Shown: piece by piece, positions 1-64,000 of the stretch
How positions within the stretch are numbered: the stretch's first letter is position 1
How the letters are laid out: the number at the start of each line of letters is the position of its first letter
The notes under the pieces: model-generated
Database searches by the model: none
What the model was told of the DNA's origin: nothing
What the model saw: only the letters and a program-made list of their open reading frames with translations
Virus record (IMG/VR): IMGVR_UViG_3300027749_002876
Location: 1-64,000 of that record
Direction: 5' to 3' (one strand)
Length of the DNA: 64,000 nucleotides
Program-made: the position numbers and the translations under genes

Positions 1-14
1 GCTATAATCATTGA

Positions 15-824
15 ATGTCGGACCACTATCAAACGTTGGGTGTAGCTAAAACAGCTACACCTGACGAAATTAAGAAATCGTATAGGAAACTAGCAAGTCA
101 ACATCATCCTGATAAGGGTGGTGATACCGCTACATTTCAAAAGATTGAAGAAGCATATCGTATTCTTTCAGATCCACAACAACGTCAACAATATGATAGA
201 CCTATGCCGCAAGGAAATCCCTTTAAAGGATTTCAGCAAGCTCCGGGGGGATTTAATTTTAACTTCAACGGTGATATGAATGATTTTTTTGGGCAAATGT
301 TTAATCAACATAATCAGCGCCAGCATAATCAGCAGCCGGCATATAGAACATCAATTCATATTACACTGGAACAAAGTTATAGTGGCGGTTCACAATCATT
401 AAGATTACAAACACCTACTAGTGTATATGCAGTTAATGTTGAAATACCAAAAAGTGTAATTGATGGGGGTCAAATGCGTTACGATAATCTTATACCAAAT
501 GCAAGTTTGGTTGTAGAATTTAGAGTAGCACCTCATTTAAGGTTTGACCGCAAAGGAACAGATTTGTATTGTAATCAGCAAGTGTCTGTGTTGGATTTAA
601 TTGTGGGTAGTGATTTTGAATTTACTACCATATCAGGAAAAACATTGATAGTTAGAATCCCACCTAAAACACAGCCTTTTATGCACCTTAAAATAGCAGG
701 CGAAGGAATGCCAATTCCAAATTCTTCTATCTTTGGAGACCAAATAATCTTGTTAAAACCCTTTGTACCTGATATAATTGATGACGATATAACACAAAGT
801 ATATTACGTTTTAAATCCAAATAA
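15..824 (+). CDS. dnaJ: DnaJ/CbpA-like co-chaperone (J domain + C-terminal domain, no Zn finger)
   Basis: N-terminal J domain with HPD motif (HHPDKGG), G/F-rich linker, DnaJ-C-like C-terminus. Confidence 0.9.
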   Translation: MSDHYQTLGVAKTATPDEIKKSYRKLASQHHPDKGGDTATFQKIEEAYRILSDPQQRQQYDRPMPQGNPFKGFQQAPGGFNFNFNGDMNDFFGQMFNQHNQRQHNQQPAYRTSIHITLEQSYSGGSQSLRLQTPTSVYAVNVEIPKSVIDGGQMRYDNLIPNASLVVEFRVAPHLRFDRKGTDLYCNQQVSVLDLIVGSDFEFTTISGKTLIVRIPPKTQPFMHLKIAGEGMPIPNSSIFGDQIILLKPFVPDIIDDDITQSILRFKSK

Positions 825-845
825 ATAATTTTACAAAAGAAAACC

Positions 846-3119
846 ATGACAAATTCACCGGAAATTGAAAGCATTATCGAACAAGCCATTGTTTATGCCA
901 AAGAGCGTAAACACCAATATTGCACCTTAGAACATTTATTACTCGCATTAGTCACACATACCCCATTTAAAAAATGCTTAGACGGTTTTGGAGCAGATTC
1001 TGATTTACTAAGTCAAGAAATTGGTGCATATTTAGATAGCCTACACGCAATTGAACTTAAAGGTGTAGCCGCAGAAGATATTCAACCAAGAAAAACTAAT
1101 AGTCTTGAACGAACCATGAATCGTTCTGTGACACAAGTATTGTTTACCGGTCGCAGACAAGTCACAACTATTGATTTGTACCTATCAATTGCAAGTGAAG
1201 GTAATAGTCATGCACATTATTTCTTATTGAAATACGGTGTCAACAAACAGGAATTTTTAACTCATTGGCAAAAAACTTATAAGGGTGCTGAATTCACATC
1301 TAAATTATCAGAAGGTCAAGCAGAAGAAATTTTAGAAGAATACACAACTAATCTTTCTGACCTTGCACGTAAGGGAAAACTTGAACCACTAATTGGACGT
1401 GTCAAAGAACTTGACGATATTATTAATGTTCTTGCTAAACGATTTAAGTCAAATGTTTTGATGGTAGGTGATCCGGGAGTTGGTAAGACCGCTATTGCTG
1501 AAGGTCTTGCTAATATGATTGCAATGGGAGATTGCCCTGAATTCATTCTAAATCACGAGGTATATTCACTTGAAGTTGGTTCATTACTTGCTGGTAGCAA
1601 ATATAGAGGAGACTTTGAAGAAAAAGTTAAAGCAGTATTAGAAGCGTTAAACACAAAAAAGAAAGCAATTTTGTTTATTGACGAAGCGCACACTATGAGT
1701 GGCAGTGGAAGTGGTAGTGGTGGTAGTGTTGACTTTGCTAACATGATTAAGCCTGCAATTACCAAAGGCACGTTGAAAGTTATTGCTAGTACAACATGGG
1801 AAGAATACTATGACAGTTTTGAAAAAGATCGTGCATTGATGCGTAGATTCTATCGTGTATCAATTGATGAACCCAATCATGATACCACTGTTCGTATTCT
1901 AAGTGGATTGAGTCAACGATTGAGTGACTTTCATAGTGTAAAGATTGGAGAAGATGCTATTACTGCATCAGTTGAGTCAGCCGATCGTTACATTCATGAC
2001 CGCAAAAACCCTGACAAGAGTATTGACTTATTAGATGCAGCCTGTGCTAAACAAAGAGTATTGGGTAACAACGGTGTTGTAATTACCAAAGAATTAATTT
2101 TTGACCAAGTAGAGAAATTCACCGGAGTACCTGCTGATAAACTCAACGGAGATAATATGGATCGTATTCAAACTCTTGAAGTCAATGTCAAGGGTAAATT
2201 ATATGGTCAAGATGAAACTGTTGACAAAGTACTTGAGCGTGTCTATGTTTCATTTGCAGGTATCGGTAGTGAGACTAAACCTACAGCAAGTTTCTTGTTC
2301 TTAGGCCCAACAGGTACAGGCAAAACAGAATTGGCTAAGTTGTTGAGCAAGAACCTTGATATGCCATTACTCAAATATGATATGAGTGAATACGGTGAAC
2401 GACACTCAGTATCAAGTTTGATTGGTCCTCCTCCTGGTTATGTTGGTTTTGGCGATAGTCAAGTAAGCGGTGGACGATTGATTAATGATTTAAGCAAGAA
2501 TCCACACAGCATTTTATTATTTGACGAAGTTGAAAAAGCACACCCAGATATCTTCAACATCTTTTTACAAATGCTAGACGAAGGTCGTGTTACTGGATCG
2601 AATGGTAAAGAAGTTAACTGCAAAAATTCTATCATTATTATGACAAGTAATTTAGGTAGTAGTGATAGTGAACGCAACAACATTGGCTTTGGTAGTCAAG
2701 AGAAATTGGGTGAGGATGACAAAGCACTGAAGGAATTCTTTAAACCAGAATTCAGAAATCGTATTGATTTGGTATGTAAGTTTAATAAACTTGATATGCT
2801 TGCGATTAAGAAGATTGTTGTTAAGTTTTCTGATGAATTGAAAAAACAATTGTTGGATAAACACAACATTACTATTAATTTATCTGAGCCAGTAGTTGAA
2901 TATCTGGCAGAGCAAGGTTACGATAAGAAAATGGGCGCTCGACCGTTAGCACGAAAAATTGACGAATTGATTCGTGTTCCTCTTAGTAAGAAAATTTTAT
3001 TTGAACGAATCAAAAACGCAACCGTAACAGCGGTGATGGGCGATGAGGGCATTGAATATACAGTTGCTCAAAAAGCAACAGCAAGAGTAGGCGAAGATGG
3101 GATTATTGAAATTAGCTGA
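846..3119 (+). CDS. clpA: ATP-dependent Clp protease ATP-binding subunit ClpA
   Basis: Clp N-domain (EHLLLAL), two AAA+ modules (GDPGVGKT, GPTGTGKT, FIDEAH, LFDEVEKAH), GARPL, no ClpB M-domain. Confidence 0.9.
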   Translation: MTNSPEIESIIEQAIVYAKERKHQYCTLEHLLLALVTHTPFKKCLDGFGADSDLLSQEIGAYLDSLHAIELKGVAAEDIQPRKTNSLERTMNRSVTQVLFTGRRQVTTIDLYLSIASEGNSHAHYFLLKYGVNKQEFLTHWQKTYKGAEFTSKLSEGQAEEILEEYTTNLSDLARKGKLEPLIGRVKELDDIINVLAKRFKSNVLMVGDPGVGKTAIAEGLANMIAMGDCPEFILNHEVYSLEVGSLLAGSKYRGDFEEKVKAVLEALNTKKKAILFIDEAHTMSGSGSGSGGSVDFANMIKPAITKGTLKVIASTTWEEYYDSFEKDRALMRRFYRVSIDEPNHDTTVRILSGLSQRLSDFHSVKIGEDAITASVESADRYIHDRKNPDKSIDLLDAACAKQRVLGNNGVVITKELIFDQVEKFTGVPADKLNGDNMDRIQTLEVNVKGKLYGQDETVDKVLERVYVSFAGIGSETKPTASFLFLGPTGTGKTELAKLLSKNLDMPLLKYDMSEYGERHSVSSLIGPPPGYVGFGDSQVSGGRLINDLSKNPHSILLFDEVEKAHPDIFNIFLQMLDEGRVTGSNGKEVNCKNSIIIMTSNLGSSDSERNNIGFGSQEKLGEDDKALKEFFKPEFRNRIDLVCKFNKLDMLAIKKIVVKFSDELKKQLLDKHNITINLSEPVVEYLAEQGYDKKMGARPLARKIDELIRVPLSKKILFERIKNATVTAVMGDEGIEYTVAQKATARVGEDGIIEIS

Positions 3120-3819
3120 AGACAACACCGATGTTGATTTTTACGAATATCGAGACCAACATTACTATAACAAGTACGAATACCGAGCTAGATTTAATCT
3201 AATAGGTGTTCGTTATACATGGTATATTAAAGATGATATTCAAGAATTAATCGAAAGACTAGAAGCACCTGCTACAGCCTATCATCGTTTAGCATATGAA
3301 CGAGAAGAGGTTCGTGAAAATTTAACAGTTCTAGCATCATTTCTTAAATGGCGTAATGAACTGAAAATGAAGAAAAATTCTACAATTAGAATCGAACACA
3401 ATACTGTAGGTGTATTCAGTAATGATTTACAAGAACTAAAGAATATTACAACTAGTATTCCAGGTATTGAAATAGATTTAACACAGGCACAAATATCTAA
3501 TTATATTGGAGTTAAGCATTTTGTGCGTAAGCCCAAACATAAATTTAGAGTTTACCTAAAATCTAGGCGTGTTGAGGGTTCTTTTGCTGAAGACCTACAC
3601 AGTATGTTTAAGAAAAACAAAAAGTTGTATCCTAGCCCTGCTCTTAGACACTGGGCATTAGGATCCAAAAACAATCAAACTAGTTGGAGATACCGTTTCA
3701 GTAATGCCAGTCACTTTATTGATTACGATGATGAAAGCACATTAAGCTATCTAGCGTTAATGCATGGGGACATGCTTGGAAAACGCTATAAATTAGAAAA
3801 ACGCCCAGAAGAAGTTTAA
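3097..3819 (+). CDS. hypothetical protein
   Basis: 240-aa ORF overlapping the clpA end, same strand. Confidence 0.75.
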   Translation: MGLLKLAEDNTDVDFYEYRDQHYYNKYEYRARFNLIGVRYTWYIKDDIQELIERLEAPATAYHRLAYEREEVRENLTVLASFLKWRNELKMKKNSTIRIEHNTVGVFSNDLQELKNITTSIPGIEIDLTQAQISNYIGVKHFVRKPKHKFRVYLKSRRVEGSFAEDLHSMFKKNKKLYPSPALRHWALGSKNNQTSWRYRFSNASHFIDYDDESTLSYLALMHGDMLGKRYKLEKRPEEV

Positions 3820-3820
3820 T

Positions 3821-3854
3821 ATGATAAATACTCTATAATGGAGTATTTTTCATG
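3821..3854 (+). promoter_or_regulatory. late-type promoter (TAAATA 3825-3830) within a hairpin that covers the RBS
   Basis: AAATACTC (3826-33) is complementary to GAGTATTT (3841-48), which overlaps the GGAG SD. Confidence 0.6.
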
Positions 3855-4016
3855 GCAAAAATCGTAACAGAATCAATCGTAATCACTTTTAGTAAGATAG
3901 TAAAAGACAATGAATCAGGTACTAATGTAACCAATCCTGATATTCAATCAGCTTTGGAACAGGTTGCCCAAGAATTAGTAGGGGACGGTGTTGTTGTTGA
4001 GGTTGTCAAAGCATGA
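3852..4016 (+). CDS. small hypothetical protein, 54 aa (MAKIVTESIVITFSK...VVEVVKA), absent from ORF track
   Basis: GGAG SD, ATG at 3852, stop overlaps next ATG (ATGA). Confidence 0.8.
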   Translation: MAKIVTESIVITFSKIVKDNESGTNVTNPDIQSALEQVAQELVGDGVVVEVVKA

Positions 4017-4402
4017 GCCAAACTACAACATTAGTCTTGTTGCCACAAACAACATGGAACGGCAATGTTTCTAACGTGCAAATATATGATGTTGTTGGTT
4101 TAAAGAACCCGGCTGCTTCTTACTATGTTGGTAGCAAAGACCTACAAACTATTAACGTTAATCAAGTTGGATTGACTGGCAACATAATTGTTCAGGCAAC
4201 ACTAGCAACACTTCCTGAGGACACTGACTGGTTTAATGTTTACACATTAGAAGCCAATTCAGGTGCACCTGCAAACAGTGAACCCAATCTTAATTCTTCT
4301 GTTAATGAAGCAATTAATATTGAAGGTAACTTTGTTTGGATGAGAGCAAAAATACAAGACTTTGCTTCAGGTGTGCTACAATATGTTAAATTAAGTTACT
4401 AA
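4013..4402 (+). CDS. hypothetical beta-rich protein, possibly structural
   Basis: 129 aa in a late operon, N/V/T-rich. Confidence 0.7.
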   Translation: MSQTTTLVLLPQTTWNGNVSNVQIYDVVGLKNPAASYYVGSKDLQTINVNQVGLTGNIIVQATLATLPEDTDWFNVYTLEANSGAPANSEPNLNSSVNEAINIEGNFVWMRAKIQDFASGVLQYVKLSY

Positions 4403-4403
4403 T

Positions 4404-5573
4404 ATGAAAAAGATTGTAGTCATGCCGGGAGGATTTCATCCGTTTCATGCAGGTCACGCCGCATTGTACCAAAGTGCATTGAAAGCGTTCCCTGATGCAG
4501 AAGTATATGTTGCCGCTACTAATGACACAAAATCAAGACCTTTTCCGTTTAGTATCAAAGAAAAATTAGCAAAACTTGCAGGCGTAGCTCCTGGACATTT
4601 TATACAAGTTAAAAGTCCATTCAAAGCGGAAGAAATTACAAGTCATTACAATCCTAACGAAGATGTACTAATTTTTGTACGTAGTGAGAAAGATAAAACA
4701 GAACAACCTAAACCAGGCGGCATGAAAAAAGATGGTACGCCTGCTTACTTTCAACCATATACTGGTAAGAATCTACAACCATTCAGTCAACATGCTTATA
4801 TGGCGTATCTACCTACAGTAGAGTTTGGACCTGGCATTACCAGTGCAAGTGAGATTCGTGCGGCCTGGCCTACGTTGAATGATAAGCGTAAAACAGCAAT
4901 GGTTATGAGTTTATATCCCACAACACAAAAGAATCCTAAACTTGCCGCCAACGTAGTTAAGATGTTAGACATGGGTATGGGTAATGAGTTGAACGAAATG
5001 CTTGGCTTCAAAATAGTTAAAACACCGAACAAGACTACTAAGCAGACTACCAGTTTAGCTGATATGAGGAAAGAGTTTGAAAAAGATAAATCCACAAACT
5101 TAAAAAAATATTCTAATAACACTGATACTAAAAATCCTAAATATGTCAGAACGGTTGCCGCAGAAGAAAATGTAGATGAAGGCATTAATTTACATGATAA
5201 CCCTTGGGGAGATCAAGGTAACTTTGTAGGTGACTCACCTCAACCCAACATTGGTGGAGAAACAGTCAAGCAATTACAAGTTGGTGATATTGTAACGTAT
5301 TTAGGACAAAAAGCAAGAATAGATGCTATGTCTAAAACCGGTAATACCTCTCGCATTACTATCGCAAACAAAATGGGCGGTGTAACTAAAGATGTACTCA
5401 CTCGTGATTTAAAACGAACAGGCTTATCAGAAGAAAACGGCGGAGTAGGCGGCGGGTTTGGTACAAACTATCCAGGCACTTACGAAGAGGAAAATGGTCC
5501 GTTTACCCATAAGGGCGGACTACGTATTACATCTCTTACTACAGAGAGCGTAGATTACTTAGACGAAAAATAA
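4404..5573 (+). CDS. HIGH-motif nucleotidyltransferase (cytidylyltransferase-like) with C-terminal xxE-delimited modules
   Basis: PGGFHPFHAGH and SASEIR motifs; LNE/AEE/VDE/LSEE junctions in the C-terminal half. Confidence 0.75.
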   Translation: MKKIVVMPGGFHPFHAGHAALYQSALKAFPDAEVYVAATNDTKSRPFPFSIKEKLAKLAGVAPGHFIQVKSPFKAEEITSHYNPNEDVLIFVRSEKDKTEQPKPGGMKKDGTPAYFQPYTGKNLQPFSQHAYMAYLPTVEFGPGITSASEIRAAWPTLNDKRKTAMVMSLYPTTQKNPKLAANVVKMLDMGMGNELNEMLGFKIVKTPNKTTKQTTSLADMRKEFEKDKSTNLKKYSNNTDTKNPKYVRTVAAEENVDEGINLHDNPWGDQGNFVGDSPQPNIGGETVKQLQVGDIVTYLGQKARIDAMSKTGNTSRITIANKMGGVTKDVLTRDLKRTGLSEENGGVGGGFGTNYPGTYEEENGPFTHKGGLRITSLTTESVDYLDEK

Positions 5574-5586
5574 AAATATTTCGACA

Positions 5587-5629
5587 CCTCTTAACTAGTG
5601 TAAATATTTACATCATTTAAGAGGACCAA
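5587..5629 (+). promoter_or_regulatory. late promoter TAAATA (5601-5606) inside an SD-sequestering hairpin
   Basis: CCTCTTAA (5587-94) pairs with TTAAGAGG (5617-24); inner palindrome TGTAAATATTTACA. Confidence 0.65.
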
Positions 5630-6592
5630 ATGGCAACAAAGAAAACAACTCCAAAAGCAACGACAAAACCTGTAAAACAATCTACAGAACCAAAAACTGT
5701 TCCAGTAGAAAAGGTTTTAGAAATTGCTGACCAAGCCGCTCAAGCTACGCAAGAGCAACCAAAAGAACAAGCACCACAACCAGGTCAAGTTCAAGTCAAT
5801 GTAGATTTTCTACGAACAACCAAAGTACACATAGCAATGCCATGTTATGGTGGTATGTTAACTGAATCAACATTTATGTCATTTATCAAATGGGCTAATA
5901 CAGCCCGTCAACTTGGCATTGATTGGACATTAGAAACAATGGTTAATGAATCATTGATTAGCCGAGCACGTAATACACTAACTGCTAAGTTCTTAGACAT
6001 GCCAGACGCAACACACTTGTTTTTTGTTGATGCTGATATTGGATGGGAACCCTGGCATCTATTAGTTCTATTGAACCGTGACGTAGATGTTTGTGCAGGA
6101 TTATATCCAATGAAGACAATGCCAATCAAGTGGGTAGTTAATGGATTTGAAGGTGCGGAAGAAGGACCAGATGGTTTCCAAGAAGTATCTAAAGCCGGTA
6201 CAGGTTTCCTGTTAATGAAGAAACATGTGTTTGATAAACTCAAATCACATCCAGCTGTTAAGCAGTATAAAAATGACATTGGTCTAGATCCAAAATACGA
6301 CCAACACTTGAAAACATATTTTGACACAGCAGTTCGTCAGAATCGTTACTATTCAGAAGACTGGACATTCTGTGAAAACTGGCGTGATTTAGGTGGTAAG
6401 ATTTGGGTTGACAAACGCATTCTATTGCGTCACAGTGGTAGTTATGTTTTCTGTATGGAAAATCAACAACACTTGATGAGCACAATCGGACCTATGTTTG
6501 TGGCAGAGGAACAAGCAAAGGCAGCGGCTGCTCAGGTTGCGGCACAAGTTGTCCCGGATGCAACCGGAAACGTTACATTAAGCATAACTTAA
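5630..6592 (+). CDS. GT-A fold glycosyltransferase-like protein
   Basis: IAMPCYGG, ESLISRARN, FVDADIGW (DxD), GTGFLL and SEDW motifs. Confidence 0.75.
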   Translation: MATKKTTPKATTKPVKQSTEPKTVPVEKVLEIADQAAQATQEQPKEQAPQPGQVQVNVDFLRTTKVHIAMPCYGGMLTESTFMSFIKWANTARQLGIDWTLETMVNESLISRARNTLTAKFLDMPDATHLFFVDADIGWEPWHLLVLLNRDVDVCAGLYPMKTMPIKWVVNGFEGAEEGPDGFQEVSKAGTGFLLMKKHVFDKLKSHPAVKQYKNDIGLDPKYDQHLKTYFDTAVRQNRYYSEDWTFCENWRDLGGKIWVDKRILLRHSGSYVFCMENQQHLMSTIGPMFVAEEQAKAAAAQVAAQVVPDATGNVTLSIT

Positions 6593-6596
6593 AATT

Positions 6597-6617
6597 AGCC
6601 CCGAAAGGGGCTTTTTT
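6597..6617 (+). terminator. intrinsic terminator
   Basis: AGCCCC-GAAA-GGGGCT followed by a T run. Confidence 0.9.
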
Positions 6618-6654
6618 AATGACTATACTAAATACACTAAAGGGAAATAACAAT

Positions 6655-6747
6655 ATGTCATGGTTTAGACACAGGCCCCCAAAGTATCCACCACACAAAG
6701 AACCCGTTAAAGACCCTATTCCTCAAAACAATAAGCCTACTAAGTAA
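6655..6747 (+). CDS. 30-aa Pro/Lys-rich micropeptide (MSWFRHRPPKYPPHKEPVKDPIPQNNKPTK)
   Basis: own TAAATA upstream, AAGGGA SD-like site, fills the intergenic gap. Confidence 0.55.
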   Translation: MSWFRHRPPKYPPHKEPVKDPIPQNNKPTK

Positions 6748-6764
6748 GTATTGATAAATACTTG

Positions 6765-8807
6765 ATGAACTTAAAAGAGCTTGATTCCTTCAAAATATCT
6801 GACGCCGTCACTTTCCATGACAAGCTTAACCCTGCGTTGTGGGCAGGAAATAAATTGCGTCCTGAAGTTAAAAATCAACTAGAAGAAATAGCAAAAGACT
6901 TCCTAGAAGAAATGGGTATCAATGATTTAGATGTTAGAGATATTACTATCTCTGGGTCTAACGCCGCATACAGTTATACAAAACACAGTGACTTGGATTT
7001 ACATCTCTTAGTCAATATAAATGATTTACCTAATAATGATATATACCGTGAATTCTTTGACGCAAAGAAATCATTATACAACGATAACCATGATATAACT
7101 ATTCATGGGGTTCCCGTAGAGTTATATATACAAGATGCCGCACAACCATCAGTGTCGTTAGGAGAATACAGTTTACAAAATGATAAGTGGTTGCGTATTC
7201 CTACAAAGCGTAGAGCTAACTTTGACCAATCAGCTACAAGATTGAAGTATGAAAAATTACTTGATATTGTAGAAAGAGCATTAGACTCAAAGAACTTAAC
7301 TAAAATTCAAAAAGTATTAAAGAAGATTAAGCAATATCGTCAAGCCGGGTTAGATAAAGGTGGCGAGTTTGGTCCTGAGAATTTAGCATATAAAGCATTG
7401 CGTAGTCAGGGGTATATTACAAAATTACACGATTTAAAAAACAAGTTGCATAGTGAGGTATTAACCATTGAAACTATGTATCAAAACATTGATGAAACCT
7501 TTGACCAACCTTATAAACTTAAATGGGAAAAAAGTGATTACGGTGACGTTGATGCCTATGCTAAAATGGATGATGGTAATTATCTAAGTATTATGTTCAA
7601 CAAAGGATATAATCAAGATAAGGAAGAAGCATGGAGTGTTGAGTTCTACAGAAACAACAGCCAAGAAGTTACCGGTGAGGGTGATGCACAACGTGTATTT
7701 GCTACTGTATTAAGTGCTATTCAAACATTCATTAAAAAATACAAGCCCAACAAAGTAATCTTTTCAGCTAGTAAAGAAGTTGAAGATGGACAAAACTCAG
7801 AAAGTAGAGCAAGACTATATGATAGTTTAGTTCAGCGTTATGCTAGAGCATGGGGATTTAGAGCATTTCGTGCTGATACTGGTAATAAAGTTATATACGA
7901 ATTAAGTAGAAAGCAACCGGTAGATGAAGATATCAGCCGTAGAGGATTCTTAAAAGGCATGGGCGCGGCAGCGGTAACAGGTAGTGCTAAGGCTGGTCAA
8001 TATCAATCTTCTACTGAAATAAGTCCAGAGCAGATGCAACAAATTTGGAAGCCAAGAAAAGGTGAGTTAGAAACTAGATGCTATGCTATATTAAAATCAT
8101 TTGCTAATAGTATAGCCGAATCGCATCCTGATTGGGTTAAAGTAATTCAAAAAATAAAAGTAAACACTACTTTAGGTGATAAAGTATTTCGTCAAGGAAA
8201 TGCCGCAAATTCTAGAGTATCATCTAGGGTAGTAAATGGTAAACCGATAGGTGTACAAGCCGGTCAAATTGGTATCGAAACAACTGTATTTTGGGATGCT
8301 CCTAATGATACGCTTGCTTTTATTTTAGGTCATGAGTGTGGACATATAATTATGAATCATGGGTTTTCTTTGGCATCTGATGCTAGAAATAATGAACAAG
8401 AAGCAGATATTATTGGAGCCTCTCTTGCTAAAAAAATAGGTTATGACAGGGCTAATTTCTTTAATTTTTTATTCAATGCTAAAGCTGAACAATTAAAAAA
8501 TGGATCACCCAATGATCCTCATTTAGAACCAGTTGATAGAGTAAAGTTTTTGAAAAAGAATGCTGATTTTGAATTATCACATAACACTATACAATATATT
8601 GATTCACTTGCTCAACAACTAAAGCAAGGCTTAGCAGAAGCAAGTGGCTATATCCCTAGTGAAAAAGAAAAAAACGATCCACGTTTTAAGACAGCATTAA
8701 CAGTAGATGTAGGACCATATAGCATCAAAAAGAACGCAAAAGCATTTAGCTGGCTTACATCAAGGGCCGGCATTCCACCAACAGCAAGCCCAAATGGTAA
8801 GGTATGA
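6765..8807 (+). CDS. modular polyprotein: Pol-beta-type nucleotidyltransferase + unknown domain + internal Tat signal and M48-like HExxH peptidase + short tail module
   Basis: GSN...SDLDLH...ELY; SRRGFLK at 7935-7955; HECGH at 8331-8345, EQEAD; start moved to the ATG 4 nt after TAAATA. Confidence 0.75.
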   Translation: MNLKELDSFKISDAVTFHDKLNPALWAGNKLRPEVKNQLEEIAKDFLEEMGINDLDVRDITISGSNAAYSYTKHSDLDLHLLVNINDLPNNDIYREFFDAKKSLYNDNHDITIHGVPVELYIQDAAQPSVSLGEYSLQNDKWLRIPTKRRANFDQSATRLKYEKLLDIVERALDSKNLTKIQKVLKKIKQYRQAGLDKGGEFGPENLAYKALRSQGYITKLHDLKNKLHSEVLTIETMYQNIDETFDQPYKLKWEKSDYGDVDAYAKMDDGNYLSIMFNKGYNQDKEEAWSVEFYRNNSQEVTGEGDAQRVFATVLSAIQTFIKKYKPNKVIFSASKEVEDGQNSESRARLYDSLVQRYARAWGFRAFRADTGNKVIYELSRKQPVDEDISRRGFLKGMGAAAVTGSAKAGQYQSSTEISPEQMQQIWKPRKGELETRCYAILKSFANSIAESHPDWVKVIQKIKVNTTLGDKVFRQGNAANSRVSSRVVNGKPIGVQAGQIGIETTVFWDAPNDTLAFILGHECGHIIMNHGFSLASDARNNEQEADIIGASLAKKIGYDRANFFNFLFNAKAEQLKNGSPNDPHLEPVDRVKFLKKNADFELSHNTIQYIDSLAQQLKQGLAEASGYIPSEKEKNDPRFKTALTVDVGPYSIKKNAKAFSWLTSRAGIPPTASPNGKV

Positions 8808-10006
8808 ACGATACTATTTGTAAATATGTATTCAATAGTATCACCATATCAAACAGCGGAACAGTAGACCCTTGTTGTGCACCAAATGGCCCGCATACTA
8901 AAGTATACCATGATAAAATAAAAAATCCTTTAGTTATACATGATGACTTTAATGAGGTATTGAACAACACCCAAATAGTTAATCTTAGAAAATCAATGGT
9001 TGCCGGAGAAAAAAATTCACTATGCGATACATGTTGGCAGAGTGAAAGAATTAATGGTGAGAGTGAGAGAACTTTAGGAAATACAAATTTACGAAATTCT
9101 GATGTATATAACAAAATAATTGATTTTTCAAATATATTTCATATTAACTTATTTTTAGGAAATAAATGTAATTTAGCATGTAGAATGTGTAGTCCTTGGT
9201 GCAGTTCATTAATAGCAAAACAAACTGACATTATTTACCAACGACCACCTACACCAATTATTCAATTTAATGATGATACTCAACAAAGAATCATTGAATT
9301 TATAGACAATAGTGAAAACTTAGAAAAAATTCATATGTATGGTGGTGAACCATTAATAAATGATTTCTATGATTTAATTTGCTCACATTTAATAGCTAAT
9401 GGAAGAGCCTCAAAAATCACATTGGATCTTTCAACTAATCTGCAAGTTGATTTAGAAAGAAAAAATGAATTACATCGTCACTTTAAGAATGTACACATTG
9501 CAGTAAGTGTAGACGGTGAGGGGGATACATATGAGTACATCAGATGGCCCGGTAATTGGAATAAAATACAAAATAACTTAAAAATATTAAGTAATACTAG
9601 GAACGATTTCCATGTCTCATCAGTAGTACAAAATTTAAATATTGATAATCTGTCAAATTTGATGGTATATTTAAGCACCATTGAAAATTTTAAATATCAA
9701 AATAGTACATACCGCAAAGTAACTAGTCACACCAATATAAATGATATTAAAATTATACCAACATGGGTTATAGAGCGTGAAATAGATCGTTTAAAAGCAT
9801 TAAATCAAAACATGAATTATACTATACATGCTTTAGTTAAGATGCTAGAAGCCGAAGTTGAACCATCACGTAACTTAGCATACGAAGAAGTTGCTACTTT
9901 CTTCAAACAACAGAAAGATTGGGATTCTCTTAGAAATCAAAATCTTTTTAAAACAAAGCCTCATTTTTTAGAGTTGGCCAAGCAATTTAACATCGAACCC
10001 TGGTAA
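8804..10006 (+). CDS. radical SAM protein with N-terminal SPASM/twitch-like Cys cluster
   Basis: CNLACRMC, GGEP, N-terminal C...CC...CxxC. Confidence 0.85.
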   Translation: MNDTICKYVFNSITISNSGTVDPCCAPNGPHTKVYHDKIKNPLVIHDDFNEVLNNTQIVNLRKSMVAGEKNSLCDTCWQSERINGESERTLGNTNLRNSDVYNKIIDFSNIFHINLFLGNKCNLACRMCSPWCSSLIAKQTDIIYQRPPTPIIQFNDDTQQRIIEFIDNSENLEKIHMYGGEPLINDFYDLICSHLIANGRASKITLDLSTNLQVDLERKNELHRHFKNVHIAVSVDGEGDTYEYIRWPGNWNKIQNNLKILSNTRNDFHVSSVVQNLNIDNLSNLMVYLSTIENFKYQNSTYRKVTSHTNINDIKIIPTWVIEREIDRLKALNQNMNYTIHALVKMLEAEVEPSRNLAYEEVATFFKQQKDWDSLRNQNLFKTKPHFLELAKQFNIEPW

Positions 10007-10057
10007 GTTCTAATTGATATGGTATTTGATAAATACTACATAACTTTGGAATTCGCT

Positions 10058-10855
10058 ATGAAAATCAATCAAATCGTACAAGAAACTACTACATCGGGAT
10101 CCGTTGCCCCAGTAGAGCATAGTTTTGTCAAAATGCAAACTCGCAGTCCTAGTGTCTATGGAAATACAAAAGCAGGATCACTATTCAAAGGTAAAAAGAC
10201 TAGTAAGCCTTTTGCTAACAGCATCAATGAGGGAGCAATGAACCAACTTTCAATGGACTTGAAAGGTGGAGTTGATGGATTATCTGACGAAGAATTTCAA
10301 AAGAAATATAAGATGACTAAGCAAGAAGCTCGCAAAGAGTTGACCGCTAATAGAAAAGACAACAAGAAGCCTGAAAAAGTTAACGAAGCTGACTTACAAG
10401 AAGATGATATCATAGTAGTTCCTGGTTATGGCCGCACGAGAAAAACTGGATTTACAAAGCATGGTCAAAGTCGTGTTGACCATGAAGTTGAAATGGCACG
10501 TAGTGATGTACTAGCTACAATGAAGAATGCCAGAGTAATCTACGAACTATTAAAAAATAAGTCAGAAGAAGAAGGATTAGAAGGCTGGGTACAAGAAAAA
10601 CTTATCAAAGCAAACGATTATCTAAACGCAGTAAAAGAATACTACGATGAAAAATTAATGCAACGAGAAGGCAAGATTGACTTTGCTAAAAAGATACAAA
10701 AAAACGTAGACAAGAGTAACAAGGCAGTAGTAAAGACTAGTAAAGAAGTTGGCTCAAGAGTTGCTGATATTGGTGCAGGTGGCAAAGAATATAATGTCAA
10801 AACTGACAAAGCATGGGATGATGCACACAAAGCTAAAGAAAGTAAAACAAAATGA
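10058..10855 (+). CDS. modular putative head-internal protein
   Basis: MKINQIVQE N-terminus; INE/VNE/LQE junctions; TAAATA upstream; start refined from 10019. Confidence 0.65.
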   Translation: MKINQIVQETTTSGSVAPVEHSFVKMQTRSPSVYGNTKAGSLFKGKKTSKPFANSINEGAMNQLSMDLKGGVDGLSDEEFQKKYKMTKQEARKELTANRKDNKKPEKVNEADLQEDDIIVVPGYGRTRKTGFTKHGQSRVDHEVEMARSDVLATMKNARVIYELLKNKSEEEGLEGWVQEKLIKANDYLNAVKEYYDEKLMQREGKIDFAKKIQKNVDKSNKAVVKTSKEVGSRVADIGAGGKEYNVKTDKAWDDAHKAKESKTK

Positions 10856-13800
10856 GTAGCATTTTAAAAGGTTTACAACTAAACGAATTATCTAATAAAA
10901 AATTAGGTGACTACAAAACAGCCGCAGGTGCTGATGCTACTGCCGCTGATAAAGAAGGTAACTATAAGCGTGGCGACAAGCGTATGAGTGGTATTATCAA
11001 AGCAACTAAGAAACAGTTTGCTAATGATGAAAGAAAAAAAGATGTGACAGAAACAGGCATTCCATTTCGTGGAGTGGGCGGCGCATTCAATCGCGGTGAT
11101 GATGAGCGACATGATTTAGATGTACCAAAACAAGTAAGACCTCAAGTTTGGGGCTTAAAGATCAATGGCAAAGTATGGAGCAAAGGTGGAAAATCAGTTA
11201 CATTCAATAGTAAAGACGCTGCCTTGAATATAAGAAATTCTATATTAAAGAATCGTCCTGATTTAGAAATTGGTTTAATAACTAAGGGCGGACAACAAGG
11301 TATGGCGGAAGCCACTGGTGATAAACCTTTTGACAATATGATGAAGAACATATCAAAAGGTACTAATAAACAAAAAACCTTAGACCGCAAGGAACAGCAA
11401 AAACAAACTCAACAACGAGCACGTGATGCTTTTGACAATATGTTTGGTGGTGGCAATCCTGCAGACAAATTAAAAATTAGAGAGCAAGGTGTGGCGGAAG
11501 GCTCAACTAACAGTAAATCAATAATTACTGAAACACGCACATACAAGTTATGGGAAAGTGCTGGTAAGAAGTTATATGAAGCACAACTAACAGCCGATCA
11601 AATTAATCAAATTTTTCAACAAGTAGAACAGGGTGCAACAGCGGCTGGCGGTAATCGCACTATGCTTGGCAGAGGCAAAGATGCTACTGCCGCTATAAGT
11701 AAAGCCTGGGAAGAGTTAAAAACTAAAGTACAAAATTCAGGACCTATTAAAGGTGTTGACGCTATGTATGACAAGGCTGCTGAACAATTAAAACAAGCAA
11801 CTGGTGGCGATCAAGGTGTCATGCAGTATGTTCAGAAGTATCGTGATTTTGCTAAAAAACATCCAATTGCACAGAGTTTAATTTATTCAGCATTGATTGC
11901 GGCTGCTGGTATTTCAGGTGCAGGTATTGGTGGTGCAGCCGCATTAGGTCTATTCAAACTAGTAGACAAACTATTGCAAGGCGAAAAGTTCAGTAGTGCC
12001 GCATACGCCGGTGCTAAAACTGGTGGCATGGCTTATGCCGCTGGCCAGATTGGTCAAGCGTTAAAAGGTACGCCTCAACAAGAATTACCCGGAGCACAAG
12101 GAGCACCTGGTCAATCTGAACTAGATCAAATCTATATGAATCGTGCTCAAGGGATGCAAGGCTCGGGTTATACGCAAACTGCAACTGGTCAAACAGGTGA
12201 CTTTGGACAACCAACATATAATATTATACCAGATGGTGGTGGTAGTTCGTATGACCAAGCATTCAAACAAGGTCTTGCAAAGTTTGCTGTCAACCCTAGT
12301 AACCCAAGCGCAAACGATATAATGCGAGCCAAAGACTATGCAGGAAAAGTAGCTTCTGGTATGCTTAAGCCTGTTAAGGAATCAGTAGAACTAACTGAAA
12401 GTCAAATCTTCTTACTGATCGGTAAGATAGTTGAACGTCACCGCAAACTTGATGAAGGGATCATGGACACCATCAAAGGCGCCGCAGGTAAGGCAGTTGA
12501 CTGGGCCAAGACCAAAGGCACTAACTTAACAACTAAAGTTACTGCTGACAAACTATTACAAGCATGGAAGAAAGCAGGTAGCCCAACTGACAGCTTAGAC
12601 ATTGCTAGTATTGTTCAACGAGCTGGCGTGCCAACAGCTACTATTAAACAAGTGTTTACTAACATGAAAATACCAGTGCCAGGTCAACCAGCAGTGGCAG
12701 CAACACCAGGTCAACCAGCAGTGGCAGCAACACCAGGTGCTAAACCAGCAGTGGCAGCAACACCAGGTGCTAAACCAGCAGTGGCAGCAACACCAGGTGC
12801 TAAACCAATTCAGACAACTACACCAGCTATAGTATCAGCACCGGCGGCAGCACCTGCAACCAAAATGGCAGTTCCTGCTCAAAAAACAACTATACCTCAA
12901 GTAGCACCTGTGGCTAAAGCGGCCGGAGCTACAGCACCTCAGGGGTTTAATGCTAGTAATGTAATGAAGATGCCTGGTATGGAAAAGTACGCTAAACCAG
13001 CAGTTGCAAAACCTGCGAATTTCAGCGGTGGCCCAACTGGTTACTCTAGTATGAATACTACATTTAAACAACCAGCAGTAAAACCAGCAATGGCAGCAAC
13101 ACCAGGTGCTAAACCAGCAGTGGCAGCAACACCTGTTGCACGTGTAGCAGAGGAATGGAGTCAAAAATACAAAAGCAGTATCAACTGTAGCCACCCCAAA
13201 GGCTTCTCACAAAAAGCTCACTGTGCTGGCAAGAAAAAGCATAATGAAAGTATTGAGATGGAAATGGTCTGTGAGGATTGCGGAATGTGTCAAACACACG
13301 GAGATCATTCACATGACAACTTAGAAGAAGCCTGTTGGAAAGGTTATCACAAAGAGGGTAACAAAAAGATGTTTGGAAAACAATATCCAGACTGTAGAAA
13401 GAATACAAAGGAAGGTGTGGCGAAGGGCCTATCAGAAATGGACAAATCACAAACTCCGCCAGGACGAGACGGTCACGTAAGTCATGGCACATACGGTTCG
13501 AGAGACAAGAAAGATCCAGATTCTGGTAAGAAGCAATACTACGGCAAAATGGAACGCCCTGAAAAAACAACCAAAACGGCATCGGATATTCTTAACAAAG
13601 CATTTAATAAAGGTGTAGCGGAAGAACAACATAGTTGCCCACATTGCGGTGGCGAGATGGTCAGTGAAGAACTAATGAACGAAAAGAAAGATGCTTGCTA
13701 CTACAAAGTCAAGAGCCGTTATAGTGTATGGCCTAGTGCTTACGCTAGTGGTGCATTAGTCAAGTGTCGTAAAAAAGGCGCAAGCAACTGGGGCAACGGC

Positions 13801-14514
13801 GGCAAGAAGAATGAGAGTTCTATTTTAGAAGGTATTGAACAAGCAGATGAAAGTTTACATGATTGGTTCAATAAAGAAAAATGGGTTCGCATGGATACTA
13901 AAGGAAAGATTAAAGGTCCATGTGCAAGAGAACCAGGAGAAGGTAAACCAAAATGTTTGCCACAAGCAAAAGCGCATAGCCTAGGTAAAAAAGGTCGTGC
14001 AAGTGCCGCACAACGCAAACGCAGAGAAGATCCTAATCCAGACCGGCATGGTTCAGCTATAAATGTCAACACAAAGAAAAAATCTAACGAAAATATAGGC
14101 GAGGGTTGGAGAGAAAAACTAGGCGCAGCCGCATTAGCCGGTTCTATGGCATTAGGCGCAGCCGGTGCACATGCTAGAGTTACCCCTGATGGACAAGGTG
14201 GCTTTACCGGTGGATTAAAACCCACAGCAACCGTGACAGCACCAGATAATACTCCATCTGCTACCGCACCTACTGCTTCATCTGACACATCAGATCCTTT
14301 TAAAGGTTTAGTCCGTGCTGATAGTGCCGATAGACAAGCAAAGACTATAACTGTTGACGGAAAAGAGTATGGACTTGTTGAAATATCCCCAACTGATATT
14401 AGACCACGTGGTGGACAACGAATCGTTGTTCCTCAAGCAGTATTAGGAGAACGAGGTATAGGAAACTATACAGGTATTCTAGTAGGTGATAGAGTATTTG
14501 TTATAAGTAAGTAA
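10852..14514 (+). CDS. 1220-aa modular polyprotein, putative head-internal/ejected cargo
   Basis: many short basic or Cys-containing modules separated by GVAE/LEE/MNE/LDE-type sites; hydrophobic segment; internal signal-like peptide. Confidence 0.7.
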   Translation: MSSILKGLQLNELSNKKLGDYKTAAGADATAADKEGNYKRGDKRMSGIIKATKKQFANDERKKDVTETGIPFRGVGGAFNRGDDERHDLDVPKQVRPQVWGLKINGKVWSKGGKSVTFNSKDAALNIRNSILKNRPDLEIGLITKGGQQGMAEATGDKPFDNMMKNISKGTNKQKTLDRKEQQKQTQQRARDAFDNMFGGGNPADKLKIREQGVAEGSTNSKSIITETRTYKLWESAGKKLYEAQLTADQINQIFQQVEQGATAAGGNRTMLGRGKDATAAISKAWEELKTKVQNSGPIKGVDAMYDKAAEQLKQATGGDQGVMQYVQKYRDFAKKHPIAQSLIYSALIAAAGISGAGIGGAAALGLFKLVDKLLQGEKFSSAAYAGAKTGGMAYAAGQIGQALKGTPQQELPGAQGAPGQSELDQIYMNRAQGMQGSGYTQTATGQTGDFGQPTYNIIPDGGGSSYDQAFKQGLAKFAVNPSNPSANDIMRAKDYAGKVASGMLKPVKESVELTESQIFLLIGKIVERHRKLDEGIMDTIKGAAGKAVDWAKTKGTNLTTKVTADKLLQAWKKAGSPTDSLDIASIVQRAGVPTATIKQVFTNMKIPVPGQPAVAATPGQPAVAATPGAKPAVAATPGAKPAVAATPGAKPIQTTTPAIVSAPAAAPATKMAVPAQKTTIPQVAPVAKAAGATAPQGFNASNVMKMPGMEKYAKPAVAKPANFSGGPTGYSSMNTTFKQPAVKPAMAATPGAKPAVAATPVARVAEEWSQKYKSSINCSHPKGFSQKAHCAGKKKHNESIEMEMVCEDCGMCQTHGDHSHDNLEEACWKGYHKEGNKKMFGKQYPDCRKNTKEGVAKGLSEMDKSQTPPGRDGHVSHGTYGSRDKKDPDSGKKQYYGKMERPEKTTKTASDILNKAFNKGVAEEQHSCPHCGGEMVSEELMNEKKDACYYKVKSRYSVWPSAYASGALVKCRKKGASNWGNGGKKNESSILEGIEQADESLHDWFNKEKWVRMDTKGKIKGPCAREPGEGKPKCLPQAKAHSLGKKGRASAAQRKRREDPNPDRHGSAINVNTKKKSNENIGEGWREKLGAAALAGSMALGAAGAHARVTPDGQGGFTGGLKPTATVTAPDNTPSATAPTASSDTSDPFKGLVRADSADRQAKTITVDGKEYGLVEISPTDIRPRGGQRIVVPQAVLGERGIGNYTGILVGDRVFVISK
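12679..12807 (+). repeat. in-frame tandem repeat, 27/30-nt units encoding PG(Q/AK)PAVAAT; further copies at 13081-13134
   Basis: ccaggtcaaccagcagtggcagcaaca x2 then ccaggtgctaaaccagcagtggcagcaaca x2.5. Confidence 0.95.
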
Positions 14515-14526
14515 TAAGGAATTTAA

Positions 14527-14967
14527 ATGTTATCGGATAACTTAAAAGTACTTCTAGCAAGTACACAGGCGTTTGCTATTAAAACACAAAACTTTCATTG
14601 GAATGTTGAAGGTAGTAACTTCCCACAATATCACGACTTCTTCAATACATTGTACAAAGACGTAAATGAAACCATTGATCCTATTGCTGAATATGTCAGA
14701 GTACTAGGTGCTTATACTCCCGGTAGCTTAACACGTTATGCTGAACTAAGTATCATTCAAGACCAAACTAAAGTGCCAAGAGCAGAACTCATGTTTATGG
14801 AGTTACTACAAGATTGCGAAACACTGGGGCAACTTGTTGTTGCTATGTTTGATGAAGCAACGACTGAACGTCAACAAGGTATTGCTAACTACATGGCTGA
14901 ATTACAAGACTTGTATGGCAAGAAAGCATGGTTCATTCGTGCAACATTAAAGAGAGAGCGTGAGTAA
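14527..14967 (+). CDS. dps: Dps/ferritin-like DNA-protection protein
   Basis: KTQNFHWNVEGSNFPQYHDFF and D.IAE ferroxidase signature. Confidence 0.9.
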   Translation: MLSDNLKVLLASTQAFAIKTQNFHWNVEGSNFPQYHDFFNTLYKDVNETIDPIAEYVRVLGAYTPGSLTRYAELSIIQDQTKVPRAELMFMELLQDCETLGQLVVAMFDEATTERQQGIANYMAELQDLYGKKAWFIRATLKRERE

Positions 14968-15158
14968 TGAAGGCAAAGGAAATATATAAGGGTTTCAAAA
15001 CTTATTCTGCTAAGATATTAGTGAAGAACCCTCACTATTCCGTTCATATGGATGCTATCGTAAACGCCAAAGACGTGGCGCAAGCAAGACAACTTATCAA
15101 ACTACAATACAATGTAGATGATGGCAGAATTGGTACTATTAAAGAAATAAAACAATGA
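14967..15158 (+). CDS. hypothetical protein
   Basis: 63 aa, coupled by TAATG to dps. Confidence 0.7.
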   Translation: MKAKEIYKGFKTYSAKILVKNPHYSVHMDAIVNAKDVAQARQLIKLQYNVDDGRIGTIKEIKQ

Positions 15159-15967
15159 AAAAAATTTTAACAATGATAGTAGCAATACTATCAGCAAATG
15201 CCTTTGCTTGGGAACAACGTCAACCACTACCATTACAACAATGTCAAGTACATAGTCCTTATGGTTTCCCACAAACTATTGATGTAGCACCTATCTGCCG
15301 TCAAGCATACTTAGTAGGCTACGATGCGTCAGCTAAACTACCAAAGTTTGTGACGTATGAGCTATTACCACAAAATGCATTAGGATGTGTAGCAAGAACA
15401 AATGCTTTTGTAGCTGACCAATCAGTACCAAATGGTGCTAGACCAGATGACTATGCTGGTACAGGCTATGACAAGGGACATATGAGTCCAGACGGTGACC
15501 TATCATGGGATACTCAAGTGGAGTTTGAAAGTTTTTTAATGACCAACATGAGTCCACAAGCTGGTTCATTAAATCGTGGAATATGGAAATTACTAGAAAC
15601 TAGTGTACGTGGTTGGGCAGTTCAGCACAATCAAAGTTACATTGTTTATGTAGGTGGAGTATATAATGCACAAGACAAGAAAATCGGCAACGGCGTCGTT
15701 GTTCCTCATGGTTTTTACAAGATTGTTATCAATAATCAAACTAAAGAAATAGCAGGATGGCTATTCCCTCATACTGCCCCTTATCCTAACTTGGGTAATG
15801 ACTTAACTAAGTTTCGTGTTACAGTAGCACAAATTCAGCAACAAGCTGGTGTACAATATGCGTTCCCAAAAAATGCTGTTGAATTGCAACCCGGCAAAGA
15901 GTGGAGTGTGGATTACGGTGCATTAACTAATGCTAAAAGAACTAAATGTAGTAAAAATTTAGAATAA
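15155..15967 (+). CDS. DNA/RNA non-specific endonuclease (NucA/EndoG family) with signal peptide
   Basis: YDKGHM, TNMSPQ, LNRGIW motifs; MKKILTMIVAILSANAFA signal. Confidence 0.9.
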   Translation: MKKILTMIVAILSANAFAWEQRQPLPLQQCQVHSPYGFPQTIDVAPICRQAYLVGYDASAKLPKFVTYELLPQNALGCVARTNAFVADQSVPNGARPDDYAGTGYDKGHMSPDGDLSWDTQVEFESFLMTNMSPQAGSLNRGIWKLLETSVRGWAVQHNQSYIVYVGGVYNAQDKKIGNGVVVPHGFYKIVINNQTKEIAGWLFPHTAPYPNLGNDLTKFRVTVAQIQQQAGVQYAFPKNAVELQPGKEWSVDYGALTNAKRTKCSKNLE

Positions 15968-15998
15968 AGATAAATATAGTATAACAGGAGAAAAAGTT

Positions 15999-16214
15999 AT
16001 GATTACAAAATTAGGCAAAACTGGAAAAACAAATCACGTGTTCACATCGGAAAAAGAATTTACGTTTTTAGAAGATTGGATACTCCAAACTAAAGGAAAA
16101 GATTTCCATGCTAGTTGGAAATTGCTTGAGCCTACTGACATAGAAGCAAGTACTGTATATGAAGAATGGAAAACCGTTAACGGTATTACTCATATTATGA
16201 CAGAAGACGAGTGA
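15999..16214 (+). CDS. hypothetical protein
   Basis: AGGAG SD and TAAATA upstream. Confidence 0.75.
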   Translation: MITKLGKTGKTNHVFTSEKEFTFLEDWILQTKGKDFHASWKLLEPTDIEASTVYEEWKTVNGITHIMTEDE

Positions 16215-16226
16215 TCGTTTAGTTGA

Positions 16227-16802
16227 ATGCGTATTGGGGAAGTTTTATCAGAATCAGCAATAAATAAACTAGCAACAAAATTGCCTAGCTTAGAAAAGCA
16301 CGACTATACTACTCTAGATAAGCTACTACAAACCGTAGCCAAACAACACAATCTTACTGGAAAAGCGTTACATGACTTATTTGTTAAAAAATTTCATACA
16401 ACACCAGATAATTGGATTAAGAACAAAATAGATGAGGATGATGTTGATTCTGATTTGCAAAATGAAGTTGACAAATTCTGTGAGTGGGCTTGTCAACAAC
16501 TTCATGTACAAAATAAACCACATATTGAATTGAGCATGGATACTGAAGAAGCTCAAACAAATCATCACACCGGAGGTCATGTCATGGGAGATGATAATAT
16601 TTGGGTATACGTGAATAATCGCAATCTAGTTGATGTCTTACGCACAGTATTCCATGAATTGGTACATGTTCGTCAGGGTGAGTTGAACATGATATCACCG
16701 GGAGACAGTTATCCCGGTAGCCCGATTGAAGCAATGGCAGATATGCTAGCAGGCAAATATATTAAAATCTATGGTGAAAAGAATCATAAAATTTTTCAAT
16801 AA
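16227..16802 (+). CDS. HExxH metallopeptidase-like protein with capsid-targeting-like N-terminus
   Basis: RTVFHELVH...EAMAD; MRIGEVLSE. Confidence 0.7.
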   Translation: MRIGEVLSESAINKLATKLPSLEKHDYTTLDKLLQTVAKQHNLTGKALHDLFVKKFHTTPDNWIKNKIDEDDVDSDLQNEVDKFCEWACQQLHVQNKPHIELSMDTEEAQTNHHTGGHVMGDDNIWVYVNNRNLVDVLRTVFHELVHVRQGELNMISPGDSYPGSPIEAMADMLAGKYIKIYGEKNHKIFQ

Positions 16803-16829
16803 TACTGATAGTTGTATAAATATTTTGCT

Positions 16830-17777
16830 ATGCTAAGTTATACTTTATCTAAAGATACCACAATCATTCAAGTTAACATTAAATTACTAGATACTAATTT
16901 TGCAAATAAGTGGAAAGATTATTTAACTAGAACTATTAAGCGATTACCTAATCTTGCTTGGAAGCCCGGGTATAATCCTATAGTTAATTATGTACCAATA
17001 AATCCATTAAACACTTTTGAAAAGTTAAAAGAATCATTTGTGTTATTACAAAAACATTATGGAACTGATTATTCATTTGAAATTAATGAACTAGATAACT
17101 TAATTCAGAATCCTAAGGAATTAACACAATCACACTTAAATTTGTGGAACCGTCACTTCACTACAAATGCTAGTGACTTTGTTACAAATATAGAAACAAA
17201 TCATTTAATACCCCATACTGACACGCCGGATCATATTATCTTTGCAACCATACATATGTTAAATCAGTGTACTCACAATTTAGAATCTTTTATATCTTTT
17301 ACACGTAGGGATAGTGTACGCATTGCGCCCCTGAAAAATAAAACATTTTATAGCATCCGATCGGCAGATGCTATAAATTTAAACGACAGCGCATCATTAT
17401 GGGGTAATGGTATGATTGAGGATCCTGAGGAAGATTTTACATTTAACAATGAATATCGTCACACTGTTTGGATGGCAGATGATATTGAAGGCAAGGATCA
17501 CTTCAAATGTTGGTATGACGAAGATGACGCATTAAATGACCATGTACATGGTAATATGTTCATGTCTCCAAATATAATGATTGATCCAGATATGATCTAC
17601 GCCACTATAATGGATGATCCAAAATTTAAGCAATTCGTACTTGATTCTAAAAAACCAATTAATAGATATCCAATTGGAAATATAGTTGATGTTGACACTA
17701 TAAATTGGAATGTTTTTAAAAAAGGTAAACTAATCTCTATCGTCTTAGATGGTGAAACATTATGGGAATCATCATAA
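16830..17777 (+). CDS. hypothetical protein (AT-rich)
   Basis: ATG 7 nt after TATAAATA (16815-22); start refined from 16812. Confidence 0.7.
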   Translation: MLSYTLSKDTTIIQVNIKLLDTNFANKWKDYLTRTIKRLPNLAWKPGYNPIVNYVPINPLNTFEKLKESFVLLQKHYGTDYSFEINELDNLIQNPKELTQSHLNLWNRHFTTNASDFVTNIETNHLIPHTDTPDHIIFATIHMLNQCTHNLESFISFTRRDSVRIAPLKNKTFYSIRSADAINLNDSASLWGNGMIEDPEEDFTFNNEYRHTVWMADDIEGKDHFKCWYDEDDALNDHVHGNMFMSPNIMIDPDMIYATIMDDPKFKQFVLDSKKPINRYPIGNIVDVDTINWNVFKKGKLISIVLDGETLWESS

Positions 17778-17830
17778 AAGGTTTCCTTATTAACTAGGTA
17801 ATTAAAATTGTTTGTGTTATAATAACATAA

Positions 17831-18424
17831 ATGATTAAATTAACAGTTCCATTACCCAAACAATTAACAGTAGCCTTTAGTGGTGGTGTAGACAGTTGTG
17901 CCGCAGTTGATTTTCTAAGTAGAAAGCATGATGTTATTTGTGCTTTCTTTCATCATGATACAGAGAATAGCGAACGGGCATATGAGTTTGTTGCTAACTT
18001 TTGCAATGATAGAAAACTATCATTAATCTTTGCTCGTATTAGTGAACCAGTTGTTCCAAAAGGTATCAGTCAAGAAGAACATTGGCGCGATCAAAGATAT
18101 ACATTTCTACAAACATTAGGTCCCGTCATTACAGCACATCACTTAGATGATTGTGTTGAAACATACATCCATTCGGCACTTAATGGCACACCCAAAGTTA
18201 TCCCTATGATTCGCAACAATGTGTTGCGACCATTCTTAACAACACGCAAGAGTGAATTTATCTCTTGGTGTCAACGACACAATGTACCCTGGATTGAAGA
18301 TTCAAGTAATCAAGATTCTAAATACATGCGTAACTACATTCGCAACGAATTAATGCCACATGCATTGCGAGTTAACCCAGGTTTGCATACTTTGGTAAAA
18401 AAAGTTGTTGAAAAGCAACGATAA
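17831..18424 (+). CDS. tilS: tRNA(Ile)-lysidine synthetase-like PP-loop ATPase, catalytic domain only
   Basis: AFSGGVDS, TAHHLDDCVET, RPFL, DSSN...YMRNYIR. Confidence 0.85.
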   Translation: MIKLTVPLPKQLTVAFSGGVDSCAAVDFLSRKHDVICAFFHHDTENSERAYEFVANFCNDRKLSLIFARISEPVVPKGISQEEHWRDQRYTFLQTLGPVITAHHLDDCVETYIHSALNGTPKVIPMIRNNVLRPFLTTRKSEFISWCQRHNVPWIEDSSNQDSKYMRNYIRNELMPHALRVNPGLHTLVKKVVEKQR

Positions 18425-18436
18425 TTTGTGTATACT
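18408..18436 (+). promoter_or_regulatory. sigma70-type promoter for the DNA polymerase operon
   Basis: TTGAAA-17 nt-TATACT. Confidence 0.6.
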
Positions 18437-18455
18437 AGTATTTCAAGGAGAAATT

Positions 18456-18722
18456 ATGTCAGATTACAACAGAACCTTTAATGGTGACGCAAAGATTAAA
18501 CTAACGCAATTGATTAACGAGGGCATGACAGTCATGCACGAAATTGATACATTGAATGGCGGTTTAACAGATACTATCAAAGCAGTAGCAGAAGAATTGG
18601 AAATCAAAGCCAGTACACTGAAGAAAGCTATTCGTATTGCACACAAAGCAAGTCTCGGTCAGACTACCAAAGACCATGACGAACTTGTGACGATTTTAGA
18701 GACCGTTGGTAAAACCCTTTGA
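18456..18722 (+). CDS. small dsDNA-binding protein (T4 DsbA/GapR-like)
   Basis: AAGGAG SD; helical pattern TDTIKAVAEELEIKASTLKKAIRIA; directly upstream of the polymerase. Confidence 0.55.
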   Translation: MSDYNRTFNGDAKIKLTQLINEGMTVMHEIDTLNGGLTDTIKAVAEELEIKASTLKKAIRIAHKASLGQTTKDHDELVTILETVGKTL

Positions 18723-21436
18723 GTTACGTTGACGCTATTCACAGTAGAGATGAAGATCGTATCTATGTAGTAGAACGGGATAATAACGGCAAGCGTCAAT
18801 ACAAAGAATATCCTACAAACTATGTAATGTATTATCCTGATCCTAAGGGTAAACAGCGTAGTATCTATGGTGATCCAGTGAGTCGTTTCAGTACACGTAA
18901 ACGACAAGAGTTTGAAAAAGAAAAGCGCATCCATTCAGGTAAGAAATTATTTGAAAGTGATGTACCTGTTGTCTTCCGTTGTCTAAGTGAAAACTATCTA
19001 GGTGTTGACGCACCTAAATTACATACTTGTTTCTTTGACATTGAAGTTGACTTTGATCCTGTCAAAGGCTTCAGCCCTACTAGTGACCCATTCAATCCAG
19101 TTACTGCTATCAGTTGTTACTTAGACTGGCTTGACCAATGTATCACATTAGTCATTGCTCCCAAACATATGTCTAGTGAAACAGCTAATGAAATCACTAA
19201 TGAGTTTGGGAACACAATGTTGTTCAAGACTGAGAAAGAAATGTTTGATGTGTTTTTTCAATTGATTGAAGATGCAGATGTATTAACTGGTTGGAACTCA
19301 GAGGGCTATGATATACCTTACATGGTCAATCGTGTTACTAGGGTAATGAGTAAAGATGACACACGCAAGTTTTGCTTGATGGGTCAATTACCTAAAGCTA
19401 GAGAATATGAACGATTTGGTAAATCAGAAACTACATACGACTTAGTTGGTCGTGTACATCTTGACTATTTACAACTCTACAAAAAGTACAACTATGAGTC
19501 TCGCCACTCATATAAGTTAGATTCTATTGGTGAGATGGAAGTAGGCGAGAACAAAACTGTATACGAAGGTACTCTTGACCAGTTGTACAACAAAGACTTC
19601 AAAAAGTTTATCGAGTACAACCGACAAGATACTATGTTGTTGGTGAAGATTCACAACAAACTTAAGTTTTTAGAATTAGCTAATCAACTTGCACATGAGA
19701 ACACTGTACTGTTACCAACAGTTATGGGTTCTGTGGCAATGATTGAGATGGCCATTTTTAATGAGGCCCACGCACGTGGATTGGTAGTTCCTGATAAAAA
19801 ACGAAAGACTGAAAATGATAATGAAATTCAACAAGCGGCAGGTGCCTTCGTTGCTACTCCCAAAAAAGGAATGCACGAATACGTCGGGGCAGTTGACATC
19901 AACTCGCTCTATCCCTCGGTTATTCGTGCCCTCAACATGGCAGGAGAAACAATCGTTGCACAAGTCAGACAGACAATCACAGACCAGTACATGAGCGACA
20001 AGGGCCTTCGACTAGCAAGTGAAAAGAAACGCTATAAAGAAGGTGACGATGATGTGACTGGCGCTGTTCTATGGGAAAACTTGTTTGGTTCACTAGAGTA
20101 CACTGCAATTATAAATCAAGAACGAGGTACCATGCTTACTGTAGACTACGAAGATGGTCGCAGTGTAGAAATGAGTGCGGCAGAGATATGGAAATTAGTA
20201 TTTGATAGTCATAAGCCCTGGATGCTAAGTGCAAACGGCACAATCTTTACTTATGAAAAAGAGGGCGTTGTTCCCGGACTATTAAGTCGCTGGTACTCAG
20301 AACGTAAAGAAACACAGAAGCTAGCAAAAGAAGCGTATGGCACTGACAAATATGATTATTATGATAAGCGTCAACTTGTTCGTAAGATTTTGTTGAACTC
20401 AGCATACGGTGCATTGTTGAATGAACATTGTAGATTCTACGACAAGCGTATAGGTCAGAGTGTTACATTAAGTGGCAGGCAGATTGTTCGTCATATGATG
20501 AGTAACATCAATGAAACGGTTGAAGGTGTTTATTCGCATGAGGGCAATGCCATAGTCTATGGTGACACAGACAGTTGCTACTTTACTGCATACCCTATTC
20601 TCAAATCGCAAATAGCAAATGGTGAGCTTGAATGGAACAAAGAAACTTGCATTGGTCTATATGATAGTATTGCCGATCAAGCTAATGATTCATTTCCGGG
20701 ATTCATGGAGAAAGCATTTCACACACCTCGCAAGAACGGTGAGATTATCAAAGCTGGACGAGAACTAATTGGTGATCGTGCTATCTTTATTGTTAAGAAA
20801 CGATATGCTATCAACATCTTTGACAAAGAAGGTAAGCGTAAGGACAAAGATGGCAGTGCAGGTGACATCAAAGCTATGGGTCTTGACTTGAAACGTGCTG
20901 ACACACCTAAGTATATACAAGAATTCTTAATGAATGTGTTGCAAATGGTCCTTCAACAAGGTAAAGGTCGTGATGAAGTTATTGAAGCAATCAAAGACTT
21001 TAAGCGTATCTTGTCATCACAAGACAGTTGGACTAAGGGTTCACCTAAAGGTGTAAACAAACTTACATACTACGGTGACTTGGAAGCTAAAAGTAAAACT
21101 GGCAGAGCAAACATGCCCGGGCACGTTAGAGCCGCACTTAATTACAACTACTTGCGTAGAGTTAATGGTGATAACTATAGCCAGAGTATCATTGACGGTA
21201 TGAAGGTAGTTGTTTGTAAACTAAAATCTAATGCGTTAGGGTTTACAAGTATTGCTTATCCTGTTGATGAACTACGACTACCTAAATGGTTTACTGAATT
21301 ACCGTTTGATGATGCTGAAATGGAAAAGACATTAGTTGATGAAAAGATTGATAATTTACTAGGTGTGTTGGGTTGGGATATTCGTTCTAATACAGACACA
21401 AAGAGTACATTTGATGATTTGTTCTCATTCGGGTGA
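18719..21436 (+). CDS. polB: family B DNA polymerase (T4 gp43-like)
   Basis: exonuclease FDIE and WNSEGYD; polymerase DINSLYPS, KILLNSAYG, YGDTDS, KKRYA; TTG start. Confidence 0.97.
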   Translation: MSYVDAIHSRDEDRIYVVERDNNGKRQYKEYPTNYVMYYPDPKGKQRSIYGDPVSRFSTRKRQEFEKEKRIHSGKKLFESDVPVVFRCLSENYLGVDAPKLHTCFFDIEVDFDPVKGFSPTSDPFNPVTAISCYLDWLDQCITLVIAPKHMSSETANEITNEFGNTMLFKTEKEMFDVFFQLIEDADVLTGWNSEGYDIPYMVNRVTRVMSKDDTRKFCLMGQLPKAREYERFGKSETTYDLVGRVHLDYLQLYKKYNYESRHSYKLDSIGEMEVGENKTVYEGTLDQLYNKDFKKFIEYNRQDTMLLVKIHNKLKFLELANQLAHENTVLLPTVMGSVAMIEMAIFNEAHARGLVVPDKKRKTENDNEIQQAAGAFVATPKKGMHEYVGAVDINSLYPSVIRALNMAGETIVAQVRQTITDQYMSDKGLRLASEKKRYKEGDDDVTGAVLWENLFGSLEYTAIINQERGTMLTVDYEDGRSVEMSAAEIWKLVFDSHKPWMLSANGTIFTYEKEGVVPGLLSRWYSERKETQKLAKEAYGTDKYDYYDKRQLVRKILLNSAYGALLNEHCRFYDKRIGQSVTLSGRQIVRHMMSNINETVEGVYSHEGNAIVYGDTDSCYFTAYPILKSQIANGELEWNKETCIGLYDSIADQANDSFPGFMEKAFHTPRKNGEIIKAGRELIGDRAIFIVKKRYAINIFDKEGKRKDKDGSAGDIKAMGLDLKRADTPKYIQEFLMNVLQMVLQQGKGRDEVIEAIKDFKRILSSQDSWTKGSPKGVNKLTYYGDLEAKSKTGRANMPGHVRAALNYNYLRRVNGDNYSQSIIDGMKVVVCKLKSNALGFTSIAYPVDELRLPKWFTELPFDDAEMEKTLVDEKIDNLLGVLGWDIRSNTDTKSTFDDLFSFG

Positions 21437-21499
21437 ATTGATGTTGCATTTCGCAATAAAATCCACTATAATACACATATAAACAACCTAAATAATTCT

Positions 21500-22066
21500 A
21501 TGATATCTCAAATTGAATTTGCTAGAAACAATAACTTTCCTTTAAAATTATTTGTTAGGGAAAATGTGTTAAGTGTAGAGATGTGTAATAATATTAAAGA
21601 GTTTACAAAAACTGAACATTCTGGATGGCATCGTTCTATTAATCGTACACCAAAGCATTGGGATATTGAATGTCACACTTGTAGAATCCCACTAGAGTGG
21701 GACAATGGTGAATTGCATAAATTACTATCACCAGTCTGGGAAGAAGCAATTGAATATTACGGTATGAATGTAACTCATGTAGAACATTATGAGGTAAAAA
21801 AATACAGTGAAGGTGATTACGTTACAGAACACGTTGACCAGTTTTACGGTAAAGCAGGAATTGAACGAAAATTAACGATGCTTGTTCAATTAAGTGACGA
21901 GTCTGATTATGTTGATGGTGATTTACATGTGATCAGATATCCAAGAAGCAAAACTATAGGATCATTGGTAATTTTACCTGCATTCTATTTACATGAAGTA
22001 AAAACAATAACATCAGGAGAACGCTGGTCACTGAATTGTTGGGCATGGGGCCCATATTGGAAATGA
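21500..22066 (+). CDS. 2OG-Fe(II) oxygenase (PKHD/prolyl-hydroxylase-like)
   Basis: HVD, RKLT, HEV, GERWSL. Confidence 0.85.
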   Translation: MISQIEFARNNNFPLKLFVRENVLSVEMCNNIKEFTKTEHSGWHRSINRTPKHWDIECHTCRIPLEWDNGELHKLLSPVWEEAIEYYGMNVTHVEHYEVKKYSEGDYVTEHVDQFYGKAGIERKLTMLVQLSDESDYVDGDLHVIRYPRSKTIGSLVILPAFYLHEVKTITSGERWSLNCWAWGPYWK

Positions 22067-22124
22067 CCAGACTAGTTGTATATTCTATAAAAAATGTATA
22101 CAATTCAACATACAAAGGAAAAAC

Positions 22125-22859
22125 ATGAAAGATAATTTACAAGACTTGATTCAACATACACATGGCTTAGGCAATGTTGACTTAATCAAAATCACAGGTA
22201 CAGATCAAGAGACACAAGTTAACGCAGTAGCAGAAGACAAATCTGTTATTGTTAGTGGTTCATTTAAGAATCCAAATGCAGGTTTTATTGGTACGTTTGG
22301 TATGCCTAACTTAGGCAAATTAAAAACAATTTTAGGCTTTGATGACGTTTATGATTCAGATGCTAAAATTAATATTACATATGTAAAAAAAGATGGAGTT
22401 GATGTTCCATCAGCAATTCACTTTGAAACTAAGAACGGTGACTTTGTTAATGACTATAGATTGATGAGTAAAGCAATTGTTGAAGAAAAAGTCAAAACTG
22501 TTACCTTCAAGGGTACTACATGGAATGTTGAATTTGAACCTACAATTGCAGGCATTCAACGACTAAAGAAGCAAGCAAGTGCTAACAGTGAAGAAGATCA
22601 TTTTACATTGACTACAGTTAATGGTGACTTGAAAGCTAACTTTGGTGATCCATCAACTCACAGTGGTAACTTTGTGTTTCAAGCTGGTGTAGGTGGAACA
22701 TTGAACAAAACATGGAACTGGCCTGTTAAGGTATTCTTGGCAATCATGGATCTTCCCGGTGACAAGACAATTCGTGTAGCTGATGCTGGTGCAACTGAGA
22801 TTACAGTTGACAGTGGTTTGGCAACATATCGTTACTTACTTCCAGCAAACGCAAAATGA
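22125..22859 (+). CDS. probable DNA polymerase sliding clamp (gp45-like)
   Basis: 244 aa beta-rich protein near the polymerase, C-terminal Y-x-Y-L-L-P-A. Confidence 0.55.
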   Translation: MKDNLQDLIQHTHGLGNVDLIKITGTDQETQVNAVAEDKSVIVSGSFKNPNAGFIGTFGMPNLGKLKTILGFDDVYDSDAKINITYVKKDGVDVPSAIHFETKNGDFVNDYRLMSKAIVEEKVKTVTFKGTTWNVEFEPTIAGIQRLKKQASANSEEDHFTLTTVNGDLKANFGDPSTHSGNFVFQAGVGGTLNKTWNWPVKVFLAIMDLPGDKTIRVADAGATEITVDSGLATYRYLLPANAK

Positions 22860-23242
22860 TTGACTATGTACACGGCGGTATATTCATGAATGTAACTAGT
22901 ACTAAAGGGGCAACTCCCTACATCAATACTGGTCAACCAATAACAGGCATGGTATCATTTGATGGTGTTAGTCAAACTATGAAAGTTTATGATGGTCATG
23001 GTTGGCAAGCTGTTGGTGGTGGCACTGCTACTGTTAATCTATCGCATGATGCTATCAGTATACTAAAGTGGGCTGAACAGAAAATGCTAGAAGAAGCCGA
23101 GCGCAATAAATTAGCAGAAACAAATCCCGCTATCAAAGACCTTGTTGAACAGATTAAACAAAAAGAAGAACAAATAAATATGGTTCAAACTCTACTTAAT
23201 AGTCCAGGTCATAATGAAATCAAAAATTCTATGGTACCATAA
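22856..23242 (+). CDS. hypothetical protein
   Basis: translationally coupled ORF. Confidence 0.75.
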   Translation: MIDYVHGGIFMNVTSTKGATPYINTGQPITGMVSFDGVSQTMKVYDGHGWQAVGGGTATVNLSHDAISILKWAEQKMLEEAERNKLAETNPAIKDLVEQIKQKEEQINMVQTLLNSPGHNEIKNSMVP

Positions 23243-24795
23243 TGGAACAAGTTAATTTATCAGCAAGTCATAATCCCGATTGGGCATTGTTCTTACCTGC
23301 AGTCAGTAGTTTTTATATTGCTGGCTTGGGTAAGCAACGTGAGGGCGAAGTATACTTTGAACCTCAACGTATACCTGCACAATTCAATGGTGATGTTGAG
23401 AAACTGAACTTTCTTAATAGCAAAGAAGGATTATACTATTACAAGTGGGGTTTGTATAGTGCAGGTCATGCTAACTTAGATACTACCAAAGATGATCCTA
23501 ACGAAAGTATCATTCGCAAACGTGAAAGTGGTACATTCATGTTGGGTGACAGTGGCGGCTTTCAGATTTTAAAGGCTCAGTGGCCAGCAGACTGGAAAGA
23601 TCCTAACTGTCCACGTGCTATGGTAAAACGTAAAGCTGTATTGAACTGGATGGACACATACATGGACTATGGTATGTGTTTAGATATCCCATCACAATCT
23701 CTATCTACATTTCATATCAAAGATCCAAAGACAGGTAAGAGTGCTCATGGAATCAGTACAATTGAAGAAGCTATTAGTGCTACTCATATCAACAATGAAT
23801 ACTTTATTAAACATCGTAATGGTAACTGTAAGTTCTTAAATGTGTTGCAAGGTCGTAATCATACACAGAGTGATGATTGGTATGAAGAAATGAAAAAGTA
23901 TTGTGACCCAAACATCTATCCAGATAATCACTTTAATGGTTGGGCATTCGGGGGTCAGAACAAGATTGATGTACACTTGATGTTGCGTAGACTTGTTAAT
24001 ATCATACATGATGGATTACTAGTAGAAGGTAAACATGATTTGATTCACTGTTTGGGTGTATCAATTTTAGAGTATGCGGTACTCTTCACCGACATTCAAA
24101 AAGCTATTCGTAAGTATCACAACCCTAAACTACAGATTACATTTGACTGTGCAAGCCCATTCTTTAGTGCGGCTAAGGGTCTAGCATATTTTAACACAGC
24201 TATTGAACATAACAAGAAATGGTCTTATCAAATGGAAAAGACTGCTGAGAAAAAGTCTTATGCTAGTGATACCCGTAAGTTTAGAGATGCGGTATTGGCT
24301 GAGGGTATCCATAAAGTGTTTACAGATAGTCCAGTAACTGACCTGTTGACCTTAAAGGACCTTTGCTATCGTGGTCAAGGCTTCATTGGTCAACATGGTA
24401 AAGAAACTAAAACCAGTTGGGACACATTAAGCTATACATTACTGCAAAGTCACAATGTTTATACACACATGGCTGCTGTGCAAGAAGCTAATCGTCAATA
24501 TGAACAAGGTGTAATGCCTAAGATGGTTATGAATCGTTTTGATGATGAACACTTTGGTGAAATTGTTGATAAGATATTTGCACAAAACGATAGACAAAAG
24601 AGTCTAGATATGATAGAATCACATAGTAGCTTCTGGATGCAAATGAAATCAGGTAGTCAAGGTTTCAGTGGTAAGAAAGCAATGAACGCTATGACAATGT
24701 TTGACCAATTGTTTGAAGTAAATAATAGTGAGCCGGAAGTTGATGAAGTCATTGAAGACAGTGATGATGCAATGTCCGAAATCTTAGGAGAATAA
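23242..24795 (+). CDS. dpdA: TGT-fold DNA 7-deazaguanine transglycosylase (DpdA-like)
   Basis: DSGGFQ, MCLDIP, NVLQG, GWAFGG, HCLG, ITFD motifs; clustered with folE/queD/queE. Confidence 0.8.
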   Translation: MEQVNLSASHNPDWALFLPAVSSFYIAGLGKQREGEVYFEPQRIPAQFNGDVEKLNFLNSKEGLYYYKWGLYSAGHANLDTTKDDPNESIIRKRESGTFMLGDSGGFQILKAQWPADWKDPNCPRAMVKRKAVLNWMDTYMDYGMCLDIPSQSLSTFHIKDPKTGKSAHGISTIEEAISATHINNEYFIKHRNGNCKFLNVLQGRNHTQSDDWYEEMKKYCDPNIYPDNHFNGWAFGGQNKIDVHLMLRRLVNIIHDGLLVEGKHDLIHCLGVSILEYAVLFTDIQKAIRKYHNPKLQITFDCASPFFSAAKGLAYFNTAIEHNKKWSYQMEKTAEKKSYASDTRKFRDAVLAEGIHKVFTDSPVTDLLTLKDLCYRGQGFIGQHGKETKTSWDTLSYTLLQSHNVYTHMAAVQEANRQYEQGVMPKMVMNRFDDEHFGEIVDKIFAQNDRQKSLDMIESHSSFWMQMKSGSQGFSGKKAMNAMTMFDQLFEVNNSEPEVDEVIEDSDDAMSEILGE

Positions 24796-24796
24796 T

Positions 24797-25009
24797 ATGC
24801 CATACACAAATCGTATTAAAACACTAGAAGAATCAATTAGATTGCTTGATAACCAAATTTTTCAATTAGAAAAAGAAGGTTCTAGTGATGAGAAAAAATT
24901 GATTCAATTAAAAGAAACTAAAGAAAAATATACCAAAGAAGTACGTGTAATGATTCGTGCTCAATGGGATCATGACCACGAAACAGTAGACTTAGAGGAT
25001 GATAGATGA
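24797..25009 (+). CDS. small coiled-coil hypothetical protein
   Basis: AGGAG SD. Confidence 0.75.
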   Translation: MPYTNRIKTLEESIRLLDNQIFQLEKEGSSDEKKLIQLKETKEKYTKEVRVMIRAQWDHDHETVDLEDDR

Positions 25010-25461
25010 TTGAACAACAAGCACAAGCCTTAACCGAACAGCGTCAACGCATTAAAGATAAAGCAGTGCGTACAATTTTTGTACGTTTTCAAAAAGAAGG
25101 TATTCATAAATACCCAGCGGCAGCAACAGACCCAAGCTTGGCAACAGGTGATGAGTATGATGTTAGCTTTCTAGCAACTCCACATCGTCACATCTTTCAT
25201 TTTGAAGTGACGATTGAAGTATTTCACAACGACCGTGATATCGAGTTTATTCAATTTAAACGATGGTTAGAGAATCAATATTCTCAAAACATTCTTCAAT
25301 TGGATTACAAAAGTTGTGAAATGATTAGTGATGACCTCTATGATGTTATCGCAACTCGATATCCAGATCGTAACATTGTTATTCAAGTATCAGAAGATAA
25401 TGAAAACGGTGCTACGATTGTTTACAATACTTATCAACCTTCTCTTTCAATCGCTATTTAA
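25006..25461 (+). CDS. QueD-paralogue T-fold protein, DpdL-like (candidate CDG decarboxylase)
   Basis: LATPHRHIF = LxxxHRHxF; DRDIEF, SCEM, VSEDNENG; next to dpdA. Confidence 0.65.
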   Translation: MIEQQAQALTEQRQRIKDKAVRTIFVRFQKEGIHKYPAAATDPSLATGDEYDVSFLATPHRHIFHFEVTIEVFHNDRDIEFIQFKRWLENQYSQNILQLDYKSCEMISDDLYDVIATRYPDRNIVIQVSEDNENGATIVYNTYQPSLSIAI

Positions 25462-25474
25462 AGGAATTATTAAA

Positions 25475-25681
25475 ATGGCAAAATCACAATTTCAAACTAA
25501 TCCACGTGTTACACAAATCTTTGAGGACCTAGAAGGTTATCTCATGTTCTGTCAGGACTATGGATACAAATACGATGAGTCAACATTGTATGACATGCGG
25601 AGCTTTGCGTTCCGTCAATATAGCAAAGCCTGTACAGGCAAGTGGGCTAAAGATCAATGGCAAGAGGATATGCGCCCATGA
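25475..25681 (+). CDS. hypothetical protein (68 aa)
   Basis: AAGGA SD before ATG 25475; start refined from 25328. Confidence 0.75.
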   Translation: MAKSQFQTNPRVTQIFEDLEGYLMFCQDYGYKYDESTLYDMRSFAFRQYSKACTGKWAKDQWQEDMRP

Positions 25682-26439
25682 AAGTAGTATTAATTACAGG
25701 TGGCTTTGATCCACTACATAGCGGACATATTGCATATATTAATGCGGCAAAAAAATTAGGAGACATGCTAGTCATCGGACTTAATAGTGATGCTTGGTTA
25801 TCTCGAAAAAAAGGTAGACCTTTCTTGCCATTAGGTGAGCGTGTGGCAGTAACTTCGGCATTAGATACACCCGATGCATTGTTGTTATTCGATGATAGTG
25901 ATGACACTGCTAAAGATGCTATTAAGCAACTTAGAGAAAACTACCCAGAAGCAACTATTGTATTTGCTAACGGTGGTGATAGAACTAGCGACAATATTCC
26001 TGAAATGGATATCAATGATAATAACATTGAATTCGTTTTTGGTGTAGGCGGAGAAGACAAAGTAAATTCTAGTAGTTGGATTCTTGATACTTGGAAAGCA
26101 CCCAAAACAGAACGTGAGTGGGGCTATTATCGTGTGTTGCATGAAGTAGATGGTACTAAGGTAAAAGAACTTACAGTGGAGCCAAAACAATCTCTCAGTA
26201 TGCAAAAACACAGTAAACGCAGTGAGTACTGGATTGTTACTGAAGGTAAATGCAAATTGCGTAAGTATGCTGAAACGGGTGAATTAATTGAGACAATATT
26301 AAGTAAACATGATACAATTACTATTCAACCTGATGAATGGCATCAGTTAGTCAACACATTTACTAAGCCGTGTAAAATTGTAGAGATTCAGTATGGTAAG
26401 AAATGTGTGGAAGAAGATATCAAACGACAAAATGCATAA
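25678..26439 (+). CDS. cytidylyltransferase fused to a mannose-6-phosphate-isomerase-type cupin
   Basis: TGGFDPLHSGH, NGGDR, SSSW; WGYY...LSMQKH..RSEYW...EIQYG. Confidence 0.85.
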   Translation: MKVVLITGGFDPLHSGHIAYINAAKKLGDMLVIGLNSDAWLSRKKGRPFLPLGERVAVTSALDTPDALLLFDDSDDTAKDAIKQLRENYPEATIVFANGGDRTSDNIPEMDINDNNIEFVFGVGGEDKVNSSSWILDTWKAPKTEREWGYYRVLHEVDGTKVKELTVEPKQSLSMQKHSKRSEYWIVTEGKCKLRKYAETGELIETILSKHDTITIQPDEWHQLVNTFTKPCKIVEIQYGKKCVEEDIKRQNA

Positions 26440-27631
26440 ACTATTTTACATGGGCCTAGAGCCTTACAAAGCAAGATACACACTACAGTTACAAGACTGG
26501 AATGAAAGTGTATTTAAACGCAGGGGCATTAACTATGTTATTGTCCCGGGCGAAACATTAAGTAATGACCAGGCTATCGTTACTGGTCAGGTACTAGACG
26601 CACATGGACGCACATACTTCGGTATGAGTCAACTGATGAATCTAGTTAAGATGATGAAGCAAGGTGAGGTAGGCGCAGGTGATATAGTTTATTTTGAAGA
26701 TATGTTTCAGCCGGGCATTGAATCATTGCCCTACATTATGAAACAGATTCCAGTTACGAGTCGTCCTAAGATTTATGTTCGTTGTCTAGCACAAAGTATT
26801 GACCCTGATGATTTTGTACACGTATGGGGTATGAGTGAGTTCATGGGTCACTATGAGAAGATGGTTGATTCATTCGCTGACGGTGTACTCGCTAGTAATG
26901 AAGAAATGGTTATGCATATGAAGATTGCGGGTTGGAAGGCACCAATCTATAATATTTCAGGCTTAGCATTTGGTAAAGAAGAAGTACGTGGTCGTATCAA
27001 TAATAACATCAAGACTTTCAATGATCGTACTATGCGTATTGCATTCAGTGCAAGATGGGATCAAGAAAAGCAACCAGACTTTTATATGGATGTGATTGAA
27101 GAATTCTACAACCGTTATGGTATAAAGGATCGTCACGGTGTATATCGTGGTGTAGAATTCTGCGTATTCAGTGGTAGTAAACTGAAAAGTAACAACGATA
27201 GTTATATGAAGCGTACACAAGATATGCAAAGTCGTGGGTTGCTAAAAGTATACGAAGACCTAGATAAGAATCAATATTACGAATTATTGAATGATACTAG
27301 AGTATTATTTAACTGTGCATTGCAAGATTGGGTAAGTAACACAGTGAGTGAAGCAGACAGTTTAGGTGCTAACGTATTGTATCCAGCATATCGCAGTTTC
27401 CCAGAAACATTTGCAAATGACTATACAAGAATGTATGCGCCCTGGTCAGTTGAAGATGCAACTATTAAGTTGTATAATATGTTACATCAACCGCATGTAA
27501 ATCAAGGTAAGATTAGTGATTGGACTAATGGTACAATCGATAGAATTTGTGATATCCTAGAAGGTAACGGACAACAATGGTTGCGTATGGATAGTGATTA
27601 CCGCAAACACACCCGTGAAGCAAAATATTAA
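26432..27631 (+). CDS. GT-B fold glycosyltransferase-like protein
   Basis: ARWDQEKQP and ALQDWVSNTVSEA...YRSFPE resemble the GT4 donor-binding region. Confidence 0.65.
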   Translation: MHKLFYMGLEPYKARYTLQLQDWNESVFKRRGINYVIVPGETLSNDQAIVTGQVLDAHGRTYFGMSQLMNLVKMMKQGEVGAGDIVYFEDMFQPGIESLPYIMKQIPVTSRPKIYVRCLAQSIDPDDFVHVWGMSEFMGHYEKMVDSFADGVLASNEEMVMHMKIAGWKAPIYNISGLAFGKEEVRGRINNNIKTFNDRTMRIAFSARWDQEKQPDFYMDVIEEFYNRYGIKDRHGVYRGVEFCVFSGSKLKSNNDSYMKRTQDMQSRGLLKVYEDLDKNQYYELLNDTRVLFNCALQDWVSNTVSEADSLGANVLYPAYRSFPETFANDYTRMYAPWSVEDATIKLYNMLHQPHVNQGKISDWTNGTIDRICDILEGNGQQWLRMDSDYRKHTREAKY

Positions 27632-27641
27632 GGAGAAAATT

Positions 27642-27839
27642 ATGAGCGCACAAAATGATATTGAAAGTAGTTTGGCAGCATACAATAGTGAGAATGACAA
27701 GTTTGTCAAAGGTAATGCAGCCGCTGGTACACGTGCCCGCAAAGCATTAGCAGAACTAGCTAAAGCAGTTAAAGCTCGCCGTAATGAAATTACAGCAGAG
27801 AAAACCGCACGTGCTGAAGAAAAAGCAAAAGCTAAGTAA
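27642..27839 (+). CDS. histone H1-like (Hc1-type) nucleoid protein
   Basis: KGNAAAGTRARKALAEL motif; AAGGAG SD. Confidence 0.7.
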   Translation: MSAQNDIESSLAAYNSENDKFVKGNAAAGTRARKALAELAKAVKARRNEITAEKTARAEEKAKAK

Positions 27840-27845
27840 TCGTGA

Positions 27846-27916
27846 TAAATATGTTGTAGGCTACACAACGGTAGCTTACACTTCAAAACAAAAACCATCA
27901 CAAAGGAAGGTTATCT
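27846..27916 (+). promoter_or_regulatory. late promoter plus structured 5' leader of folE
   Basis: TAAATA 27846-51; 10-bp hairpin 27855-80; weak hairpin 27893-912 over the SD. Confidence 0.55.
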
Positions 27917-28597
27917 ATGAGTTATAATAAAACAAAAACAGATCCAGAGTTGGGTCAACAAGTGCATGAACACTTAGTCAAAATGGGTGTTGAAACCCCA
28001 ATCAAACATCGTAATCTAGACCGTAAAGAAAAGATTGATATCATTGCAGGTAACTTCACCGAGATCATGCGTGTTCTCGGTTTAGATTTATCAGATGATA
28101 GTTTAATTGACACACCTAATCGTGTCGCCAAGATGTACGTCAACGAAATCTTTTGGGGACTAGACTATGAAGCATTCCCTAAATGTACAACAGTTAACAA
28201 CAAGATGCAATACAATGAAATGGTTGTAGAGCGTAATGTTAATGTTCAATCTAACTGCGAACATCATTTTGTAGTCATCGATGGGTTGGCTACTGTAGCT
28301 TATGTCCCTAAACAAAAAGTATTAGGGCTTAGTAAGATAAACAGAATTGTAGAATATTTCAGTAAGAGACCTCAGATACAAGAGAGGTTAACAGAGCAAA
28401 TTTTTCACACCTTACAGTTTATCCTTGATACAGAAGATGTTGCAGTTATGATTGATGCACAACACTATTGCGTTAAAAGTCGTGGCGTAGAAGATACGGG
28501 TAGTAGCACAGTTACTTGTCGTTTAGGTGGTGGTTTTAAAACTGATCCTGCCGCGCGTAGCGAGTTTTTACAAATTGCTAACAAAGGTTGTAAATAA
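27917..28597 (+). CDS. folE: GTP cyclohydrolase I
   Basis: TPNRVAKMY, CEHH, GLSKINR, QIQERLT, HYCVKSRG. Confidence 0.97.
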   Translation: MSYNKTKTDPELGQQVHEHLVKMGVETPIKHRNLDRKEKIDIIAGNFTEIMRVLGLDLSDDSLIDTPNRVAKMYVNEIFWGLDYEAFPKCTTVNNKMQYNEMVVERNVNVQSNCEHHFVVIDGLATVAYVPKQKVLGLSKINRIVEYFSKRPQIQERLTEQIFHTLQFILDTEDVAVMIDAQHYCVKSRGVEDTGSSTVTCRLGGGFKTDPAARSEFLQIANKGCK

Positions 28598-28794
28598 TGT
28601 TAAAAGATAGACGAGTTTTACTAGAACAAGAAATTAAAAAAGCACACGATGAGGCTGCAGCCTTATACTTAGATATTGTTACACATGACGGTGATGTTCA
28701 TAGCACTGAGTATAAATCAATTAAAGATAAAATTATGAATCTAGAGTTTGATCTTAATGTCGTAAATCAATTAATACATAAAGGTCACAAATAA
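28597..28794 (+). CDS. hypothetical protein
   Basis: TAATG-coupled ORF. Confidence 0.7.
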   Translation: MLKDRRVLLEQEIKKAHDEAAALYLDIVTHDGDVHSTEYKSIKDKIMNLEFDLNVVNQLIHKGHK

Positions 28795-29030
28795 TGGGCT
28801 ACCGTAAGCAAATAGATTATAATAGTGTACATCATCAAATCTATATGAGTGGAGTTGAACTTCATAGTAACTATAATGACGGTTTCAATCAATTTGAAAT
28901 CAAAAAAGATTTACATAAACTGAAATGGTTGTTAGATGAAATTATAGCTGATGCGCCTACATTTACAGGTGAGGATGAATTTTTAAAAGAGCACGACCAA
29001 ACCAAAATGTGGAAAACACTTTCAAAATGA
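28794..29030 (+). CDS. hypothetical protein
   Basis: TAATG-coupled ORF. Confidence 0.7.
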   Translation: MGYRKQIDYNSVHHQIYMSGVELHSNYNDGFNQFEIKKDLHKLKWLLDEIIADAPTFTGEDEFLKEHDQTKMWKTLSK

Positions 29031-29500
29031 TATTTAATCACATTAAAAAACTTAAAGCAGAAGGTAAACGAATTGGTATTACATTTAGTACTTTTGACAT
29101 GCTACACGCCGGACATGTTGCTATGTTAAGTGAAGCTAAAAATCATTGCGACTACCTTATCTGTGGATTACAAACTGATCCAACAATTGATAGGCCTGAT
29201 ACTAAGAACAAACCTGTACAAAGTATTGTAGAACGACAGATTCAACTTGCGGCTTGTCGCTATGTTGATGAAGTTGTTGTTTATCAAACTGAACAAGACC
29301 TAAGAGACTTGTTACTTATTCTTCCAGTAGATGTACGCATTTTGGGCGTTGAATATAAGGATAAAGACTTCTCAGGCGCAGAAGAATGCTATAATAGAAA
29401 CATTGAAATAGTATTTAATGGTCGTGACCATAGTTTCAGTTCAAGTAGTTTACGGAAACGAGTGGCTGATGCCCAAATCATTAACACTCTTAATAAATAA
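29027..29500 (+). CDS. glycerol-3-phosphate-cytidylyltransferase (TagD)-like protein
   Basis: STFDMLHAGH, RYVDEV, RDHSFSSS. Confidence 0.85.
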   Translation: MIFNHIKKLKAEGKRIGITFSTFDMLHAGHVAMLSEAKNHCDYLICGLQTDPTIDRPDTKNKPVQSIVERQIQLAACRYVDEVVVYQTEQDLRDLLLILPVDVRILGVEYKDKDFSGAEECYNRNIEIVFNGRDHSFSSSSLRKRVADAQIINTLNK

Positions 29501-29504
29501 CTAT

Positions 29505-29570
29505 AGCGGTCTTCGGACATCATCCCGCTTTACAAATTCTGCTGCCTATGCTATAATACAACATAGGAGA
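29505..29570 (+). ncRNA. candidate structured cis-regulatory RNA (preQ1-I-like pseudoknot + anti-SD hairpin) upstream of queD
   Basis: AGCGG/CCGCT stem, UUCG sub-loop, UUACAAA tail, CCTATG/CATAGG hairpin over AGGAG; begins 5 nt after TAAATA. Confidence 0.45.
29529..29557 (+). promoter_or_regulatory. sigma70-type promoter for queD
   Basis: TTTACA-17 nt-TATAAT with extended TG. Confidence 0.65.
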
Positions 29571-29574
29571 AAAC

Positions 29575-30057
29575 ATGGCAAACAAAAAATTCTTTTCAAC
29601 AAAGACATACAGACAAATAGGTCCTGTCGCATATCGTCAATGGCGTGCTGACAGTCATTGTAACTTAATTCATGGTTACGCTATGAGTTTCCACTTTGAG
29701 TTTGAAGCTGACACATTAGATGCTCGTAATTGGGTAACTGACTTTGGCGGTCTAAAGCCACTCAAAGAAGTATTAGAAGAATGGTTTGACCATACTTTAT
29801 TAGTTGCACAAGATGACCCTATGCGTGAACATCTGTTAGAACTAGGTAGATTAAAACTAGCTAAGATTACAGAAGTAGAACGTACTGGTTGTGAAGGTAT
29901 TGCTGACTTCTTATACGAATATATTAACACAATCTTTTTACCCAACTGCGGTAGCGAAGAAGCTAAACGTGTATGGTGCTGTAGAGTAGAGGTACGTGAA
30001 ACTGATAGCAATATGGCAGGACGTGGTGGTCACAGGGAAGATAGAGAGTTTGAATAA
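29575..30057 (+). CDS. queD: 6-carboxytetrahydropterin synthase
   Basis: CNLIHGY, DFGGLK, FDH, E-T motifs. Confidence 0.9.
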   Translation: MANKKFFSTKTYRQIGPVAYRQWRADSHCNLIHGYAMSFHFEFEADTLDARNWVTDFGGLKPLKEVLEEWFDHTLLVAQDDPMREHLLELGRLKLAKITEVERTGCEGIADFLYEYINTIFLPNCGSEEAKRVWCCRVEVRETDSNMAGRGGHREDREFE

Positions 30058-30473
30058 TGTTGAAAACAGAAATGGTAGATAAGGTAGGACATACCTTAGT
30101 AGACATATTTCATAGGCTTGCATTGTTTGCTATTGGTGCCGCAACAGTATGGGCAGCCGGATGTACTTTCGTTGAACTGTTTCAGAAACATCATGCCTCA
30201 GTCGGTGACCTGTTGTTGATGTTTATTTATTTAGAAATGGGTGCAATGGTAGGCATTTATTTCAAGACCAATCATATGCCTGTTAGGTTCTTGCTATACA
30301 TTGCAATCACAGCACTAACACGACATATGGTAGATATAATGAGTCATCAGCCAATTAACATTGTTGAAATGTTATCTGTAGCCGGTTCTACATTTGTTAT
30401 AGCAATAAGCGTATTAGTTATTAGATATACTAGTGCAAAATATCCTAGCAACAATAAAGACGAGGTAGCTTAA
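30057..30473 (+). CDS. psiE: phosphate-starvation-inducible PsiE-family membrane protein
   Basis: DLLLMFIYLE, PVRFLLYIAITALTR, four hydrophobic segments. Confidence 0.85.
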   Translation: MLKTEMVDKVGHTLVDIFHRLALFAIGAATVWAAGCTFVELFQKHHASVGDLLLMFIYLEMGAMVGIYFKTNHMPVRFLLYIAITALTRHMVDIMSHQPINIVEMLSVAGSTFVIAISVLVIRYTSAKYPSNNKDEVA

Positions 30474-30664
30474 TGAATAGTTTAGAAAAAATCTGGGCAA
30501 GAGCGACCGGTCATCTGATGGGTAATACAGATGATGATCGTCCTGACGTTCCCATTCTTACATTGGGTGAAGCAAGAATTGCATTGTTCCTAAAAACTTT
30601 CTGGGTGGTGTTACATGTGATAACATGTTGTTTCATCATAGCAAATACAATCAGACATTGGTAA
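30473..30664 (+). CDS. small membrane protein
   Basis: C-terminal hydrophobic helix, coupled ORF. Confidence 0.7.
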   Translation: MNSLEKIWARATGHLMGNTDDDRPDVPILTLGEARIALFLKTFWVVLHVITCCFIIANTIRHW

Positions 30665-30665
30665 T

Positions 30666-31514
30666 ATGGCACAATTAAAAATTTCAGAATTATTTTATAG
30701 TATTCAGGGTGAAGGTAGATACATGGGTGTTCCCTCTGTGTTCCTACGAACTTATGGATGTAATTTCACATGCGGTGGCTTTGGAATGTCTAAGGGAGAA
30801 ATGAGTAGTGAGAGAGATGTTATTGCAATTAAAGCAGAAGATTATACAGATTATAAATCCCTACCGCTTGTCAGCACAGGATGTGATAGTTATGCATCTT
30901 GGGACCCTCGTTTCAAACATCTTAGTCCTATGCTCACTACCGATAATATTGTTGGTAGTATTATGGATATACTCCCTCATAGTCGTTGGATGGATGAGCA
31001 CCTTGTTATCACGGGCGGTGAACCTCTGCTTGGATGGCAAAGAGCATATCCAGAATTACTTTCACATGAAAAAATGAGAAGTCTCAAAGAGATTACATTT
31101 GAAACTAATGGCACACAAGAACTCAGTCAAGATTTAAAAATATATCTACAACAATGGAAGATTTACAGAGAAAAAAATGCACTTACATTTAGTGTTAGTC
31201 CTAAACTAAGTATCAGCGGTGAAAAGTGGGAAGAAGCAATACTTCCCGATGTTATTACTCAATATGAAGACGTTGGTTTTGTATATCTTAAATTTGTTGT
31301 AGCGACAGAAGATGATGTACTAGAAGCAGAGAAGGCAGTTAAAGAATATCGTGTTGCAGGATTCAGAGGTCCAGTCTACTTGATGCCGTGCGGTGGTGTT
31401 GAAAGTATGTACAGTATGAATGCTAAGAATGTAGCGATTGCGGCAATGAAGCGTGGATGGCGTTATAGTGACAGACTTCAAGTGCCGTTGTTTAAAAACG
31501 AGTGGGGCACATAA
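30666..31514 (+). CDS. queE: 7-carboxy-7-deazaguanine synthase (radical SAM)
   Basis: ELFYSIQGEG, CNFTC...CD with insert, TGGEP, ETNGT, SVSPK. Confidence 0.92.
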   Translation: MAQLKISELFYSIQGEGRYMGVPSVFLRTYGCNFTCGGFGMSKGEMSSERDVIAIKAEDYTDYKSLPLVSTGCDSYASWDPRFKHLSPMLTTDNIVGSIMDILPHSRWMDEHLVITGGEPLLGWQRAYPELLSHEKMRSLKEITFETNGTQELSQDLKIYLQQWKIYREKNALTFSVSPKLSISGEKWEEAILPDVITQYEDVGFVYLKFVVATEDDVLEAEKAVKEYRVAGFRGPVYLMPCGGVESMYSMNAKNVAIAAMKRGWRYSDRLQVPLFKNEWGT

Positions 31515-31732
31515 TGCCACAAACACAATCATACGATCATTTCTATGAAAGAATGATAGGAGCCGAATATAAGTTTGCTTGGTTTCCAGAAACGTGTCAT
31601 TTGTCAGGTAAACGTGTTTGGTTAAAGAAAGGCTACAGATTAACTAGAATTATCACTGGCCCCGGCGATTCAATCTTTGAATATCGTTGGCACGACAAGA
31701 ACGAACATATAATTTGGAAATTAAAACAATGA
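31514..31732 (+). CDS. hypothetical protein
   Basis: TAATG-coupled; start refined from 31502. Confidence 0.7.
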   Translation: MPQTQSYDHFYERMIGAEYKFAWFPETCHLSGKRVWLKKGYRLTRIITGPGDSIFEYRWHDKNEHIIWKLKQ

Positions 31733-33054
31733 GAACATACGACAAACGTATTGGCTTTTTGGTAAGTTATCAAACATTGATACCGCATGGTGGTATAGGA
31801 CAGTTTGCTAAAAGCTTCTGTGAGTTGATGGATAGTCACAATATCAAAGTTGATATCATTACTGACAAAGAACCACAAGATAATGAATTTGTAAAATCAT
31901 TAAAAGCAAACATTATCAGTCCCAAAGAGTCATTGCCTTATACAACACACAGTAACATCTTTATGTATGGTGATACATTCTGTTATGAGCGTATGGCTAA
32001 CTTCCGTAATGCGATTATAGAAGCATTAGAACATAACTTGTACGATGTATTTGTTTGTAACACATATGAAGCAGTTCAGGTTGCTAGTACTATTGGTCTT
32101 GAAGATGTAATTCAAATCATTGCTTATACACATTTAGAAAGTCAAATCTTTAAAGATACTAAGAATCCATTCTTGTACAATACAAATGTGTTGATGCGCC
32201 AGCAGTTAGAAACAGAAAATATTTCTGTAGGTACGCAAAGTGTATTCAACTTGTTACATGTTAACGGAACGGCACATCATCTTCCTATTCCAATAACTGA
32301 ACGTGACTTGTTGACTGAGTATACAGGCGAGCGTGAAGGCATATTGTTTGTTGGTCGATGGGAAGAAGGAAAAAATCCTGAATTGTTTATTGATTTGATT
32401 GAACAAACCAAACTACCTGCTAAAGTAATGACTAGCCCCAATGGCGTAAAGAAGTTTGAAGAACGATTAAAGAAGATTGGTGCAACATACGATGTTCGTG
32501 CCAGCATTGTAGGACAAGATAAAGTAGATTTTATTAAGTCCAGTAGAATTGCATTTAATCCTAGTGTCGTTGAGAGTTATGGTATGGCATTCTATGAACA
32601 ATATATTCAATTACCTACACTTGTATTAGAGAATCAGCGTTGGACTAACAACTTTAATAACAGTTTTTTCTATACTTGTAACAAAAAGAACATGGCTGAG
32701 ACAGCAAAAGAGTTATATGATATCTTTGAAAAGACTGAAAGATGGTATAATCTTGGTTCACTAGAACATGCAAAGCAACAAGAATCTACAGTGTTTCACA
32801 AGTGGAACGAATGTTTTTCTGACTTTTCACCTAGAAATTCTAATACTAATACAGCTAAGATTTGCAATGAAACGACTACAACACATAAAGATTTTATTGA
32901 AAAGCTAGGTCGTAGTGTTATTTGTATTGATGATGTTCGTAGTGTGTTAACTAACAAACACAAGTTTCGTGTAATATATACAGACAATGACACATACTTG
33001 ACCAAAGACCCTAGTTTTGAACCAACAGAGGAAGAAAGTTTATTTTCATGGTAA
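31729..33054 (+). CDS. GT4-like glycosyltransferase
   Basis: HGGIG, FVGRWEEGKNP, PSVVESYGMAFYE. Confidence 0.85.
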   Translation: MRTYDKRIGFLVSYQTLIPHGGIGQFAKSFCELMDSHNIKVDIITDKEPQDNEFVKSLKANIISPKESLPYTTHSNIFMYGDTFCYERMANFRNAIIEALEHNLYDVFVCNTYEAVQVASTIGLEDVIQIIAYTHLESQIFKDTKNPFLYNTNVLMRQQLETENISVGTQSVFNLLHVNGTAHHLPIPITERDLLTEYTGEREGILFVGRWEEGKNPELFIDLIEQTKLPAKVMTSPNGVKKFEERLKKIGATYDVRASIVGQDKVDFIKSSRIAFNPSVVESYGMAFYEQYIQLPTLVLENQRWTNNFNNSFFYTCNKKNMAETAKELYDIFEKTERWYNLGSLEHAKQQESTVFHKWNECFSDFSPRNSNTNTAKICNETTTTHKDFIEKLGRSVICIDDVRSVLTNKHKFRVIYTDNDTYLTKDPSFEPTEEESLFSW

Positions 33055-33872
33055 AGAAAGTTTTAATCACAGGTAGTAGTGGCTACATAGGTAGTCATCT
33101 TGCAAAGATGCTTGAGAAAGAATATGAAGTCTATGGACTGGACGTTCGTCCCCCTCAAGTTGAGATGGAAAGATTCATGCAGGTGAATATCAATCAACCA
33201 TTTACTATTGAAGAAGAATTTGATTGTGTGATTCATTTGGCTGCATTGGTTCGTGTTAGTGAAAGTGAGTTGAAACCTATTCAATATTATATCACTAACT
33301 TGAATGGTACGATGAATGTAGTAAACAAGATTAAAACAAAAAACTTTATCTTTGCTAGCACAGGTCTTGCTGAGTATTGCTATGATCCATATGGTACTAG
33401 TAAGAAAGCCGCAGAAGATGTAGTGAAAGAATTTTGTACTACTCATCGTCCAACACCATATACAATCTTTAGATTTTATAACGTTATAGGAAGCACCGGC
33501 GCATCCCCTACTAACCCCGATGGGTTAATGTATAATTTGTTGAAGGCACGCGAGACAGGTGAGTTTACCGTGCACGGCAATGACTATGATACCCGTGATG
33601 GATCATGTGTGCGTGATTATGTTCATGTGAATGAAATTTGTGATGCATTGCAACATGCTATTGAAAACCCTAGCAATCAAATTGAATGTTTGGGACACGG
33701 TGTTGGTAGAACTGTTACCGAAATTGTAGATATGTTTAAGAAAGTCAACAATGTTGATTTCTCTGTTCAAGTAGGTCAAAGAAGAAAGGGTGATTTACCT
33801 TCAACCGTGTTAGAAGATGTATCACCCTATATGCAGAACTTGTATACGTTAGAAGAATTACTTAAAGTTTAA
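33048..33872 (+). CDS. galE: NAD-dependent epimerase (GalE-like)
   Basis: TGSSGYIGSH, YGTSK, FRFYNV, DGSCVRDYVHV. Confidence 0.85.
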   Translation: MVKKVLITGSSGYIGSHLAKMLEKEYEVYGLDVRPPQVEMERFMQVNINQPFTIEEEFDCVIHLAALVRVSESELKPIQYYITNLNGTMNVVNKIKTKNFIFASTGLAEYCYDPYGTSKKAAEDVVKEFCTTHRPTPYTIFRFYNVIGSTGASPTNPDGLMYNLLKARETGEFTVHGNDYDTRDGSCVRDYVHVNEICDALQHAIENPSNQIECLGHGVGRTVTEIVDMFKKVNNVDFSVQVGQRRKGDLPSTVLEDVSPYMQNLYTLEELLKV

Positions 33873-33874
33873 CT

Positions 33875-34807
33875 TTATAGTCCAATCTTGCCTGGATACA
33901 TTGGACCAGATTTGATTCTTTCACCACCGTCAAAATAAGAAATCTCAATTGGCAATGTGTCCCATCCAAGTTTTGCGGCTGCCATAATTCTATGATTACC
34001 TTCGTTAACCCACGCACTACCATCATATGCTACATTAATGAAGGGTTTATACTCTTCGCCGGTATGTCCGTGTAATGGTAATTTACCGGTGCTGTTCATT
34101 ATTTTCATTATGGCAGCAAGATCATTGTGACGAATATTTGATTGCTCACGGCGCATACCCGGTATTTGTCTTAGTATATTAACTGGAACATTAACATTCC
34201 TAACAGTAGCAGTAGTCTTGCCCATATAGGGTAGACCATTACGGTCAGGACTTTTACTTTTAGCATAATCAATAGCGTCTTGCAACCAATCTTCATTGGG
34301 TACATCTACGCTTAATACACCTTCTGTCATTTTATTCTGGGGTTTGTCATATGCTCTACGGTCAGTTAAATGATATTCCATTCCGTTGTTTTTGCTATAT
34401 TTCTGATATAAATCCCAATCAGGCAACAAGCGTTGAATCATCTTAGCATACAATCCAATACGGCTATCTTCTTTAGCGTTGAATGTAATTTCTTCTACTT
34501 TATCAAGACCATACTCTTTGATAAATTCACGTGTGATATCAACTGCGGTAGATAATACTTGTGCTGAATTGCCTGTGCCAGTACGCCCGAACAAGTCTAA
34601 ATATTCGGGATCAGTATCATTTCTTAACAAACGAAATTGTATTTCCCACTTAGTAGGGTTACTATGTGGATTACTAAAAGCAAGCCATTGATAATCTCTA
34701 TCACCTACTGTAAAATTGGCAGCGGCTTCTTCACCACCGCGAAACTTCCATTCCCAGTTCTTCTTACCCGGCTGAAATATTTCAGTAATGAATTCAGTGG
34801 CTCTCAC
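33875..34807 (-). CDS. two-module protein: domain shared with the 6765 polyprotein + ParB/Srx-like domain
   Basis: MRATEFITE start, MTE junction, EGNHRIMAA (ParB-type GxHR). Confidence 0.7.
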   Translation of the reverse strand: MRATEFITEIFQPGKKNWEWKFRGGEEAAANFTVGDRDYQWLAFSNPHSNPTKWEIQFRLLRNDTDPEYLDLFGRTGTGNSAQVLSTAVDITREFIKEYGLDKVEEITFNAKEDSRIGLYAKMIQRLLPDWDLYQKYSKNNGMEYHLTDRRAYDKPQNKMTEGVLSVDVPNEDWLQDAIDYAKSKSPDRNGLPYMGKTTATVRNVNVPVNILRQIPGMRREQSNIRHNDLAAIMKIMNSTGKLPLHGHTGEEYKPFINVAYDGSAWVNEGNHRIMAAAKLGWDTLPIEISYFDGGERIKSGPMYPGKIGL

Positions 34808-35358
34808 AGACTCTTACCCCAACGAGTGTTGATTACATTCCAGTTGATAATCTTCCACTGTTCTTTTAAGTATTTCTTTTTATCACTACCATAGTCTAGT
34901 ATAAAAGCATGTTCCCACCAGTCAATAAGCAACAGTATGTCATCACGTACTTCATGGTTTTTAATTGTTTTAACTGTGCCATCATATGCAAGATAGACCC
35001 AACCACTACCCTGAATCTTCATAGCAGTTTCTTCAAACTCTTTACAAAATGATTCAAAGCTACCAAACTTTTTATTGATAAATCCAAACATAGGGCCGTT
35101 TGGTTTATTGTTATTTCTTATTTCACGAAATTGCGGAAAGTATGTATTGTGCAAGAATGCACCAGCAAAGTTAAAATCAGGATCGCCTTCACCTTTGTTG
35201 TATCTTTTAGCATAGCCTTTGGCTAGAGTATCATAATGAAAATGAATACTTTCTTTACTAAGTACAGGTGCTAAATCACCCTCTTCAAAGTTAAGTGGAA
35301 TGATTTCTATATCTTGAGACTTTGACTTATCCTCAAGTAACTGAATCAAATCACGCAT
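34804..35358 (-). CDS. sod: Fe/Mn superoxide dismutase with capsid-targeting-like N-terminal extension
   Basis: LAPVLS...HFHY, FNFAGAFLHN, GSGWVYL, DWWEHAF. Confidence 0.9.
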   Translation of the reverse strand: MRDLIQLLEDKSKSQDIEIIPLNFEEGDLAPVLSKESIHFHYDTLAKGYAKRYNKGEGDPDFNFAGAFLHNTYFPQFREIRNNNKPNGPMFGFINKKFGSFESFCKEFEETAMKIQGSGWVYLAYDGTVKTIKNHEVRDDILLLIDWWEHAFILDYGSDKKKYLKEQWKIINWNVINTRWGKSL

Positions 35359-35359
35359 C

Positions 35360-36973
35360 TTAGTGTCTCAATAGCAATGTTGAAATAATGTTGGGATCGT
35401 TAGCACTGATGTCACCTTCACCTGGAGCAACGATAACATTGTACTTCATACCTGCCGGGATAGATTTACGCTTGGCCATGTACTCATCGTATGATAAGAT
35501 ACTGTTAGCACTTAGTCCATACTCACTAGCCAATCTTTGTTTTAGTTCAGGTAACTTGTCAGGTTGTACTTGCCATTGGCCACTTGACCCCTTAACTAGG
35601 TTTTTCTTTTCATCCTTAACTAACAAGTCTTGGAACAAATCATCTGGAACAATACGACTGTTCTTAGTTGTATCTAAGTTAGCGTCTTTAGCTTTAACTT
35701 GTTTCTCTTGACTTGTGTTAGCACCTTCACTCCAATTGATAATGAAGTTTGGTGGTTTCTGTGCAAGTGCGGCACCTGCCATCTTAGTGTAAGCATAGAA
35801 TTTAACGTCAGGATGCTTTGCAGCCATCTTCAATGCCATGTCTAGGTATTCTGGGCTAAAGAAGTCGCCTGCATCATGCCAGCGAATAGTAGTTTGCCAA
35901 CCATTAGGGAATTTCTTGTCACCCTTCTTACCCATTGCTTCTTCTTTAGATATCTCGGCACTTAACTGGTTAAAGAAACCACTTGGATCATTCAATAGAT
36001 ACGTTAATATTCTTCCGTCACTTTGCCAAGCAGCCTTGAACTGTACTTTACCACCCTTCATAGCGAAACAATCTACTTTACATGAGCCAGCACCCGGACA
36101 TGTGTTAACAATGATTAGATTGTTAGTAGATTCATCTACTGCGATACCAGTTAATGCGGCAAAGCCAACATTGAAGAATTGCTCAAACTCTCCATTGCTA
36201 TGCTTCATTTTTTCGTTTTGCTTTAGTAATGATTTTGGGCGTTGTGATAATGATTGTTTAATTTTATCTTCATCATATGTCTTACCATCTGGACCCAAGT
36301 ATTCAATGATACTTGACCGATGGATATAAGGCATCTTGTACTTGTCGCCTTTAGTCTTACCAGAGACATACTTCTCATTACCCTTTTTGTCTAATTTAAC
36401 TTGACCAGTCTTCTTGTCAATGTCATCAGTACCTTTAATACGATTCATATAGTCTTGGAACTCTTGACCTTTCAAATCACGGGTACTTGCTGGTAGTGTA
36501 GTAGCTTCTTCTAGACCAGATAGTTTACGAATTCTATCTAGTGTTTCTGAAATATCTTCTCCAAAACGTTTTTGATATACATTAGAATCCATTGAATTTC
36601 TACTACCAATAGTTTTCATTCCCTCACCGGCTAGCAATAAATCATACATTAATTTAATAACTTTTACAGGAGAAGTCAATGTGTCAACTCTATCATAGAA
36701 ATAAGCAATTTTTTCAGGCTTCATTCTACGAGCAGGCTTGCCTTTAATTAATTCTTTAGCACGTGCCTTAAGAGTGGCAAAATCACGAATTTTTTCTAAT
36801 TCATGTATATCATTTATATCAAAATTATCACCTTCAATATCTTCATCTACTTCTTCTTCCCCGGGCATATCGCCAGCTTTAGCAACAAATTGTTGAGGTG
36901 TCATAACTTGAACACCATTAACTGCTCCGGGTAGCTTTGGCGTCACACCTTCGTATAATTCTTTAAAGTTCAT
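35360..36973 (-). CDS. modular protein with C-terminal phage Gp88-like Cys-cluster domain
   Basis: TCPGAGSCKVDCFA, IRWHDAGDF, FYAYTK; MNFKELYE start; VDE/ISE/LEE junctions. Confidence 0.65.
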   Translation of the reverse strand: MNFKELYEGVTPKLPGAVNGVQVMTPQQFVAKAGDMPGEEEVDEDIEGDNFDINDIHELEKIRDFATLKARAKELIKGKPARRMKPEKIAYFYDRVDTLTSPVKVIKLMYDLLLAGEGMKTIGSRNSMDSNVYQKRFGEDISETLDRIRKLSGLEEATTLPASTRDLKGQEFQDYMNRIKGTDDIDKKTGQVKLDKKGNEKYVSGKTKGDKYKMPYIHRSSIIEYLGPDGKTYDEDKIKQSLSQRPKSLLKQNEKMKHSNGEFEQFFNVGFAALTGIAVDESTNNLIIVNTCPGAGSCKVDCFAMKGGKVQFKAAWQSDGRILTYLLNDPSGFFNQLSAEISKEEAMGKKGDKKFPNGWQTTIRWHDAGDFFSPEYLDMALKMAAKHPDVKFYAYTKMAGAALAQKPPNFIINWSEGANTSQEKQVKAKDANLDTTKNSRIVPDDLFQDLLVKDEKKNLVKGSSGQWQVQPDKLPELKQRLASEYGLSANSILSYDEYMAKRKSIPAGMKYNVIVAPGEGDISANDPNIISTLLLRH

Positions 36974-37866
36974 TTTTTAAGATTCCTAATTTTCTGTTCT
37001 GCCAACATTACCAATTGTTCTAATTGCTCTACACTTTCACAATGCCATCTACGCAAACTCTTATTGATGTTACTGTTTGGATCATTTGCTGTTTTAGCAC
37101 CGGTACGATGTTTCTTCATACCTCGCATTCTAGCACAGAATGATTTGCGACGGGCGGCGGCCTTGCTACCTTTTTTAAGTTTGCTTGGCTTAGTTGTAAC
37201 TGCTGTTTGAATCTTGCTACCAGGATGACTACGGCGATAGCTAGCTACACTCTTTTTACTCATGCCACCCACACGCTTGTGATTGTACTTTGACCAGTTC
37301 TCGCCTTCGTTTAATTCTAAATCACTGTGATTAAACGCAATGTATGTGTCACCATTAACATCACCTGGACGAATTAAGAACACACCTGCATCGTCATCAC
37401 CTGATTCATCTTGACCAATTTCCCAACCCATTGCTTCCAATGTTCTTTGTGCTTTAGCCATTTGTTGTTCTGTGCCCAACCACCATTGTGCGGCAAGTTG
37501 ACGTAATATTTCTTCCTCATCAGGTTCACGGTCATCATCACTACCAAGTGCAAATTCATCTAAGTAACCTTCATCAATATTTGGATTACCAATTTGCTCT
37601 GCTACACTATTTAAACGGTCATTACTAGTTGTGACATAACTATACATCCAACCATCTAAACTAGTACCACTGTCTAGTTTTTCTTTGATTTTTACAGCAT
37701 TTCTAATTATTTCACGAATCTCACCCTGAGCCATGCCATTGACTTGTTCATCTTCCATTGCATAGCCTTCATTTTTAGGCTTTTTACCAGCTTTCTTCAT
37801 GGCAATAGCAATGGCAGCTTGCTGTGCTGGATTGGCTGCTTCATTGATAAATTCTTTTATTCTCAT
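36970..37866 (-). CDS. modular basic putative head-internal protein
   Basis: MRIKEFINE start; RRKSFCARM...LRRWHC module; KNE/IDE/LDE/LNE junctions. Confidence 0.65.
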   Translation of the reverse strand: MRIKEFINEAANPAQQAAIAIAMKKAGKKPKNEGYAMEDEQVNGMAQGEIREIIRNAVKIKEKLDSGTSLDGWMYSYVTTSNDRLNSVAEQIGNPNIDEGYLDEFALGSDDDREPDEEEILRQLAAQWWLGTEQQMAKAQRTLEAMGWEIGQDESGDDDAGVFLIRPGDVNGDTYIAFNHSDLELNEGENWSKYNHKRVGGMSKKSVASYRRSHPGSKIQTAVTTKPSKLKKGSKAAARRKSFCARMRGMKKHRTGAKTANDPNSNINKSLRRWHCESVEQLEQLVMLAEQKIRNLKK

Positions 37867-37884
37867 AGTATTATCCGTAAATAG

Positions 37885-37913
37885 TTGACTTTATTGCGTA
37901 GGTATGTTACACT
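37885..37913 (+). promoter_or_regulatory. sigma70-type promoter for uvsE
   Basis: TTGACT-17 nt-TACACT. Confidence 0.6.
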
Positions 37914-37921
37914 ACATGTAT

Positions 37922-37927
37922 TATTTA
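37922..37927 (-). promoter_or_regulatory. late promoter for the minus-strand operon
   Basis: TGATAAATA on the minus strand upstream of 37866. Confidence 0.55.
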
Positions 37928-37942
37928 TCACTTTGGACTACT

Positions 37943-38974
37943 ATGCACTCTTTTGACATTACTACTAAACGCATTGGCTTTGCTTGTAAATTTGCTGAAA
38001 TCAACAAGAAGGGAGAAATTGCGTCTGTCGAGGGTCTGAATACAGGTGGAACTACACTTGCTTGGGCACAGCGTAACAAGCGTGATGTTGTAGAACAAAA
38101 AATCATTGATGTAGCAAAGAGTAATATTCTTGCTACTCACGCACTAGTTAAAAAGGTAGCAACGCTAGAACCCAGTCTACGTATGGTTCGTCTAACTAGT
38201 GATATGTTCAGCTTCTATACACATGATGATTACAAAGAATTCTGGCACAGTATTGATGTTCAATCTAGCTTAGAACGTTGGATGGCACCTATTGGTGAAA
38301 CTGCACGTGCTAATGATGTTCGGTTGTCATTTCATCCGGATCAGTTTGTAGTTTTAGCAAGTGACCGTGAAGAAGTAGTAAATAAGAGTATAGAAGAATT
38401 TGAATATCATGTTGACATGGCTCGATGGATGAGTTATGGTAAACAGTTTCAGGATATCAAAATCAACGTACACATCAGTGGTCGTAAAGGTCCACAGGGC
38501 ATTCGTGATGTGTATGGTCGACTATCACCCGAAGCCCGCAACACACTAACACTAGAGAATGAAGAATACACACATGGACTATCTGACTGCTTATCGTTAT
38601 CTGACCTCGTCCCTACGGTCATGGACATTCACCATAATTGGATACGTGAGGGAGAATACATTGCCCATAATGATGCGCTTGTACAGCGTGTTATTGACAG
38701 TTGGCGTGGCATTCGCCCTACTTGCCATTACAGTGTTAGCCGCGAAGATGTACTCACAGGCCATTCCACTACACAATTACCCGATCATGGTGCGCTGATT
38801 GAATCGGGATACAGTAAACAGAAACTAAGGGCACATAGTGACTACTATTGGAACGAAGCGGTGAACGATTGGGCATTGACATTCTGTGATAACTTTGATA
38901 TTATGTGTGAGTCTAAGGGTAAAAACTTAGCCAGCTTTAAATTACTTGAAAGATATAAATGTTTAACAAAATAA
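37943..38974 (+). CDS. uvsE: UV-damage endonuclease
   Basis: IGFACK, RLSFHPDQF, LENEE, DIHH, AHSD, ESKGK. Confidence 0.92.
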   Translation: MHSFDITTKRIGFACKFAEINKKGEIASVEGLNTGGTTLAWAQRNKRDVVEQKIIDVAKSNILATHALVKKVATLEPSLRMVRLTSDMFSFYTHDDYKEFWHSIDVQSSLERWMAPIGETARANDVRLSFHPDQFVVLASDREEVVNKSIEEFEYHVDMARWMSYGKQFQDIKINVHISGRKGPQGIRDVYGRLSPEARNTLTLENEEYTHGLSDCLSLSDLVPTVMDIHHNWIREGEYIAHNDALVQRVIDSWRGIRPTCHYSVSREDVLTGHSTTQLPDHGALIESGYSKQKLRAHSDYYWNEAVNDWALTFCDNFDIMCESKGKNLASFKLLERYKCLTK

Positions 38975-39387
38975 AGAATCTATTTAAAAAACCTGAACCC
39001 CCTGCGGTAGTCAAGGAAAAGAAACCACGCAAGGTTAAAGAAAAGAAAGTTGAACCACAACTTACTGCTAAAGAAAAAGCAACAGCGGCAGGAGAACCTT
39101 ATATCAACATCATTAAATTTGAAGTAGATCCTAAGGATATTAACAGTGGTTCAGTTGAATTAGACTTCAACGACAAGTTTGTATTGAATCTGATTCGTGC
39201 AGGTTACAAAATGAAAGATACTGATACAGACAATGACATCGTAGATCGTTACTGGACTAATTTGTGCAGAGCAACAGTACTAGAGACCTTTGAACAAGAG
39301 ATAGCTGATCCGGACAAACGGGCACCCGGAGATGTACGCAATGTAGTCACACGGGATTTAGGTAACGGACGTACTGAGGTAAGTTAA
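38959..39387 (+). CDS. hypothetical protein
   Basis: 142-aa ORF in the operon. Confidence 0.75.
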   Translation: MFNKIKNLFKKPEPPAVVKEKKPRKVKEKKVEPQLTAKEKATAAGEPYINIIKFEVDPKDINSGSVELDFNDKFVLNLIRAGYKMKDTDTDNDIVDRYWTNLCRATVLETFEQEIADPDKRAPGDVRNVVTRDLGNGRTEVS

Positions 39388-39972
39388 ATGCTAAAAAATA
39401 TTGATTTATTCAAACCAGATTTTGTAATTGATTGTTCAAAATTAAAAAATTGTAGAGATATCTATTCAAGTATGCGTAACAATGGAATTGTTAAAGCATA
39501 CGTATATGGTATGTGTTTCAAGCCAGGACCATTGACATATGATTTCTCTAAGGTAGGGATGAGTTGCCCTGAGTTGGGTGAAAAGAGAGAACATCAAGTT
39601 GGTGAGCGTATCACAAGACAGTTAAGTTGGGTTCCTGGTTGGGAAGAGGACCATGTTCGCAGTTCTCATGGTGCTGATTTCTGGGGAGGAATTGAACATT
39701 ACTTAATTCCACAAGGCTTGTTACCCAAATCATTTAATAAGAATGATGTTACTATTGCAGTTTGGGATGTATCTAAACGAATGATTTTTTCAGATGTGCA
39801 TGAAAGTGACGAACTGAAGGCGACTGGTTGGGCTGAAGGTGAATTGGCAAGACAGTATAAAGATACATTTGGTAGATTACCTTATCTTAATGTACAAGAC
39901 CCTACTAACACTAAGCACTATAAGAAGGGTTATATACCTAAAGCGGTGCATGAGTTGTTTGAAATGTTGTAA
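39388..39972 (+). CDS. possible divergent GIY-YIG-like nuclease
   Basis: YVY...KVGMS...ER...E...PYLN ordering. Confidence 0.45.
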   Translation: MLKNIDLFKPDFVIDCSKLKNCRDIYSSMRNNGIVKAYVYGMCFKPGPLTYDFSKVGMSCPELGEKREHQVGERITRQLSWVPGWEEDHVRSSHGADFWGGIEHYLIPQGLLPKSFNKNDVTIAVWDVSKRMIFSDVHESDELKATGWAEGELARQYKDTFGRLPYLNVQDPTNTKHYKKGYIPKAVHELFEML

Positions 39973-39992
39973 AAATACAACATTTGCTACGG

Positions 39993-40021
39993 TTGACAAA
40001 TAATCATTTTGAGTGTATAAT
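39993..40021 (+). promoter_or_regulatory. consensus sigma70 early promoter, preceded by a palindrome at 39962-39985
   Basis: TTGACA-17 nt-TATAAT. Confidence 0.85.
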
Positions 40022-40048
40022 ATGGTTATATTAACTTAGAAAGCGTAT

Positions 40049-40642
40049 ATGACAAGACAAGTTAGCGAGAAAAACAAAGACAAAATTGTTGTACCTTTAA
40101 ACAAACGCCCAATTTGTAAGACTTCTGGTTGCAATAATAAAACGCAACATCTTGGTACATATAAAGCCAATGGATATCCCAATTTTCGTGCATATTGCGT
40201 AACATGCCACGCAGATCGGCGTCTAGCTTTTCAAGCAAATGCATCGTTGGTTGACCGCCGATCTCTTCCTAGTTGCGAAGTTCCTAATTGCCGTAAGCGG
40301 GTAGAAGTATTTGGTAGTGACCATTATGGTAATATAAAATATACTGTATTTTGCAAAGACCATGCATGTACTATTAATGGATATTCATTGTGGCGCAAAA
40401 CATACTGTGAGAACATTGACGGCCGTTTAGGATTTACTTGCACAACTAATATTGTGTGGGAGGGAATGTTAGATGTAGATCACATCAATGGCAATCCAGA
40501 AGATAACAGACCAGAGAATTATCAAACATTATGTAAATGTTGTCATGCATACAAAGGTAACAAGAATGGTGATTATAAAACACCCGGTCGCAAAAAACTC
40601 AAAGAAGCAAAAAAGAACGGAATGTTCACAGCATTGGTTTAA
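40049..40642 (+). CDS. HNH endonuclease with N-terminal Zn-finger-like Cys repeats
   Basis: DVDHINGNPEDNRPENYQTLCKCCH. Confidence 0.85.
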   Translation: MTRQVSEKNKDKIVVPLNKRPICKTSGCNNKTQHLGTYKANGYPNFRAYCVTCHADRRLAFQANASLVDRRSLPSCEVPNCRKRVEVFGSDHYGNIKYTVFCKDHACTINGYSLWRKTYCENIDGRLGFTCTTNIVWEGMLDVDHINGNPEDNRPENYQTLCKCCHAYKGNKNGDYKTPGRKKLKEAKKNGMFTALV

Positions 40643-40645
40643 TCT

Positions 40646-41440
40646 ATGGCTAAAATGATACCATTTACTCTATTCAAAGAATCATGCAACGACCGAGGAT
40701 ATACCGAACGTATATTTGAGGATCGTGGTGTGTATGTGTTATACTCTAATAATGGTATAAAATGTGAAATTAAAAAGAATCATTACACCATCGGTTGGTT
40801 AGCTAGACCAGAAGATGTTAAAGTAATGCGCCAAAAATTTATTGAAGCTGGATTCTCTGAAAAATTTGGAAAACGTTCTGAAAAGCGCAAGGATGAGAAG
40901 GACTTTATCAATGTAAATTTTGATGGCGAGATACTTGAAAACTTTTGGGTACTTGTCGGAATCATCGAATCAATTGAAACTATTGTTAGAAAAGTTCGCG
41001 GTCAAGCAATCAAACCGATACCACGTGAAGTATCCGAACGTAATATATTTGAAAAGATTGCTAAACGTTTTAAGTATTTTATTGATAGTGAAGATGGTTT
41101 TGGTTTAGAGAATACTAGATCATTACTTGAGGGTGATAGTATTGACCACTTGATTACTATAGGTGAATCAGTTAATCGTACCAAAGAAAATACATACAGA
41201 GAACATATTGTCCCTTGTATTATGATTTATAATCAAGCAGTGACAATGACAATGGAAAAAGCTTCAATAACTGAAGTAGCACAAATGATTAAGACCAATC
41301 TTGCAATTGTTTTAATTACCAATGAAGAAGCTAACTTATTAGACAATGAAATGGATATGCAAACTACAATGCCCGAAGGATGGAATTTTGGTGATAGCAT
41401 TTTTGCTAGACTAACTTCTGCCCAAATTCAATTGAAATAA
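40646..41440 (+). CDS. hypothetical protein with His-Me (HNH-like) motif
   Basis: YREHIVP...VLITNEE. Confidence 0.5.
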   Translation: MAKMIPFTLFKESCNDRGYTERIFEDRGVYVLYSNNGIKCEIKKNHYTIGWLARPEDVKVMRQKFIEAGFSEKFGKRSEKRKDEKDFINVNFDGEILENFWVLVGIIESIETIVRKVRGQAIKPIPREVSERNIFEKIAKRFKYFIDSEDGFGLENTRSLLEGDSIDHLITIGESVNRTKENTYREHIVPCIMIYNQAVTMTMEKASITEVAQMIKTNLAIVLITNEEANLLDNEMDMQTTMPEGWNFGDSIFARLTSAQIQLK

Positions 41441-41466
41441 TCTAAATAGTAGTATATAATAAACAC

Positions 41467-42468
41467 ATGACAACATACGCACTTATCGATACTGCAAATA
41501 CTTTCTTCCGTGCTAGACACGTGGCATCACGTTCTAGTACATTGGAAGAAAAGATAGGCATGGCCCTTCACTTAACACTTGCGTCAGTCAATCAAGCTGT
41601 TCGCAAATACGGAATCGATCATGTCGTATTCTGTCTCGAAGGCCGCTCGTTCAGAAAGGATCTCTATGCTCCATATAAAAAGAATCGTGTAGTAGATGCT
41701 ATGTCTATTACTGAGGAAGAAGCCGAAGAGTCAAAAATGTTTTGGGAAACGTATGAAAAATTTACAACTTTCATTAAAGAGCGGACTAACGTGAGTGTCC
41801 TTCGTCACGAACGTGCTGAAGCAGATGACCTCATCGCCCGCTTCATCGCATTGCATCCAGCAGATCGCCACGTAATTTTATCAACGGATGGCGACTACGC
41901 ACAGTTAATTTCTGAAACCGTTTCGCAGTACAACGGCGTGACTAATGAGCTAATCACATTAAAGGGCTACTTGAAAGAAAATGGTAAGCCTGTCATTGAT
42001 AAGAAAACTAAAGAGCCTAAACTACTAGAAGATCCCGAGTACGGATTATTCAAAAAAATTATCAGAGGTGATTCAGGGGACAACGTGTTCAGTGCTTTTC
42101 CGGGCTGTCGTGAGAAAGGTACTAAGAATAAAGTTGGCATTCGTGAAGCATTTGAAGATAGAAACAAACAGGGCTTCAATTACAACAATTTTATGTTGCA
42201 ACGTTACACAGACCATGAGGGTGTTGAAGTACGAGTTAAAGATGCGTTTGAGAGAAATCGTACACTCATCGACTTGACTGCACAACCCCAAGAAATAAAA
42301 GATGCTGTGGATCAACGGATTCGTGAAAGTGTCCGTATTGAAACTATTCCTCAAGTGGGCCTACATTTTCTAAAATTTTGTGGCAAGTATGAATTGACAA
42401 AAATTTCAGAACAAGCAGAAATTTATAGCAAATGGTTAAATACGCCTTATAAAGGAAATTTATTATGA
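41467..42468 (+). CDS. rnh: RNase H / 5'-3' exonuclease (T4 rnh, FEN-like)
   Basis: LIDTAN, YKKNR, EADDLI, STDGD, GDSGDNV; ATG 6 nt after TTGAAA-17-TATAAT. Confidence 0.9.
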   Translation: MTTYALIDTANTFFRARHVASRSSTLEEKIGMALHLTLASVNQAVRKYGIDHVVFCLEGRSFRKDLYAPYKKNRVVDAMSITEEEAEESKMFWETYEKFTTFIKERTNVSVLRHERAEADDLIARFIALHPADRHVILSTDGDYAQLISETVSQYNGVTNELITLKGYLKENGKPVIDKKTKEPKLLEDPEYGLFKKIIRGDSGDNVFSAFPGCREKGTKNKVGIREAFEDRNKQGFNYNNFMLQRYTDHEGVEVRVKDAFERNRTLIDLTAQPQEIKDAVDQRIRESVRIETIPQVGLHFLKFCGKYELTKISEQAEIYSKWLNTPYKGNLL

Positions 42469-42926
42469 AAACAAGTTGGACAGTTGATTTACAAGAAGAC
42501 CCCTCTACCGGGGACACTATATTAGAATTCCCACCAGATATGTTAGAACAAACAGGTTGGGGTGAGGGTGATTCATTAATTTGGAAAGATAATGGAGATG
42601 GAAGTTTTATGTTAACTAAAAAAGAAACACAATGGGTTCTTGTAGAATGTGTCAGTACATTCCGTCAACGGTATATGGTTGAAGTGCCCGTGGGTACTGA
42701 TGACTACGGCAAAGACAAATCATTTTGGGCATTGGATACAGTAACAATGGAAGAAGCCAAAGAATTCAGTCAGGAGCACATTGGTGAACAGATTATCAGT
42801 CACCGTGTTGTTACATATGATGAGGCAATAGCCCTATCTGACAAAGACAATGCTTATGCTGTGTCTTGGGATAATGATATCAAAGTTAAAAACTTCTTTA
42901 CAACATTGGCTGATCAAGAAAAATGA
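42465..42926 (+). CDS. AbrB/MazE-like N-terminal domain protein
   Basis: ILEFPPDMLEQTGWGEGDSLIW. Confidence 0.6.
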   Translation: MKTSWTVDLQEDPSTGDTILEFPPDMLEQTGWGEGDSLIWKDNGDGSFMLTKKETQWVLVECVSTFRQRYMVEVPVGTDDYGKDKSFWALDTVTMEEAKEFSQEHIGEQIISHRVVTYDEAIALSDKDNAYAVSWDNDIKVKNFFTTLADQEK

Positions 42927-43150
42927 CCTTTACTACGCCAGACAAAACTATTAAAACAATACGTCAGGACGACCCTGACTTTCATATTCATAATGGATTT
43001 GTCATGGCGCCACGTGCTGGATTTGAAATTAGCAATGATTGTCCAAGACAATATAAACTTATGATTATGGAAGCTACTAAGAATGGTTGGCTACAACCAG
43101 TTGCATATGTGAAAGAATCAGAATATGTTTGGGAAAAACTAGGAGATTAA
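42923..43150 (+). CDS. hypothetical protein
   Basis: ATGA-coupled ORF. Confidence 0.7.
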   Translation: MTFTTPDKTIKTIRQDDPDFHIHNGFVMAPRAGFEISNDCPRQYKLMIMEATKNGWLQPVAYVKESEYVWEKLGD

Positions 43151-43151
43151 T

Positions 43152-43382
43152 ATGAACGACAAAGACATGAACAACATCTATTACATTCTAAACCGAACCC
43201 CTGAGCAATTAGAAACTTGGTGGAATAGTATGGATCAAGAGGATCAAGAATATGCTATGTGGATTATTAAAGCATATAGACAAGAACTTAACAGGATGCA
43301 AGTTATGTATGATGATTTAGTATCAGAAGGAAGTGATACATCATTGGCTAAAGACTATTTAAAAAAGTTTCAATTACAATGA
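43152..43382 (+). CDS. hypothetical protein
   Basis: AGGAG SD. Confidence 0.7.
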   Translation: MNDKDMNNIYYILNRTPEQLETWWNSMDQEDQEYAMWIIKAYRQELNRMQVMYDDLVSEGSDTSLAKDYLKKFQLQ

Positions 43383-43843
43383 AAAAGATTTACTATGAAA
43401 AAGTTGGTCGTAAATACGTTCCTGTAGCAGAATATGACAATGATTTTTTAGACAGTTTTACCAAAGGTACTCATCTTGTCATGAGTTATCCCGGTGGGAC
43501 TAGTCGCAGGTTTAATATTGATCCAGCACATGCTCCAATGATTGCAGCCGGGCGCGTAGCTGAAGATGCCATCTGTCGTGCTATCAGTAAAGCAAGTGAA
43601 CTACGCCCTCAGCAGACTCCTATTACACTAGGACAAAAGAAAGCATGGGAAAAGTTAGCTAAAGAATTTGGATCTGAGCTTGCTACACTATCTGGTTTAT
43701 GCATCCGTGATTGTGCTGAAGCAGGCGTAAAGGCTATGATGCTAGAAGCCGACAAATTAATGTCAAACCCATCAGTAAAGAAAGCATATGAGCACTTCCA
43801 ATTGGTTTGTGAATTAACCAAGGAACACAATGAATCTAGCTGA
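43379..43843 (+). CDS. hypothetical protein
   Basis: ATGA-coupled ORF. Confidence 0.75.
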   Translation: MKKIYYEKVGRKYVPVAEYDNDFLDSFTKGTHLVMSYPGGTSRRFNIDPAHAPMIAAGRVAEDAICRAISKASELRPQQTPITLGQKKAWEKLAKEFGSELATLSGLCIRDCAEAGVKAMMLEADKLMSNPSVKKAYEHFQLVCELTKEHNESS

Positions 43844-44096
43844 TTACTTTGAAAAAAATCGTTACAAACCTGTCTATGAGTTTATGGCACGTGTAACCGG
43901 TATGCATGGAAAGATTCGTTGGATAGGAAGTGTCGGCAACGATACTGTTATCAGCGACCAAGTAGGACCTATGTTACACATACACCTTGACTTACCATTA
44001 AAGATTGATAGTAAATATACATATCATCTCTTTGTGAAACACAAAGGTGTAAAAAGATTGACAAATTTTAATGACGAAAAAGTTTCCAAACGATAA
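43830..44096 (+). CDS. hypothetical protein
   Basis: AAGGA SD. Confidence 0.7.
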   Translation: MNLADYFEKNRYKPVYEFMARVTGMHGKIRWIGSVGNDTVISDQVGPMLHIHLDLPLKIDSKYTYHLFVKHKGVKRLTNFNDEKVSKR

Positions 44097-45333
44097 TGTA
44101 ACTTGTATATCACCTTGGTATGAATTACGCATTGATGCTAATGGAGCATTAAGATGTTGTCATTCAATTAGACAAGCACAAGCTGAACAAACTAGTCTAA
44201 GTTTCTTGGATTGGTTCAACCACGTCAATAGTACCAGAACTAATATTATTAATGGTGATGAAAGTATTGGTTGTAGTGCCTGTTATTATAATGAAAAGAA
44301 TAATTTAATCAGTCATAGAATGCAACGCAACATGCAGGCTGCAATATATCACGGCGAATACTTTAATGAAAGTTTAGAACAAAGCCCTGCATATAAACGA
44401 ATGAATAGCAATCAAAAGATATATCCAGCATTCATGCATATTACATTAAGTAATCTTTGTAATTTAAAATGTAGAATGTGTTTCCCTCAATATAGTTCTC
44501 AGTTAACAGATGCATATAAGAAAATAAATTGGTTGAATAAAGACGAACCTACATTAGTTGATTGGACTACTAACGATAATAAATGGAATGAGTTTTTAGA
44601 ATTAGTACAACATAATAATCAATTAATGTCATTGCATTTCATGGGCGGGGAACCACTATACCATAAAAGATTTTACGAGTTTATCGACTACTGTATTGAG
44701 AATAACAAAACAGATTTTCACTTGACATTTGTTACCAACGGTACAATATACAAAGAAGAACTATTTGACAAGTTAAAACATTTCAAATCTGTTCAAATAG
44801 AGATTAGCATAGAGAACCTAAACATTACAAATGATTATATCCGTATAGGTTCTGATTTTAGAACAGTACAAAAAAACATATTGAAGTTTATCGATAAACA
44901 AATGCATGTTGTATTACGTACAGTTCCGCAAGCACTAAGTATTAGTAATTACGATACAATATTAGACTTTGCACTGGAACATAATCTAGGACTTGATAGT
45001 AATGTACTTGACAATCCTCAACATTTAAAGTGTTTTGTCCTCCCAAAACAACTAAAAAATGAGATAGCAGATAAAATTAGGTCTAAATATATACATATAT
45101 TATCATCAAATAACAATTTAAATGAGATTGCGTTATTTAGGTCAGCATTGGGAATAAAGAAACATATTGAATCATTACTTGTTAGGTTGGAAGAAGTTGA
45201 ACCGAGTGATATTGAACAATTAAGACAGAAATTTATAAAACACAATATAGAGTTGGATACTGTGAGCGAATTAAAATTTGCTAACATATACCCAGAACTA
45301 TTGAATTTTTATGCAAAATATAGTACTATTTAA
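44071..45333 (+). CDS. radical SAM protein with SPASM/twitch-like N-terminus (paralogue of 8804)
   Basis: CNLKCRMC, GGEP, TNGT. Confidence 0.85.
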   Translation: MTKKFPNDNVTCISPWYELRIDANGALRCCHSIRQAQAEQTSLSFLDWFNHVNSTRTNIINGDESIGCSACYYNEKNNLISHRMQRNMQAAIYHGEYFNESLEQSPAYKRMNSNQKIYPAFMHITLSNLCNLKCRMCFPQYSSQLTDAYKKINWLNKDEPTLVDWTTNDNKWNEFLELVQHNNQLMSLHFMGGEPLYHKRFYEFIDYCIENNKTDFHLTFVTNGTIYKEELFDKLKHFKSVQIEISIENLNITNDYIRIGSDFRTVQKNILKFIDKQMHVVLRTVPQALSISNYDTILDFALEHNLGLDSNVLDNPQHLKCFVLPKQLKNEIADKIRSKYIHILSSNNNLNEIALFRSALGIKKHIESLLVRLEEVEPSDIEQLRQKFIKHNIELDTVSELKFANIYPELLNFYAKYSTI

Positions 45334-45607
45334 CGTAACGCATGATAAACCTATCACTATAAAACATAATGGTGTTATAGTTGATAGTAATGAGTTAGAA
45401 TGTGTATATGGTACAAACGAATTAACCATAGAGGGTATTGACTATGTAGTAAATGACTTGTCAATGTTTAATATGGGTAATGGTGAGATAGTTAAACACG
45501 CAACAAATGAAAAAGGCGTATGGACATTGAAATATGAATATCCCGTGTTCAGTTGGTTGCATAAGATATTACAACATGGATGGTTATTAAAGGAAGATAA
45601 TGGATAA
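45311..45607 (+). CDS. hypothetical protein
   Basis: overlapping ORF in the operon. Confidence 0.65.
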   Translation: MQNIVLFNVTHDKPITIKHNGVIVDSNELECVYGTNELTIEGIDYVVNDLSMFNMGNGEIVKHATNEKGVWTLKYEYPVFSWLHKILQHGWLLKEDNG

Positions 45608-46064
45608 ATCGCTAATTGCAAAACCTGTAGTTAAAAATCAATTTTGGATTGTAACTAATGGAGAAGAAAAAGTAGGTAATGTCCTTGCTGATGGCTCGGG
45701 CTTTGAACTCAAATTAAATGGTAATAAAACTCATTATAAGAATACGAAGGCTATTGAGCGTATTACTAATATTCGTTTTGAGAATGTAACTAAACTCAAG
45801 ACAGTCGAGAAAGACTTACCCTTTAGTGAATATCCTACTACTCCTAAGGTATTCAATAGTATACTAGATGTAAGACGTAAACTACACTTGTTTACAAAAA
45901 CAATAAAAAGTAAGTGTTATTATGCCGCAGGATGGTATGCAGTTACGCAAGGTAGTGAGAGTAAAGCAATTTTCTGCCCTAAATATATCTTTATCCAAAG
46001 ATATGAGTACACGGGTCCATATAAAACTAAAGATGAGGCAGAAAATGTGCTAAATAGCATATGA
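45600..46064 (+). CDS. hypothetical protein
   Basis: AAGGA SD, 154 aa. Confidence 0.75.
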   Translation: MDKSLIAKPVVKNQFWIVTNGEEKVGNVLADGSGFELKLNGNKTHYKNTKAIERITNIRFENVTKLKTVEKDLPFSEYPTTPKVFNSILDVRRKLHLFTKTIKSKCYYAAGWYAVTQGSESKAIFCPKYIFIQRYEYTGPYKTKDEAENVLNSI

Positions 46065-46270
46065 TTATAATAAATCGATTTATTGACAGAGTTTCAGCCA
46101 GTGAAGGGAAAACGGGAACAACCGTAATACTTCCCATGGAAGAAGCAAGAATGTTACGTGATGAAATCGCTAAACTACTGTCAGACAATTACGATTTATT
46201 AAACAAGAAAAAGGAATCCATTGACAATGCAGTTATACAAGTTGAAGTCAATGGTGGTAAATGGTCATGA
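46061..46270 (+). CDS. hypothetical protein
   Basis: ATG 4 nt after TAAATA. Confidence 0.7.
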   Translation: MIIINRFIDRVSASEGKTGTTVILPMEEARMLRDEIAKLLSDNYDLLNKKKESIDNAVIQVEVNGGKWS

Positions 46271-46560
46271 GTAGAACACAACCTAAATTATTATTAGAGA
46301 TTGTAGATAAAGTTACATATAAATGCGACCAAATCGTAGAGGCCGCAGGCATATGGGCAGTATTTTATGATAATCAACCAATCAATCTAAAATCACAGCA
46401 CTATCAGGATCCTGACGCTACGCCTAAATATAAAAAGACTAGCTTCAGTAATCCTGGACATGCTAGAAATCTTTGTCGTAAACTCAACGCACAATTCAAA
46501 ACAGATAAATTTACAGTTGTCTTTATGAATCAAGGCACTTGCGTTTATCCAGATGAGTGA
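46267..46560 (+). CDS. hypothetical protein
   Basis: ATGA-coupled start at 46267. Confidence 0.75.
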   Translation: MSRTQPKLLLEIVDKVTYKCDQIVEAAGIWAVFYDNQPINLKSQHYQDPDATPKYKKTSFSNPGHARNLCRKLNAQFKTDKFTVVFMNQGTCVYPDE

Positions 46561-46960
46561 CAGAAAATCACTAAAGCAAATAATAACTGAAGCAGTAGCA
46601 AACGAACTGCCCGATGAGTTGCGTGAGGAACGTGATTCACCTGTAGATGGATTACTATTTAAATGGTGGCAGACAGGTAGACAGGATGGATTACGATTAA
46701 CCGACTACGGTGATCTAGCATTCAGAATGGCTGAGATTGAATTCTATCAATACGACCTTGCTTCACGATCGGCCGATACATATCATGCATGGGTAATAGA
46801 ACTCAACAAAAAAATCAAATGCCCCTATTACATGGGGGTAAATAAAGATGGAAAGAAAAGTAAACCATTCATTAGATTCTATGATAGCAAGATTGCCATG
46901 ATGGTTAGTCTATATGGAAACGTGAATGAATACTTAGATTCAATAAAGGTAAGAAAATGA
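46553..46960 (+). CDS. hypothetical protein
   Basis: overlapping ORF in the operon. Confidence 0.75.
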   Translation: MSDRKSLKQIITEAVANELPDELREERDSPVDGLLFKWWQTGRQDGLRLTDYGDLAFRMAEIEFYQYDLASRSADTYHAWVIELNKKIKCPYYMGVNKDGKKSKPFIRFYDSKIAMMVSLYGNVNEYLDSIKVRK

Positions 46961-47121
46961 CAGAGAAGAAAAGTTCTAATCCATTTATCAACATGGCTAA
47001 TGAGGCTAAGAAGAATAGTCCTAGATTGCCAGACGCAAAAGCCGCAAAACAAAAAGTCCCTAAACCAAACAAAGGTTTTGGTGGCTCATCAGTAATTCGT
47101 AGAACTGGTCGTGGTGGTTAA
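46957..47121 (+). CDS. 54-aa basic protein ending RRTGRGG, absent from ORF track
   Basis: ATGA coupling, AAGGT SD. Confidence 0.7.
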   Translation: MTEKKSSNPFINMANEAKKNSPRLPDAKAAKQKVPKPNKGFGGSSVIRRTGRGG

Positions 47122-47612
47122 TAGCCCCAAAGACCTTCGTTACGCATACGTCGGATAGTATATAGGTATGTACTACATATAGCATAAGCTTTGACTTTTA
47201 CCATAGTTAATAGACTACGATCATTTATCTCCGGTAAAAACATAACACTATTTGTGTTGATAGGTACAGTACCCGGAGTAATCAATTTACCATTGCTAGC
47301 AGTAGCATACGGCGGGGGCGGCGTAGATGCATCAAAATGAAAATAGTTTGGATATAATTTAGAAGGTTGTGTCGCAATCCAAGTTTGCATATCAGTGTTT
47401 TTAGCATTGATCCAAAATCTATTACCTTGTATGTACTTTTCAGTTACTTCAATTATAGGTTGATTGTTGCCCACATATAATTTATTATCTATTCTCCAAA
47501 CATCAATTAAACAGGAAAAACCCTTTTGTTGGGCTTTGCTTATTTGCGGCGGAGTGTTGGCATCCTCATAGTTTGAACCATCATAGATTCCTTGATAAGA
47601 TATATAGAACAT
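47118..47612 (-). CDS. degenerate glycerophosphodiester-phosphodiesterase-like protein
   Basis: ISYQG...NTP...GFSCLIDVW...WINAKN follows the GDPD-like pattern with His/Glu replaced. Confidence 0.55.
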   Translation of the reverse strand: MFYISYQGIYDGSNYEDANTPPQISKAQQKGFSCLIDVWRIDNKLYVGNNQPIIEVTEKYIQGNRFWINAKNTDMQTWIATQPSKLYPNYFHFDASTPPPPYATASNGKLITPGTVPINTNSVMFLPEINDRSLLTMVKVKAYAICSTYLYTIRRMRNEGLWGY

Positions 47613-47702
47613 ACTATATTTATGTCAACGGAATTAATAGCTGCCGCGTTATATATATGTAGACGCTAAAATCTACTTCATTAACCATAAAGGAAACTTA
47701 AA

Positions 47703-47966
47703 ATGAAATCAGTTGCAACACTTATCGCTACTTTGGTAGCAACAGCATCTTTCGCCGCAGAACCAGCTAAGGCTCCATCGGCACCGGCAGCTCCTGTAGC
47801 AGCCGCACCAGCCCCGGCAGCTCCTGCTAAAGCAGAAGCTCCCAAGACTGAAATGAAGTTGGCTAAGAAGAAAGAAGACAAGGCAGCTCCAAAAGCTGAC
47901 GCACTTAAAGCAGATACTAAAAGTCAAGCTAAGCCTGCCGAAAAAGCCGAAGCTACTAAGAAGTAA
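47703..47966 (+). CDS. secreted Ala/Pro/Lys-rich small protein
   Basis: AAGGA SD; signal MKSVATLIATLVATASFA. Confidence 0.8.
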   Translation: MKSVATLIATLVATASFAAEPAKAPSAPAAPVAAAPAPAAPAKAEAPKTEMKLAKKKEDKAAPKADALKADTKSQAKPAEKAEATKK

Positions 47967-48178
47967 TACAATAAGACTTACATTAATCAGATTTCACGGA
48001 ATCAATCCAATTGATGTTCTGATTGATGATGAGGACATATTAGTAAATTCTAGACGCATTGTTGGGAAGGTTGATAACCCTCCCGATGATGTTGAAGAGG
48101 AACTAAGTGATTATATAGAGTCTAGACTCAACCTTGCTAGGAATTTAGCAATGATGAAGTACAGACATAAATATCAGG

Positions 48179-48934
48179 ATGAAGCTGTATTTTAAATTTA
48201 ATATTCTACCTGAATTCATAATACATTCACGTGTGAATTCTGTAATAGAAGGTTATGGTTTGGATACGGTTTCTGACTGTCTAGACAAAACTCACTTTAA
48301 AAATTACCCATATAAAGTTGAACACAAATTCAATGACAGGGGATTTAGGGACGATGTTTGGCCTGTATCTAACTTAGATGAATGTATATGGTGTGTGGGA
48401 GATAGTTTCACAGTAGGCATAGGATCTCCTAGAGAACATACATGGACTTATCTATTACAAGAAAAAACAAAAATAAGAACAATTAATATTAGTATGGATG
48501 GTGCTAGCAACACATGGATTGCTCGAAAAGCATCAAGCGTTATTGAGTCTATCGTACCAAAAAATTTAATTATCCAATGGTCTTATATACATCGTAGAGA
48601 ACTTTTTGATACTCGATTGTCAGATGAAAACCGAAGACTGTGGTATGATGAAGATTTATTTGACGGTGAAGACAACATTAATTTAACCCTAGATAATATA
48701 GCCCAAGTTGATACTCTTGCAAAAACTCGAGGAGTCAATGTTATTCATACATTTGTACCAGATTGTGTTCCTAAGTGGGATAGAGAATTATTTTATGACA
48801 AAGTGAGACAATTTAAGATAGGTATCGTTGATTATGATGTGTTAGATAAAGCAAGAGACGGGCATCATTACGATATAAAAACGGCAGACTTGTTGACCGA
48901 TAACATTGTCAACTCGGGTCTATTAAATATATAA
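48179..48934 (+). CDS. SGNH/GDSL-hydrolase-like protein
   Basis: GDSFT, GASN, QWS, DGHH. Confidence 0.65.
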   Translation: MKLYFKFNILPEFIIHSRVNSVIEGYGLDTVSDCLDKTHFKNYPYKVEHKFNDRGFRDDVWPVSNLDECIWCVGDSFTVGIGSPREHTWTYLLQEKTKIRTINISMDGASNTWIARKASSVIESIVPKNLIIQWSYIHRRELFDTRLSDENRRLWYDEDLFDGEDNINLTLDNIAQVDTLAKTRGVNVIHTFVPDCVPKWDRELFYDKVRQFKIGIVDYDVLDKARDGHHYDIKTADLLTDNIVNSGLLNI

Positions 48935-49026
48935 TTATATTGCAGGCTACAAGCATATAAATAGTAGTGAAGTTACGAGTTCTTCATAAAAACTCAACAC
49001 TTAAACACACACATAGGAGATATAAA

Positions 49027-49296
49027 ATGTTTAACACAGCAACTTACGCCTTTATTGACGGCGTTTCAGATTTTAAAAAGAAAATCGTAGAACAAACAGT
49101 TCAACACGATGGCATTAAAACAGCATTAAACGGTTTTGTTGATGCACAATCAAAATATACTAAACAAGCCGCAGATGCAGGAATGCAATCTATGATGAGC
49201 TTGGGTATGATTTTCATGAGCAAAGAATATTATACTGGTTTAGCAGATCAATTCAAGACCCTAACACCATCATTCAACGCTACTAAGGCTAAGTAA
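49027..49296 (+). CDS. helical protein, possibly phasin-like
   Basis: AGGAG SD before ATG 49027 (start refined); amphipathic helices. Confidence 0.55.
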   Translation: MFNTATYAFIDGVSDFKKKIVEQTVQHDGIKTALNGFVDAQSKYTKQAADAGMQSMMSLGMIFMSKEYYTGLADQFKTLTPSFNATKAK

Positions 49297-49297
49297 T

Positions 49298-49486
49298 ATG
49301 ATTAGTCTTTTATTAACAGTAGGTGTAATAGCCGGAATAGGCGTTGTATGTCCTTTGGTTATAAAAACAGATACATATGGATCTAGATTAGAGGAATATA
49401 TTATCAGTAAGAATCCCAAGGATACTTCTGATGTAGAACGTCTAACCAGAGAATATGATTTATCAGCAAACAAGAGGTTCCTATGA
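49298..49486 (+). CDS. small membrane-anchored protein
   Basis: N-terminal hydrophobic helix; LEEYI...DVERL. Confidence 0.65.
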   Translation: MISLLLTVGVIAGIGVVCPLVIKTDTYGSRLEEYIISKNPKDTSDVERLTREYDLSANKRFL

Positions 49487-49759
49487 ACAAGATAAAACAA
49501 TTTTTTACAAGTATACTTGAAGCCATCCAGTCTATCAAAGATTACAAAGCGGGTAGAATGAAATGAGATTCATTGATGACCTAATCATGCTACTCAAATG
49601 GGCTAAGGACGGTTGGGAAGTACATCCAATCATTACTGATGAATTCAAAGGTTGGATATGAATCAATGGCAACCAATGACTGACGAAGATTGGGAATGGG
49701 TTAATCATGGCACATTACCAAAACCTGTTGACATTCCAGTCAAAACACAATACAATTAA
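49483..49759 (+). other. three ATGA-coupled micro-ORFs (49483-49566, 49563-49661, 49658-49759; 27, 32 and 33 aa)
   Basis: each stop overlaps the next start. Confidence 0.6.
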
Positions 49760-49787
49760 CACACATACACTTTTTTAAGGAAATAAA

Positions 49788-50057
49788 ATGACAGATTACA
49801 TACCAAAACTGCCAGAAGTTAAATTCAATAAAAATGGCTACGAAATTCGTACCGATATTTTATCAATGGCTAAGGACCTAGTAGGGCAAGAATATCATGC
49901 TAAGTATATGGGCTGGGAAGTCAGTGCTGAACGTGATGAGAAGACCGGACAAATTGTTAACAAAGTAAACATGCCAGAATTTCCAGGACTAGATAAGATC
50001 CTTGAAACCGCTGAAAAGATGTATGGCTTTGTAAATCAAGGTACAAGTAAGAAGTAA
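49788..50057 (+). CDS. hypothetical protein
   Basis: TAAGGA SD. Confidence 0.8.
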   Translation: MTDYIPKLPEVKFNKNGYEIRTDILSMAKDLVGQEYHAKYMGWEVSAERDEKTGQIVNKVNMPEFPGLDKILETAEKMYGFVNQGTSKK

Positions 50058-50067
50058 TTCTTTATGT

Positions 50068-50093
50068 GAGGGCTCTTTTTAGAGCCTTCCTTT
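50068..50093 (+). terminator. probable intrinsic terminator
   Basis: GAGGGCTCT-TTTT-AGAGCCTTC hairpin, short T tail. Confidence 0.6.
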
Positions 50094-50111
50094 ACGGATA
50101 TAAATATCTAC

Positions 50112-51218
50112 ATGAATGTATTAATATTAACTCCCGATCGTGTAGGTAGCACTCTACTACAACGCCTGATAACTGTTTACATGAATGCACATGAATATGA
50201 CAAACCAGTTATTAATTTGCATGAACTCACTAATGGTATAGATTTATATTACAGTGATGTATATAACAGAGAAGTATTAGGTAAGCCTAGAAATGGCAAA
50301 GAATGGGGATACTACCAATCATTGGAAGAAGTAGTAAACAACTTATCAAAAGCTGACCACTATAAAACAGCTAGACTTGCATTATACCATTTAAATAACA
50401 GAAATGATAGTACCGAAGATAAAACTCAATTTTATAATTATATTAATGATAATTTTTATATAATATCCGCACGTAGGAATAATCTATTTGAACACGCTAT
50501 CAGCTGGGGCATTGTTACTGCTAGTAAAAAATTAAATGTGTATACTCATGCTGAAAAAATAGATACCTTCTATAACATATACAAAAATGGCATAACTATT
50601 AATGAGACAACATTGAAAAATTATTTGTATAGTTACAAAGAATATCTTAAATGGTCTGATACTCATTTTAGAGTAGCAAGTTATTTTGACTATGAAAAAG
50701 ACTTAAAAGATATTGAAAAATATATATTGAATTTAGATATATTCCCTAATAAAGAAAAGAAAACATGGAATGATATATTCAATATTGAGTGGAAAGACTG
50801 GAATAAATGCCATAAACTAATTAGTGATGTTGGTTCAATGGATCCCAAGTTATTAGAGTATGCCGGTCCTAAAACTCCTAGCACAGAGTTAGTATTAGAT
50901 AAACTTAAAAACAATTTAAGTTTATTAGATCAAGATTATTTATTAGAACATAGTAAAAAATATATTGCCGCACACAAAGGTATAGGTCAATTAGTACGCA
51001 ATGGTACATTAGTTACCGGCATACCAATTAAATTACAAACTATGGCTGAAAAGAAAAAAGTAATCAAGAACTTTGATGAATGTATTGAAGTATATAATAA
51101 ATGGGTTGATGAAAATAATTTGGGTATTAAATATACCAATGACGAGTTAAAGCAAATTGCCAACGAAGAAGTAAAAAATTGGTACAACGAAGTGCCAAAA
51201 AACTTATTACTAGAATAA
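50112..51218 (+). CDS. sulfotransferase-like P-loop protein
   Basis: TPDRVGSTLL (PAPS-binding-like), RRNNLFEHAISW. Confidence 0.55.
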   Translation: MNVLILTPDRVGSTLLQRLITVYMNAHEYDKPVINLHELTNGIDLYYSDVYNREVLGKPRNGKEWGYYQSLEEVVNNLSKADHYKTARLALYHLNNRNDSTEDKTQFYNYINDNFYIISARRNNLFEHAISWGIVTASKKLNVYTHAEKIDTFYNIYKNGITINETTLKNYLYSYKEYLKWSDTHFRVASYFDYEKDLKDIEKYILNLDIFPNKEKKTWNDIFNIEWKDWNKCHKLISDVGSMDPKLLEYAGPKTPSTELVLDKLKNNLSLLDQDYLLEHSKKYIAAHKGIGQLVRNGTLVTGIPIKLQTMAEKKKVIKNFDECIEVYNKWVDENNLGIKYTNDELKQIANEEVKNWYNEVPKNLLLE

Positions 51219-51278
51219 TTTATTGACTACCTATTCCTAGCATAATTACTAATATACAACTTTATTAAAGGAAACCAA

Positions 51279-51476
51279 ATGTCAGAAAAAACAGAACCAT
51301 TAACATTATCAATGAGCCAAGCTGATTTAAGTGTTATTGCAAGCGCAATGGAAAAAAATGTCACTGGATTACAGGAAGAATTTTCTACATTAGAAAAAAG
51401 AGCCATTATAATCAAACAAGAGATTGACCGTCAGGTAGCTATGCTTTCTATAATGAAATTGAAACTAGCAGAGTAA
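51279..51476 (+). CDS. small coiled-coil protein
   Basis: AAGGA SD. Confidence 0.65.
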   Translation: MSEKTEPLTLSMSQADLSVIASAMEKNVTGLQEEFSTLEKRAIIIKQEIDRQVAMLSIMKLKLAE

Positions 51477-51591
51477 TACTCAAGTATTACATTTTTAGCC
51501 CCTCTTTTGGGGCGATCCCACACCCAAAATTTGACAATAAATGGACATTGTGCTATAATAGAATCTTAAACAGTAAAGAAAAGGAAACGAA

Positions 51592-51864
51592 ATGTCAGCA
51601 CTTACAGAATACACATTGGAAATCTACAAAATAGACAAGCGTACCAAAGAGGGTAAGCGACTGGTTGCAAAACAAGATTTTGCTCCTAGTACTAAAGACT
51701 ACATTTCTTGTGTAGCCGAAGGTAAGCGTAAGTTGGGTTTAGTTGTTGAAGTGTTTGAGACCTTTGTTACCCGCAAAAACTTGATGGGTGGCAAGTCATT
51801 CCAAGAACGCTATGACACTCCTTACTATTGCTCACCCTCAAGCGAATCGTACTGGTCAATGTAA
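51592..51864 (+). CDS. early hypothetical protein
   Basis: AAGGA SD, own promoter. Confidence 0.8.
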   Translation: MSALTEYTLEIYKIDKRTKEGKRLVAKQDFAPSTKDYISCVAEGKRKLGLVVEVFETFVTRKNLMGGKSFQERYDTPYYCSPSSESYWSM

Positions 51865-51926
51865 AGGTTGACAATAAATGGATTTGGGTGTATAATACTT
51901 GTATTGACTTAACTAAAGGACTAAAA

Positions 51927-52193
51927 ATGACTAAGAAAATCTCTATCAAAGTATTCGGTGATCCCGGACACGCTTGGGCACGTTTCCCCAAAGCTAAGTT
52001 GGTTAGTCTTGGTATCGCTGATAAGATCACTCCTTACAGTTACCAAAATGGTACTAATGCTTTCCTTGAGGAAGACTGTGATTTGTCAACACTGATGGCA
52101 GTTCTTAAGGCCAAAGGTTATGAAGTAAAATTTAATGAGAGTTTTACCAACAAACAAAGCAAAATCCGCGGTTATTGCTCATACAAAATTTGA
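51927..52193 (+). CDS. early hypothetical protein (DPGHAW...LEEDCD)
   Basis: AAGGA SD before ATG 51927. Confidence 0.8.
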   Translation: MTKKISIKVFGDPGHAWARFPKAKLVSLGIADKITPYSYQNGTNAFLEEDCDLSTLMAVLKAKGYEVKFNESFTNKQSKIRGYCSYKI

Positions 52194-52224
52194 CAATAAA
52201 TGGGCATTGTGCTATAATTCATTT

Positions 52225-52449
52225 ATGAAATCAAAAATCTTTATTAATCAACGTGACAATGACAAGTATTTCAAACAGAAAATGCCTACATGGCGCAATG
52301 GTTTCTGTGAAATAGTCCGTAATGTCACGATTGAAAAGGACCCGCACGACATTTACCTAGACGGTGAGTGGGGTTACATTACGGTCTATGGCCGTAAGAT
52401 TTATGTCACACGGGCCGGCACTGAATTTGCATTTGAAATTCGTGGCTAA
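52225..52449 (+). CDS. early hypothetical protein, probably leaderless
   Basis: ATG 6 nt after TATAAT. Confidence 0.7.
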   Translation: MKSKIFINQRDNDKYFKQKMPTWRNGFCEIVRNVTIEKDPHDIYLDGEWGYITVYGRKIYVTRAGTEFAFEIRG

Positions 52450-52516
52450 AAGGTTGACAATAAATGGTTTTGGGTGTATAATAGAATCTTAAACAGTTAA
52501 ACAACAGGAGTTAAAA

Positions 52517-52774
52517 ATGTCAGCATTAAACACATATCTGGTACGTAAGAACGCATACGCTACAATCTTTGGTGCTAAAGCACTTACTTTAGACAATGCT
52601 ACTGACCGTCAGAAGATTGCCGATAGTATTGATTCAGATTTGAGTCCCGAGAATCTTACATGCGACGGCGAGTTGCCCCGTAGTTTGGTTCAGAAACGTT
52701 ATAAGGAATTGACAAAGGCGGCACGTGAATTGCAAAAGTTGGACCCATCTGTTAAGTTTTACGAATTTGTTTAA
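52517..52774 (+). CDS. early hypothetical protein (LSPENLTCDGE)
   Basis: AGGAG SD, own promoter. Confidence 0.8.
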   Translation: MSALNTYLVRKNAYATIFGAKALTLDNATDRQKIADSIDSDLSPENLTCDGELPRSLVQKRYKELTKAARELQKLDPSVKFYEFV

Positions 52775-52783
52775 GGAGTAGAC

Positions 52784-53437
52784 ATGGCTCGCTATCAGAA
52801 ACCCGTTCTTAATCTTGTGGCCGACAACGTGTGGGGTGCGGCATGTCAGGCACAACGATTCAATGGCAGTTATGTTAAGTTGAGTGTTTTGACTGAAGAA
52901 GACAAATCCTCTAACAAACTATCCAATAGTCAACTGATAGAAACTTTCATGGTTGATTCTAGTTTGATTACTGAAGAAGACATGGCACAAGGCAAAAAAG
53001 TTCGTGCTTTTTATCAAGCATTCACTTTCAAAATCTTGCAAGGCAAACACCTAAATGATTTTGACAATACTGCAATGGTGATTGCCAATCGTGATGTTAT
53101 CACTAGCAATTATGATGTTGCGGTTATCGCTAGTTTGCCTAGTTGCTATGAACGTGGTGTTAAGCGTCAATCAGTAGACCGGCGTATTAACTTTGCACGT
53201 GGTGGCTTTATAGGTTCTCTTGGTAAGAAGGTTTCAACAAGTGTTGAAGTATTGAGGTCAGTGTACTCACAAACTTACAATGTAAATTTTGTAACCGGTA
53301 TCAATGATGATGACCAAGTTGTATTCTTTGCTTACAAGAAAGAATTGGAAGCAGGAAAGATGTACGACATTTACGGCAATGTGAAAGCACACCGTGATAC
53401 TACAACCCAACTTAATCGTGTAAAGGTGATTGCATGA
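52784..53437 (+). CDS. hypothetical protein, possible C-terminal OB-fold
   Basis: AAGGAG SD; GNVKAH...TQLNRVK. Confidence 0.7.
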   Translation: MARYQKPVLNLVADNVWGAACQAQRFNGSYVKLSVLTEEDKSSNKLSNSQLIETFMVDSSLITEEDMAQGKKVRAFYQAFTFKILQGKHLNDFDNTAMVIANRDVITSNYDVAVIASLPSCYERGVKRQSVDRRINFARGGFIGSLGKKVSTSVEVLRSVYSQTYNVNFVTGINDDDQVVFFAYKKELEAGKMYDIYGNVKAHRDTTTQLNRVKVIA

Positions 53438-53661
53438 ATACAGAATTGATTCAGAAATTAGAGTCGCAATGTATCGTCCGTGAAATGCGAGGTACTAATG
53501 CGTTTGATAATTATATGGTTGATCGGTTCGATACTGAAAAGTTTGCAGAACTGATTGTTAAAGAATGTGACCGATATGCACGTAGTGCATGGGAACATGG
53601 CCCGTTGTTAGGTAGAGATTTACTAATCCATTTTGGAGTTGAGGAGATGAATGATGAATAA
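53434..53661 (+). CDS. KFAELIV-family small protein
   Basis: EKFAELIVKEC...HFGVEE. Confidence 0.75.
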   Translation: MNTELIQKLESQCIVREMRGTNAFDNYMVDRFDTEKFAELIVKECDRYARSAWEHGPLLGRDLLIHFGVEEMNDE

Positions 53662-53884
53662 AGATATGCAAATTTTGTTTAAGCAAGCAGGTGGTTATAT
53701 TGAAACTGATGAAGAGGGTAATATTTTTACCTATGCACATGATTTTGATCCTGAACAATTTGCCCGATCACTAGTTATGGAGTGCTATCAGACATTAATC
53801 AATCATGGTTATACGGATGCGGCACATGTGTTAGAAACAGAGTTTGCTGAAGAATGGCAAAAATATGAATTTCCGGAGATTTGA
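53651..53884 (+). CDS. divergent KFAELIV-family protein
   Basis: EQFARSLVMEC. Confidence 0.7.
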   Translation: MMNKDMQILFKQAGGYIETDEEGNIFTYAHDFDPEQFARSLVMECYQTLINHGYTDAAHVLETEFAEEWQKYEFPEI

Positions 53885-53885
53885 A

Positions 53886-54014
53886 ATGACAAATTTATTA
53901 GTGGGTTTTATTCTTGGTATTGTTGTCTCAACGGTAGGCTTTAGTGGTATCGCTAAGATGGCTGACAGAGGCGTGGACAAGGTTAAAGAAGTAACCATCG
54001 AACAAGCCAAGTGA
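53886..54014 (+). CDS. 42-aa membrane peptide, absent from ORF track
   Basis: GGAG SD; MTNLLVGFILGIVVSTVG. Confidence 0.7.
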   Translation: MTNLLVGFILGIVVSTVGFSGIAKMADRGVDKVKEVTIEQAK

Positions 54015-54043
54015 AATTTAAACGCAAACAACTGGAGGATAAA

Positions 54044-54469
54044 ATGGGTCTAGATATGTATGCTTATGTTGCCGGCCGAAAAGGTCAACAAAGTGAATAT
54101 TATGAAACTGCTGAGTTTGACAAAACCATGAATGAGTTTGTAAGCAATACGGTGAATAAACCATATGAGATTGCTTATTGGCGTAAACATCCTAATCTAC
54201 ATGGTTGGATGGAACGTCTTTGGGAGCGCAAAGGAAAACCCGGTGCAGGAGAAACTGAAACATTCAATGGCATTGAGTTAGAACTAAACTGGGATGACTT
54301 GGATGAGCTTGAACGAGCAGTACGACACGGTCAACTTCCAGACACACAGGGTTTCTTCTTTGGGAATCCTGCAGACAGTCATTACTATGAGCAAGACCTT
54401 GAGTTTGTAAACAACGCTAAGGCAGAAGTGTTCTTAGGATTGAAAGTATTTTACAACAGTAGCTGGTGA
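54044..54469 (+). CDS. hypothetical phage protein (MGLDMY...YWRKH...YNSSW)
   Basis: GGAGG SD before ATG 54044. Confidence 0.8.
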   Translation: MGLDMYAYVAGRKGQQSEYYETAEFDKTMNEFVSNTVNKPYEIAYWRKHPNLHGWMERLWERKGKPGAGETETFNGIELELNWDDLDELERAVRHGQLPDTQGFFFGNPADSHYYEQDLEFVNNAKAEVFLGLKVFYNSSW

Positions 54470-54582
54470 TGTATATCACAAATAAATACGATTCAGTTAG
54501 GTTGCCATATAGCGAAGAAATGTTAGAATGGTTATTGGCAACTTATCCTAAATCACAATATAGAGTAGTAGAAGATGAATGA
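54469..54582 (+). CDS. 37-aa hypothetical protein, absent from ORF track
   Basis: TGATG coupling. Confidence 0.6.
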   Translation: MYITNKYDSVRLPYSEEMLEWLLATYPKSQYRVVEDE

Positions 54583-54904
54583 AAATATCAAAGCAGGTGC
54601 AGATATTCACGCCGGTGACGGTGGATACAGTTTAGGCACACAAGAAAAGCATGACGAGTTTGTCAAAGGTCGTAATCAATCATTAGGTAAGATGCGAATT
54701 CGAGAATTAATGACGCAAGCTGGTACTGACACTAGCGGTAAGTGGATGGGTATTGAACATGCTGAAAAGTTCGCCGAGTTGATTGTTAGGGAATGTGCCA
54801 ATCATTGTGATTTACTATTAGATCATAAGATTAGTTCAGAATGGTCAAGAGGAACACACGATTGTTCCAGAGCGATTAAACAACATTTCGGAGTTAAAGA
54901 ATGA
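54575..54904 (+). CDS. KFAELIV-family protein with N-terminal extension
   Basis: RIREL...KFAELIVREC...HFGVKE. Confidence 0.75.
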   Translation: MNENIKAGADIHAGDGGYSLGTQEKHDEFVKGRNQSLGKMRIRELMTQAGTDTSGKWMGIEHAEKFAELIVRECANHCDLLLDHKISSEWSRGTHDCSRAIKQHFGVKE

Positions 54905-55086
54905 ACGAACGAATTTTAGAATTAGCAAGACAAGTATGGCCTGATCCTAATACCAGCCATGTCAATCACAAAAAGTTCGCCGAGTTGATTGTTAGGGAAT
55001 GTATGGACACGGTGGCTAATTGTAAAGGTACAACCAAATTTGACCATTGGAATACAATCAAAGAACATTTCGGAGTTGAAGAATGA
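54901..55086 (+). CDS. KFAELIV-family small protein
   Basis: MNERI...KFAELIVREC...HFGVEE. Confidence 0.8.
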   Translation: MNERILELARQVWPDPNTSHVNHKKFAELIVRECMDTVANCKGTTKFDHWNTIKEHFGVEE

Positions 55087-55280
55087 ACGAACGAATTCGA
55101 CAACTTGCTGAACAAGTGGATAAAGAGTTCAATAGTCCTTATGACAGGCACAAAGCAATTGAGAAGTTTGCTTTGTTAATTGTGAAAGAATGTCAGAAAT
55201 TAAATTCAAAAGAATTGTCAATCACGGCCATTGAACGGTTGCTACCATTGTATAAAGAACATTTCGGAGTTGAAGAATGA
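55083..55280 (+). CDS. KFAELIV-family small protein
   Basis: MNERI...KFALLIVKEC...HFGVEE. Confidence 0.8.
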   Translation: MNERIRQLAEQVDKEFNSPYDRHKAIEKFALLIVKECQKLNSKELSITAIERLLPLYKEHFGVEE

Positions 55281-55402
55281 TTCCATGGTATAAGAAATTA
55301 TTGCTTATGATTATAGCACCTTTTATTATTGGTGCTTGGTGTGTAATGAATCCCCGTAAAGTATGGGTACAGGCTAAAAAAGATTTTGGAGTTAAAGAAT
55401 GA
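55277..55402 (+). CDS. 41-aa membrane peptide ending DFGVKE, absent from ORF track
   Basis: ATGA-coupled on both sides. Confidence 0.7.
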   Translation: MIPWYKKLLLMIIAPFIIGAWCVMNPRKVWVQAKKDFGVKE

Positions 55403-56745
55403 GTGCAAGTTGGATTAATAAATTAAATGAATCAGATAGCCGTCTTCATAAGGAAGATATTATCAAACAAGCATTAGAGGCAAGTGTCCTCGGTAGCATT
55501 AATAGTCAAGTGTTTTTAGGCTTTCTCAAAGCCTGTTACAATCCCTACGTAACATTTGGTGTCAAACAGATTCCTGACACAGTTGGTATTGTTGATGCAG
55601 AAAATCCCTGGACTGAATTCAATGAATTAATGGTGCAACTTAGTCACCGTAGGTTGACAGGTCATGCCGCACGTGATGCTATTCAAAGTACGGCTGAACG
55701 ATTTGATAGTGATGAATGGAATACATTCTTAGCACCTATATTGCGTAGGGACTTACGTGCAGGTATCAGTGATAAAACAATCAACAAAATTTGTAAGGGC
55801 ACTGACTACGAGATTCCAATCTTTGGTTGCCAACTAGCAACTAACAGTGAAGGTCGTCCTGAGATGAAGGGTACGAAACGTCTTGAGCCTAAGTTGGATG
55901 GTGTTCGTGCATTGTTCACTGTTATCCCCAGTGACTTTGATATCACTGTAGTTTGCTACAGTCGCAACGGTAAAGTGTTTGAGAACTTTGGTCACATCGA
56001 AAATCAGATTCACGACAATTGGACCAAGATGGTTCGTGCGTGTAATGGTGTAGACCAAGGTCGTAGTCTCGTTGATGGTTTTGTACTTGACGGTGAAGTG
56101 ATTGGACATAGTTTCCAAGAACTTATGCGACAAGCACGCCGAAAAACTGACGCACAGGCAGAGGATAGTGTATTAAACATCTTTGACATTATCCCTCTCG
56201 CAGACTTCCGTCGAGGTCATTGGAACGCACAATTGCGTAAGCGTATTGCTTTGCTTGATAGTATGCGCCCAGTTGTTGATACAATGCCCAATGTTGAACT
56301 ACTGCCACACATCATGGTTGACTTAGATACAGCCGCAGGTAAGGATCAACTTGAGCGTTATGCTAAGGACAACGTTAATGCAGGATTTGAAGGCATTATG
56401 ATTAAAGAATTAGAAGCCCCATATCAGTGCAAGCGTAGCACTGATTGGATGAAGTGGAAGCCCACTATTACTGTAGACTTAGAGGTTGTAGGTGTTGAAG
56501 AAGGTACTGGACGTAATCTTGGACGCTTGGGAGCACTTGTTTGTGCAGGTGTAGATGATGGGAAAGAAATTTCAGTCAATGTTGGTAGTGGCTTTAGTGA
56601 CGGTGATAGAGATGATTACTGGAATAATCGCAATCTGGTCATTGGCAGAACTTGTGAGGTACTGTGTGATGTGATTACACAAAACCAAGATGGTACATAC
56701 AGTTTGCGCTTTCCACGCTTTGTTAGATTCCGTGATGACAAATAA
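55399..56745 (+). CDS. lig: ATP-dependent DNA ligase
   Basis: EPKLDGVR, LDGEV, EGIMIK, WMKWK, GSGF, SLRFPRF. Confidence 0.96.
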   Translation: MSASWINKLNESDSRLHKEDIIKQALEASVLGSINSQVFLGFLKACYNPYVTFGVKQIPDTVGIVDAENPWTEFNELMVQLSHRRLTGHAARDAIQSTAERFDSDEWNTFLAPILRRDLRAGISDKTINKICKGTDYEIPIFGCQLATNSEGRPEMKGTKRLEPKLDGVRALFTVIPSDFDITVVCYSRNGKVFENFGHIENQIHDNWTKMVRACNGVDQGRSLVDGFVLDGEVIGHSFQELMRQARRKTDAQAEDSVLNIFDIIPLADFRRGHWNAQLRKRIALLDSMRPVVDTMPNVELLPHIMVDLDTAAGKDQLERYAKDNVNAGFEGIMIKELEAPYQCKRSTDWMKWKPTITVDLEVVGVEEGTGRNLGRLGALVCAGVDDGKEISVNVGSGFSDGDRDDYWNNRNLVIGRTCEVLCDVITQNQDGTYSLRFPRFVRFRDDK

Positions 56746-56753
56746 ATACATGT

Positions 56754-57305
56754 ATGATAATAGAACCTGTATGCCATAAATTGTTTCAAGTAACTGATAT
56801 ATTACCTGAATCAGCATGTGAAGAAATTAAAAATCTTAATTGGTTAAATTTACCGGCTGAAAGTCCTCCCTTACAAGAACTGATGATACGTAAAAGAATC
56901 AAAGATGAAGAAATTCCAACTTTAGTTAAAATAAATCAATTACTTGAAAAGCATGGAAAGGAAATAGGCAAACTGCTAAATCTTAAGTTTAATCACATAC
57001 GCACACTTTGGTGGTTAGACTTACCCGGATTTACATCGGGTATTCATATTGATAGTACAGGTTGCCCTGCATTGCAAGCATATTGGATCGGTCCTAGTAG
57101 TGAGTATGGTACACATTTTTATACTACCGGAGATTACATTCCCAAACCTGCTAATTTAATTAAAGGTTTTGACTTTATTCCAAACACCGGCTATTTAAAT
57201 GATTTAGCAGGGTCTGATTCTGAAAAAATATATCACGGGATGTTAAATCCTGTACCCGAAAATACTTTCAGAATATCTTCCTATACTCAGTTTTGGACTG
57301 AGTAA
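56754..57305 (+). CDS. probable 2OG-Fe(II) oxygenase-like protein
   Basis: HID...GT.FY...HGM...R. Confidence 0.6.
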   Translation: MIIEPVCHKLFQVTDILPESACEEIKNLNWLNLPAESPPLQELMIRKRIKDEEIPTLVKINQLLEKHGKEIGKLLNLKFNHIRTLWWLDLPGFTSGIHIDSTGCPALQAYWIGPSSEYGTHFYTTGDYIPKPANLIKGFDFIPNTGYLNDLAGSDSEKIYHGMLNPVPENTFRISSYTQFWTE

Positions 57306-57380
57306 TTTTACCAATTTAATTTACAACAAGTTATATTGATGTTACAATCGTAGCATCATAAACTAATTACGGAGAACATA

Positions 57381-58676
57381 ATGGTAACAATCGTTAAACA
57401 TGAGTGGCATCAACATGATAGACAATATGCAATTGAAATTGATGAAACACTATTAAGTGAAATCTATTCTGACTTAGATGAAGATGAGATTAAACAAAAA
57501 CTCGCAGAAATTGAATCCGGTGAACTCGACTACGAAGAAGTTTTTAGCGATGCCAGCGAAAATGATGTTGACATTGAATGGGAATTTCAATATGATGATT
57601 GTTGGACTGACCGTAAGGGTGGGTATGATGTTACCTACGAACTAGGTGATGAAGACAGTTGGCACAGTGAACCTGAATCTGATCCGCCAACGCACAAGTG
57701 TACCAACTGTAAATTTGAGGGTACCGAGTATGAGGGACAGTGGACATGGGAAGACAAAGACGGAAATGAATTAGATATAGCAAAGTATGTGTGCAAATAT
57801 TGCGAGAGCGACTTGGCATTGACTGAGTTTGGTATTCAGAAAAAGAAAGAATCTGACGAACGTTCTGCACGTTGGGACACTGAAGCTAGCAATGAAGAAG
57901 ACGAACTAGTTGATGCTGTTGAATTAGAGGAAGCATTAGAAGAACTTAAAACAGAATTTGAAAAATTGTCAACAGAAGATAAAATTCCTGCAAAGTGGCC
58001 CTTTGATAATCTTGTTCTCAAAGAGGATGAAGAAGAAGATTTATTGAAAGAAGTTTATCCAGAAGATACTTACACAATTCGTATCTGGGGTCGTACACGT
58101 GAGATTGGCGTTCACAAGATTAAGAAAGCACAATACGAATACTGGAATGATGAAGACCACGAAAGTGATTTAAGTGATGCACTCAATGAGAATTATGATT
58201 ACGAAGAAAATGGTACTCCCAAAGCGGCACAGTTTGATTTACCTTACTATGAGTACCAAGACAAACATTCATTCTGGGGCTTTGATCAAGATGATACTCA
58301 TATGACTATCACTAATAGTGAAGGTGAAGAAATCTATGAAGGTGACTTAGAATCATTCTTTAGTGAAGCACACGGTGAAGAAGATAGTCGTTGGGAAACA
58401 TCAGAAGAACTTGAAGAACTCTATCCAGAACATCTAGGTAAGGGTTACTGGTTGATGTGGACTCAAGGTGGTAAGGGCAGTTGTATTCAAACAAGTATTG
58501 AAGGTGTGTTCGAACCCAAGAAACTTAAAGCACTTAACTGGGATGTTCAAGGTACAAGCGTTGTTACCCGATTAGTATATGACGGTGATGAACTTGATGA
58601 CGAGGGCATGGATAGTGAACATGACAACTGGCGAGGTCAGTGGTCGCAGTTTGATGTATATCATAACAAGAAATAA
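57381..58676 (+). CDS. highly acidic protein with two CxxC motifs
   Basis: GGAG SD; TTTACA-17-TACAAT promoter at 57320-57348. Confidence 0.8.
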   Translation: MVTIVKHEWHQHDRQYAIEIDETLLSEIYSDLDEDEIKQKLAEIESGELDYEEVFSDASENDVDIEWEFQYDDCWTDRKGGYDVTYELGDEDSWHSEPESDPPTHKCTNCKFEGTEYEGQWTWEDKDGNELDIAKYVCKYCESDLALTEFGIQKKKESDERSARWDTEASNEEDELVDAVELEEALEELKTEFEKLSTEDKIPAKWPFDNLVLKEDEEEDLLKEVYPEDTYTIRIWGRTREIGVHKIKKAQYEYWNDEDHESDLSDALNENYDYEENGTPKAAQFDLPYYEYQDKHSFWGFDQDDTHMTITNSEGEEIYEGDLESFFSEAHGEEDSRWETSEELEELYPEHLGKGYWLMWTQGGKGSCIQTSIEGVFEPKKLKALNWDVQGTSVVTRLVYDGDELDDEGMDSEHDNWRGQWSQFDVYHNKK

Positions 58677-58678
58677 TC

Positions 58679-58909
58679 ATGGCATATAAAACAATTTACA
58701 CAGAGGTTGAAGTTGATGTTGACTTGTCAGAGTTTGACGATAGTGAATTGATTGACGAACTAGAATCACGCGGTATAAGTCAAGTGAGTAATCCATCAGA
58801 CATTAAAAATTTACTAGAAGCAATTTGGTTGAAACGCCGTAATGGCAATACTGATTATCAAAATGAGTTAGAACAACTGATTTGGATGGGACTTGGTAAA
58901 GTTTTATGA
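58679..58909 (+). CDS. hypothetical protein
   Basis: operonic ORF. Confidence 0.75.
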   Translation: MAYKTIYTEVEVDVDLSEFDDSELIDELESRGISQVSNPSDIKNLLEAIWLKRRNGNTDYQNELEQLIWMGLGKVL

Positions 58910-59109
58910 TGACAGAAGAAATGCAACGATGTGTGGGTAAAACTTACACATTTGAAGATGGCAATAGCATTACTGTTATACAAATCAAACGCCGTGATGA
59001 AGAACAACACTGGGTCACGTATTCTGTAAATACTGGTCCGGGTGTTCCTGCTAAATTTGTTTTAGAGTGGGAACAGTTTAAAGAACACTATATTCACCTG
59101 TTTCCATAA
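58906..59109 (+). CDS. hypothetical protein
   Basis: ATGA-coupled ORF. Confidence 0.7.
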   Translation: MMTEEMQRCVGKTYTFEDGNSITVIQIKRRDEEQHWVTYSVNTGPGVPAKFVLEWEQFKEHYIHLFP

Positions 59110-59147
59110 TATGTAGATTAATAGGTTATAATTCAACTAAATATTAG

Positions 59148-60809
59148 ATGCGCTTAAAATTTCTATCCTTCTCAAATCTCACTCTATTAGTAGCACTCTG
59201 TCTTAGTTCAGTGGCTGCCTGGTATAGTATCATCGGCTTAACCGCTATCTTTGCAGGTGCGGTTATCCCTGTTATCATTATGGGTACTATCCTCGAGATA
59301 GGAAAGATTACCACAACTGTTTGGCTACGCAAGTACTGGGGTCGTTGTGGGTTCTTGCTTAAACTATACCTAGTACCTGCTGTGATTGCACTAGCATTAT
59401 TAACTTCTATGGGCATCTTTGGTTTCTTGTCAAAAGCACACATGGAACAAGGCATGATATCAGGTGATGTGCAAAGTAAAATTGCAATATATGATGAAAA
59501 AATCAAAACCGAAAAAGAGAATATTGAAGCAAACCGTAAGGCGCTTAAACAGATGGATGAGGGAGTGGATCAAGTATTGGGACGCTCAACAACAGAAACG
59601 GGTGCTGAAAAAGCTGTGGCTATGCGAAAAACCCAGCAGAAAGAACGTGCTAGACTTCAAAATGAAATACTACAGTCGCAAAAGTCTATCGCGGGACTTA
59701 GTGATGCACGTGCGCCTATTGCCGCCGAGGTACGTAAAGTTGAAGCAGAAGTTGGGCCAATTAAGTATATCGCGGCGTTAATCTACGGAGACAATGCTGA
59801 CCAAAATATGTTGGAAGCGGCAGTACGTTGGGTTATTATACTATTGGTTATTGTATTTGATCCTCTTGCTATTGCATTAGTGTTAGCAGCCAACGCAAGT
59901 AAAGAATGGGATGAGGAGGGTGACAGCCCTCTAGGGGATAAAACACCATTGACCCCCGCTGTCACAGAACCTGCATATGAGCCTGATGATGGTCCTATTA
60001 ACGAAGAAGCATTAGAGGCACTACGTGAACGTGCAAAAGAAGAACTACCGAGCGGTAAAATAATTACTAAATCAGAGTTATTCCCGTCAGACCCTACTAT
60101 AAATTGTTACAAATGTGGTACTGAATTAATAAATGCTCCTGGTATAGGTCTTTTCTGTCCTAATAAAAAATGTGAGGTGTTAGATAGCGTAGACAATTCT
60201 AATATAACATGGGAATATATCTCACCTGCATCAGTGAACGTTGAACCAGAAAAGTCTATATTAGAACAACATCCATACTTAACTAAAGGTTTTGACCATT
60301 TTGAAAATTTAAAGCCAATGGTATATAAACCAGAAGCAGAAGCCGAACCAACCGCAGATACTGAAACTAAAATTGATGACGTAACTAGCATGGAAGTAAA
60401 ACAAGATTTACCCTTTACTGAATTACCGGGTGGATATGTATCATATGAGGGCAAACATATACAGCGAGATGCTTTATTCAGTCAGCATCCAGAATTTTTA
60501 AAATTATCGGCTGATGCAAGCCAACCAGTTAATAGTAGTTTTGGAACTAAGTTCCCTGACATTGCTAATAAAGGTGATGTCTTTACCAGAGTAGATGTAT
60601 TGCCTAATAAAGTATTTAAATATGATAGCAGAAATTGGATTGAGATTAGTAAAGAAACATCCAACACATACCTTTACAATACCAAATACCTTGATTACCT
60701 TGTGGAAATGATTGGTAAAGGTGAATATGATCCTGAATTACTATCAGACAATGAACGTGCTCAAATTGAAGACCATATTAAACTCAACAAACTTAACCAA
60801 AGTCATTGA
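59148..60809 (+). CDS. multi-pass membrane protein with coiled coil and acidic C-terminus
   Basis: three N-terminal TM segments, heptad region, further TM (VIVFDPLA). Confidence 0.8.
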   Translation: MRLKFLSFSNLTLLVALCLSSVAAWYSIIGLTAIFAGAVIPVIIMGTILEIGKITTTVWLRKYWGRCGFLLKLYLVPAVIALALLTSMGIFGFLSKAHMEQGMISGDVQSKIAIYDEKIKTEKENIEANRKALKQMDEGVDQVLGRSTTETGAEKAVAMRKTQQKERARLQNEILQSQKSIAGLSDARAPIAAEVRKVEAEVGPIKYIAALIYGDNADQNMLEAAVRWVIILLVIVFDPLAIALVLAANASKEWDEEGDSPLGDKTPLTPAVTEPAYEPDDGPINEEALEALRERAKEELPSGKIITKSELFPSDPTINCYKCGTELINAPGIGLFCPNKKCEVLDSVDNSNITWEYISPASVNVEPEKSILEQHPYLTKGFDHFENLKPMVYKPEAEAEPTADTETKIDDVTSMEVKQDLPFTELPGGYVSYEGKHIQRDALFSQHPEFLKLSADASQPVNSSFGTKFPDIANKGDVFTRVDVLPNKVFKYDSRNWIEISKETSNTYLYNTKYLDYLVEMIGKGEYDPELLSDNERAQIEDHIKLNKLNQSH

Positions 60810-60865
60810 CAACTAGTTACATTTAGTGTATAATAACTCTATCTGTAACTACAAACGGAGTATAT

Positions 60866-61534
60866 ATGAAACTCAAACTTTTAGCAATCTCAGTAGCACT
60901 AGTGTTAGCTGGGTGTTCATCAACTAGCAAAAATGCAAGTGTAGAGTCTGCGCCCATTACTGCTATAAATTCACAAAAACTTACCTCTAGTTTTAAACGA
61001 CAAGGCATCAAAATTGAATGGTCTTGTTCATGGGGTACAGGCATGTTTGGGTTGACTGATGCACTATGCGTCAAGGGTGAAATTCAATCTATTGAAGTAA
61101 CTGGATATGCAAATAGCTTTGGCAATAGTGAAGCATTGCGTGAACGAGCATTTATTGCCGCAGAGATGGATGCCAAAGCACGATTGATTCGGTTTATGAA
61201 TGAGGGCGTTGGCTCTAATAATTTTGCTAATACTGTCACAAAGAACGTGGAAAAAGCACAAGACCGCATTAAGAATCGTATTAGTGCTGATGAAGCAGTT
61301 GAAATGAGCGATACTGATGCAGGCAAAGACACAAACTTTGCTGTACGTGAAAATACAAACGAGGTTGTTCGTACATTAAGTGAGAGCATTCGTAACAACG
61401 CTGAAGGTAAACTACGCGGTGCTTTGCTTAAAGATGCTGAAATTGTAGATAGACAAACTGTTAAGGCAGTTATTCGTTGGGATCATAATACTGAACGTGC
61501 CGCGATGTATATGCGTAAGCGTTTTGGTAACTGA
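60866..61534 (+). CDS. lipoprotein (LPP20-like)
   Basis: lipobox LAGC; TTGACA-17-TATAAT at 60806-60834. Confidence 0.8.
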   Translation: MKLKLLAISVALVLAGCSSTSKNASVESAPITAINSQKLTSSFKRQGIKIEWSCSWGTGMFGLTDALCVKGEIQSIEVTGYANSFGNSEALRERAFIAAEMDAKARLIRFMNEGVGSNNFANTVTKNVEKAQDRIKNRISADEAVEMSDTDAGKDTNFAVRENTNEVVRTLSESIRNNAEGKLRGALLKDAEIVDRQTVKAVIRWDHNTERAAMYMRKRFGN

Positions 61535-62505
61535 TGAAATACCTAGTAGTACTACTAAGTTTTATTTGCAATATTGTTTTAGCACAGCCAATTCGTGTAG
61601 AAGGTATTGGTAGTACACTACAACAGGCTAAAGATAACGCATTTAAAACTGCGGTAGAATTGCAAATCGGTTTTGTTCTAGTCAATGAACTAGAATCAAA
61701 AGACAACAATCTTATACGCAATTACATTATAAATTATAGTGCGGGATATGTTGATAGTTATAAAATTATCACCACAAACTCATATGATGATAAGGTAATT
61801 ATCATTGTTGATGTTTTGGTATCATCTAGTAAAATTGCAAATAGAATTTTAGGTACTAGTACTAATCCTAAACTGTTTGACAATCAAACACAAAATACAC
61901 GATATGAAACTTATATCCAATCAAAGATCAACGGAGATAAGTTGTTACACAGTGTACTAAATGATTATCCACGTAAGGCATTTATAGTACAACAAGGTCA
62001 ACATAAGTTTGGTGTAGATACAAATCGTAATCCTTTTATTGAAATAGGATTTGTATTTCATTGGAATTATAATTATATTGAATCATTAAATGAAGCACTA
62101 TCTTTGTTAGAAGATGGTAGTAACGGATTGTTTAAAACAAGCCCGGGCAATGTGATAGTTATGGCCAAAGATCCAAAAGATTATGTCTTTGGAAAAAAGA
62201 ATCATTATAAATTTAATGATGTATTGACAATGCATACCATTATTGATAGATTTAACAATCACATGCCTAATATACAATTGGTCATATACAATCAGAATAA
62301 TACAGTTTTTTATAAACAATGCTACACACCAGAGTCATTTACAGGTAGAAAGCCTGGATTATATTCTATAGGGGATACCCTTATACTCTATGGTAATCAA
62401 ACAGAAAACAATATAATAAGAATTCATCTATCAAACATCGGGGATGCATTGAAATTTATAGAACGAATTGAACTTAGTGTTGCCGGTCACGAAAGTTGTA
62501 AGTGA
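61534..62505 (+). CDS. exported protein, probable partner of the lipoprotein
   Basis: signal peptide; G.G...QAKDNAFKTAVE. Confidence 0.7.
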   Translation: MKYLVVLLSFICNIVLAQPIRVEGIGSTLQQAKDNAFKTAVELQIGFVLVNELESKDNNLIRNYIINYSAGYVDSYKIITTNSYDDKVIIIVDVLVSSSKIANRILGTSTNPKLFDNQTQNTRYETYIQSKINGDKLLHSVLNDYPRKAFIVQQGQHKFGVDTNRNPFIEIGFVFHWNYNYIESLNEALSLLEDGSNGLFKTSPGNVIVMAKDPKDYVFGKKNHYKFNDVLTMHTIIDRFNNHMPNIQLVIYNQNNTVFYKQCYTPESFTGRKPGLYSIGDTLILYGNQTENNIIRIHLSNIGDALKFIERIELSVAGHESCK

Positions 62506-62529
62506 ATAATAAAACAGATAAGTAAAACT

Positions 62530-63732
62530 ATGTCAACAGAAACAAAACTAAACCATTGCACATTTTGTGGTGCCCATAAAGAAAAAGTTAAAAAACTCAT
62601 TGTCAGTGAAGAGGTGGCAATTTGCAGTGATTGCGTAGACCTATGCAATAAATTGATGATGGATGATAGCCATGAAAAAATAGAACCAACGGAACACAAT
62701 GTATCCTACGATCCAGAGTCTATCAAAGAATTTTTAGACCAACACATCATAGGACAAGATAGTGCTAAGGGTGTGTTAAGTGTAGCAATTGCTAACCACT
62801 ATAAACGAATCAACAAGCCACCAAAAGATTTAGAAATCTCTAAGGGTAATGTTTTGTTAGTAGGACCCACTGGATCAGGTAAAACATTGCTTGCTAAAAC
62901 AGTAGCAAAATACTTAGAAGTCCCCTTTATTATAGCAGATGCTACAAGTATTACTGAAGCAGGTTATGTAGGTGATGATGTTGAATCAATGATTAGTATG
63001 CTAGTCAATGCCGCCGGCGGCGATCCTAGACTAGCAGAACGCGGTATTGTGTTTGTTGATGAGATTGACAAGATTGCTCGCAGAGGTGAGTCAGCAAGTG
63101 TTACACGTGATGTATCCGGTGAGGGTGTGCAACAAGCATTACTTAAATTAGTTGAAGGTACTATATGTCGTATTCCAGCAAGTGGTGGACGCAAACACCC
63201 CGGTGGTGATATGCTTGAGATTAATACAAAAGACATTCTGTTTATTGCAGGTGGTGCGTTTGTAGGATTAAAAGAAATTATCAACAACCGCGAGAATGGA
63301 ACAAGTATTGGCTTTGGTGCAGAGATTAAAGATAATCGCAAAGAGTCAGAATTGACAAATGTGTCGCCTGATGACTTAGTTAAATTTGGAATGATTCCTG
63401 AGTTTATTGGTCGTTTTACTACTACAGTAAGTGTGAGTGATTTAAATAAAGAAGAATTGATTAAGGTTCTTAAGGAAGTTAAGAACAACTATATCGACCA
63501 ATACAAATATTTGCTCAGTTTAGACAACATTGCAATAGACTTTAATGAAGATGCATTGGATCAACTAGCAGAGAATTGCTTAAAATTAAAGACAGGTGCT
63601 CGTGGATTACATACTGAAATTGAACGCACATTAATGCCACATATGTTTAACACTAAAAAGTACCGTGAAAACAATGTTACCGAGATAAATATAGACAGAG
63701 ATTTAGTTTTGGAGCCAAAATCATTAGCATGA
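62530..63732 (+). CDS. clpX: ATP-dependent Clp protease ATP-binding subunit ClpX
   Basis: CTFC...CSDC Zn domain, GPTGSGKT, EAGYVG, RDVSGEGVQQ, RKH, IGF loop, GARGL. Confidence 0.97.
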   Translation: MSTETKLNHCTFCGAHKEKVKKLIVSEEVAICSDCVDLCNKLMMDDSHEKIEPTEHNVSYDPESIKEFLDQHIIGQDSAKGVLSVAIANHYKRINKPPKDLEISKGNVLLVGPTGSGKTLLAKTVAKYLEVPFIIADATSITEAGYVGDDVESMISMLVNAAGGDPRLAERGIVFVDEIDKIARRGESASVTRDVSGEGVQQALLKLVEGTICRIPASGGRKHPGGDMLEINTKDILFIAGGAFVGLKEIINNRENGTSIGFGAEIKDNRKESELTNVSPDDLVKFGMIPEFIGRFTTTVSVSDLNKEELIKVLKEVKNNYIDQYKYLLSLDNIAIDFNEDALDQLAENCLKLKTGARGLHTEIERTLMPHMFNTKKYRENNVTEINIDRDLVLEPKSLA

Positions 63733-63944
63733 GTGGAAGAAAAGTATTAGTGCAAGACGGCAACACAGAAAAAGCATTACGGAAATTCAAAAAGAAGATT
63801 ACTGATTCTGGGTTACTGCAGGAAGTTAGGGATAGACAAGAATTTGTCAAGCCCACTATCCGTCGTAAACTTGCAAAAAGTCAGGCAAAAAGACGCTGGC
63901 AGAAATACTTGCGTGACCAAAGTCTTCCTAAGAAAGAATTTTAA
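63729..63944 (+). CDS. rpsU: ribosomal protein bS21
   Basis: EKALRKFKKK...GLLQEVRDRQEFVKPT.RRK. Confidence 0.9.
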   Translation: MSGRKVLVQDGNTEKALRKFKKKITDSGLLQEVRDRQEFVKPTIRRKLAKSQAKRRWQKYLRDQSLPKKEF

Positions 63945-64000
63945 GTTCCAAAATAGTAGATTTTTTACGTGTTTTTAGTTATAATAAATACGTGTGTAGA

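What the first reader, a model, noticed from the sequence alone, without database searches (positions are those of the whole stretch)
6755..62532. Widespread leaderless transcripts: ATG sits at the predicted +1 of late and early promoters
Seen: TAAATA followed 4-5 nt later by the start ATG, with no room for an SD, at 6755->6765, 21489->21500, 46051->46061, 47622->47612 (minus), 48168->48179, 50101->50112, 56743->56754 and 59138->59148. Variants are TAAGTA 62519->clpX 62530 and a 7-nt gap at 16830. Sigma70 -10 boxes lie 6-7 nt before the ATG of dnaJ (15), tilS (17831), rnh (41467) and 52225. Known: the T4 late promoter is TATAAATA with initiation a few nt downstream. Inference: a substantial leaderless regulon, notable in a phage that encodes its own bS21.
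Basis: partly seen in the sequence, partly recalled or inferred. Interest (0 to 1): 0.62.

Follow-up and report, generated by a model that had tools for sequence, protein, structure and literature searches.

The report
Promoters fused directly to start codons
In this giant freshwater phage and its uncultured relatives, about one gene in seven has its ATG exactly where a late-type (TAAATA) or ordinary bacterial (TTGACA/TATAAT) promoter should start the RNA, so these messages probably have no leader and no ribosome-binding site; this is a statistically solid and conserved pattern, but no start site has been mapped.

Summary
All listed sites are in the sequence. In the whole 524,565-bp record, TAAATA lies 4 or 5 nt before an ORF-opening ATG 25 and 30 times. 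Composition-matched hexamers give about 3 per spacing, and shuffling the upstream regions gives 3.5±1.8 against 45 observed.

TATAAT peaks 6 nt before ATG (18 times), often with TTGACA 17 bp upstream. The same (G)A-TAAATA-(C/T) element also lies 16-23 nt upstream of other genes, with AGGA/GGAG in between. Spacing is therefore bimodal, either no leader or an SD leader, with a trough at 8-12 nt.

The record encodes a gp55-family late sigma factor. TAAATA-fused genes include terminase, a virion protein and the baseplate hub. TATAAT-fused genes include ThyA, exonucleases and DnaJ.

Motif and spacing are conserved while the flanks diverge:
- TerL: 77 of 80 related contigs.
- Orthologues in a complete 348.7-kb relative: 31 of 37.

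The three cultured relatives whose matches were fully listed show no such peak.

Best reading: early and late promoters placed so that +1 is the A of AUG, giving leaderless mRNAs (confidence 0.7). No start site is mapped, because the only RNA data are contigs. A link to bS21 is not supported. The "524-kb" record looks like a 347.5-kb genome joined to 173 kb of a related phage.

The parts
3..17 (+). TATAAT (3-8), 6 nt, then the ATG of dnaJ (15-824). An in-frame TGA lies immediately upstream. The contig start cuts off the -35 region.
   Evidence: The J domain covers residues 3-61. The paralogue at 191 kb has TTGACT-N17-TATACT-N7-ATG.
6755..6767 (+). Late-type promoter core TAAATA, 4 nt, then the ATG of a 680-aa protein (phrog_36119, M48-like).
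   Evidence: The G001 orthologue (72% identity) keeps ATAAATA-N4-ATG with different flanks.
16815..16832 (+). Full TATAAATA, 7 nt, then ATG 16830. This predicts a 1-2 nt leader or a shifted start.
   Evidence: The paralogue at 513686(-) has TAAATA at gap 5.
17790..17833 (+). TATAAT (17818-17823), 7 nt, then the ATG of a PP-loop (TilS-like) ATPase. The -35 is weak.
   Evidence: The G001 and paralogue orthologues keep TATAAT at gap 6.
21489..21502 (+). TAAATA, 5 nt, then the ATG of a 2OG-Fe(II) oxygenase.
41432..41469 (+). TTGAAA-N17-TATAAT-N6-ATG of a 5'-3' exonuclease / RNase H-like gene.
   Evidence: The paralogue at 489168(-) has TTGACA-N17-TATAAT-N6-ATG, and G001 keeps TATAAT at gap 6.
46051..46063 (+). 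TAAATA, 4 nt, then the ATG of a 69-aa ORF. The motif lies inside the 3' end of the upstream gene (45600-46064).
   Evidence: Conserved in the paralogue (486846) and in G001.
47610..47622 (-). TAAATA, 4 nt, then the ATG of a 164-aa ORF (47118-47612).
   Evidence: Orthologues at 53-83% identity keep TAAATA at gap 4-6.
48168..48181 (+). TAAATA, 5 nt, then the ATG of a 251-aa ORF.
   Evidence: An RNA-library contig (47724-48208, 0 mismatches) runs across this site, so read-through RNA or carried-over DNA exists.
50101..50114 (+). TAAATA, 5 nt, then the ATG of a 368-aa ORF. A hairpin lies just upstream.
52190..52227 (+). Perfect TTGACA-N17-TATAAT, 6 nt, then the ATG of a 74-aa ORF.
   Evidence: The second copy keeps TTGACA-N17-TATAAT-N6-ATG.
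56743..56756 (+). TAAATA, 5 nt, then the ATG of a 183-aa ORF. The TAA is the stop codon of the DNA ligase gene.
59138..59150 (+). CTAAATA, 4 nt, then the ATG of a 553-aa ORF.
   Evidence: Four orthologues at 62-71% protein identity keep an identical motif-to-ATG stretch, and sequence further upstream is unalignable.
62518..62532 (+). Variant ATAAGTA, 5 nt, then the ATG of clpX.
   Evidence: The zinc finger covers residues 9-44. ATAAGTA-N5-ATG is kept in four relatives at 77-82% identity.
63685..63944 (+). ATAAATA inside the clpX 3' end, a 37-nt leader, then the bS21 gene (63729-63944). This is a leadered late-promoter example.
15971..16001 (+). Example of the leadered class: TAAATA, 22 nt containing AGGAG, then ATG 15999. 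Other examples are at 822, 3825, 5601, 37878 and 42437.

Best explanation
Two promoter classes are positioned so that transcription starts on the A of the start codon, giving mRNAs with a 5'-terminal AUG and no Shine-Dalgarno leader.

Early/middle class. Host sigma70 holoenzyme reads TTGACA-N17-TATAAT. The ATG lies 6 (5-7) nt after the -10 hexamer, which is the canonical +1.

Late class. Host core RNA polymerase carrying the phage's gp55-family sigma reads (G)A-TAAATA-(C/T), a T4-type late promoter without a -35. The ATG lies 4-6 nt after it. In T4 the motif occupies -13 to -6, so a 5-nt gap puts the A at +1.

Such messages would be bound through the 5' AUG by 70S ribosomes or 30S-IF2-fMet-tRNA. 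Other genes behind the same two promoter types use a short SD-containing leader instead.

Shown: the motifs, their spacing, the statistics, the gp55 homologue, gene functions, start-codon correctness and conservation. Inferred: the start position, and that the messages are translated as leaderless.
For: - Sharp, ATG-specific peaks: TAAATA at gaps 4/5 = 25/30, TATAAT at gap 6 = 18, against about 3 for controls. Shuffling gives 3.5±1.8 against 45 observed.
- -35 elements: TATAAT sites with leaderless geometry score at least 4/6 to TTGACA in 17 of 29 cases, against 163 of 749 other TATAAT sites (Fisher p = 3e-5). The distance from strong promoters (-35 score at least 5 of 6, exact TATAAT) to the next ATG is bimodal: 6-7 nt (10 sites) or 26-35 nt.
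- The same extended TAAATA motif lies 16-23 nt upstream of 58 other genes with AGGA/GGAG in between. Only 1-4 sites fall at each gap from 8 to 12. None of the 60 fused sites has an SD-like 4-mer.
- ATAAATA is 55% intergenic in a genome that is 92.5% coding.
- A gp55-family sigma lies at 341198-342103 (phrog_12791 E = 4e-73, phrog_234 E = 1e-21). It sits behind a sigma70-like promoter with an SD.
- Gene functions split as expected. Late-fused: terminase large subunit, virion protein, baseplate hub. Sigma70-fused: ThyA, exonuclease, FEN/RNase H, DnaJ, PP-loop ATPase.
- The starts are right. Domains begin at residues 1-12 (DnaJ 3-61, ClpX zinc finger 9-44, ThyA 2-299). In 42 of 60 sites the ATG is the first start codon after an in-frame stop. 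Only 6 of 60 have an alternative SD-preceded start downstream.
- Conservation despite diverged flanks: TerL in 77 of 80 contigs across 64 distinct upstream contexts; 31 of 37 late and 14 of 25 exact sigma70 orthologue pairs with G001, with several more as one-mismatch -10 hexamers; orthologues of 59148 and clpX.
- Some orthologues have switched to an SD leader, including the baseplate hub. This is what two interchangeable start architectures predict.
- Related Rak2-like phages were already predicted to use ATAAATA late promoters and a gp55-like sigma (PMC5259590). The T4 motif position is given as -13 to -6 in PMC1524935.
Against: - No transcription start site is mapped. The runs that hold this DNA are assembled contigs, which cannot show 5' ends. 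One RNA-library contig crosses the 48168 site, so longer RNA or contaminating DNA also exists.
- With canonical T4 spacing, +1 at the 25 gap-4 sites would fall on the T of ATG, so initiation must be one nucleotide closer there. Gap 6-7 sites would carry 1-2 nt leaders.
- The host is unknown, so its ability to translate leaderless mRNA is unknown.
- No gp45-type clamp was detected, though that search's control also found nothing. gp33 was not sought.
- The absence of a GTG/TTG peak has little power, because only about 9% of SD-led starts are non-ATG.
- Counts in the 524-kb record are inflated by paralogous duplication. The per-genome figure is about 50.
Confidence: 0.7

Rival explanations
1. 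The motifs are promoters, but initiation falls 1-3 nt to either side of the A. The messages then have ultra-short leaders, or the fused ATG is lost at some sites and a downstream start is used.
For: The gap is not fixed: 4, 5 and 6 for TAAATA, 5-7 for TATAAT. Canonical T4 spacing fits only gap 5. The site at 16815 has a 7-nt gap.
Against: The base before the ATG is mostly T, giving the pyrimidine(-1)/purine(+1) pattern preferred for initiation. N-terminal domains begin within the first residues, and only 6 of 60 sites have an alternative SD-preceded start. Orthologues mostly keep the same gap.
Confidence: 0.13
2. The ATG-proximal AU-rich hexamers act on RNA as SD-independent translation signals inside longer read-through transcripts. 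They might be read by S1 or by ribosomes carrying the phage bS21 or IF1, rather than marking transcription starts.
For: Some sites lie inside operons or overlap the upstream gene (46051, 56743). An RNA-library contig bridges the 48168 site. The phage encodes bS21 and IF1.
Against: - The TATAAT sites carry TTGACA at 17 bp, which has no meaning on RNA.
- The same TAAATA element occurs 16-23 nt upstream of ATGs that have their own SD.
- A gp55-family sigma is present.
- Several sites directly follow terminator hairpins or tRNA genes.
- Phosso carries bS21 and IF1 but has no peak at this spacing.
Confidence: 0.08
3. The hexamer marks an endoribonuclease cleavage site that trims longer transcripts to 5'-AUG messages. 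This would be processing-generated leaderless mRNA, as with MazF.
For: AU-rich single-stranded sequence just 5' of the AUG is compatible with RNase E-type sites (general knowledge, not tested).
Against: It does not explain the -35 boxes, the second spacing mode with SD leaders, the gp55 homologue, or the split into late and early genes.
Confidence: 0.03
4. The pattern is a composition or annotation artefact. It would come from chance hexamers in AT-rich intergenic DNA, wrongly chosen start codons, or counts inflated by the duplicated record.
For: The genome is 63% A+T. The record holds two diverged copies of about 155 kb, so sites are not all independent.
Against: The enrichment is ten-fold over 14 composition-matched hexamers and over shuffles. 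The peak is present separately in both parts of the record and in G001. It is conserved across 64 different upstream contexts. Domain evidence supports the starts.
Confidence: 0.02

Closest known systems
T4-type late promoters (TATAAATA, gp55-dependent) and the ATAAATA late motif predicted in Rak2-like jumbo phages (CBB, GAP32)
   Same: A TAAATA core with no -35 element. A gp55-family sigma is encoded. The element lies upstream of packaging and virion genes. The DNA polymerase is 42-48% identical to those of Rak2-like phages and Phosso.
   Different: About 40% of gene-proximal TAAATA elements here abut the ATG at 4-6 nt instead of preceding an SD leader. RaK2, CBB and Phosso show no such concentration. 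No gp45-type clamp was found (inconclusive).
Thermus phage phiYS40 middle/late genes
   Same: A lytic phage in which most middle/late messages are reported to be leaderless (review PMC3594737).
   Different: phiYS40 has a Thermus host, in a lineage already rich in leaderless genes, with different promoters. It is reported to shift host IF2/IF3 levels. Here the promoters are of the gp55 and sigma70 types, only about 13-15% of genes are involved, and both early and late classes take part. Nothing has been shown experimentally.
-10 region adjacent to ORFs in Deinococcus-Thermus, and leaderless genes of Actinobacteria
   Same: A -10 element a few nucleotides upstream of the ATG, giving leaderless mRNA as a common mode of expression (PMC12340547; PMC4633059, listed).
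   Different: Those are cellular genomes, mostly without a -35. Here a phage genome uses full -35/-10 promoters plus a second, phage-sigma promoter class.
Lambda cI transcript from PRM
   Same: A sigma70 promoter whose +1 is the A of the AUG; the classic phage leaderless mRNA (PMC10491246).
   Different: That is a single regulatory gene of a temperate phage, not a regulon of about 50 genes.

Membership tests
T4-type (gp55-dependent) late promoter | A conserved TATAAATA-like -10 element with no -35 element | tested here: met
   Extended consensus (G)A-TAAATA-(C/T): A at -1 in 67-77% of sites, with no conserved positions further upstream. The first T of the T4 octamer is not conserved, as in other T4-like phages.
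T4-type (gp55-dependent) late promoter | A phage-encoded gp55-family sigma factor | tested here: met
   341198-342103: phrog_12791 E = 4e-73, phrog_234 E = 1e-21. Present in all 8 relatives tested.
T4-type (gp55-dependent) late promoter | The gp45 sliding clamp and the gp33 co-activator | tested here: inconclusive
   phrog_223 (gp45) gave no match, but it also matched none of the control genomes. gp33 was not searched. CBB likewise lacks detectable gp33 and gp45.
T4-type (gp55-dependent) late promoter | Precedes late (virion and packaging) genes | tested here: met
   Terminase large subunit, virion structural protein and baseplate hub. Other members are of unknown or non-structural function.
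T4-type (gp55-dependent) late promoter | Transcription starts about 6 nt after the motif | not testable with these tools
   Only assembled contigs of the RNA libraries were available.
Sigma70 -35/-10 promoter | TTGACA, a 16-18 bp spacer, then TATAAT | tested here: met
   54 sites have TATAAT with a perfect TTGACA at 16-18 bp. Nine of them lie 5-7 nt before an ORF-opening ATG. There are five 12/12 matches in window 44-64 kb, all on the + strand.
Leaderless mRNA | The primary 5' end coincides with the A of the AUG | not testable with these tools
   No raw reads or 5'-end data. Inferred from promoter geometry only.
Leaderless mRNA | No room for, and no occurrence of, a Shine-Dalgarno sequence | tested here: met
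   0 of 60 fused sites have an SD-like 4-mer at -15 to -4. The leadered class and most other genes do have one.
Leaderless mRNA | The start codon is AUG rather than GUG or UUG | tested here: inconclusive
   The peak exists for ATG only, with none for GTG, TTG or CTG in either genome. Only about 5 non-ATG sites would be expected anyway.
Leaderless mRNA | The fused ATG is the true start codon | tested here: met
   N-terminal domains begin at residues 1-12. The ATG is the first start after an in-frame stop at 42 of 60 sites. Orthologue alignments begin at residue 1.

The most novel reading that the evidence does not exclude
A whole clade of uncultured freshwater Rak2-related jumbo phages has moved a large share of both early and late gene expression to leaderless initiation, and pairs this with its own initiation components: IF1 expressed early and bS21 expressed from a late promoter. 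Under this reading the phage sets up a private translation-initiation regime. Remodelled ribosomes would favour 5'-AUG and short-leader phage messages over host mRNAs, analogous to the IF2/IF3 shift reported for phiYS40.
Probability: 0.1. Interest if true: 0.8.

Novelty: new variant of a known kind. Interest (0 to 1): 0.55.

Why it matters
Leaderless mRNAs and T4-type late promoters are each well known. A gp55-type late promoter fused to the start codon, used together with sigma70-fused starts for about 13-15% of a jumbo phage's genes and conserved across a large environmental clade, was not found in the searchable literature.

If start-site mapping confirms it, there are three consequences.
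- It gives a simple sequence rule for annotating starts and temporal classes in these abundant lake phages.
- It shows that promoter-to-ATG distance is under bimodal selection: no leader, or a leader long enough for an SD.
- It offers compact promoter-ATG cassettes for testing how phages exploit SD-independent initiation.

It also warns that gene callers relying on an SD will misplace these starts.

Tried and rejected
- RNA evidence. One search for sequencing runs found lake metatranscriptomes, but all are held as assembled contigs, which give no 5' ends, strand or level. Nothing is concluded from them, beyond noting that identical sequence is present in one RNA library.
- Megablast of 8 kb against GenBank phages found no match.
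- Rfam on the whole window found nothing.
- A sigma70 region 2 domain, IF3 and S1 were sought in the record and not found.
- gp45 was not found, but that search was uninformative.
- Host inference from ClpX was ambiguous. The best cellular match is 59% (a Haliscomenobacter MAG), then 44-51% across many phyla. Canonical TTGACA/TATAAT promoters and real SD leaders argue against a Bacteroidota host, but the host stays unknown.
- bS21 link. Phosso has bS21 and IF1 and shows no TAAATA-ATG peak. CBB and RaK2 have neither gene and also show no peak. No correlation follows, so bS21 is not used as evidence.
- The gap listings for XaC1 and the Vibrio phage were cut off, so nothing is claimed for those two beyond their low totals.
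- The original phiYS40 paper is not in the held library, so a review is cited instead.
- The bS21 lake phages of PMC9723584 are a different group: 31-34% GC, with bS21 next to the terminase gene. That paper does not discuss promoters.

Full report
**What the window is**

The window is the first 64 kb of a single 524,565-bp IMG/VR virus record with 36.7% G+C and the standard genetic code. Its family-B DNA polymerase is 42-48% identical to those of Sinorhizobium phage Phosso, Xanthomonas phage XaC1 and the Rak2-like jumbo phages RaK2 and CBB, and more distantly related to T4-like phages. Hundreds of close relatives, with TerL at 83-97% identity, occur in metagenome-derived viral contigs. The sequencing runs that hold this DNA are lake-water libraries.

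**The observation**

I counted every TAAATA on both strands of the whole record against the distance to an ATG that opens an ORF of at least 60 aa.
- There are 25 sites at gap 4 and 30 at gap 5, against 0-7 at gaps 0-3 and 6-12.
- The other 14 permutations of A4T2, and 16 single-base or related variants, give about 3 per gap. The only other peaks are frame-shifted readings of the same motif.
- Shuffling the 40 nt upstream of 881 first ATGs gives 3.5±1.8 sites, against 45 observed.
- TATAAT peaks at gap 6, with 18 sites against about 3.
- The peaks are specific to ATG.

**The elements behave as promoters**

The TATAAT sites with this geometry are enriched for a TTGACA-like hexamer at 16-18 bp: 17 of 29 against 163 of 749, p = 3e-5. 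The record holds 54 TATAAT sites with a perfect TTGACA at that spacing. For the stronger promoters (-35 score of at least 5 out of 6), the distance to the next ATG is bimodal, either 6-7 nt (10 sites) or 26-35 nt.

TAAATA has an extended consensus, (G)A-TAAATA-(C/T). It also appears with that same consensus 16-23 nt upstream of 58 other genes, with AGGA or GGAG in between. Few sites fall at gaps 8-12, and none of the 60 fused sites has an SD-like 4-mer. ATAAATA is 55% intergenic in a genome that is 92.5% coding. Several sites follow terminator hairpins or tRNA genes.

The record encodes a gp55-family late sigma factor at 341198-342103 (phrog_12791, E = 4e-73). That gene lies behind a sigma70-like promoter and an SD. 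Related Rak2-like phages were already predicted to use ATAAATA late promoters and a gp55-like sigma (PMC5259590). In T4 the late motif occupies -13 to -6 (PMC1524935), so a 5-nt gap puts the A of ATG at +1. For sigma70, a 6-nt gap does the same.

**Gene content and start codons**

TAAATA-fused genes include the terminase large subunit, a virion structural protein and the baseplate hub. TATAAT-fused genes include thymidylate synthase, an exonuclease, a FEN/RNase H-like nuclease, DnaJ and a PP-loop ATPase.

The start codons are well supported:
- The J domain covers residues 3-61, the ClpX zinc finger 9-44 and ThyA 2-299.
- At 42 of 60 sites the ATG is the first start codon after an in-frame stop.
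- Only 6 of 60 sites have an alternative SD-preceded start downstream.

**Conservation**

- In 77 of 80 related contigs, TerL keeps TAAATA 4-6 nt before its ATG, across 64 different upstream contexts.
- Orthologues of the gene at 59148 (62-71% protein identity) and of clpX (77-82%) keep the motif-to-ATG stretch. Neighbouring SD-led genes keep GGAG instead.
- Against G001, a 348.7-kb relative rated complete, 31 of 37 late pairs and 14 of 25 sigma70 pairs keep the exact motif. Several of the remaining sigma70 pairs carry one-mismatch -10 hexamers at the same position.
- A few orthologues have switched to an SD leader, including the baseplate hub.
- G001 shows the same genome-wide peaks.

RaK2, CBB and Phosso show no concentration at gaps 4-5, although all of them encode the gp55-like sigma. 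The fused architecture therefore looks specific to the freshwater clade.

**Mechanism and its limits**

The best-supported reading is that early sigma70 promoters and late gp55-type promoters are placed so that transcription begins on the A of AUG. This gives about 50 leaderless messages per genome, roughly 13-15% of genes. The remaining promoters of the same two types drive short SD leaders.

What is missing is any mapped 5' end. The RNA libraries are available only as contigs, and one of those contigs crosses the 48168 site. The gap-4 sites require initiation one nucleotide closer to the motif than in T4. The host is unknown.

**bS21**

The record has two bS21 genes (63729-63944 and about 472110 on the minus strand) and two IF1 genes, one of each per genome copy. 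bS21 sits behind ATAAATA and a conserved leader of about 37 nt, so it is probably a late gene.

Phosso has both bS21 and IF1 yet shows no fused-promoter peak. The Vibrio phage also has bS21, but its matches were not among those listed, so it tests nothing. No link between bS21 and leaderless starts is supported.

**Literature**

Leaderless messages are known for lambda cI, for phiYS40 middle/late genes (PMC3594737) and for Deinococcus-Thermus genes with a -10 element adjacent to the ORF (PMC12340547). No paper in the held library links gp55-type promoters to leaderless starts.

**The record itself**

The last 4,089 nt (520,477-524,565) repeat 172,924-177,012 at 99.6% identity. This implies a circular genome of about 347.5 kb. 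That stretch is colinear with the whole of G001.

The first 173 kb, which contain the window, are an inverted and diverged second copy. Protein identity is 50-98%, and the DNA polymerase is 90.5% identical. G001 has a single polymerase gene.

The "524-kb" size is therefore probably a join of two related phages. This does not affect the finding, because each part shows the peaks on its own.

Noticed in passing
Whole record: 1-172,923 versus 172,924-524,565: The record looks like a circular genome of about 347.5 kb plus 173 kb of a related phage. The last 4,089 nt repeat 172,924-177,012 at 99.6% identity. The first 173 kb, which include the window, are an inverted, diverged copy (proteins 50-98% identical, two DNA polymerases at 90.5%). 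The complete relative G001 is 348.7 kb with one polymerase. A chimeric assembly is more likely than a true 524-kb megaphage.
   Followed up: partly
window 63685-63944; second copy about 471,880-472,153 (-): Each genome copy has a bS21 gene immediately after clpX. It lies behind an ATAAATA element inside the clpX 3' end and a conserved leader of about 37 nt, so bS21 is probably expressed late.
   Followed up: partly
G000:C1:89925-90134 (+) and 448299-448490 (-): Each copy has a phage-encoded IF1 homologue (PF01176, E = 1e-22). It is the last gene of a run of same-strand genes whose first gene (88293) has a sigma70-fused start. No IF3 or S1 was found.
   Followed up: partly
G000:C1: 218159, 219164, 269735, 270717, 271681, 276400, 277373, 287533, 357815-360800, 451969, 453154, 512154, 518181: A paralogue family of 16 proteins of about 320 aa, 60-74% identical to each other. 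At least eight members (218159, 219164, 277373, 287533, 360800, 451969, 453154, 518181) sit behind a TAAATA motif plus an SD leader. Function was not examined.
   Followed up: no
window 51531-52482 and 60806-60834 (+): Five perfect 12/12 TTGACA-N17-TATAAT promoters, all on the + strand. Four lie within 1 kb, in front of very small ORFs. This looks like an early host-takeover block; only one (52190) is fused to its ATG.
   Followed up: partly
G000:C1: about 116-122 kb (-) and 417-419 kb (+): Several small ORFs with fused TAAATA starts begin directly after sequences that look like tRNA 3' ends (the tRNAs were not scanned for), so tRNA genes and late promoter-ATG cassettes seem to alternate.
   Followed up: no
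G000:C1:336289 (-), 82115 (-) and 447497 (-), against their G001 orthologues: Orthologous genes differ in start architecture: TAAATA-fused in one genome and a GGAG leader in the other. This shows evolutionary switching between the two modes.
   Followed up: partly
RaK2 record JQ513383.1 (W03): TAAATAATG, with the motif directly abutting the ATG, occurs 14 times among 70 matches in RaK2. This is a different and unexplained spacing preference.
   Followed up: no
window 47724-50041: One lake RNA-seq library (X2) holds contigs identical to the window copy (47724-48208, 48327-48918, 49844-50041). This exact phage was therefore present, and possibly transcribed, in that sample.
   Followed up: partly

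Follow-up and report, generated by a model that had tools for sequence, protein, structure and literature searches.

Why would a phage protein carry a complete predicted bacterial export signal in its middle rather than at its beginning, and can such a signal ever be read? We examined this question at a locus of an uncultivated, giant freshwater phage, using as our window a 64,000-nucleotide stretch (positions 1 to 64,000 of IMG/VR record IMGVR_UViG_3300027749_002876). A single open reading frame at 6762/6765-8807 on the plus strand encodes 680 amino acids (numbered here from the ATG at 6765). According to a preliminary description made from the sequence alone, about 390 residues into this ORF a twin-arginine (Tat) motif S-R-R-x-F-L-K at 7935-7955, with an Ala/Gly h-region and an AxA site, directly follows a predicted protease site and precedes an M48-like peptidase that is closed by Q-G-L-A-E, with no start codon directly before the motif. 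We confirmed this observation. The preliminary description also proposed that head maturation cuts at V-D-E and L-A-E, releasing a pre-folded peptidase with a new N-terminal Tat signal, which the host Tat system would move to the periplasm after ejection without phage gene expression, perhaps for envelope remodelling or superinfection exclusion. Comparative data support this interpretation only in part, and they suggest, but do not prove, that the phage can place an enzyme in the outer compartment of a newly infected cell.

The residues V386-D387-E388 (7920-7928) are followed by D389-I-S-R392-R393-G-F-L-K397, where S-R-R-G-F-L-K occupies 7935-7955, and then by a weakly hydrophobic Gly/Ala h-region (G398-A408), a c-region lysine (K409) and A408-K409-A410 (7986-7994), after which the sequence continues with G411-Q. 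The predicted signal peptide spans aa 389-410 (7929-7994, plus strand), and its h-region, c-region lysine and A-x-A site are conserved in relatives. The NCBIfam model TIGR01409 (TAT_signal_seq) scored 19.2 bits against a curated cutoff of 16.7, whereas Pfam PF10518 scored 19.5-21.2 bits, just under its cutoff of 22.7. The pattern [ST]RRxF[LI] occurs once in all six frames of the window, where by our own rough estimate about 0.02 would be expected. However, the signal does not lie at the N-terminus of the translated protein as Tat signals normally do, although it does so in stand-alone relatives. No in-frame start codon lies within 110 residues upstream: the nearest upstream ATG, GTG or TTG is at aa 277, and the next, M399, lies after the twin arginines.

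The signal is followed by a predicted soluble M48-like (gluzincin) zinc peptidase at aa 411-625 (7995-8639, plus strand), with HECGH at aa 523-527 (8331-8345), E-Q-E-A-D at aa 544-548 (8394-8408) and a distal H-x-x-P...R, and it ends in Q-G-L-A-E. Pfam Peptidase_M48 (PF01435) scored 35-41 bits against a cutoff of 20.3, but the match covers only profile positions 45-82. A profile built from the family hit the PDB M48 entry 3c37 (E=8e-11), BepA (1e-10) and minigluzincins. In 30 relatives, the H, E and H of the HExxH motif are invariant and the E..AD residues nearly so. An AF2 model of the segment aa 386-626, which includes the signal, gave a pLDDT of 76 and a pTM of 0.76, with the signal itself disordered. 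When this peptidase model was compared with the PDB by Foldseek, the best hits were selecase and neprilysin-type gluzincins at E of about 0.6-1, which is not significant. A search of 185,000 species genomes for a bacterial origin of the signal and peptidase returned only distant, partial hits.

The rest of the ORF is equally modular, comprising 4-5 modules in all. A nucleotidyltransferase-like domain (aa 1-236, 6765-7472) matches phrog_36119 (1e-42) and ends in L-T-I-E; its stand-alone homologues occur in cyanophages, Lak and other huge phages. A short linker bounded by I-D-E (aa 237-244) precedes a DUF6934-like domain (aa 245-388, 7497-7928), which scored 26.3 bits with PF22028, just under its cutoff of 27, matches phrog_16075 and phrog_6387, and ends in V-D-E. 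In one relative, P0011, the same module is bounded by LAE and GVAE. After the G-L-A-E junction (aa 622-625, 8628-8639) comes a C-terminal tail of 55 amino acids (8640-8804, beginning A-S-G-Y-I-P-S), which is 80-92% identical across hundreds of otherwise different proteins. Of 1,186 database hits, about 1,170 match only this tail, and 219 IMG/VR loci carry it. About 73 of 80 tail-bearing genes start with the nucleotidyltransferase domain, so that the family can be described as a nucleotidyltransferase, a variable cargo and a conserved tail. The tail had no PDB or Pfam match, and its AF2 model (pLDDT 56) indicates that it is not an autonomous fold.

This organization is not an assembly artefact. 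The full ORF is identical in a second assembly (locus L024), and a third assembly (L001/L023) carries its 3′ part, cut off by the contig end. Two relatives, P0002 (61% identical) and P0006 (76%), have the same architecture. In about 50,000 GenBank phage records, however, we found no DNA or protein match to the signal-peptidase cassette or to the tail. A first family alignment was too diverse for a locus search and was replaced by a second one.

Every junction in this ORF is of the hydrophobic-x-Glu type (T-I-E, I-D-E, V-D-E and L-A-E), and G[VLM]AE and [IVL]-x-E|[AS] occur at module borders across the family, [IVL]-x-E preceding nearly every tail examined. Of the five G[VLMI]AE motifs in the window, four lie in this ORF and in ORF 10852-14514. 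Synonymous codons differ between these sites, so conservation is at the protein level, which led us to reject a nucleotide-level signal such as a Shine-Dalgarno or recombination site. The preliminary description had named as its own refutation the case in which the twin arginines are not conserved or not tied to xxE sites in homologues, and the comparison came out in its favour. Indeed, in 42 of 46 non-identical Tat-peptidase relatives a [LIVMF]-x-E lies with its Glu 2-4 residues before the twin arginines, against a background expectation of about 6%. This holds for 18 of 20 internal copies, which sit behind at least five different upstream modules, and for 24 of 26 N-terminal copies, although h-x-E is a short motif and the sequences are phylogenetically related, so the counts are not independent. 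The cassette also ends in ...LAE wherever it occurs, and stand-alone genes stop right there. In relatives of up to about 1,500 amino acids, an ATP-dependent amidoligase lies downstream of the cassette, and export would make sense only if the C-terminal junction is cut.

Which protease could recognize such sites? The prohead proteases of T4, phiKZ and SPN3US cut after Glu. T4 gp23 has L-T-E|A, gp22 has many h-A-E sites, and the scaffolds of T4 and of freshwater relatives are full of them. Stand-alone relatives of the cassette begin M-[RK]-x-x-E-[FI]-[IL]-x-E (also seen in the form M-R-A-x-E-F-I-x-E) and run straight into the Tat motif. This leader resembles the T4 capsid-targeting sequence (CTS) MKTYQEFIAE, which targets proteins to the capsid and is removed by gp21. 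The same leader sits on Tat-less relatives of the peptidase and on clusters of unrelated neighbouring genes, and is therefore an independent signal, as with the T-even Ip loci. By its DNA polymerase (PolB), the phage belongs to the T4/Rak2 superfamily, being closest to Rak2-like and Phosso jumbo phages. The two members that we checked, K64-1 and pEa_SNUABM_47, have a gp21/S77 homologue beside the portal gene, and pEa_SNUABM_47 also has the major capsid gene nearby.

The prohead protease gene of this contig, however, was not found. Local tblastn searches with the gp21 proteins of T4, K64-1 and pEa_SNUABM_47, plus T4 gp20 and gp23, gave no hits in the window or in 101 related loci. A scan of IMG/VR with a gp21 alignment showed that S77 genes are common in freshwater viral contigs, but this contig was not among the best 80. 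An exact look-up of one such protease did not return this contig, and a partial degenerate DNA pattern scan made no link to it. The window holds replication and auxiliary genes only. T4-type late promoters (TATAAATA) occur three times on its plus strand against about 7 expected, which is uninformative, and none lies upstream of the gene. Moreover, the protein itself lacks a leader of about 10 amino acids ending in h-x-E, since it starts with M-N-L-K-E-L-D-S-F, which belongs to the nucleotidyltransferase domain; its packaging signal would have to be something else, perhaps the tail.

We hypothesize that ORF 6765-8807 is a processed polyprotein of a roughly 525-kb jumbo phage, and that its fourth module is a portable cassette made of a hydrophobic-x-Glu cleavage site, a complete Tat signal, a soluble M48-like zinc peptidase and a second cleavage site. 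In this view, the precursor would be made late and incorporated into the prohead, where a T4-type (S77/gp21) protease would cut after Glu236, Glu244, Glu388 and Glu625, freeing a peptidase whose new N-terminus (D-I-S-R-R-G-F-L-K...) is a Tat signal with a three-residue n-region. While internal, the signal would be masked, so that the enzyme is not exported from the producing cell. After ejection with the DNA into the next host, the enzyme would refold, bind zinc and be exported by TatABC, signal peptidase I would cut at A-K-A|G, and the enzyme would act on an envelope or periplasmic protein. What our analysis establishes is the motifs and their positions, the modular architecture, the conservation of the junction, the signal and the catalytic residues, the CTS-like leaders of stand-alone relatives and the superfamily placement, whereas packaging in virions, cleavage and the enzyme responsible, ejection, Tat- and RR-dependent export and the target are inferred from sequence alone. 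Export after ejection, as opposed to export in the producing cell, is pure inference, and the proposed biological role is a guess. Since the Tat signal of stand-alone relatives is already close to the N-terminus, they could simply be exported in the producing cell, which weakens the masking argument. We give this reading a probability of about 0.4.

The polyprotein could also be processed outside the capsid, in the cytoplasm of the infected cell, by its own M48-like domain, by one of the leader-bearing Tat-less paralogues, of which the lineage encodes many, or by a host enzyme, and the released peptidase would then be exported by Tat during the same infection, for example for envelope remodelling, exclusion or lysis. 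The non-structural neighbourhood, the lack of a late promoter and the immediately usable signal of the stand-alone forms would fit this view, and zincin peptidases have been proposed to process polyvalent proteins (PMC5512222). However, most proteins with the nucleotidyltransferase and the tail have the same h-x-E junctions but no peptidase module, so self-processing cannot be general, and both the junction motif, which matches the specificity of T4-type prohead proteases, and the CTS-like leader speak against this unlikely alternative. Somewhat less likely still, the signal could be vestigial, having been shuffled into multidomain proteins with the cassette and now serving only as a flexible Gly/Ala linker in a protein that stays cytoplasmic or intravirion and uncut at this point. 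Domain shuffling is indeed rampant in this family, Tat-less peptidases make a cytoplasmic role possible, and the segment is disordered in the model. Yet every internal copy recovered alongside a Tat-positive peptidase keeps the twin arginines, an uncharged h-region and the small-x-small c-region, even though the peptidase domain has diverged to 27-40% identity, and a linker would not conserve S/T-R-R-x-F-L-K.

It is also doubtful that the internal signal engages TatBC directly, as an internal or hairpin signal without upstream cleavage, with the C-terminal part translocated and separated by signal peptidase I cutting at A-K-A|G and the nucleotidyltransferase half remaining in the cytoplasm. 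The A-K-A site is conserved, internal Tat motifs occur in some polytopic Rieske proteins, and Tat signals tolerate N-terminal extensions. However, this would not explain the conserved h-x-E two to four residues upstream, and it would drag into the periplasm the tail and, in relatives, an amidoligase and other cytoplasmic-type modules. Finally, although the modules occur as separate genes elsewhere, we consider it very improbable that the polyprotein is really two or more genes through internal initiation or an assembly or frame artefact, given the absence of start codons between aa 277 and M399, the lack of any excess of promoter-like sites, the identical ORF in independent assemblies and the fused relatives at 61-76% identity.

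The closest known systems each share part of this organization. The T4 internal proteins (IPI-III, Alt) have a short N-terminal leader with the core E-F-I-x-E, cut after Glu by gp21 and shared by otherwise unrelated, clustered, fast-evolving genes; their cargo is delivered with the DNA, and Alt is also trimmed at its C-terminus. Here, several cargo modules are strung into one polypeptide with internal junctions, the protein of the window has no such leader, and none of the T4 internal proteins described in the papers we read carries an export signal; moreover, the T4 parallel is inferred here, without experimental data. The polyvalent proteins of phages and conjugative elements (Iyer et al. 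2017, PMC5512222) combine many unrelated enzymatic domains, often with a zincin-like peptidase, as this ORF does, and are proposed to be virion-packed, injected and proteolytically released. That paper contains no occurrence of signal peptides, Tat or the periplasm, while in our case the defining MuF or MPTase-PolyVal domains and a head-gene neighbourhood were not detected, and the family has a fixed N-terminal nucleotidyltransferase and a fixed tail. Compared with bacterial Tat substrates and soluble envelope M48 peptidases (BepA, LoiP), the signal motif is canonical and the best PDB profile matches are M48 entries, including periplasmic BepA, but the signal lies 388 residues inside the precursor and the domain is much smaller than BepA, without its TPR part. 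In the giant phages phiKZ and SPN3US, which are a different lineage, many head and ejection proteins with long propeptides are cut after Glu at short x-x-E motifs, but these are A/S/G-x-E, whereas here the P3 residue is hydrophobic, as in T4.

Injected phage proteins are so far known to act in the cytoplasm (T4 Ip1-3, Alt) or to form the ejection conduit, and we found no published description of the proposed route in the literature searched. If a pre-made enzyme were delivered to the periplasm of a newly infected cell without any gene expression, by a Tat signal kept silent in a capsid-packaged polyprotein, unmasked by the prohead protease and read by the host after ejection, this would be a new way for a virus to reach the cell envelope at time zero, and could serve to exclude competitors, modify receptors or prepare the envelope. 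It would also add export signals to the repertoire of polyvalent and internal proteins, define a very large, uncharacterised family in freshwater jumbo phages with a swappable cargo, and extend the CTS principle to a distant lineage; in practice, a masked Tat signal could be exploited in T4-type protein-delivery vectors. We regard this fuller reading as possible but tentative.

Other genes in the window carry related features. A second modular polyprotein of 1,220 amino acids (10852-14514, plus strand) has junctions G-M-A-E (11299), G-V-A-E (11488) and G-V-A-E (13612), and carries a second internal signal-like segment at 14095-14175, in which I-G-E is followed by G-W-R-E-K, a 17-residue Ala/Gly/Leu stretch and A-H-A; a similar segment lies after L-D-E inside another protein, P0116. 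Given this second signal-like segment behind an h-x-E site, protease-unmasked export signals on ejected cargo may be a general principle. CTS-like leaders occur in four other genes of the window: M-K-I-N-Q-I-V-Q-E at 10058-10855 and M-R-I-G-E-V-L-S-E at 16227-16802 on the plus strand, and, on the minus strand, M-R-A-T-E-F-I-T-E at 33875-34807, followed by a DUF6934-like and a ParB-like region, and M-R-I-K-E-F-I-N-E at 36970-37866. The C-terminal module of this last gene is widespread in T4-like cyanophages and is annotated as a structural protein in S-P4 and S-E7.

The ORF at 6765-8807 on the plus strand encodes 680 residues, which we number from the ATG at 6765. Within it, V386-D387-E388 is followed by D389-I-S-R-R-G-F-L-K397, the h-region G398-A408, K409, and A408-K-A410|G411. 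The preliminary description had reported a Tat motif inside a polyprotein, directly after a predicted protease site and ahead of an M48-like peptidase, and this observation held, with S-R-R-G-F-L-K lying exactly at 7935-7955. The peptidase motifs are HECGH (aa 523-527) and E-Q-E-A-D (aa 544-548), followed by a distal H-x-x-P...R and by G-L-A-E at aa 622-625. The Tat model of NCBIfam passed its curated cutoff (19.2 against 16.7) while that of Pfam fell just short (19.5-21.2 against 22.7), and Peptidase_M48 passed (35-41 against 20.3). When a profile of 30 relatives was searched against the PDB, it hit the M48 entries 3c37 and BepA at about 1e-10, and minigluzincins more weakly. The AF2 model of aa 386-626 has a pLDDT of 76 and a pTM of 0.76, with a disordered signal and a helical core with a small sheet. 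However, Foldseek found no significant PDB neighbour for this model, the top non-significant hits being gluzincins, and the family assignment therefore rests on sequence profiles.

The nearest in-frame start codon upstream of the signal is at aa 277, while the next one, M399, lies behind the twin arginines, and the motif occurs only once in all six frames of the window. The ORF is not an artefact, since it is identical over its full length in a second assembly, a third assembly carries its 3' part, cut off by the contig end, and relatives of 61% and 76% identity have the same order of modules.

The window covers positions 1-64000 of a 524,565-bp IMG/VR contig and has 37% G+C. It carries a family-B DNA polymerase closest to that of Sinorhizobium phage Phosso (48%) and to those of Rak2/K64-1, CBB and Atu_ph07-type jumbo phages (about 42-44%), along with a ligase, nucleases, Clp-type ATPases (ClpA/B-like and ClpX-like AAA+ ATPases, 846-3119 and 62530-63732), deazaguanine-pathway genes and radical-SAM genes, but no head genes. 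GTP cyclohydrolase and QueE-like genes suggest a 7-deazaguanine pathway and possibly DNA modification, and they are accompanied by two radical-SAM/SPASM proteins, one of which directly overlaps the stop codon of the polyprotein gene (27917-28597, 30666-31514, 8804-10006 and 44071-45333 for these genes together).

The protein has five modules. A nucleotidyltransferase (aa 1-236, ending in L-T-I-E), which occurs as a stand-alone protein in cyanophages, Lak and other huge phages, is followed by a short linker (aa 237-244, ending in I-D-E), a DUF6934-like domain (aa 245-388, ending in V-D-E), the Tat signal plus peptidase (aa 389-625, ending in G-L-A-E) and a 55-aa tail (aa 626-680) that reaches the C-terminus. 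Every junction is hydrophobic-x-Glu. The motif G-[VLM]-A-E recurs at module borders, and four of its five occurrences in the window lie in this ORF and in the neighbouring 1,220-aa ORF. The codons at these sites differ, so the constraint is on the protein.

When the C-terminal 300 residues were searched against the database, all but about 15 of the 1,186 hits matched only the tail, at 80-90% identity. These proteins nearly all begin with the same nucleotidyltransferase and end with the tail, whereas they differ in a swappable middle part (deaminase, GNAT, nitroreductase-named, DUF6934, peptidase and others). They form a hypervariable gene family whose NTase-led members run from 302 to 1,364 aa. 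This genome has two paralogues, the second lying near position 180 kb of the contig (locus L027 of our locus set). The tail itself (A-S-G-Y-I-P-S..., window 8640-8804, and loci L022-L101 of the same set) is 80-92% identical across hundreds of proteins that otherwise differ, and it is preceded by [IVL]-x-E in nearly all of the roughly 150 tails examined. It has no Pfam or PDB match and no known homologue, and does not fold on its own in AlphaFold (pLDDT 56). It therefore looks like a binding peptide, and may be a capsid-targeting or partner-binding propeptide.

An exhaustive HMMER search and two locus searches gave 46 non-identical sequences with both the signal and the peptidase, of which 26 are stand-alone or N-terminal and 20 are internal, behind at least five different upstream modules, in proteins of up to about 1,500 aa. 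It had been proposed beforehand that the twin arginines should be tied to a putative cleavage site in homologues, and indeed in 42 of the 46 a [LIVMF]-x-E lies with its Glu 2-4 residues before RR, the P3 residue being I (20), L (14), V (6), F (1) or M (1). In contrast, the per-position background of that motif in these proteins is 1.6%, which is about 6% for a four-position window. The cassette ends in ...L-A-(E), and many stand-alone genes stop exactly there. In three related loci (L006, L009 and L012) and in the related protein P0133, an Amidoligase_2 domain follows the cassette, and a cytoplasmic ATP-dependent enzyme has no use behind an export signal unless the junction is cut. Among 185,000 bacterial and archaeal species genomes, we found only distant, partial homologues of the cassette.

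Stand-alone cassettes begin with M-R-A-x-E-F-I-x-E, or close variants such as M-K-I-x-E-I-I-x-E, and run straight into D/A-I/L-S/T-R-R. The same leader heads relatives of the peptidase that lack a Tat signal, as well as four other genes in the window (at 10058, 16227, 34807 on the minus strand and 37866 on the minus strand) and clusters of unrelated adjacent genes in related contigs. These clusters comprise up to seven neighbours with unrelated bodies (loci L002, L005 and L012), resembling the T-even internal-protein hotspots, and in some loci the leader starts with GTG. One of the four window genes (36970-37866, minus strand) has a C-terminal module shared with hundreds of T4-like cyanophages and pelagiphages, which is annotated as a structural protein in Synechococcus phages S-P4 and S-E7. 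Altogether we found 64 distinct leaders with the consensus M-[RK]-[IA]-x-E-[FI]-[IL]-x-E. The T4 capsid-targeting sequence, MKTYQEFIAE, directs internal proteins into the prohead, is removed by gp21 with positions 8 and 10 needed for processing, and is the only similarity among Ip1-3, which sit in variable hotspots. The resemblance in sequence (E-F-I-x-E), position and genomic behaviour is close, although it remains no more than a resemblance.

The prohead proteases of T4, phiKZ and SPN3US all cut after Glu. T4 gp23 is cut at L-T-E|A, T4 gp22 contains many [LIV]-A-E sites, and the scaffold-like gene next to S77 proteases in freshwater contigs is equally full of them. In these freshwater S77-protease loci, the small gene between the portal gene and the scaffold-like gene begins with M-L-L-N-E-F-I (locus L185, 1619-1867), which echoes the leader core, and T4 gp68 contains L-N-E-F-I. 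Homologues of gp21 are present next to the portal gene in K64-1 and pEa_SNUABM_47, the latter also having the major capsid gene nearby, and they are abundant in freshwater viral contigs. However, our searches did not show that this particular contig has one, and this is the main gap in the argument.

The preliminary description had inferred that head maturation cuts at VDE and LAE and releases a peptidase that the host Tat system would export after ejection, an interpretation that our comparisons support only in part. With some refinements it remains our best reading, although a tentative one (probability of about 0.4). In this view, the precursor enters the prohead, the S77 protease cuts at the h-x-E junctions, the peptidase emerges with a Tat signal having a 3-residue n-region, and after ejection it is exported by Tat and trimmed at A-K-A|G. 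The motifs, the order of the modules and the conservation of the junction and signal can be read directly from the sequences, whereas entry into the prohead, cleavage and the protease responsible, ejection and Tat-dependent export are all inferred. Two points weaken this reading, since the window protein has no leader and would need another targeting signal, perhaps the tail, and since the stand-alone forms have a usable signal even before cleavage.

Other scenarios seem less likely. The polyprotein could be processed in the cytoplasm and the peptidase exported within the same infection, which is doubtful but the strongest of the alternatives. A vestigial signal is somewhat less probable, and is disfavoured by the full conservation of the motif while the domain drifts to about 30% identity. 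An uncleaved internal Tat signal resolved by signal peptidase is unlikely, given the conserved upstream site and the downstream cytoplasmic modules, and internal initiation or an artefact is very improbable.

The closest known systems are the T4 internal proteins bearing the capsid-targeting sequence and the polyvalent proteins of Iyer et al. 2017, a paper that contains no mention of signal peptides, twin-arginine or periplasm. Full-text literature searches combining Tat with phage ejection, internal or polyvalent proteins found nothing relevant. While the gene can be placed beside these known systems, the route, if it is real, would be a new delivery principle.

The Tat cassette may not be the only export signal inside these polyproteins. 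A second kind of internal signal- or anchor-like segment, G-W-[RK]-E-K plus about 17 Ala/Gly/Leu residues, occurs directly after an h-x-E site at 14095-14175, within the neighbouring ORF 10852-14514, where it ends in A-H-A, and also at aa ~190-215 of the related protein P0116. The 1,220-aa polyprotein encoded by ORF 10852-14514 further contains tandem P-G-A-K-P-A-V-A-A-T repeats, a TM-like stretch (aa 346-368), Cys-rich small basic modules (DUF5872-like) and three G-[MV]-A-E junctions.

What the first reader, a model, noticed from the sequence alone, without database searches (positions are those of the whole stretch)
6765..37866. Putative capsid-cargo system: T4 CTS-like N-termini and Glu-cleavage junctions on otherwise unrelated enzymes
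Seen: genes in two late clusters start with a similar 8-12 aa motif ending in E: MKINQIVQE (10058), MSSILKGLQLNE (10852), MRIGEVLSE (16227), MRATEFITE (34807), MRDLIQLLE (35358), MNFKELYE (36973), MRIKEFINE (37866), and more weakly MNLKEL (6765). Their bodies are strings of modules split by LNE/VDE/LEE/ITE/VAE. Known: T4 internal proteins IPII/IPIII carry the capsid-targeting sequence MKTYQEFIAE, which gp21 removes. Inference: the phage packages a large toolkit (nucleotidyltransferase, two HExxH peptidases, ParB-like, Gp88-like, SOD, basic Cys modules) as polyproteins that are cut up in the prohead and injected.
Basis: partly seen in the sequence, partly recalled or inferred. Interest (0 to 1): 0.85.

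Follow-up and report, generated by a model that had tools for sequence, protein, structure and literature searches.

The report
T4-like address tags on phage cargo polyproteins
A 525-kb freshwater phage marks many unrelated enzymes with a short T4-like N-terminal tag and joins their modules at glutamate sites, which probably means they are loaded into the capsid and cut up there, though no experiment has yet shown this.

Summary
All eight N-termini exist. Four (37866-, 34807-, 10058+, 16227+) fit a strict consensus, M-[RK]-x-x-[EQD]-[FILV]-[ILV]-x-E. A profile built from independent relatives separates them from 1,146 other candidate starts. The other four are family-conserved variants.

The tag is kept in homologues with synonymous codon changes. 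A scan of IMG/VR found it at the start of 82 of 94 matched ORFs. T4 IPII/IPIII begin MKTYQEFIAE.

Modules are shuffled among relatives. Where a tagged module lies inside another protein, the preceding residue is Glu in 118 of 168 contexts (17 of 23 module families), usually with L/V/I/M at P3. AlphaFold places these Glu sites in low-confidence linkers.

Relatives carry a T4-type head operon with a Peptidase_S77 protease. This contig's own protease gene was not retrieved. [quoted passage not shown]

The genes are not in structural clusters, and neither packaging nor injection has been tested. Best reading (about 0.6): a greatly expanded T4-type capsid-targeting and prohead-protease cargo system. 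This is a new variant of a known kind.

The parts
6753..6760 (+). GATAAATA promoter-like site 5 nt upstream of the p681 start
6765..8807 (+). p681 polyprotein. Module A is an ANT-like nucleotidyltransferase (aa 10-234), B a DUF6934/GNAT-like fold (247-388), C a Tat-like signal plus M48 HExxH peptidase (389-~621), D a conserved C-terminal 'SGYIPS' module (626-680). The N-terminus MNLKE is a weak, non-canonical leader.
7488..7496 (+). IDE junction between modules A and B of p681
   Evidence: Breakpoint of homologue alignments; pLDDT<50 at 235-246; coordinates checked
7920..7928 (+). VDE junction between modules B and C of p681
7929..7997 (+). Internal twin-arginine (Tat)-like signal DISRRGFLKG...AKAG, starting directly after the VDE junction
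   Evidence: Pfam TAT_signal 19.5 bits, below the cut-off; 12 RRGFL contexts, all 3-4 residues after a leader or junction Glu
8631..8639 (+). LAE junction before C-terminal module D of p681
10028..10035 (+). GATAAATA promoter-like site upstream of p265/p1220
10058..10855 (+). p265, function unknown. Canonical leader MKINQIVQE at 10058-10084, followed by TTTSGS (compare T4 gp24 MAKINELLRE|STTT).
10852..14514 (+). p1220 polyprotein. Variant leader MSSILKGLQLNE (10852-10887); central module aa 232-607 with a hydrophobic segment; PAVAATPGAK repeats (12688-12800); string of basic Cys modules (DUF5872-type, aa 768-1080); signal-peptide-like segment near aa 1085-1108.
13144..13152 (+). VAE junction in p1220. 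The module that follows (EWSQKY...) is free-standing behind MRATEFITE in L206.
15969..15976 (+). GATAAATA promoter-like site upstream of the 71-aa ORF and p191
16227..16802 (+). p191. Canonical leader MRIGEVLSE (16227-16253), small helical module, IDE junction (16428-16436), HELVH zincin-like peptidase module.
37922..37929 (-). GATAAATA promoter-like site upstream of the four-gene minus-strand operon
36970..37866 (-). p298. Canonical leader MRIKEFINE (37840-37866), acidic middle part, LNE junction (37306-37314), basic DUF6321 module (29 K/R in 111 aa).
35360..36973 (-). Gp88-like p537. Variant leader MNFKELYE (36950-36973), conserved 35-aa peptide, VDE junction (36842-36850), variable insert, LEE junction (36506-36514; E156 invariant), conserved Gp88 domain.
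34804..35358 (-). Fe/Mn superoxide dismutase with a 17-aa N-terminal extension carrying variant leader MRDLIQLLE (35332-35358)
33875..34807 (-). p310. Canonical leader (GTG start) RATEFITE (34781-34807), DUF6934/GNAT-like module, MTE junction (34322-34330), ParB-like module that is free-standing behind MRAKEFITE in L021.

Best explanation
The window comes from a 524,565-bp freshwater phage of the T4 superfamily. At least eight of its genes, in four transcription units, encode capsid cargo.

Proposed mechanism:
1. Each protein starts with a roughly 9-residue propeptide, consensus M-R-A-x-E-F-I-x-E. It works like the T4 capsid-targeting sequence and directs the protein to the scaffolding core of the prohead.
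2. The propeptide ends in the [L/I/V/M]-x-E site that T4 gp21-family (Peptidase_S77) prohead proteases cut.
3. The same site separates the modules of the longer proteins. Inside the prohead they would therefore be cut into separate products. These are an ANT-like nucleotidyltransferase, GNAT-like modules, ParB-like modules, two HExxH peptidases, an Fe/Mn SOD, a Gp88 domain and small basic Cys modules.
4. The pieces would then be delivered with the DNA.

Shown here: the tag, its conservation and spread, the Glu junctions, their position in predicted linkers, the T4-type head operon with an S77 protease in relatives, and virion detection of two homologous modules in cyanophages.

Inferred: targeting, cleavage by the prohead protease, packaging and ejection.
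For: Genome identity:
- The window is positions 1-64000 of IMGVR_UViG_3300027749_002876.
- Its DNA polymerase is 42-48% identical to those of RaK2-like and Phosso jumbo phages.
- gp32 and UvsX homologues lie elsewhere on a contig of another sample that carries the same proteins as this one.

The tag:
- T4 IPII/IPIII start MKTYQEFIAE|A and gp24 starts MAKINELLRE|S.
- A matrix from independent relatives picks out four window genes.
- The tag is conserved in every homologue family.
- Synonymous codons vary, so selection acts on the peptide.
- The IMG/VR scan gave 82 of 94 matches at ORF starts. The unconstrained third position is mostly Ala. Up to four tagged genes sit in tandem. One hit lies elsewhere on this same contig, next to the large terminase.

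The junctions:
- In the strict test, P1 = E in 118 of 168 contexts, and 17 of 23 module families have at least 50% E.
- In the looser set, P1 is E 178 times and D 7 times, although D is the commonest residue at P2.
- p681 modules are shuffled, with every junction [VILM]-x-E.
- AlphaFold low-confidence segments coincide with E244, E388 and E625 of p681 and with E8, E44, E143 and E156 of p537.
- Tat-like RRGFL signals, which need a free N-terminus, occur seven times internally, always 3-4 residues after a junction Glu.

The protease and head operon:
- More than 600 related freshwater contigs carry Portal_T4, Peptidase_S77 and Gp23.
- Their scaffold, MCP and protease also start with short L-x-E leaders.
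- Homologues of p1220 lie within 10 kb upstream of the protease.

Virion evidence from the literature:
- T4-GC119, a string of the same basic Cys modules, was detected in S-SM1 virions (PMC3037559 Table S8).
- S-CREM2 ORF156, an NTase 36.7% identical to p681 module A, was detected in virions with 6 peptides. The neighbouring virion cytidylyltransferase starts MKNFSSFLTE|A (PMC10665884 Table 3).

Background on T4 gp21 and the CTS: PMC5694885.
Against: - There are no proteomic or biochemical data for this clade, and no cultured member was found.
- The cargo genes sit among metabolic and replication genes, not head genes.
- Across the clade, the promoter-like motif is hardly more frequent before tagged genes (18/174) than before other genes (88/1122).
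- The linkers are generally acidic, which explains part of the Glu excess.
- Four of the eight window tags are non-canonical. MNLKEL is weak.
- Tat- and Sec-like signals behind the tag fit export from the infected cell at least as naturally as ejection.
- The cyanophage GC119 proteins lack such a tag.
Confidence: 0.6

Rival explanations
1. These are polyvalent proteins in the sense of Iyer et al. 2017. They would be multi-domain conflict effectors processed by their own zincin/M48 peptidase modules or by a host protease, not by the prohead protease. The N-terminal tag would serve another purpose.
For: p681 and p191 carry HExxH peptidase modules and p310 carries a ParB-like module. Both domain types are typical of polyvalent proteins. 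Modular shuffling is extensive.
Against: Most tagged proteins and polyproteins have no peptidase module of their own, yet share the same junction motif. That uniform [LVIM]-x-E motif matches the known specificity of gp21-family proteases, and head proteins of the clade carry it too.
Confidence: 0.12
2. The tag and junctions serve export, not packaging. The proteins would be made late and cut in the cytoplasm. Modules with Tat- or Sec-like signals (peptidoglycan hydrolases, M48 peptidase) would then be sent to the periplasm for lysis or envelope remodelling. In the free-standing genes the tag would simply be the n-region of the signal peptide.
For: Five free-standing genes read tag + D[LM]SRRGFL + hydrophobic stretch + GH19 or LysM-SLT domain. 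TAT_signal scores 22.1 bits against a cut-off of 22.7.
Against: Most tagged proteins have no signal-like segment after the tag, including the SOD, NTase, ParB-like module, basic modules and many 120-aa families. The tag resembles the T4 CTS, not Tat n-regions. In SPN3US, removal of a propeptide from ejection protein gp47 likewise exposes an N-terminal hydrophobic helix.
Confidence: 0.1
3. The junctions are only flexible acidic linkers and recombination joints that let modules be shuffled. No cleavage occurs, and the shared N-terminus reflects common descent or recombination of a 5' gene cassette.
For: The linkers are E/D-rich and of variable length. The modules recombine freely.
Against: P1 is Glu 178 times and Asp 7 times, although Asp dominates P2. 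Tat-like signals inside polyproteins would have no function without cleavage. Synonymous variation in the tag argues against a conserved DNA cassette.
Confidence: 0.1
4. The short conserved N-terminus is a RiPP-type leader recognised by the radical SAM enzymes encoded nearby.
For: A twitch-domain radical SAM gene (8804-10006) lies between cargo genes. Distant homologues (about 25% identity) occur in 8 of the 80 tag-hit loci.
Against: The tagged proteins are large folded enzymes, not precursor peptides. The tag is only 9 residues long. Radical SAM genes are common throughout these genomes.
Confidence: 0.03

Closest known systems
Phage T4 internal proteins IPI/IPII/IPIII, Alt and gp24, with the capsid-targeting sequence removed by prohead protease gp21
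   Same: An N-terminal propeptide of about 10 residues with nearly the same pattern (T4 MKTYQEFIAE|A; here MRIKEFINE|A). It ends in [L/I]-x-E, the gp21 site. It sits on proteins that are otherwise unrelated to one another. Small basic proteins are among the cargo. Relatives have a T4-type head operon with an S77 protease.
   Different: The tag is one residue shorter, with consensus MRAxEFIxE. It marks many more gene families, mostly enzymes. The same site is also used internally, so long multi-module proteins would be cut into pieces. The genes are scattered among metabolic genes. Nothing has been tested experimentally.
Ejection and inner-body proteins of phiKZ, 201phi2-1 and SPN3US, processed by a gp21-like protease
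   Same: Giant phages package many proteins, which are cut after Glu by the prohead protease. Paralogues have conserved N-termini. Removing the propeptide can expose an N-terminal hydrophobic helix (PMC5694885).
   Different: Those proteases prefer A/S/G at P3 and the propeptides are often longer than 100 residues. Here P3 is L/V/I/M, as in T4, and the tag has 9 residues. No homology to the phiKZ-type proteins was seen.
Polyvalent proteins of phages and conjugative elements (Iyer et al. 2017, PMC5512222)
   Same: Several unrelated effector domains (zincin peptidase, ParB-like, GNAT, NTase) in one polypeptide, with mosaic evolution, proposed capsid packaging and proteolytic release.
   Different: That class has no shared short N-terminal tag or uniform Glu junction, and processing is proposed to be autocatalytic. 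Here the motif points to one trans-acting prohead protease.
Cyanophage virion proteins T4-GC119 (S-SM1), S-CREM2 ORF156 (NTase) and ORF154 (cytidylyltransferase)
   Same: They are homologous to the basic Cys modules of p1220 and p298 and to module A of p681. They were detected in purified virions of T4-like phages. ORF154 starts with a CTS-like MKNFSSFLTE|A.
   Different: The GC119 proteins examined lack the tag. The cyanophage NTase is a single-domain gene. No processing has been described for them.

Membership tests
T4-type CTS-bearing, gp21-processed head cargo | Short N-terminal propeptide (10-20 aa) ending in [L/I]-x-E and shared by otherwise unrelated proteins | tested here: met
   Four canonical and four variant tags in the window. 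The tag is conserved in homologues and widespread in IMG/VR. T4 sequences were read from NC_000866.
T4-type CTS-bearing, gp21-processed head cargo | A gp21-family (Peptidase_S77) prohead protease encoded by the same genome | tested here: inconclusive
   It was found with Portal_T4 and Gp23 in more than 600 related freshwater contigs, some with cargo homologues nearby. The gene of contig 3300027749_002876 itself was not among the loci returned.
T4-type CTS-bearing, gp21-processed head cargo | Cleavage after the Glu of the tag during head maturation | not testable with these tools
   Only indirect support: P1 = E at internal junctions and linker positions in the models.
T4-type CTS-bearing, gp21-processed head cargo | Presence of the protein in the virion | not testable with these tools
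   There is no cultured member. Homologous modules were detected in S-SM1 and S-CREM2 virions.
T4-type CTS-bearing, gp21-processed head cargo | Late co-expression with head genes | tested here: inconclusive
   GATAAATA lies upstream of all four cargo units in the window. [GT]ATAAATA lies upstream of the first head-operon gene in 22 of 46 relatives. Per-gene enrichment across the clade is weak, and there is no exact TATAAATA upstream of any cargo gene.
phiKZ/SPN3US-type processed ejection proteins | Cleavage motif with A/S/G at P3 (A/S/G-x-E) and long propeptides | tested here: not met
   P3 is mostly L, V, M or I, and the tag has 9 residues.
Polyvalent proteins (Iyer 2017) | Two to 15 unrelated effector domains in one polypeptide, with mosaic architectures | tested here: met
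   p681 (NTase + GNAT-like + M48 + C-terminal module), p310 (GNAT-like + ParB-like) and p1220. Architectures are shuffled in relatives.
Polyvalent proteins (Iyer 2017) | Gene neighbourhood with portal, terminase or head-morphogenesis genes | tested here: inconclusive
   Not so in the window. Two tagged genes lie next to the large terminase elsewhere on the contig. Cargo homologues lie near the head operon in L241, L251, L259 and L265.
Twin-arginine signal peptides | S/T-R-R-x-F-L-K motif plus hydrophobic region near a free N-terminus, scoring above the Pfam TAT_signal cut-off | tested here: inconclusive
   19.5 bits (p681, internal) and 22.1 bits (L186), against a cut-off of 22.7. The motif and hydrophobic region are evident in 12 contexts.
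Fe/Mn superoxide dismutase | Sod_Fe_C and Sod_Fe_N domains | tested here: met
   Sod_Fe_C scores 88.9 bits. Sod_Fe_N is partial at 23.4 bits, below its cut-off. NCBIfam SOD models match far below their equivalog cut-offs.

The most novel reading that the evidence does not exclude
An abundant clade of freshwater huge phages uses one universal 9-residue address tag plus Glu-junction polyproteins to load dozens of different enzymes into the capsid. The prohead protease then releases the modules. Some of the released modules (peptidoglycan hydrolases, an M48 peptidase) gain a Tat-type signal at their new N-terminus. After injection, the host's own Tat pathway would re-export them to the periplasm. 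This would be a two-step delivery route not described for any phage, and the tag would let the whole injected proteome be read directly from sequence.
Probability: 0.25. Interest if true: 0.85.

Novelty: new variant of a known kind. Interest (0 to 1): 0.66.

Why it matters
What huge phages carry into the cell besides DNA is largely unknown, because almost none are cultured. If the tag and Glu junctions mean what they mean in T4, the injected proteome of a very abundant freshwater phage clade can be predicted from sequence alone. More than 600 contigs carry its head protease.

That predicted proteome contains unexpected items: a superoxide dismutase, an aminoglycoside-type nucleotidyltransferase, GNAT-like and ParB-like modules, metallopeptidases, and wall hydrolases with export signals.

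It would also show that the T4 capsid-targeting principle, now used to engineer protein delivery by T4, has been scaled up in nature to polyproteins. It would provide a set of natural tags and cleavage sites to test.

Tried and rejected
- Megablast of both gene groups against 50,697 phage records found nothing. A small tagged family has no tblastn match in cultured phages either.
- The exact T4 late promoter TATAAATA is not upstream of any cargo gene and is not enriched. The variant GATAAATA is upstream of all four units. Across the clade, however, it is barely enriched per tagged gene, so I do not use it as strong evidence.
- phmmer with T4 gp20-24 and with K64-1 head proteins against the window and about 230 loci found no head genes there.
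- Three attempts to reach the S77 protease of this contig did not return it: an alignment-based scan, an exact-protein look-up and a close-relative scan.
- One step of walking from the second locus of the contig led to gp32 and UvsX, not to head genes.
- A fold search with the Gp88 model gave no significant PDB match. A PDB sequence search with p310 gave nothing.
- The first junction count included mis-called starts and a false family (homologues of 18405-18722). It was redone with strict filters.
- The 'moraphage' lineage paper concerns a different lineage: genomes of at most 307 kb that lack much of the machinery of other large phages.
- The RiPP-leader idea was considered and judged unlikely, because the tagged proteins are large enzymes.

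Full report
**What the window is.** The window is positions 1-64000 of IMG/VR contig 3300027749_002876, which is 524,565 bp long and comes from a freshwater metagenome. GC content is about 37%. Its family-B DNA polymerase (18719-21436) is 42-48% identical to those of Sinorhizobium phage Phosso, Xanthomonas phage XaC1 and the RaK2/K64-1 group. A second stretch of the same contig carries the large terminase (L146). On a 91-kb contig of another sample that carries the same proteins (L232), that region continues into gp32-like and UvsX-like genes. This is therefore a huge phage of the wider T4 superfamily. Nothing close exists among 50,697 deposited phage genomes.

**The observation.** All eight N-termini are present at the stated coordinates.
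- The gene at 34807 starts with GTG.
- The 10058 start is an internal ATG of the mechanical ORF 10019-10855. It is the true start, because homologues begin MKITQIISE, MKINQIINE or MRIKQIVE.
- The strict pattern M-[RKN]-x(2,3)-[EQ]-[FLIVM]-[ILVMY]-x-E occurs at 3-4 of 94 gene starts, against 4.6e-4 per internal position.
- A position matrix trained only on 108 leaders from other contigs scores 37866-, 34807-, 10058+ and 16227+ at 27.8, 26.2, 14.8 and 9.9. The next best of 1,146 candidate starts scores 0.4.
- The remaining four do not fit this matrix: SOD MRDLIQLLE, Gp88-like MNFKELYE, p1220 MSSILKGLQLNE and p681 MNLKEL. Each is conserved within its own family and ends in [LI]-x-E. Examples are M[NK][FI]x[EH]LxE|G in about 60 Gp88 homologues and MRD[LI]IxLLE in 26 SOD homologues.
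- MNLKEL is the weakest of the eight.

**The tag is a peptide-level signal and is widespread.**
- In 125 non-redundant leaders from loci that were not found through the tag, synonymous codons vary freely: GCA/GCC/GCT, TTT/TTC, ATA/ATC/ATT and GAA/GAG. This argues against a DNA or mRNA element.
- Of 94 matches in the 80 loci returned, 82 sit at the start of an ORF of at least 60 aa. The third residue, left free in the pattern, is mostly Ala, giving the consensus MRAxEFIxE.
- Several loci have two to four such genes in tandem.
- Half of these loci share other proteins with the window, such as a DNA polymerase at 60-84% identity.
- One hit lies elsewhere on this same contig. There, two small tagged genes (MRATEFVTE, MRAKEFISE) lie beside the large terminase.
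- For comparison, read from the T4 record: IPII and IPIII begin MKTYQEFIAE|A, IPI begins MKTFKEF...ITE|A, and gp24 begins MAKINELLRE|STTT. Window p265 begins MKINQIVQE|TTTSGS.

**The bodies are modular and the joints are Glu sites.** p681 consists of four modules.

| Module | Residues | Content |
|---|---|---|
| A | about 10-234 | nucleotidyltransferase |
| B | 247-388 | DUF6934 |
| C | 389 to about 621 | M48 HExxH peptidase |
| D | 626-680 | conserved C-terminal module |

- In relatives these modules are deleted, replaced, separated by other inserts or encoded alone.
- Module B is preceded by NIDE, VNE, VVE or VTE when internal, and by MRLLELKE when free-standing.
- Module C is free-standing behind MRAIEFLTE.
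- Module D is preceded by VSE, VAE, MAE, LAE or VTE.

I then ran a test that does not depend on reading alignments by eye. I took the sequence after the tag of every canonical leader protein and asked where it aligns inside other ORFs.
- After removing mis-called starts and one false family, 168 distinct internal contexts in 23 module families remained.
- The residue before the module is Glu in 118 of them, and 17 of the 23 families have Glu in at least half.
- In most of the other families a Glu lies one to three residues away, which suggests alignment offsets.
- In the looser set, P1 is Glu 178 times and Asp 7 times, although Asp is the commonest residue at P2. P3 is L, V, M or I in 137 of 244. 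Acidic linker composition alone would not give this Glu-over-Asp preference.

Junctions within the window that are supported in this way:

| Protein | Junction | Residue |
|---|---|---|
| p681 | IDE, VDE, LAE | E244, E388, E625 |
| p310 | MTE | E162 |
| p191 | IDE | E70 |
| p298 | LNE | E187 |
| p1220 | VAE | E767 |
| p537 | VDE, LEE | E44, E156 |

**Structure predictions.** The AlphaFold model of p681 (25-sequence alignment, mean pLDDT 63) has two confident domains, at 10-234 and 247-388. Segments with pLDDT below 50 fall at 1-9, 235-246, 389-444 and 618-631, and these contain the tag and the three junctions. The model of the Gp88-like p537 (44 sequences, mean pLDDT 67.5) has low confidence at 1-8, 34-55 and 117-160. 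These segments contain E8, VDE44, ISE143 and LEE156, and E156 is invariant in the alignment.

A fold search supports an ANT/AadA-type nucleotidyltransferase for module A and a GNAT-like fold for DUF6934, with weak E-values of 1e-4 to 1e-2. The G-S...D-x-D NTase motif is visible in the sequence. The Gp88 domain has no significant PDB match.

**Head genes and protease.** The window and the first 230 loci hold no head genes.
- In RaK2-like phage K64-1 the head genes lie about 7 kb upstream of the DNA polymerase. They comprise the portal, two small head proteins, the S77 protease, the scaffold and the MCP. Their products start MLFKDIFE|S, MANLKLLQE|A and MTKLEKLLKE|S.
- A scan with an alignment of gp21 homologues found freshwater IMG/VR contigs (GC 37-42%) whose protease is 43-51% identical to that of K64-1.
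- Precomputed Pfam hits confirm T4_baseplate, Portal_T4, Peptidase_S77 and Gp23 in that order.
- In this clade the scaffold starts MLDAFKQLVE|S, the MCP starts MSQLLNE|RW and the protease starts MKLAYLRE|H.
- Tagged genes (MRINEIITE, MKLSDVFSE) and homologues of p1220 lie within 10 kb upstream of the protease. L265 has a stand-alone gene 44% identical over 410 aa to p1220 residues 232-607.
- The protease gene of the window's own contig was not among the loci returned, so this point rests on relatives.

**Virion evidence from relatives.** The DUF6321 and DUF5872-type basic Cys modules of p298 and p1220 make up the cyanophage protein family T4-GC119. This family is listed as detected, with 13 peptide counts, in Supplementary Table 8 of Sullivan et al. 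2010, which summarises the S-SM1, S-PM2 and Syn9 virion proteomes. The column order indicates S-SM1 (PMC3037559).

Module A of p681 is 36.7% identical (E = 2e-32) to S-CREM2 ORF156. ORF156 is listed in that phage's virion proteome with 6 peptides and 15.2% coverage (PMC10665884 Table 3). The adjacent virion cytidylyltransferase starts MKNFSSFLTE|A.

**Context and expression.** The neighbours are DnaJ, a ClpA/B-type ATPase, an NMNAT-like gene, a twitch radical SAM enzyme, Dps, a secreted nuclease, a PP-loop ATPase, the DNA polymerase, GTP cyclohydrolase I, an epimerase and UvdE. These are not structural clusters. The four genes at 33875-37866 form the only minus-strand block in that part of the window.
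- GATAAATA occurs seven times in the window. Four of these sites lie directly upstream of the four cargo units, two are in other intergenic regions and one is intragenic.
- In relatives, [GT]ATAAATA precedes the first gene of the head operon in 22 of 46 cases. It is therefore probably a late-type promoter.
- Per gene across the clade, however, it is hardly enriched before tagged genes: 18/174 against 88/1122.

**Export-like signals.** The motif RRGFL followed by a hydrophobic stretch occurs in 12 distinct contexts. Five come right after the 9-residue tag. Seven are internal, each 3-4 residues after a junction Glu, including VDE|DISRRGFLKG in p681. The attached domains are GH19 or LysM+SLT wall hydrolases, or the M48 peptidase. 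Pfam TAT_signal scores are just below the cut-off. An internal Tat signal would be functionless without cleavage, so this supports processing. It also feeds the export rival.

**Comparison with known systems.**
- The closest is the T4 CTS/gp21 system (background in PMC5694885).
- The phiKZ/SPN3US systems also cut after Glu, but at A/S/G-x-E and with long propeptides.
- Polyvalent proteins share the multi-domain logic and the domain types (PMC5512222), but not the tag or the uniform junction.
- I found no paper describing this tag or these polyproteins.

**Verdict.** It is most likely a greatly expanded T4-type capsid-targeting and processing system, which makes it a new variant of a known kind. 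Packaging, cleavage and injection remain untested.

Noticed in passing
window 7929-7997; L186:413-1294, L119:2992-3609, L067:14162-14839, L092:15667-16314, L075:10134-10760: Twin-arginine-like signals (D[LM]SRRGFL plus a hydrophobic stretch) sit 3-4 residues after the tag or after an internal junction Glu. The attached domains are GH19 or LysM+SLT peptidoglycan hydrolases, or an M48 peptidase.
   Followed up: partly
window 3823, 6753, 10028, 15969, 27844, 37929(-), 63684: GATAAATA, one base off the T4 late promoter TATAAATA, occurs seven times and six of these are intergenic. It also precedes the head operon in about half of the relatives, so it is probably this clade's late-type promoter.
   Followed up: partly
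window 35360-36505 (Gp88 domain, aa 157-537 of the protein): The Gp88 domain has invariant Cys at positions 292, 298 and 302 (C-x5-C-x3-C) and an invariant WHDxGDFF motif. It has no significant PDB match, only weak TIM-barrel and radical-SAM-like hits (NifB, MqnE).
   Followed up: partly
window 12688-12800: There are four tandem copies of a PAVAATPGAK-type peptide repeat inside p1220, in the most GC-rich part of the window (GC 0.45 for 12001-14000).
   Followed up: no
window 8804-10006 and 44071-45333: The gene at 8804-10006 is an N-terminal-twitch radical SAM gene (NF033640, 238 bits) lying between cargo genes. Distant homologues of both this gene and the one at 44071-45333 recur in loci with tandem small tagged genes. 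Their role is unknown.
   Followed up: partly
window 15-3119 and 62530-63732: The phage encodes DnaJ and a ClpA/B-type double-AAA ATPase. A ClpX-like protein at 62530-63732 is inferred only from its N-terminal zinc-finger-like sequence. Such unfoldases could handle cargo or scaffold proteins.
   Followed up: no
window 17831-18424, 27917-28597, 29575-31514: The window carries a PP-loop ATPase and GTP cyclohydrolase I. QueD- and QueE-like N-termini were read by eye only. Together these suggest a 7-deazaguanine (queuosine-type) pathway, possibly for DNA modification.
   Followed up: no
window 18405-18722: A small protein directly upstream of the DNA polymerase is conserved in many loci of the clade and matches K64-1 gp130 in the same position. 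This is a piece of synteny with RaK2-like phages. It gave a false 'leader' hit that had to be removed from the junction statistics.
   Followed up: yes
L146:308-1552 (-), same contig as the window: A 414-aa protein two genes downstream of the large terminase starts MKISALLRE|A, much like T4 gp24 MAKINELLRE|S. It has no Pfam or PHROG match.
   Followed up: partly
window 15155-15967: An Endonuclease_NS family nuclease with a Sec-type signal peptide recurs next to tagged genes in at least five other loci.
   Followed up: no
L116, L117, L127, L136, L144, L158, L163, L188 and others: There are tandem arrays of roughly 125-aa paralogues. Each starts with MRAxEFIxE. The gene just upstream of each tagged gene ends in a conserved ...SPVKAFKGY(K/P)(R/K), and where checked (L116) its stop overlaps the next start as ATGA. 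A related small tagged protein of the same contig (131 aa, L146) has no tblastn match in cultured phages.
   Followed up: partly
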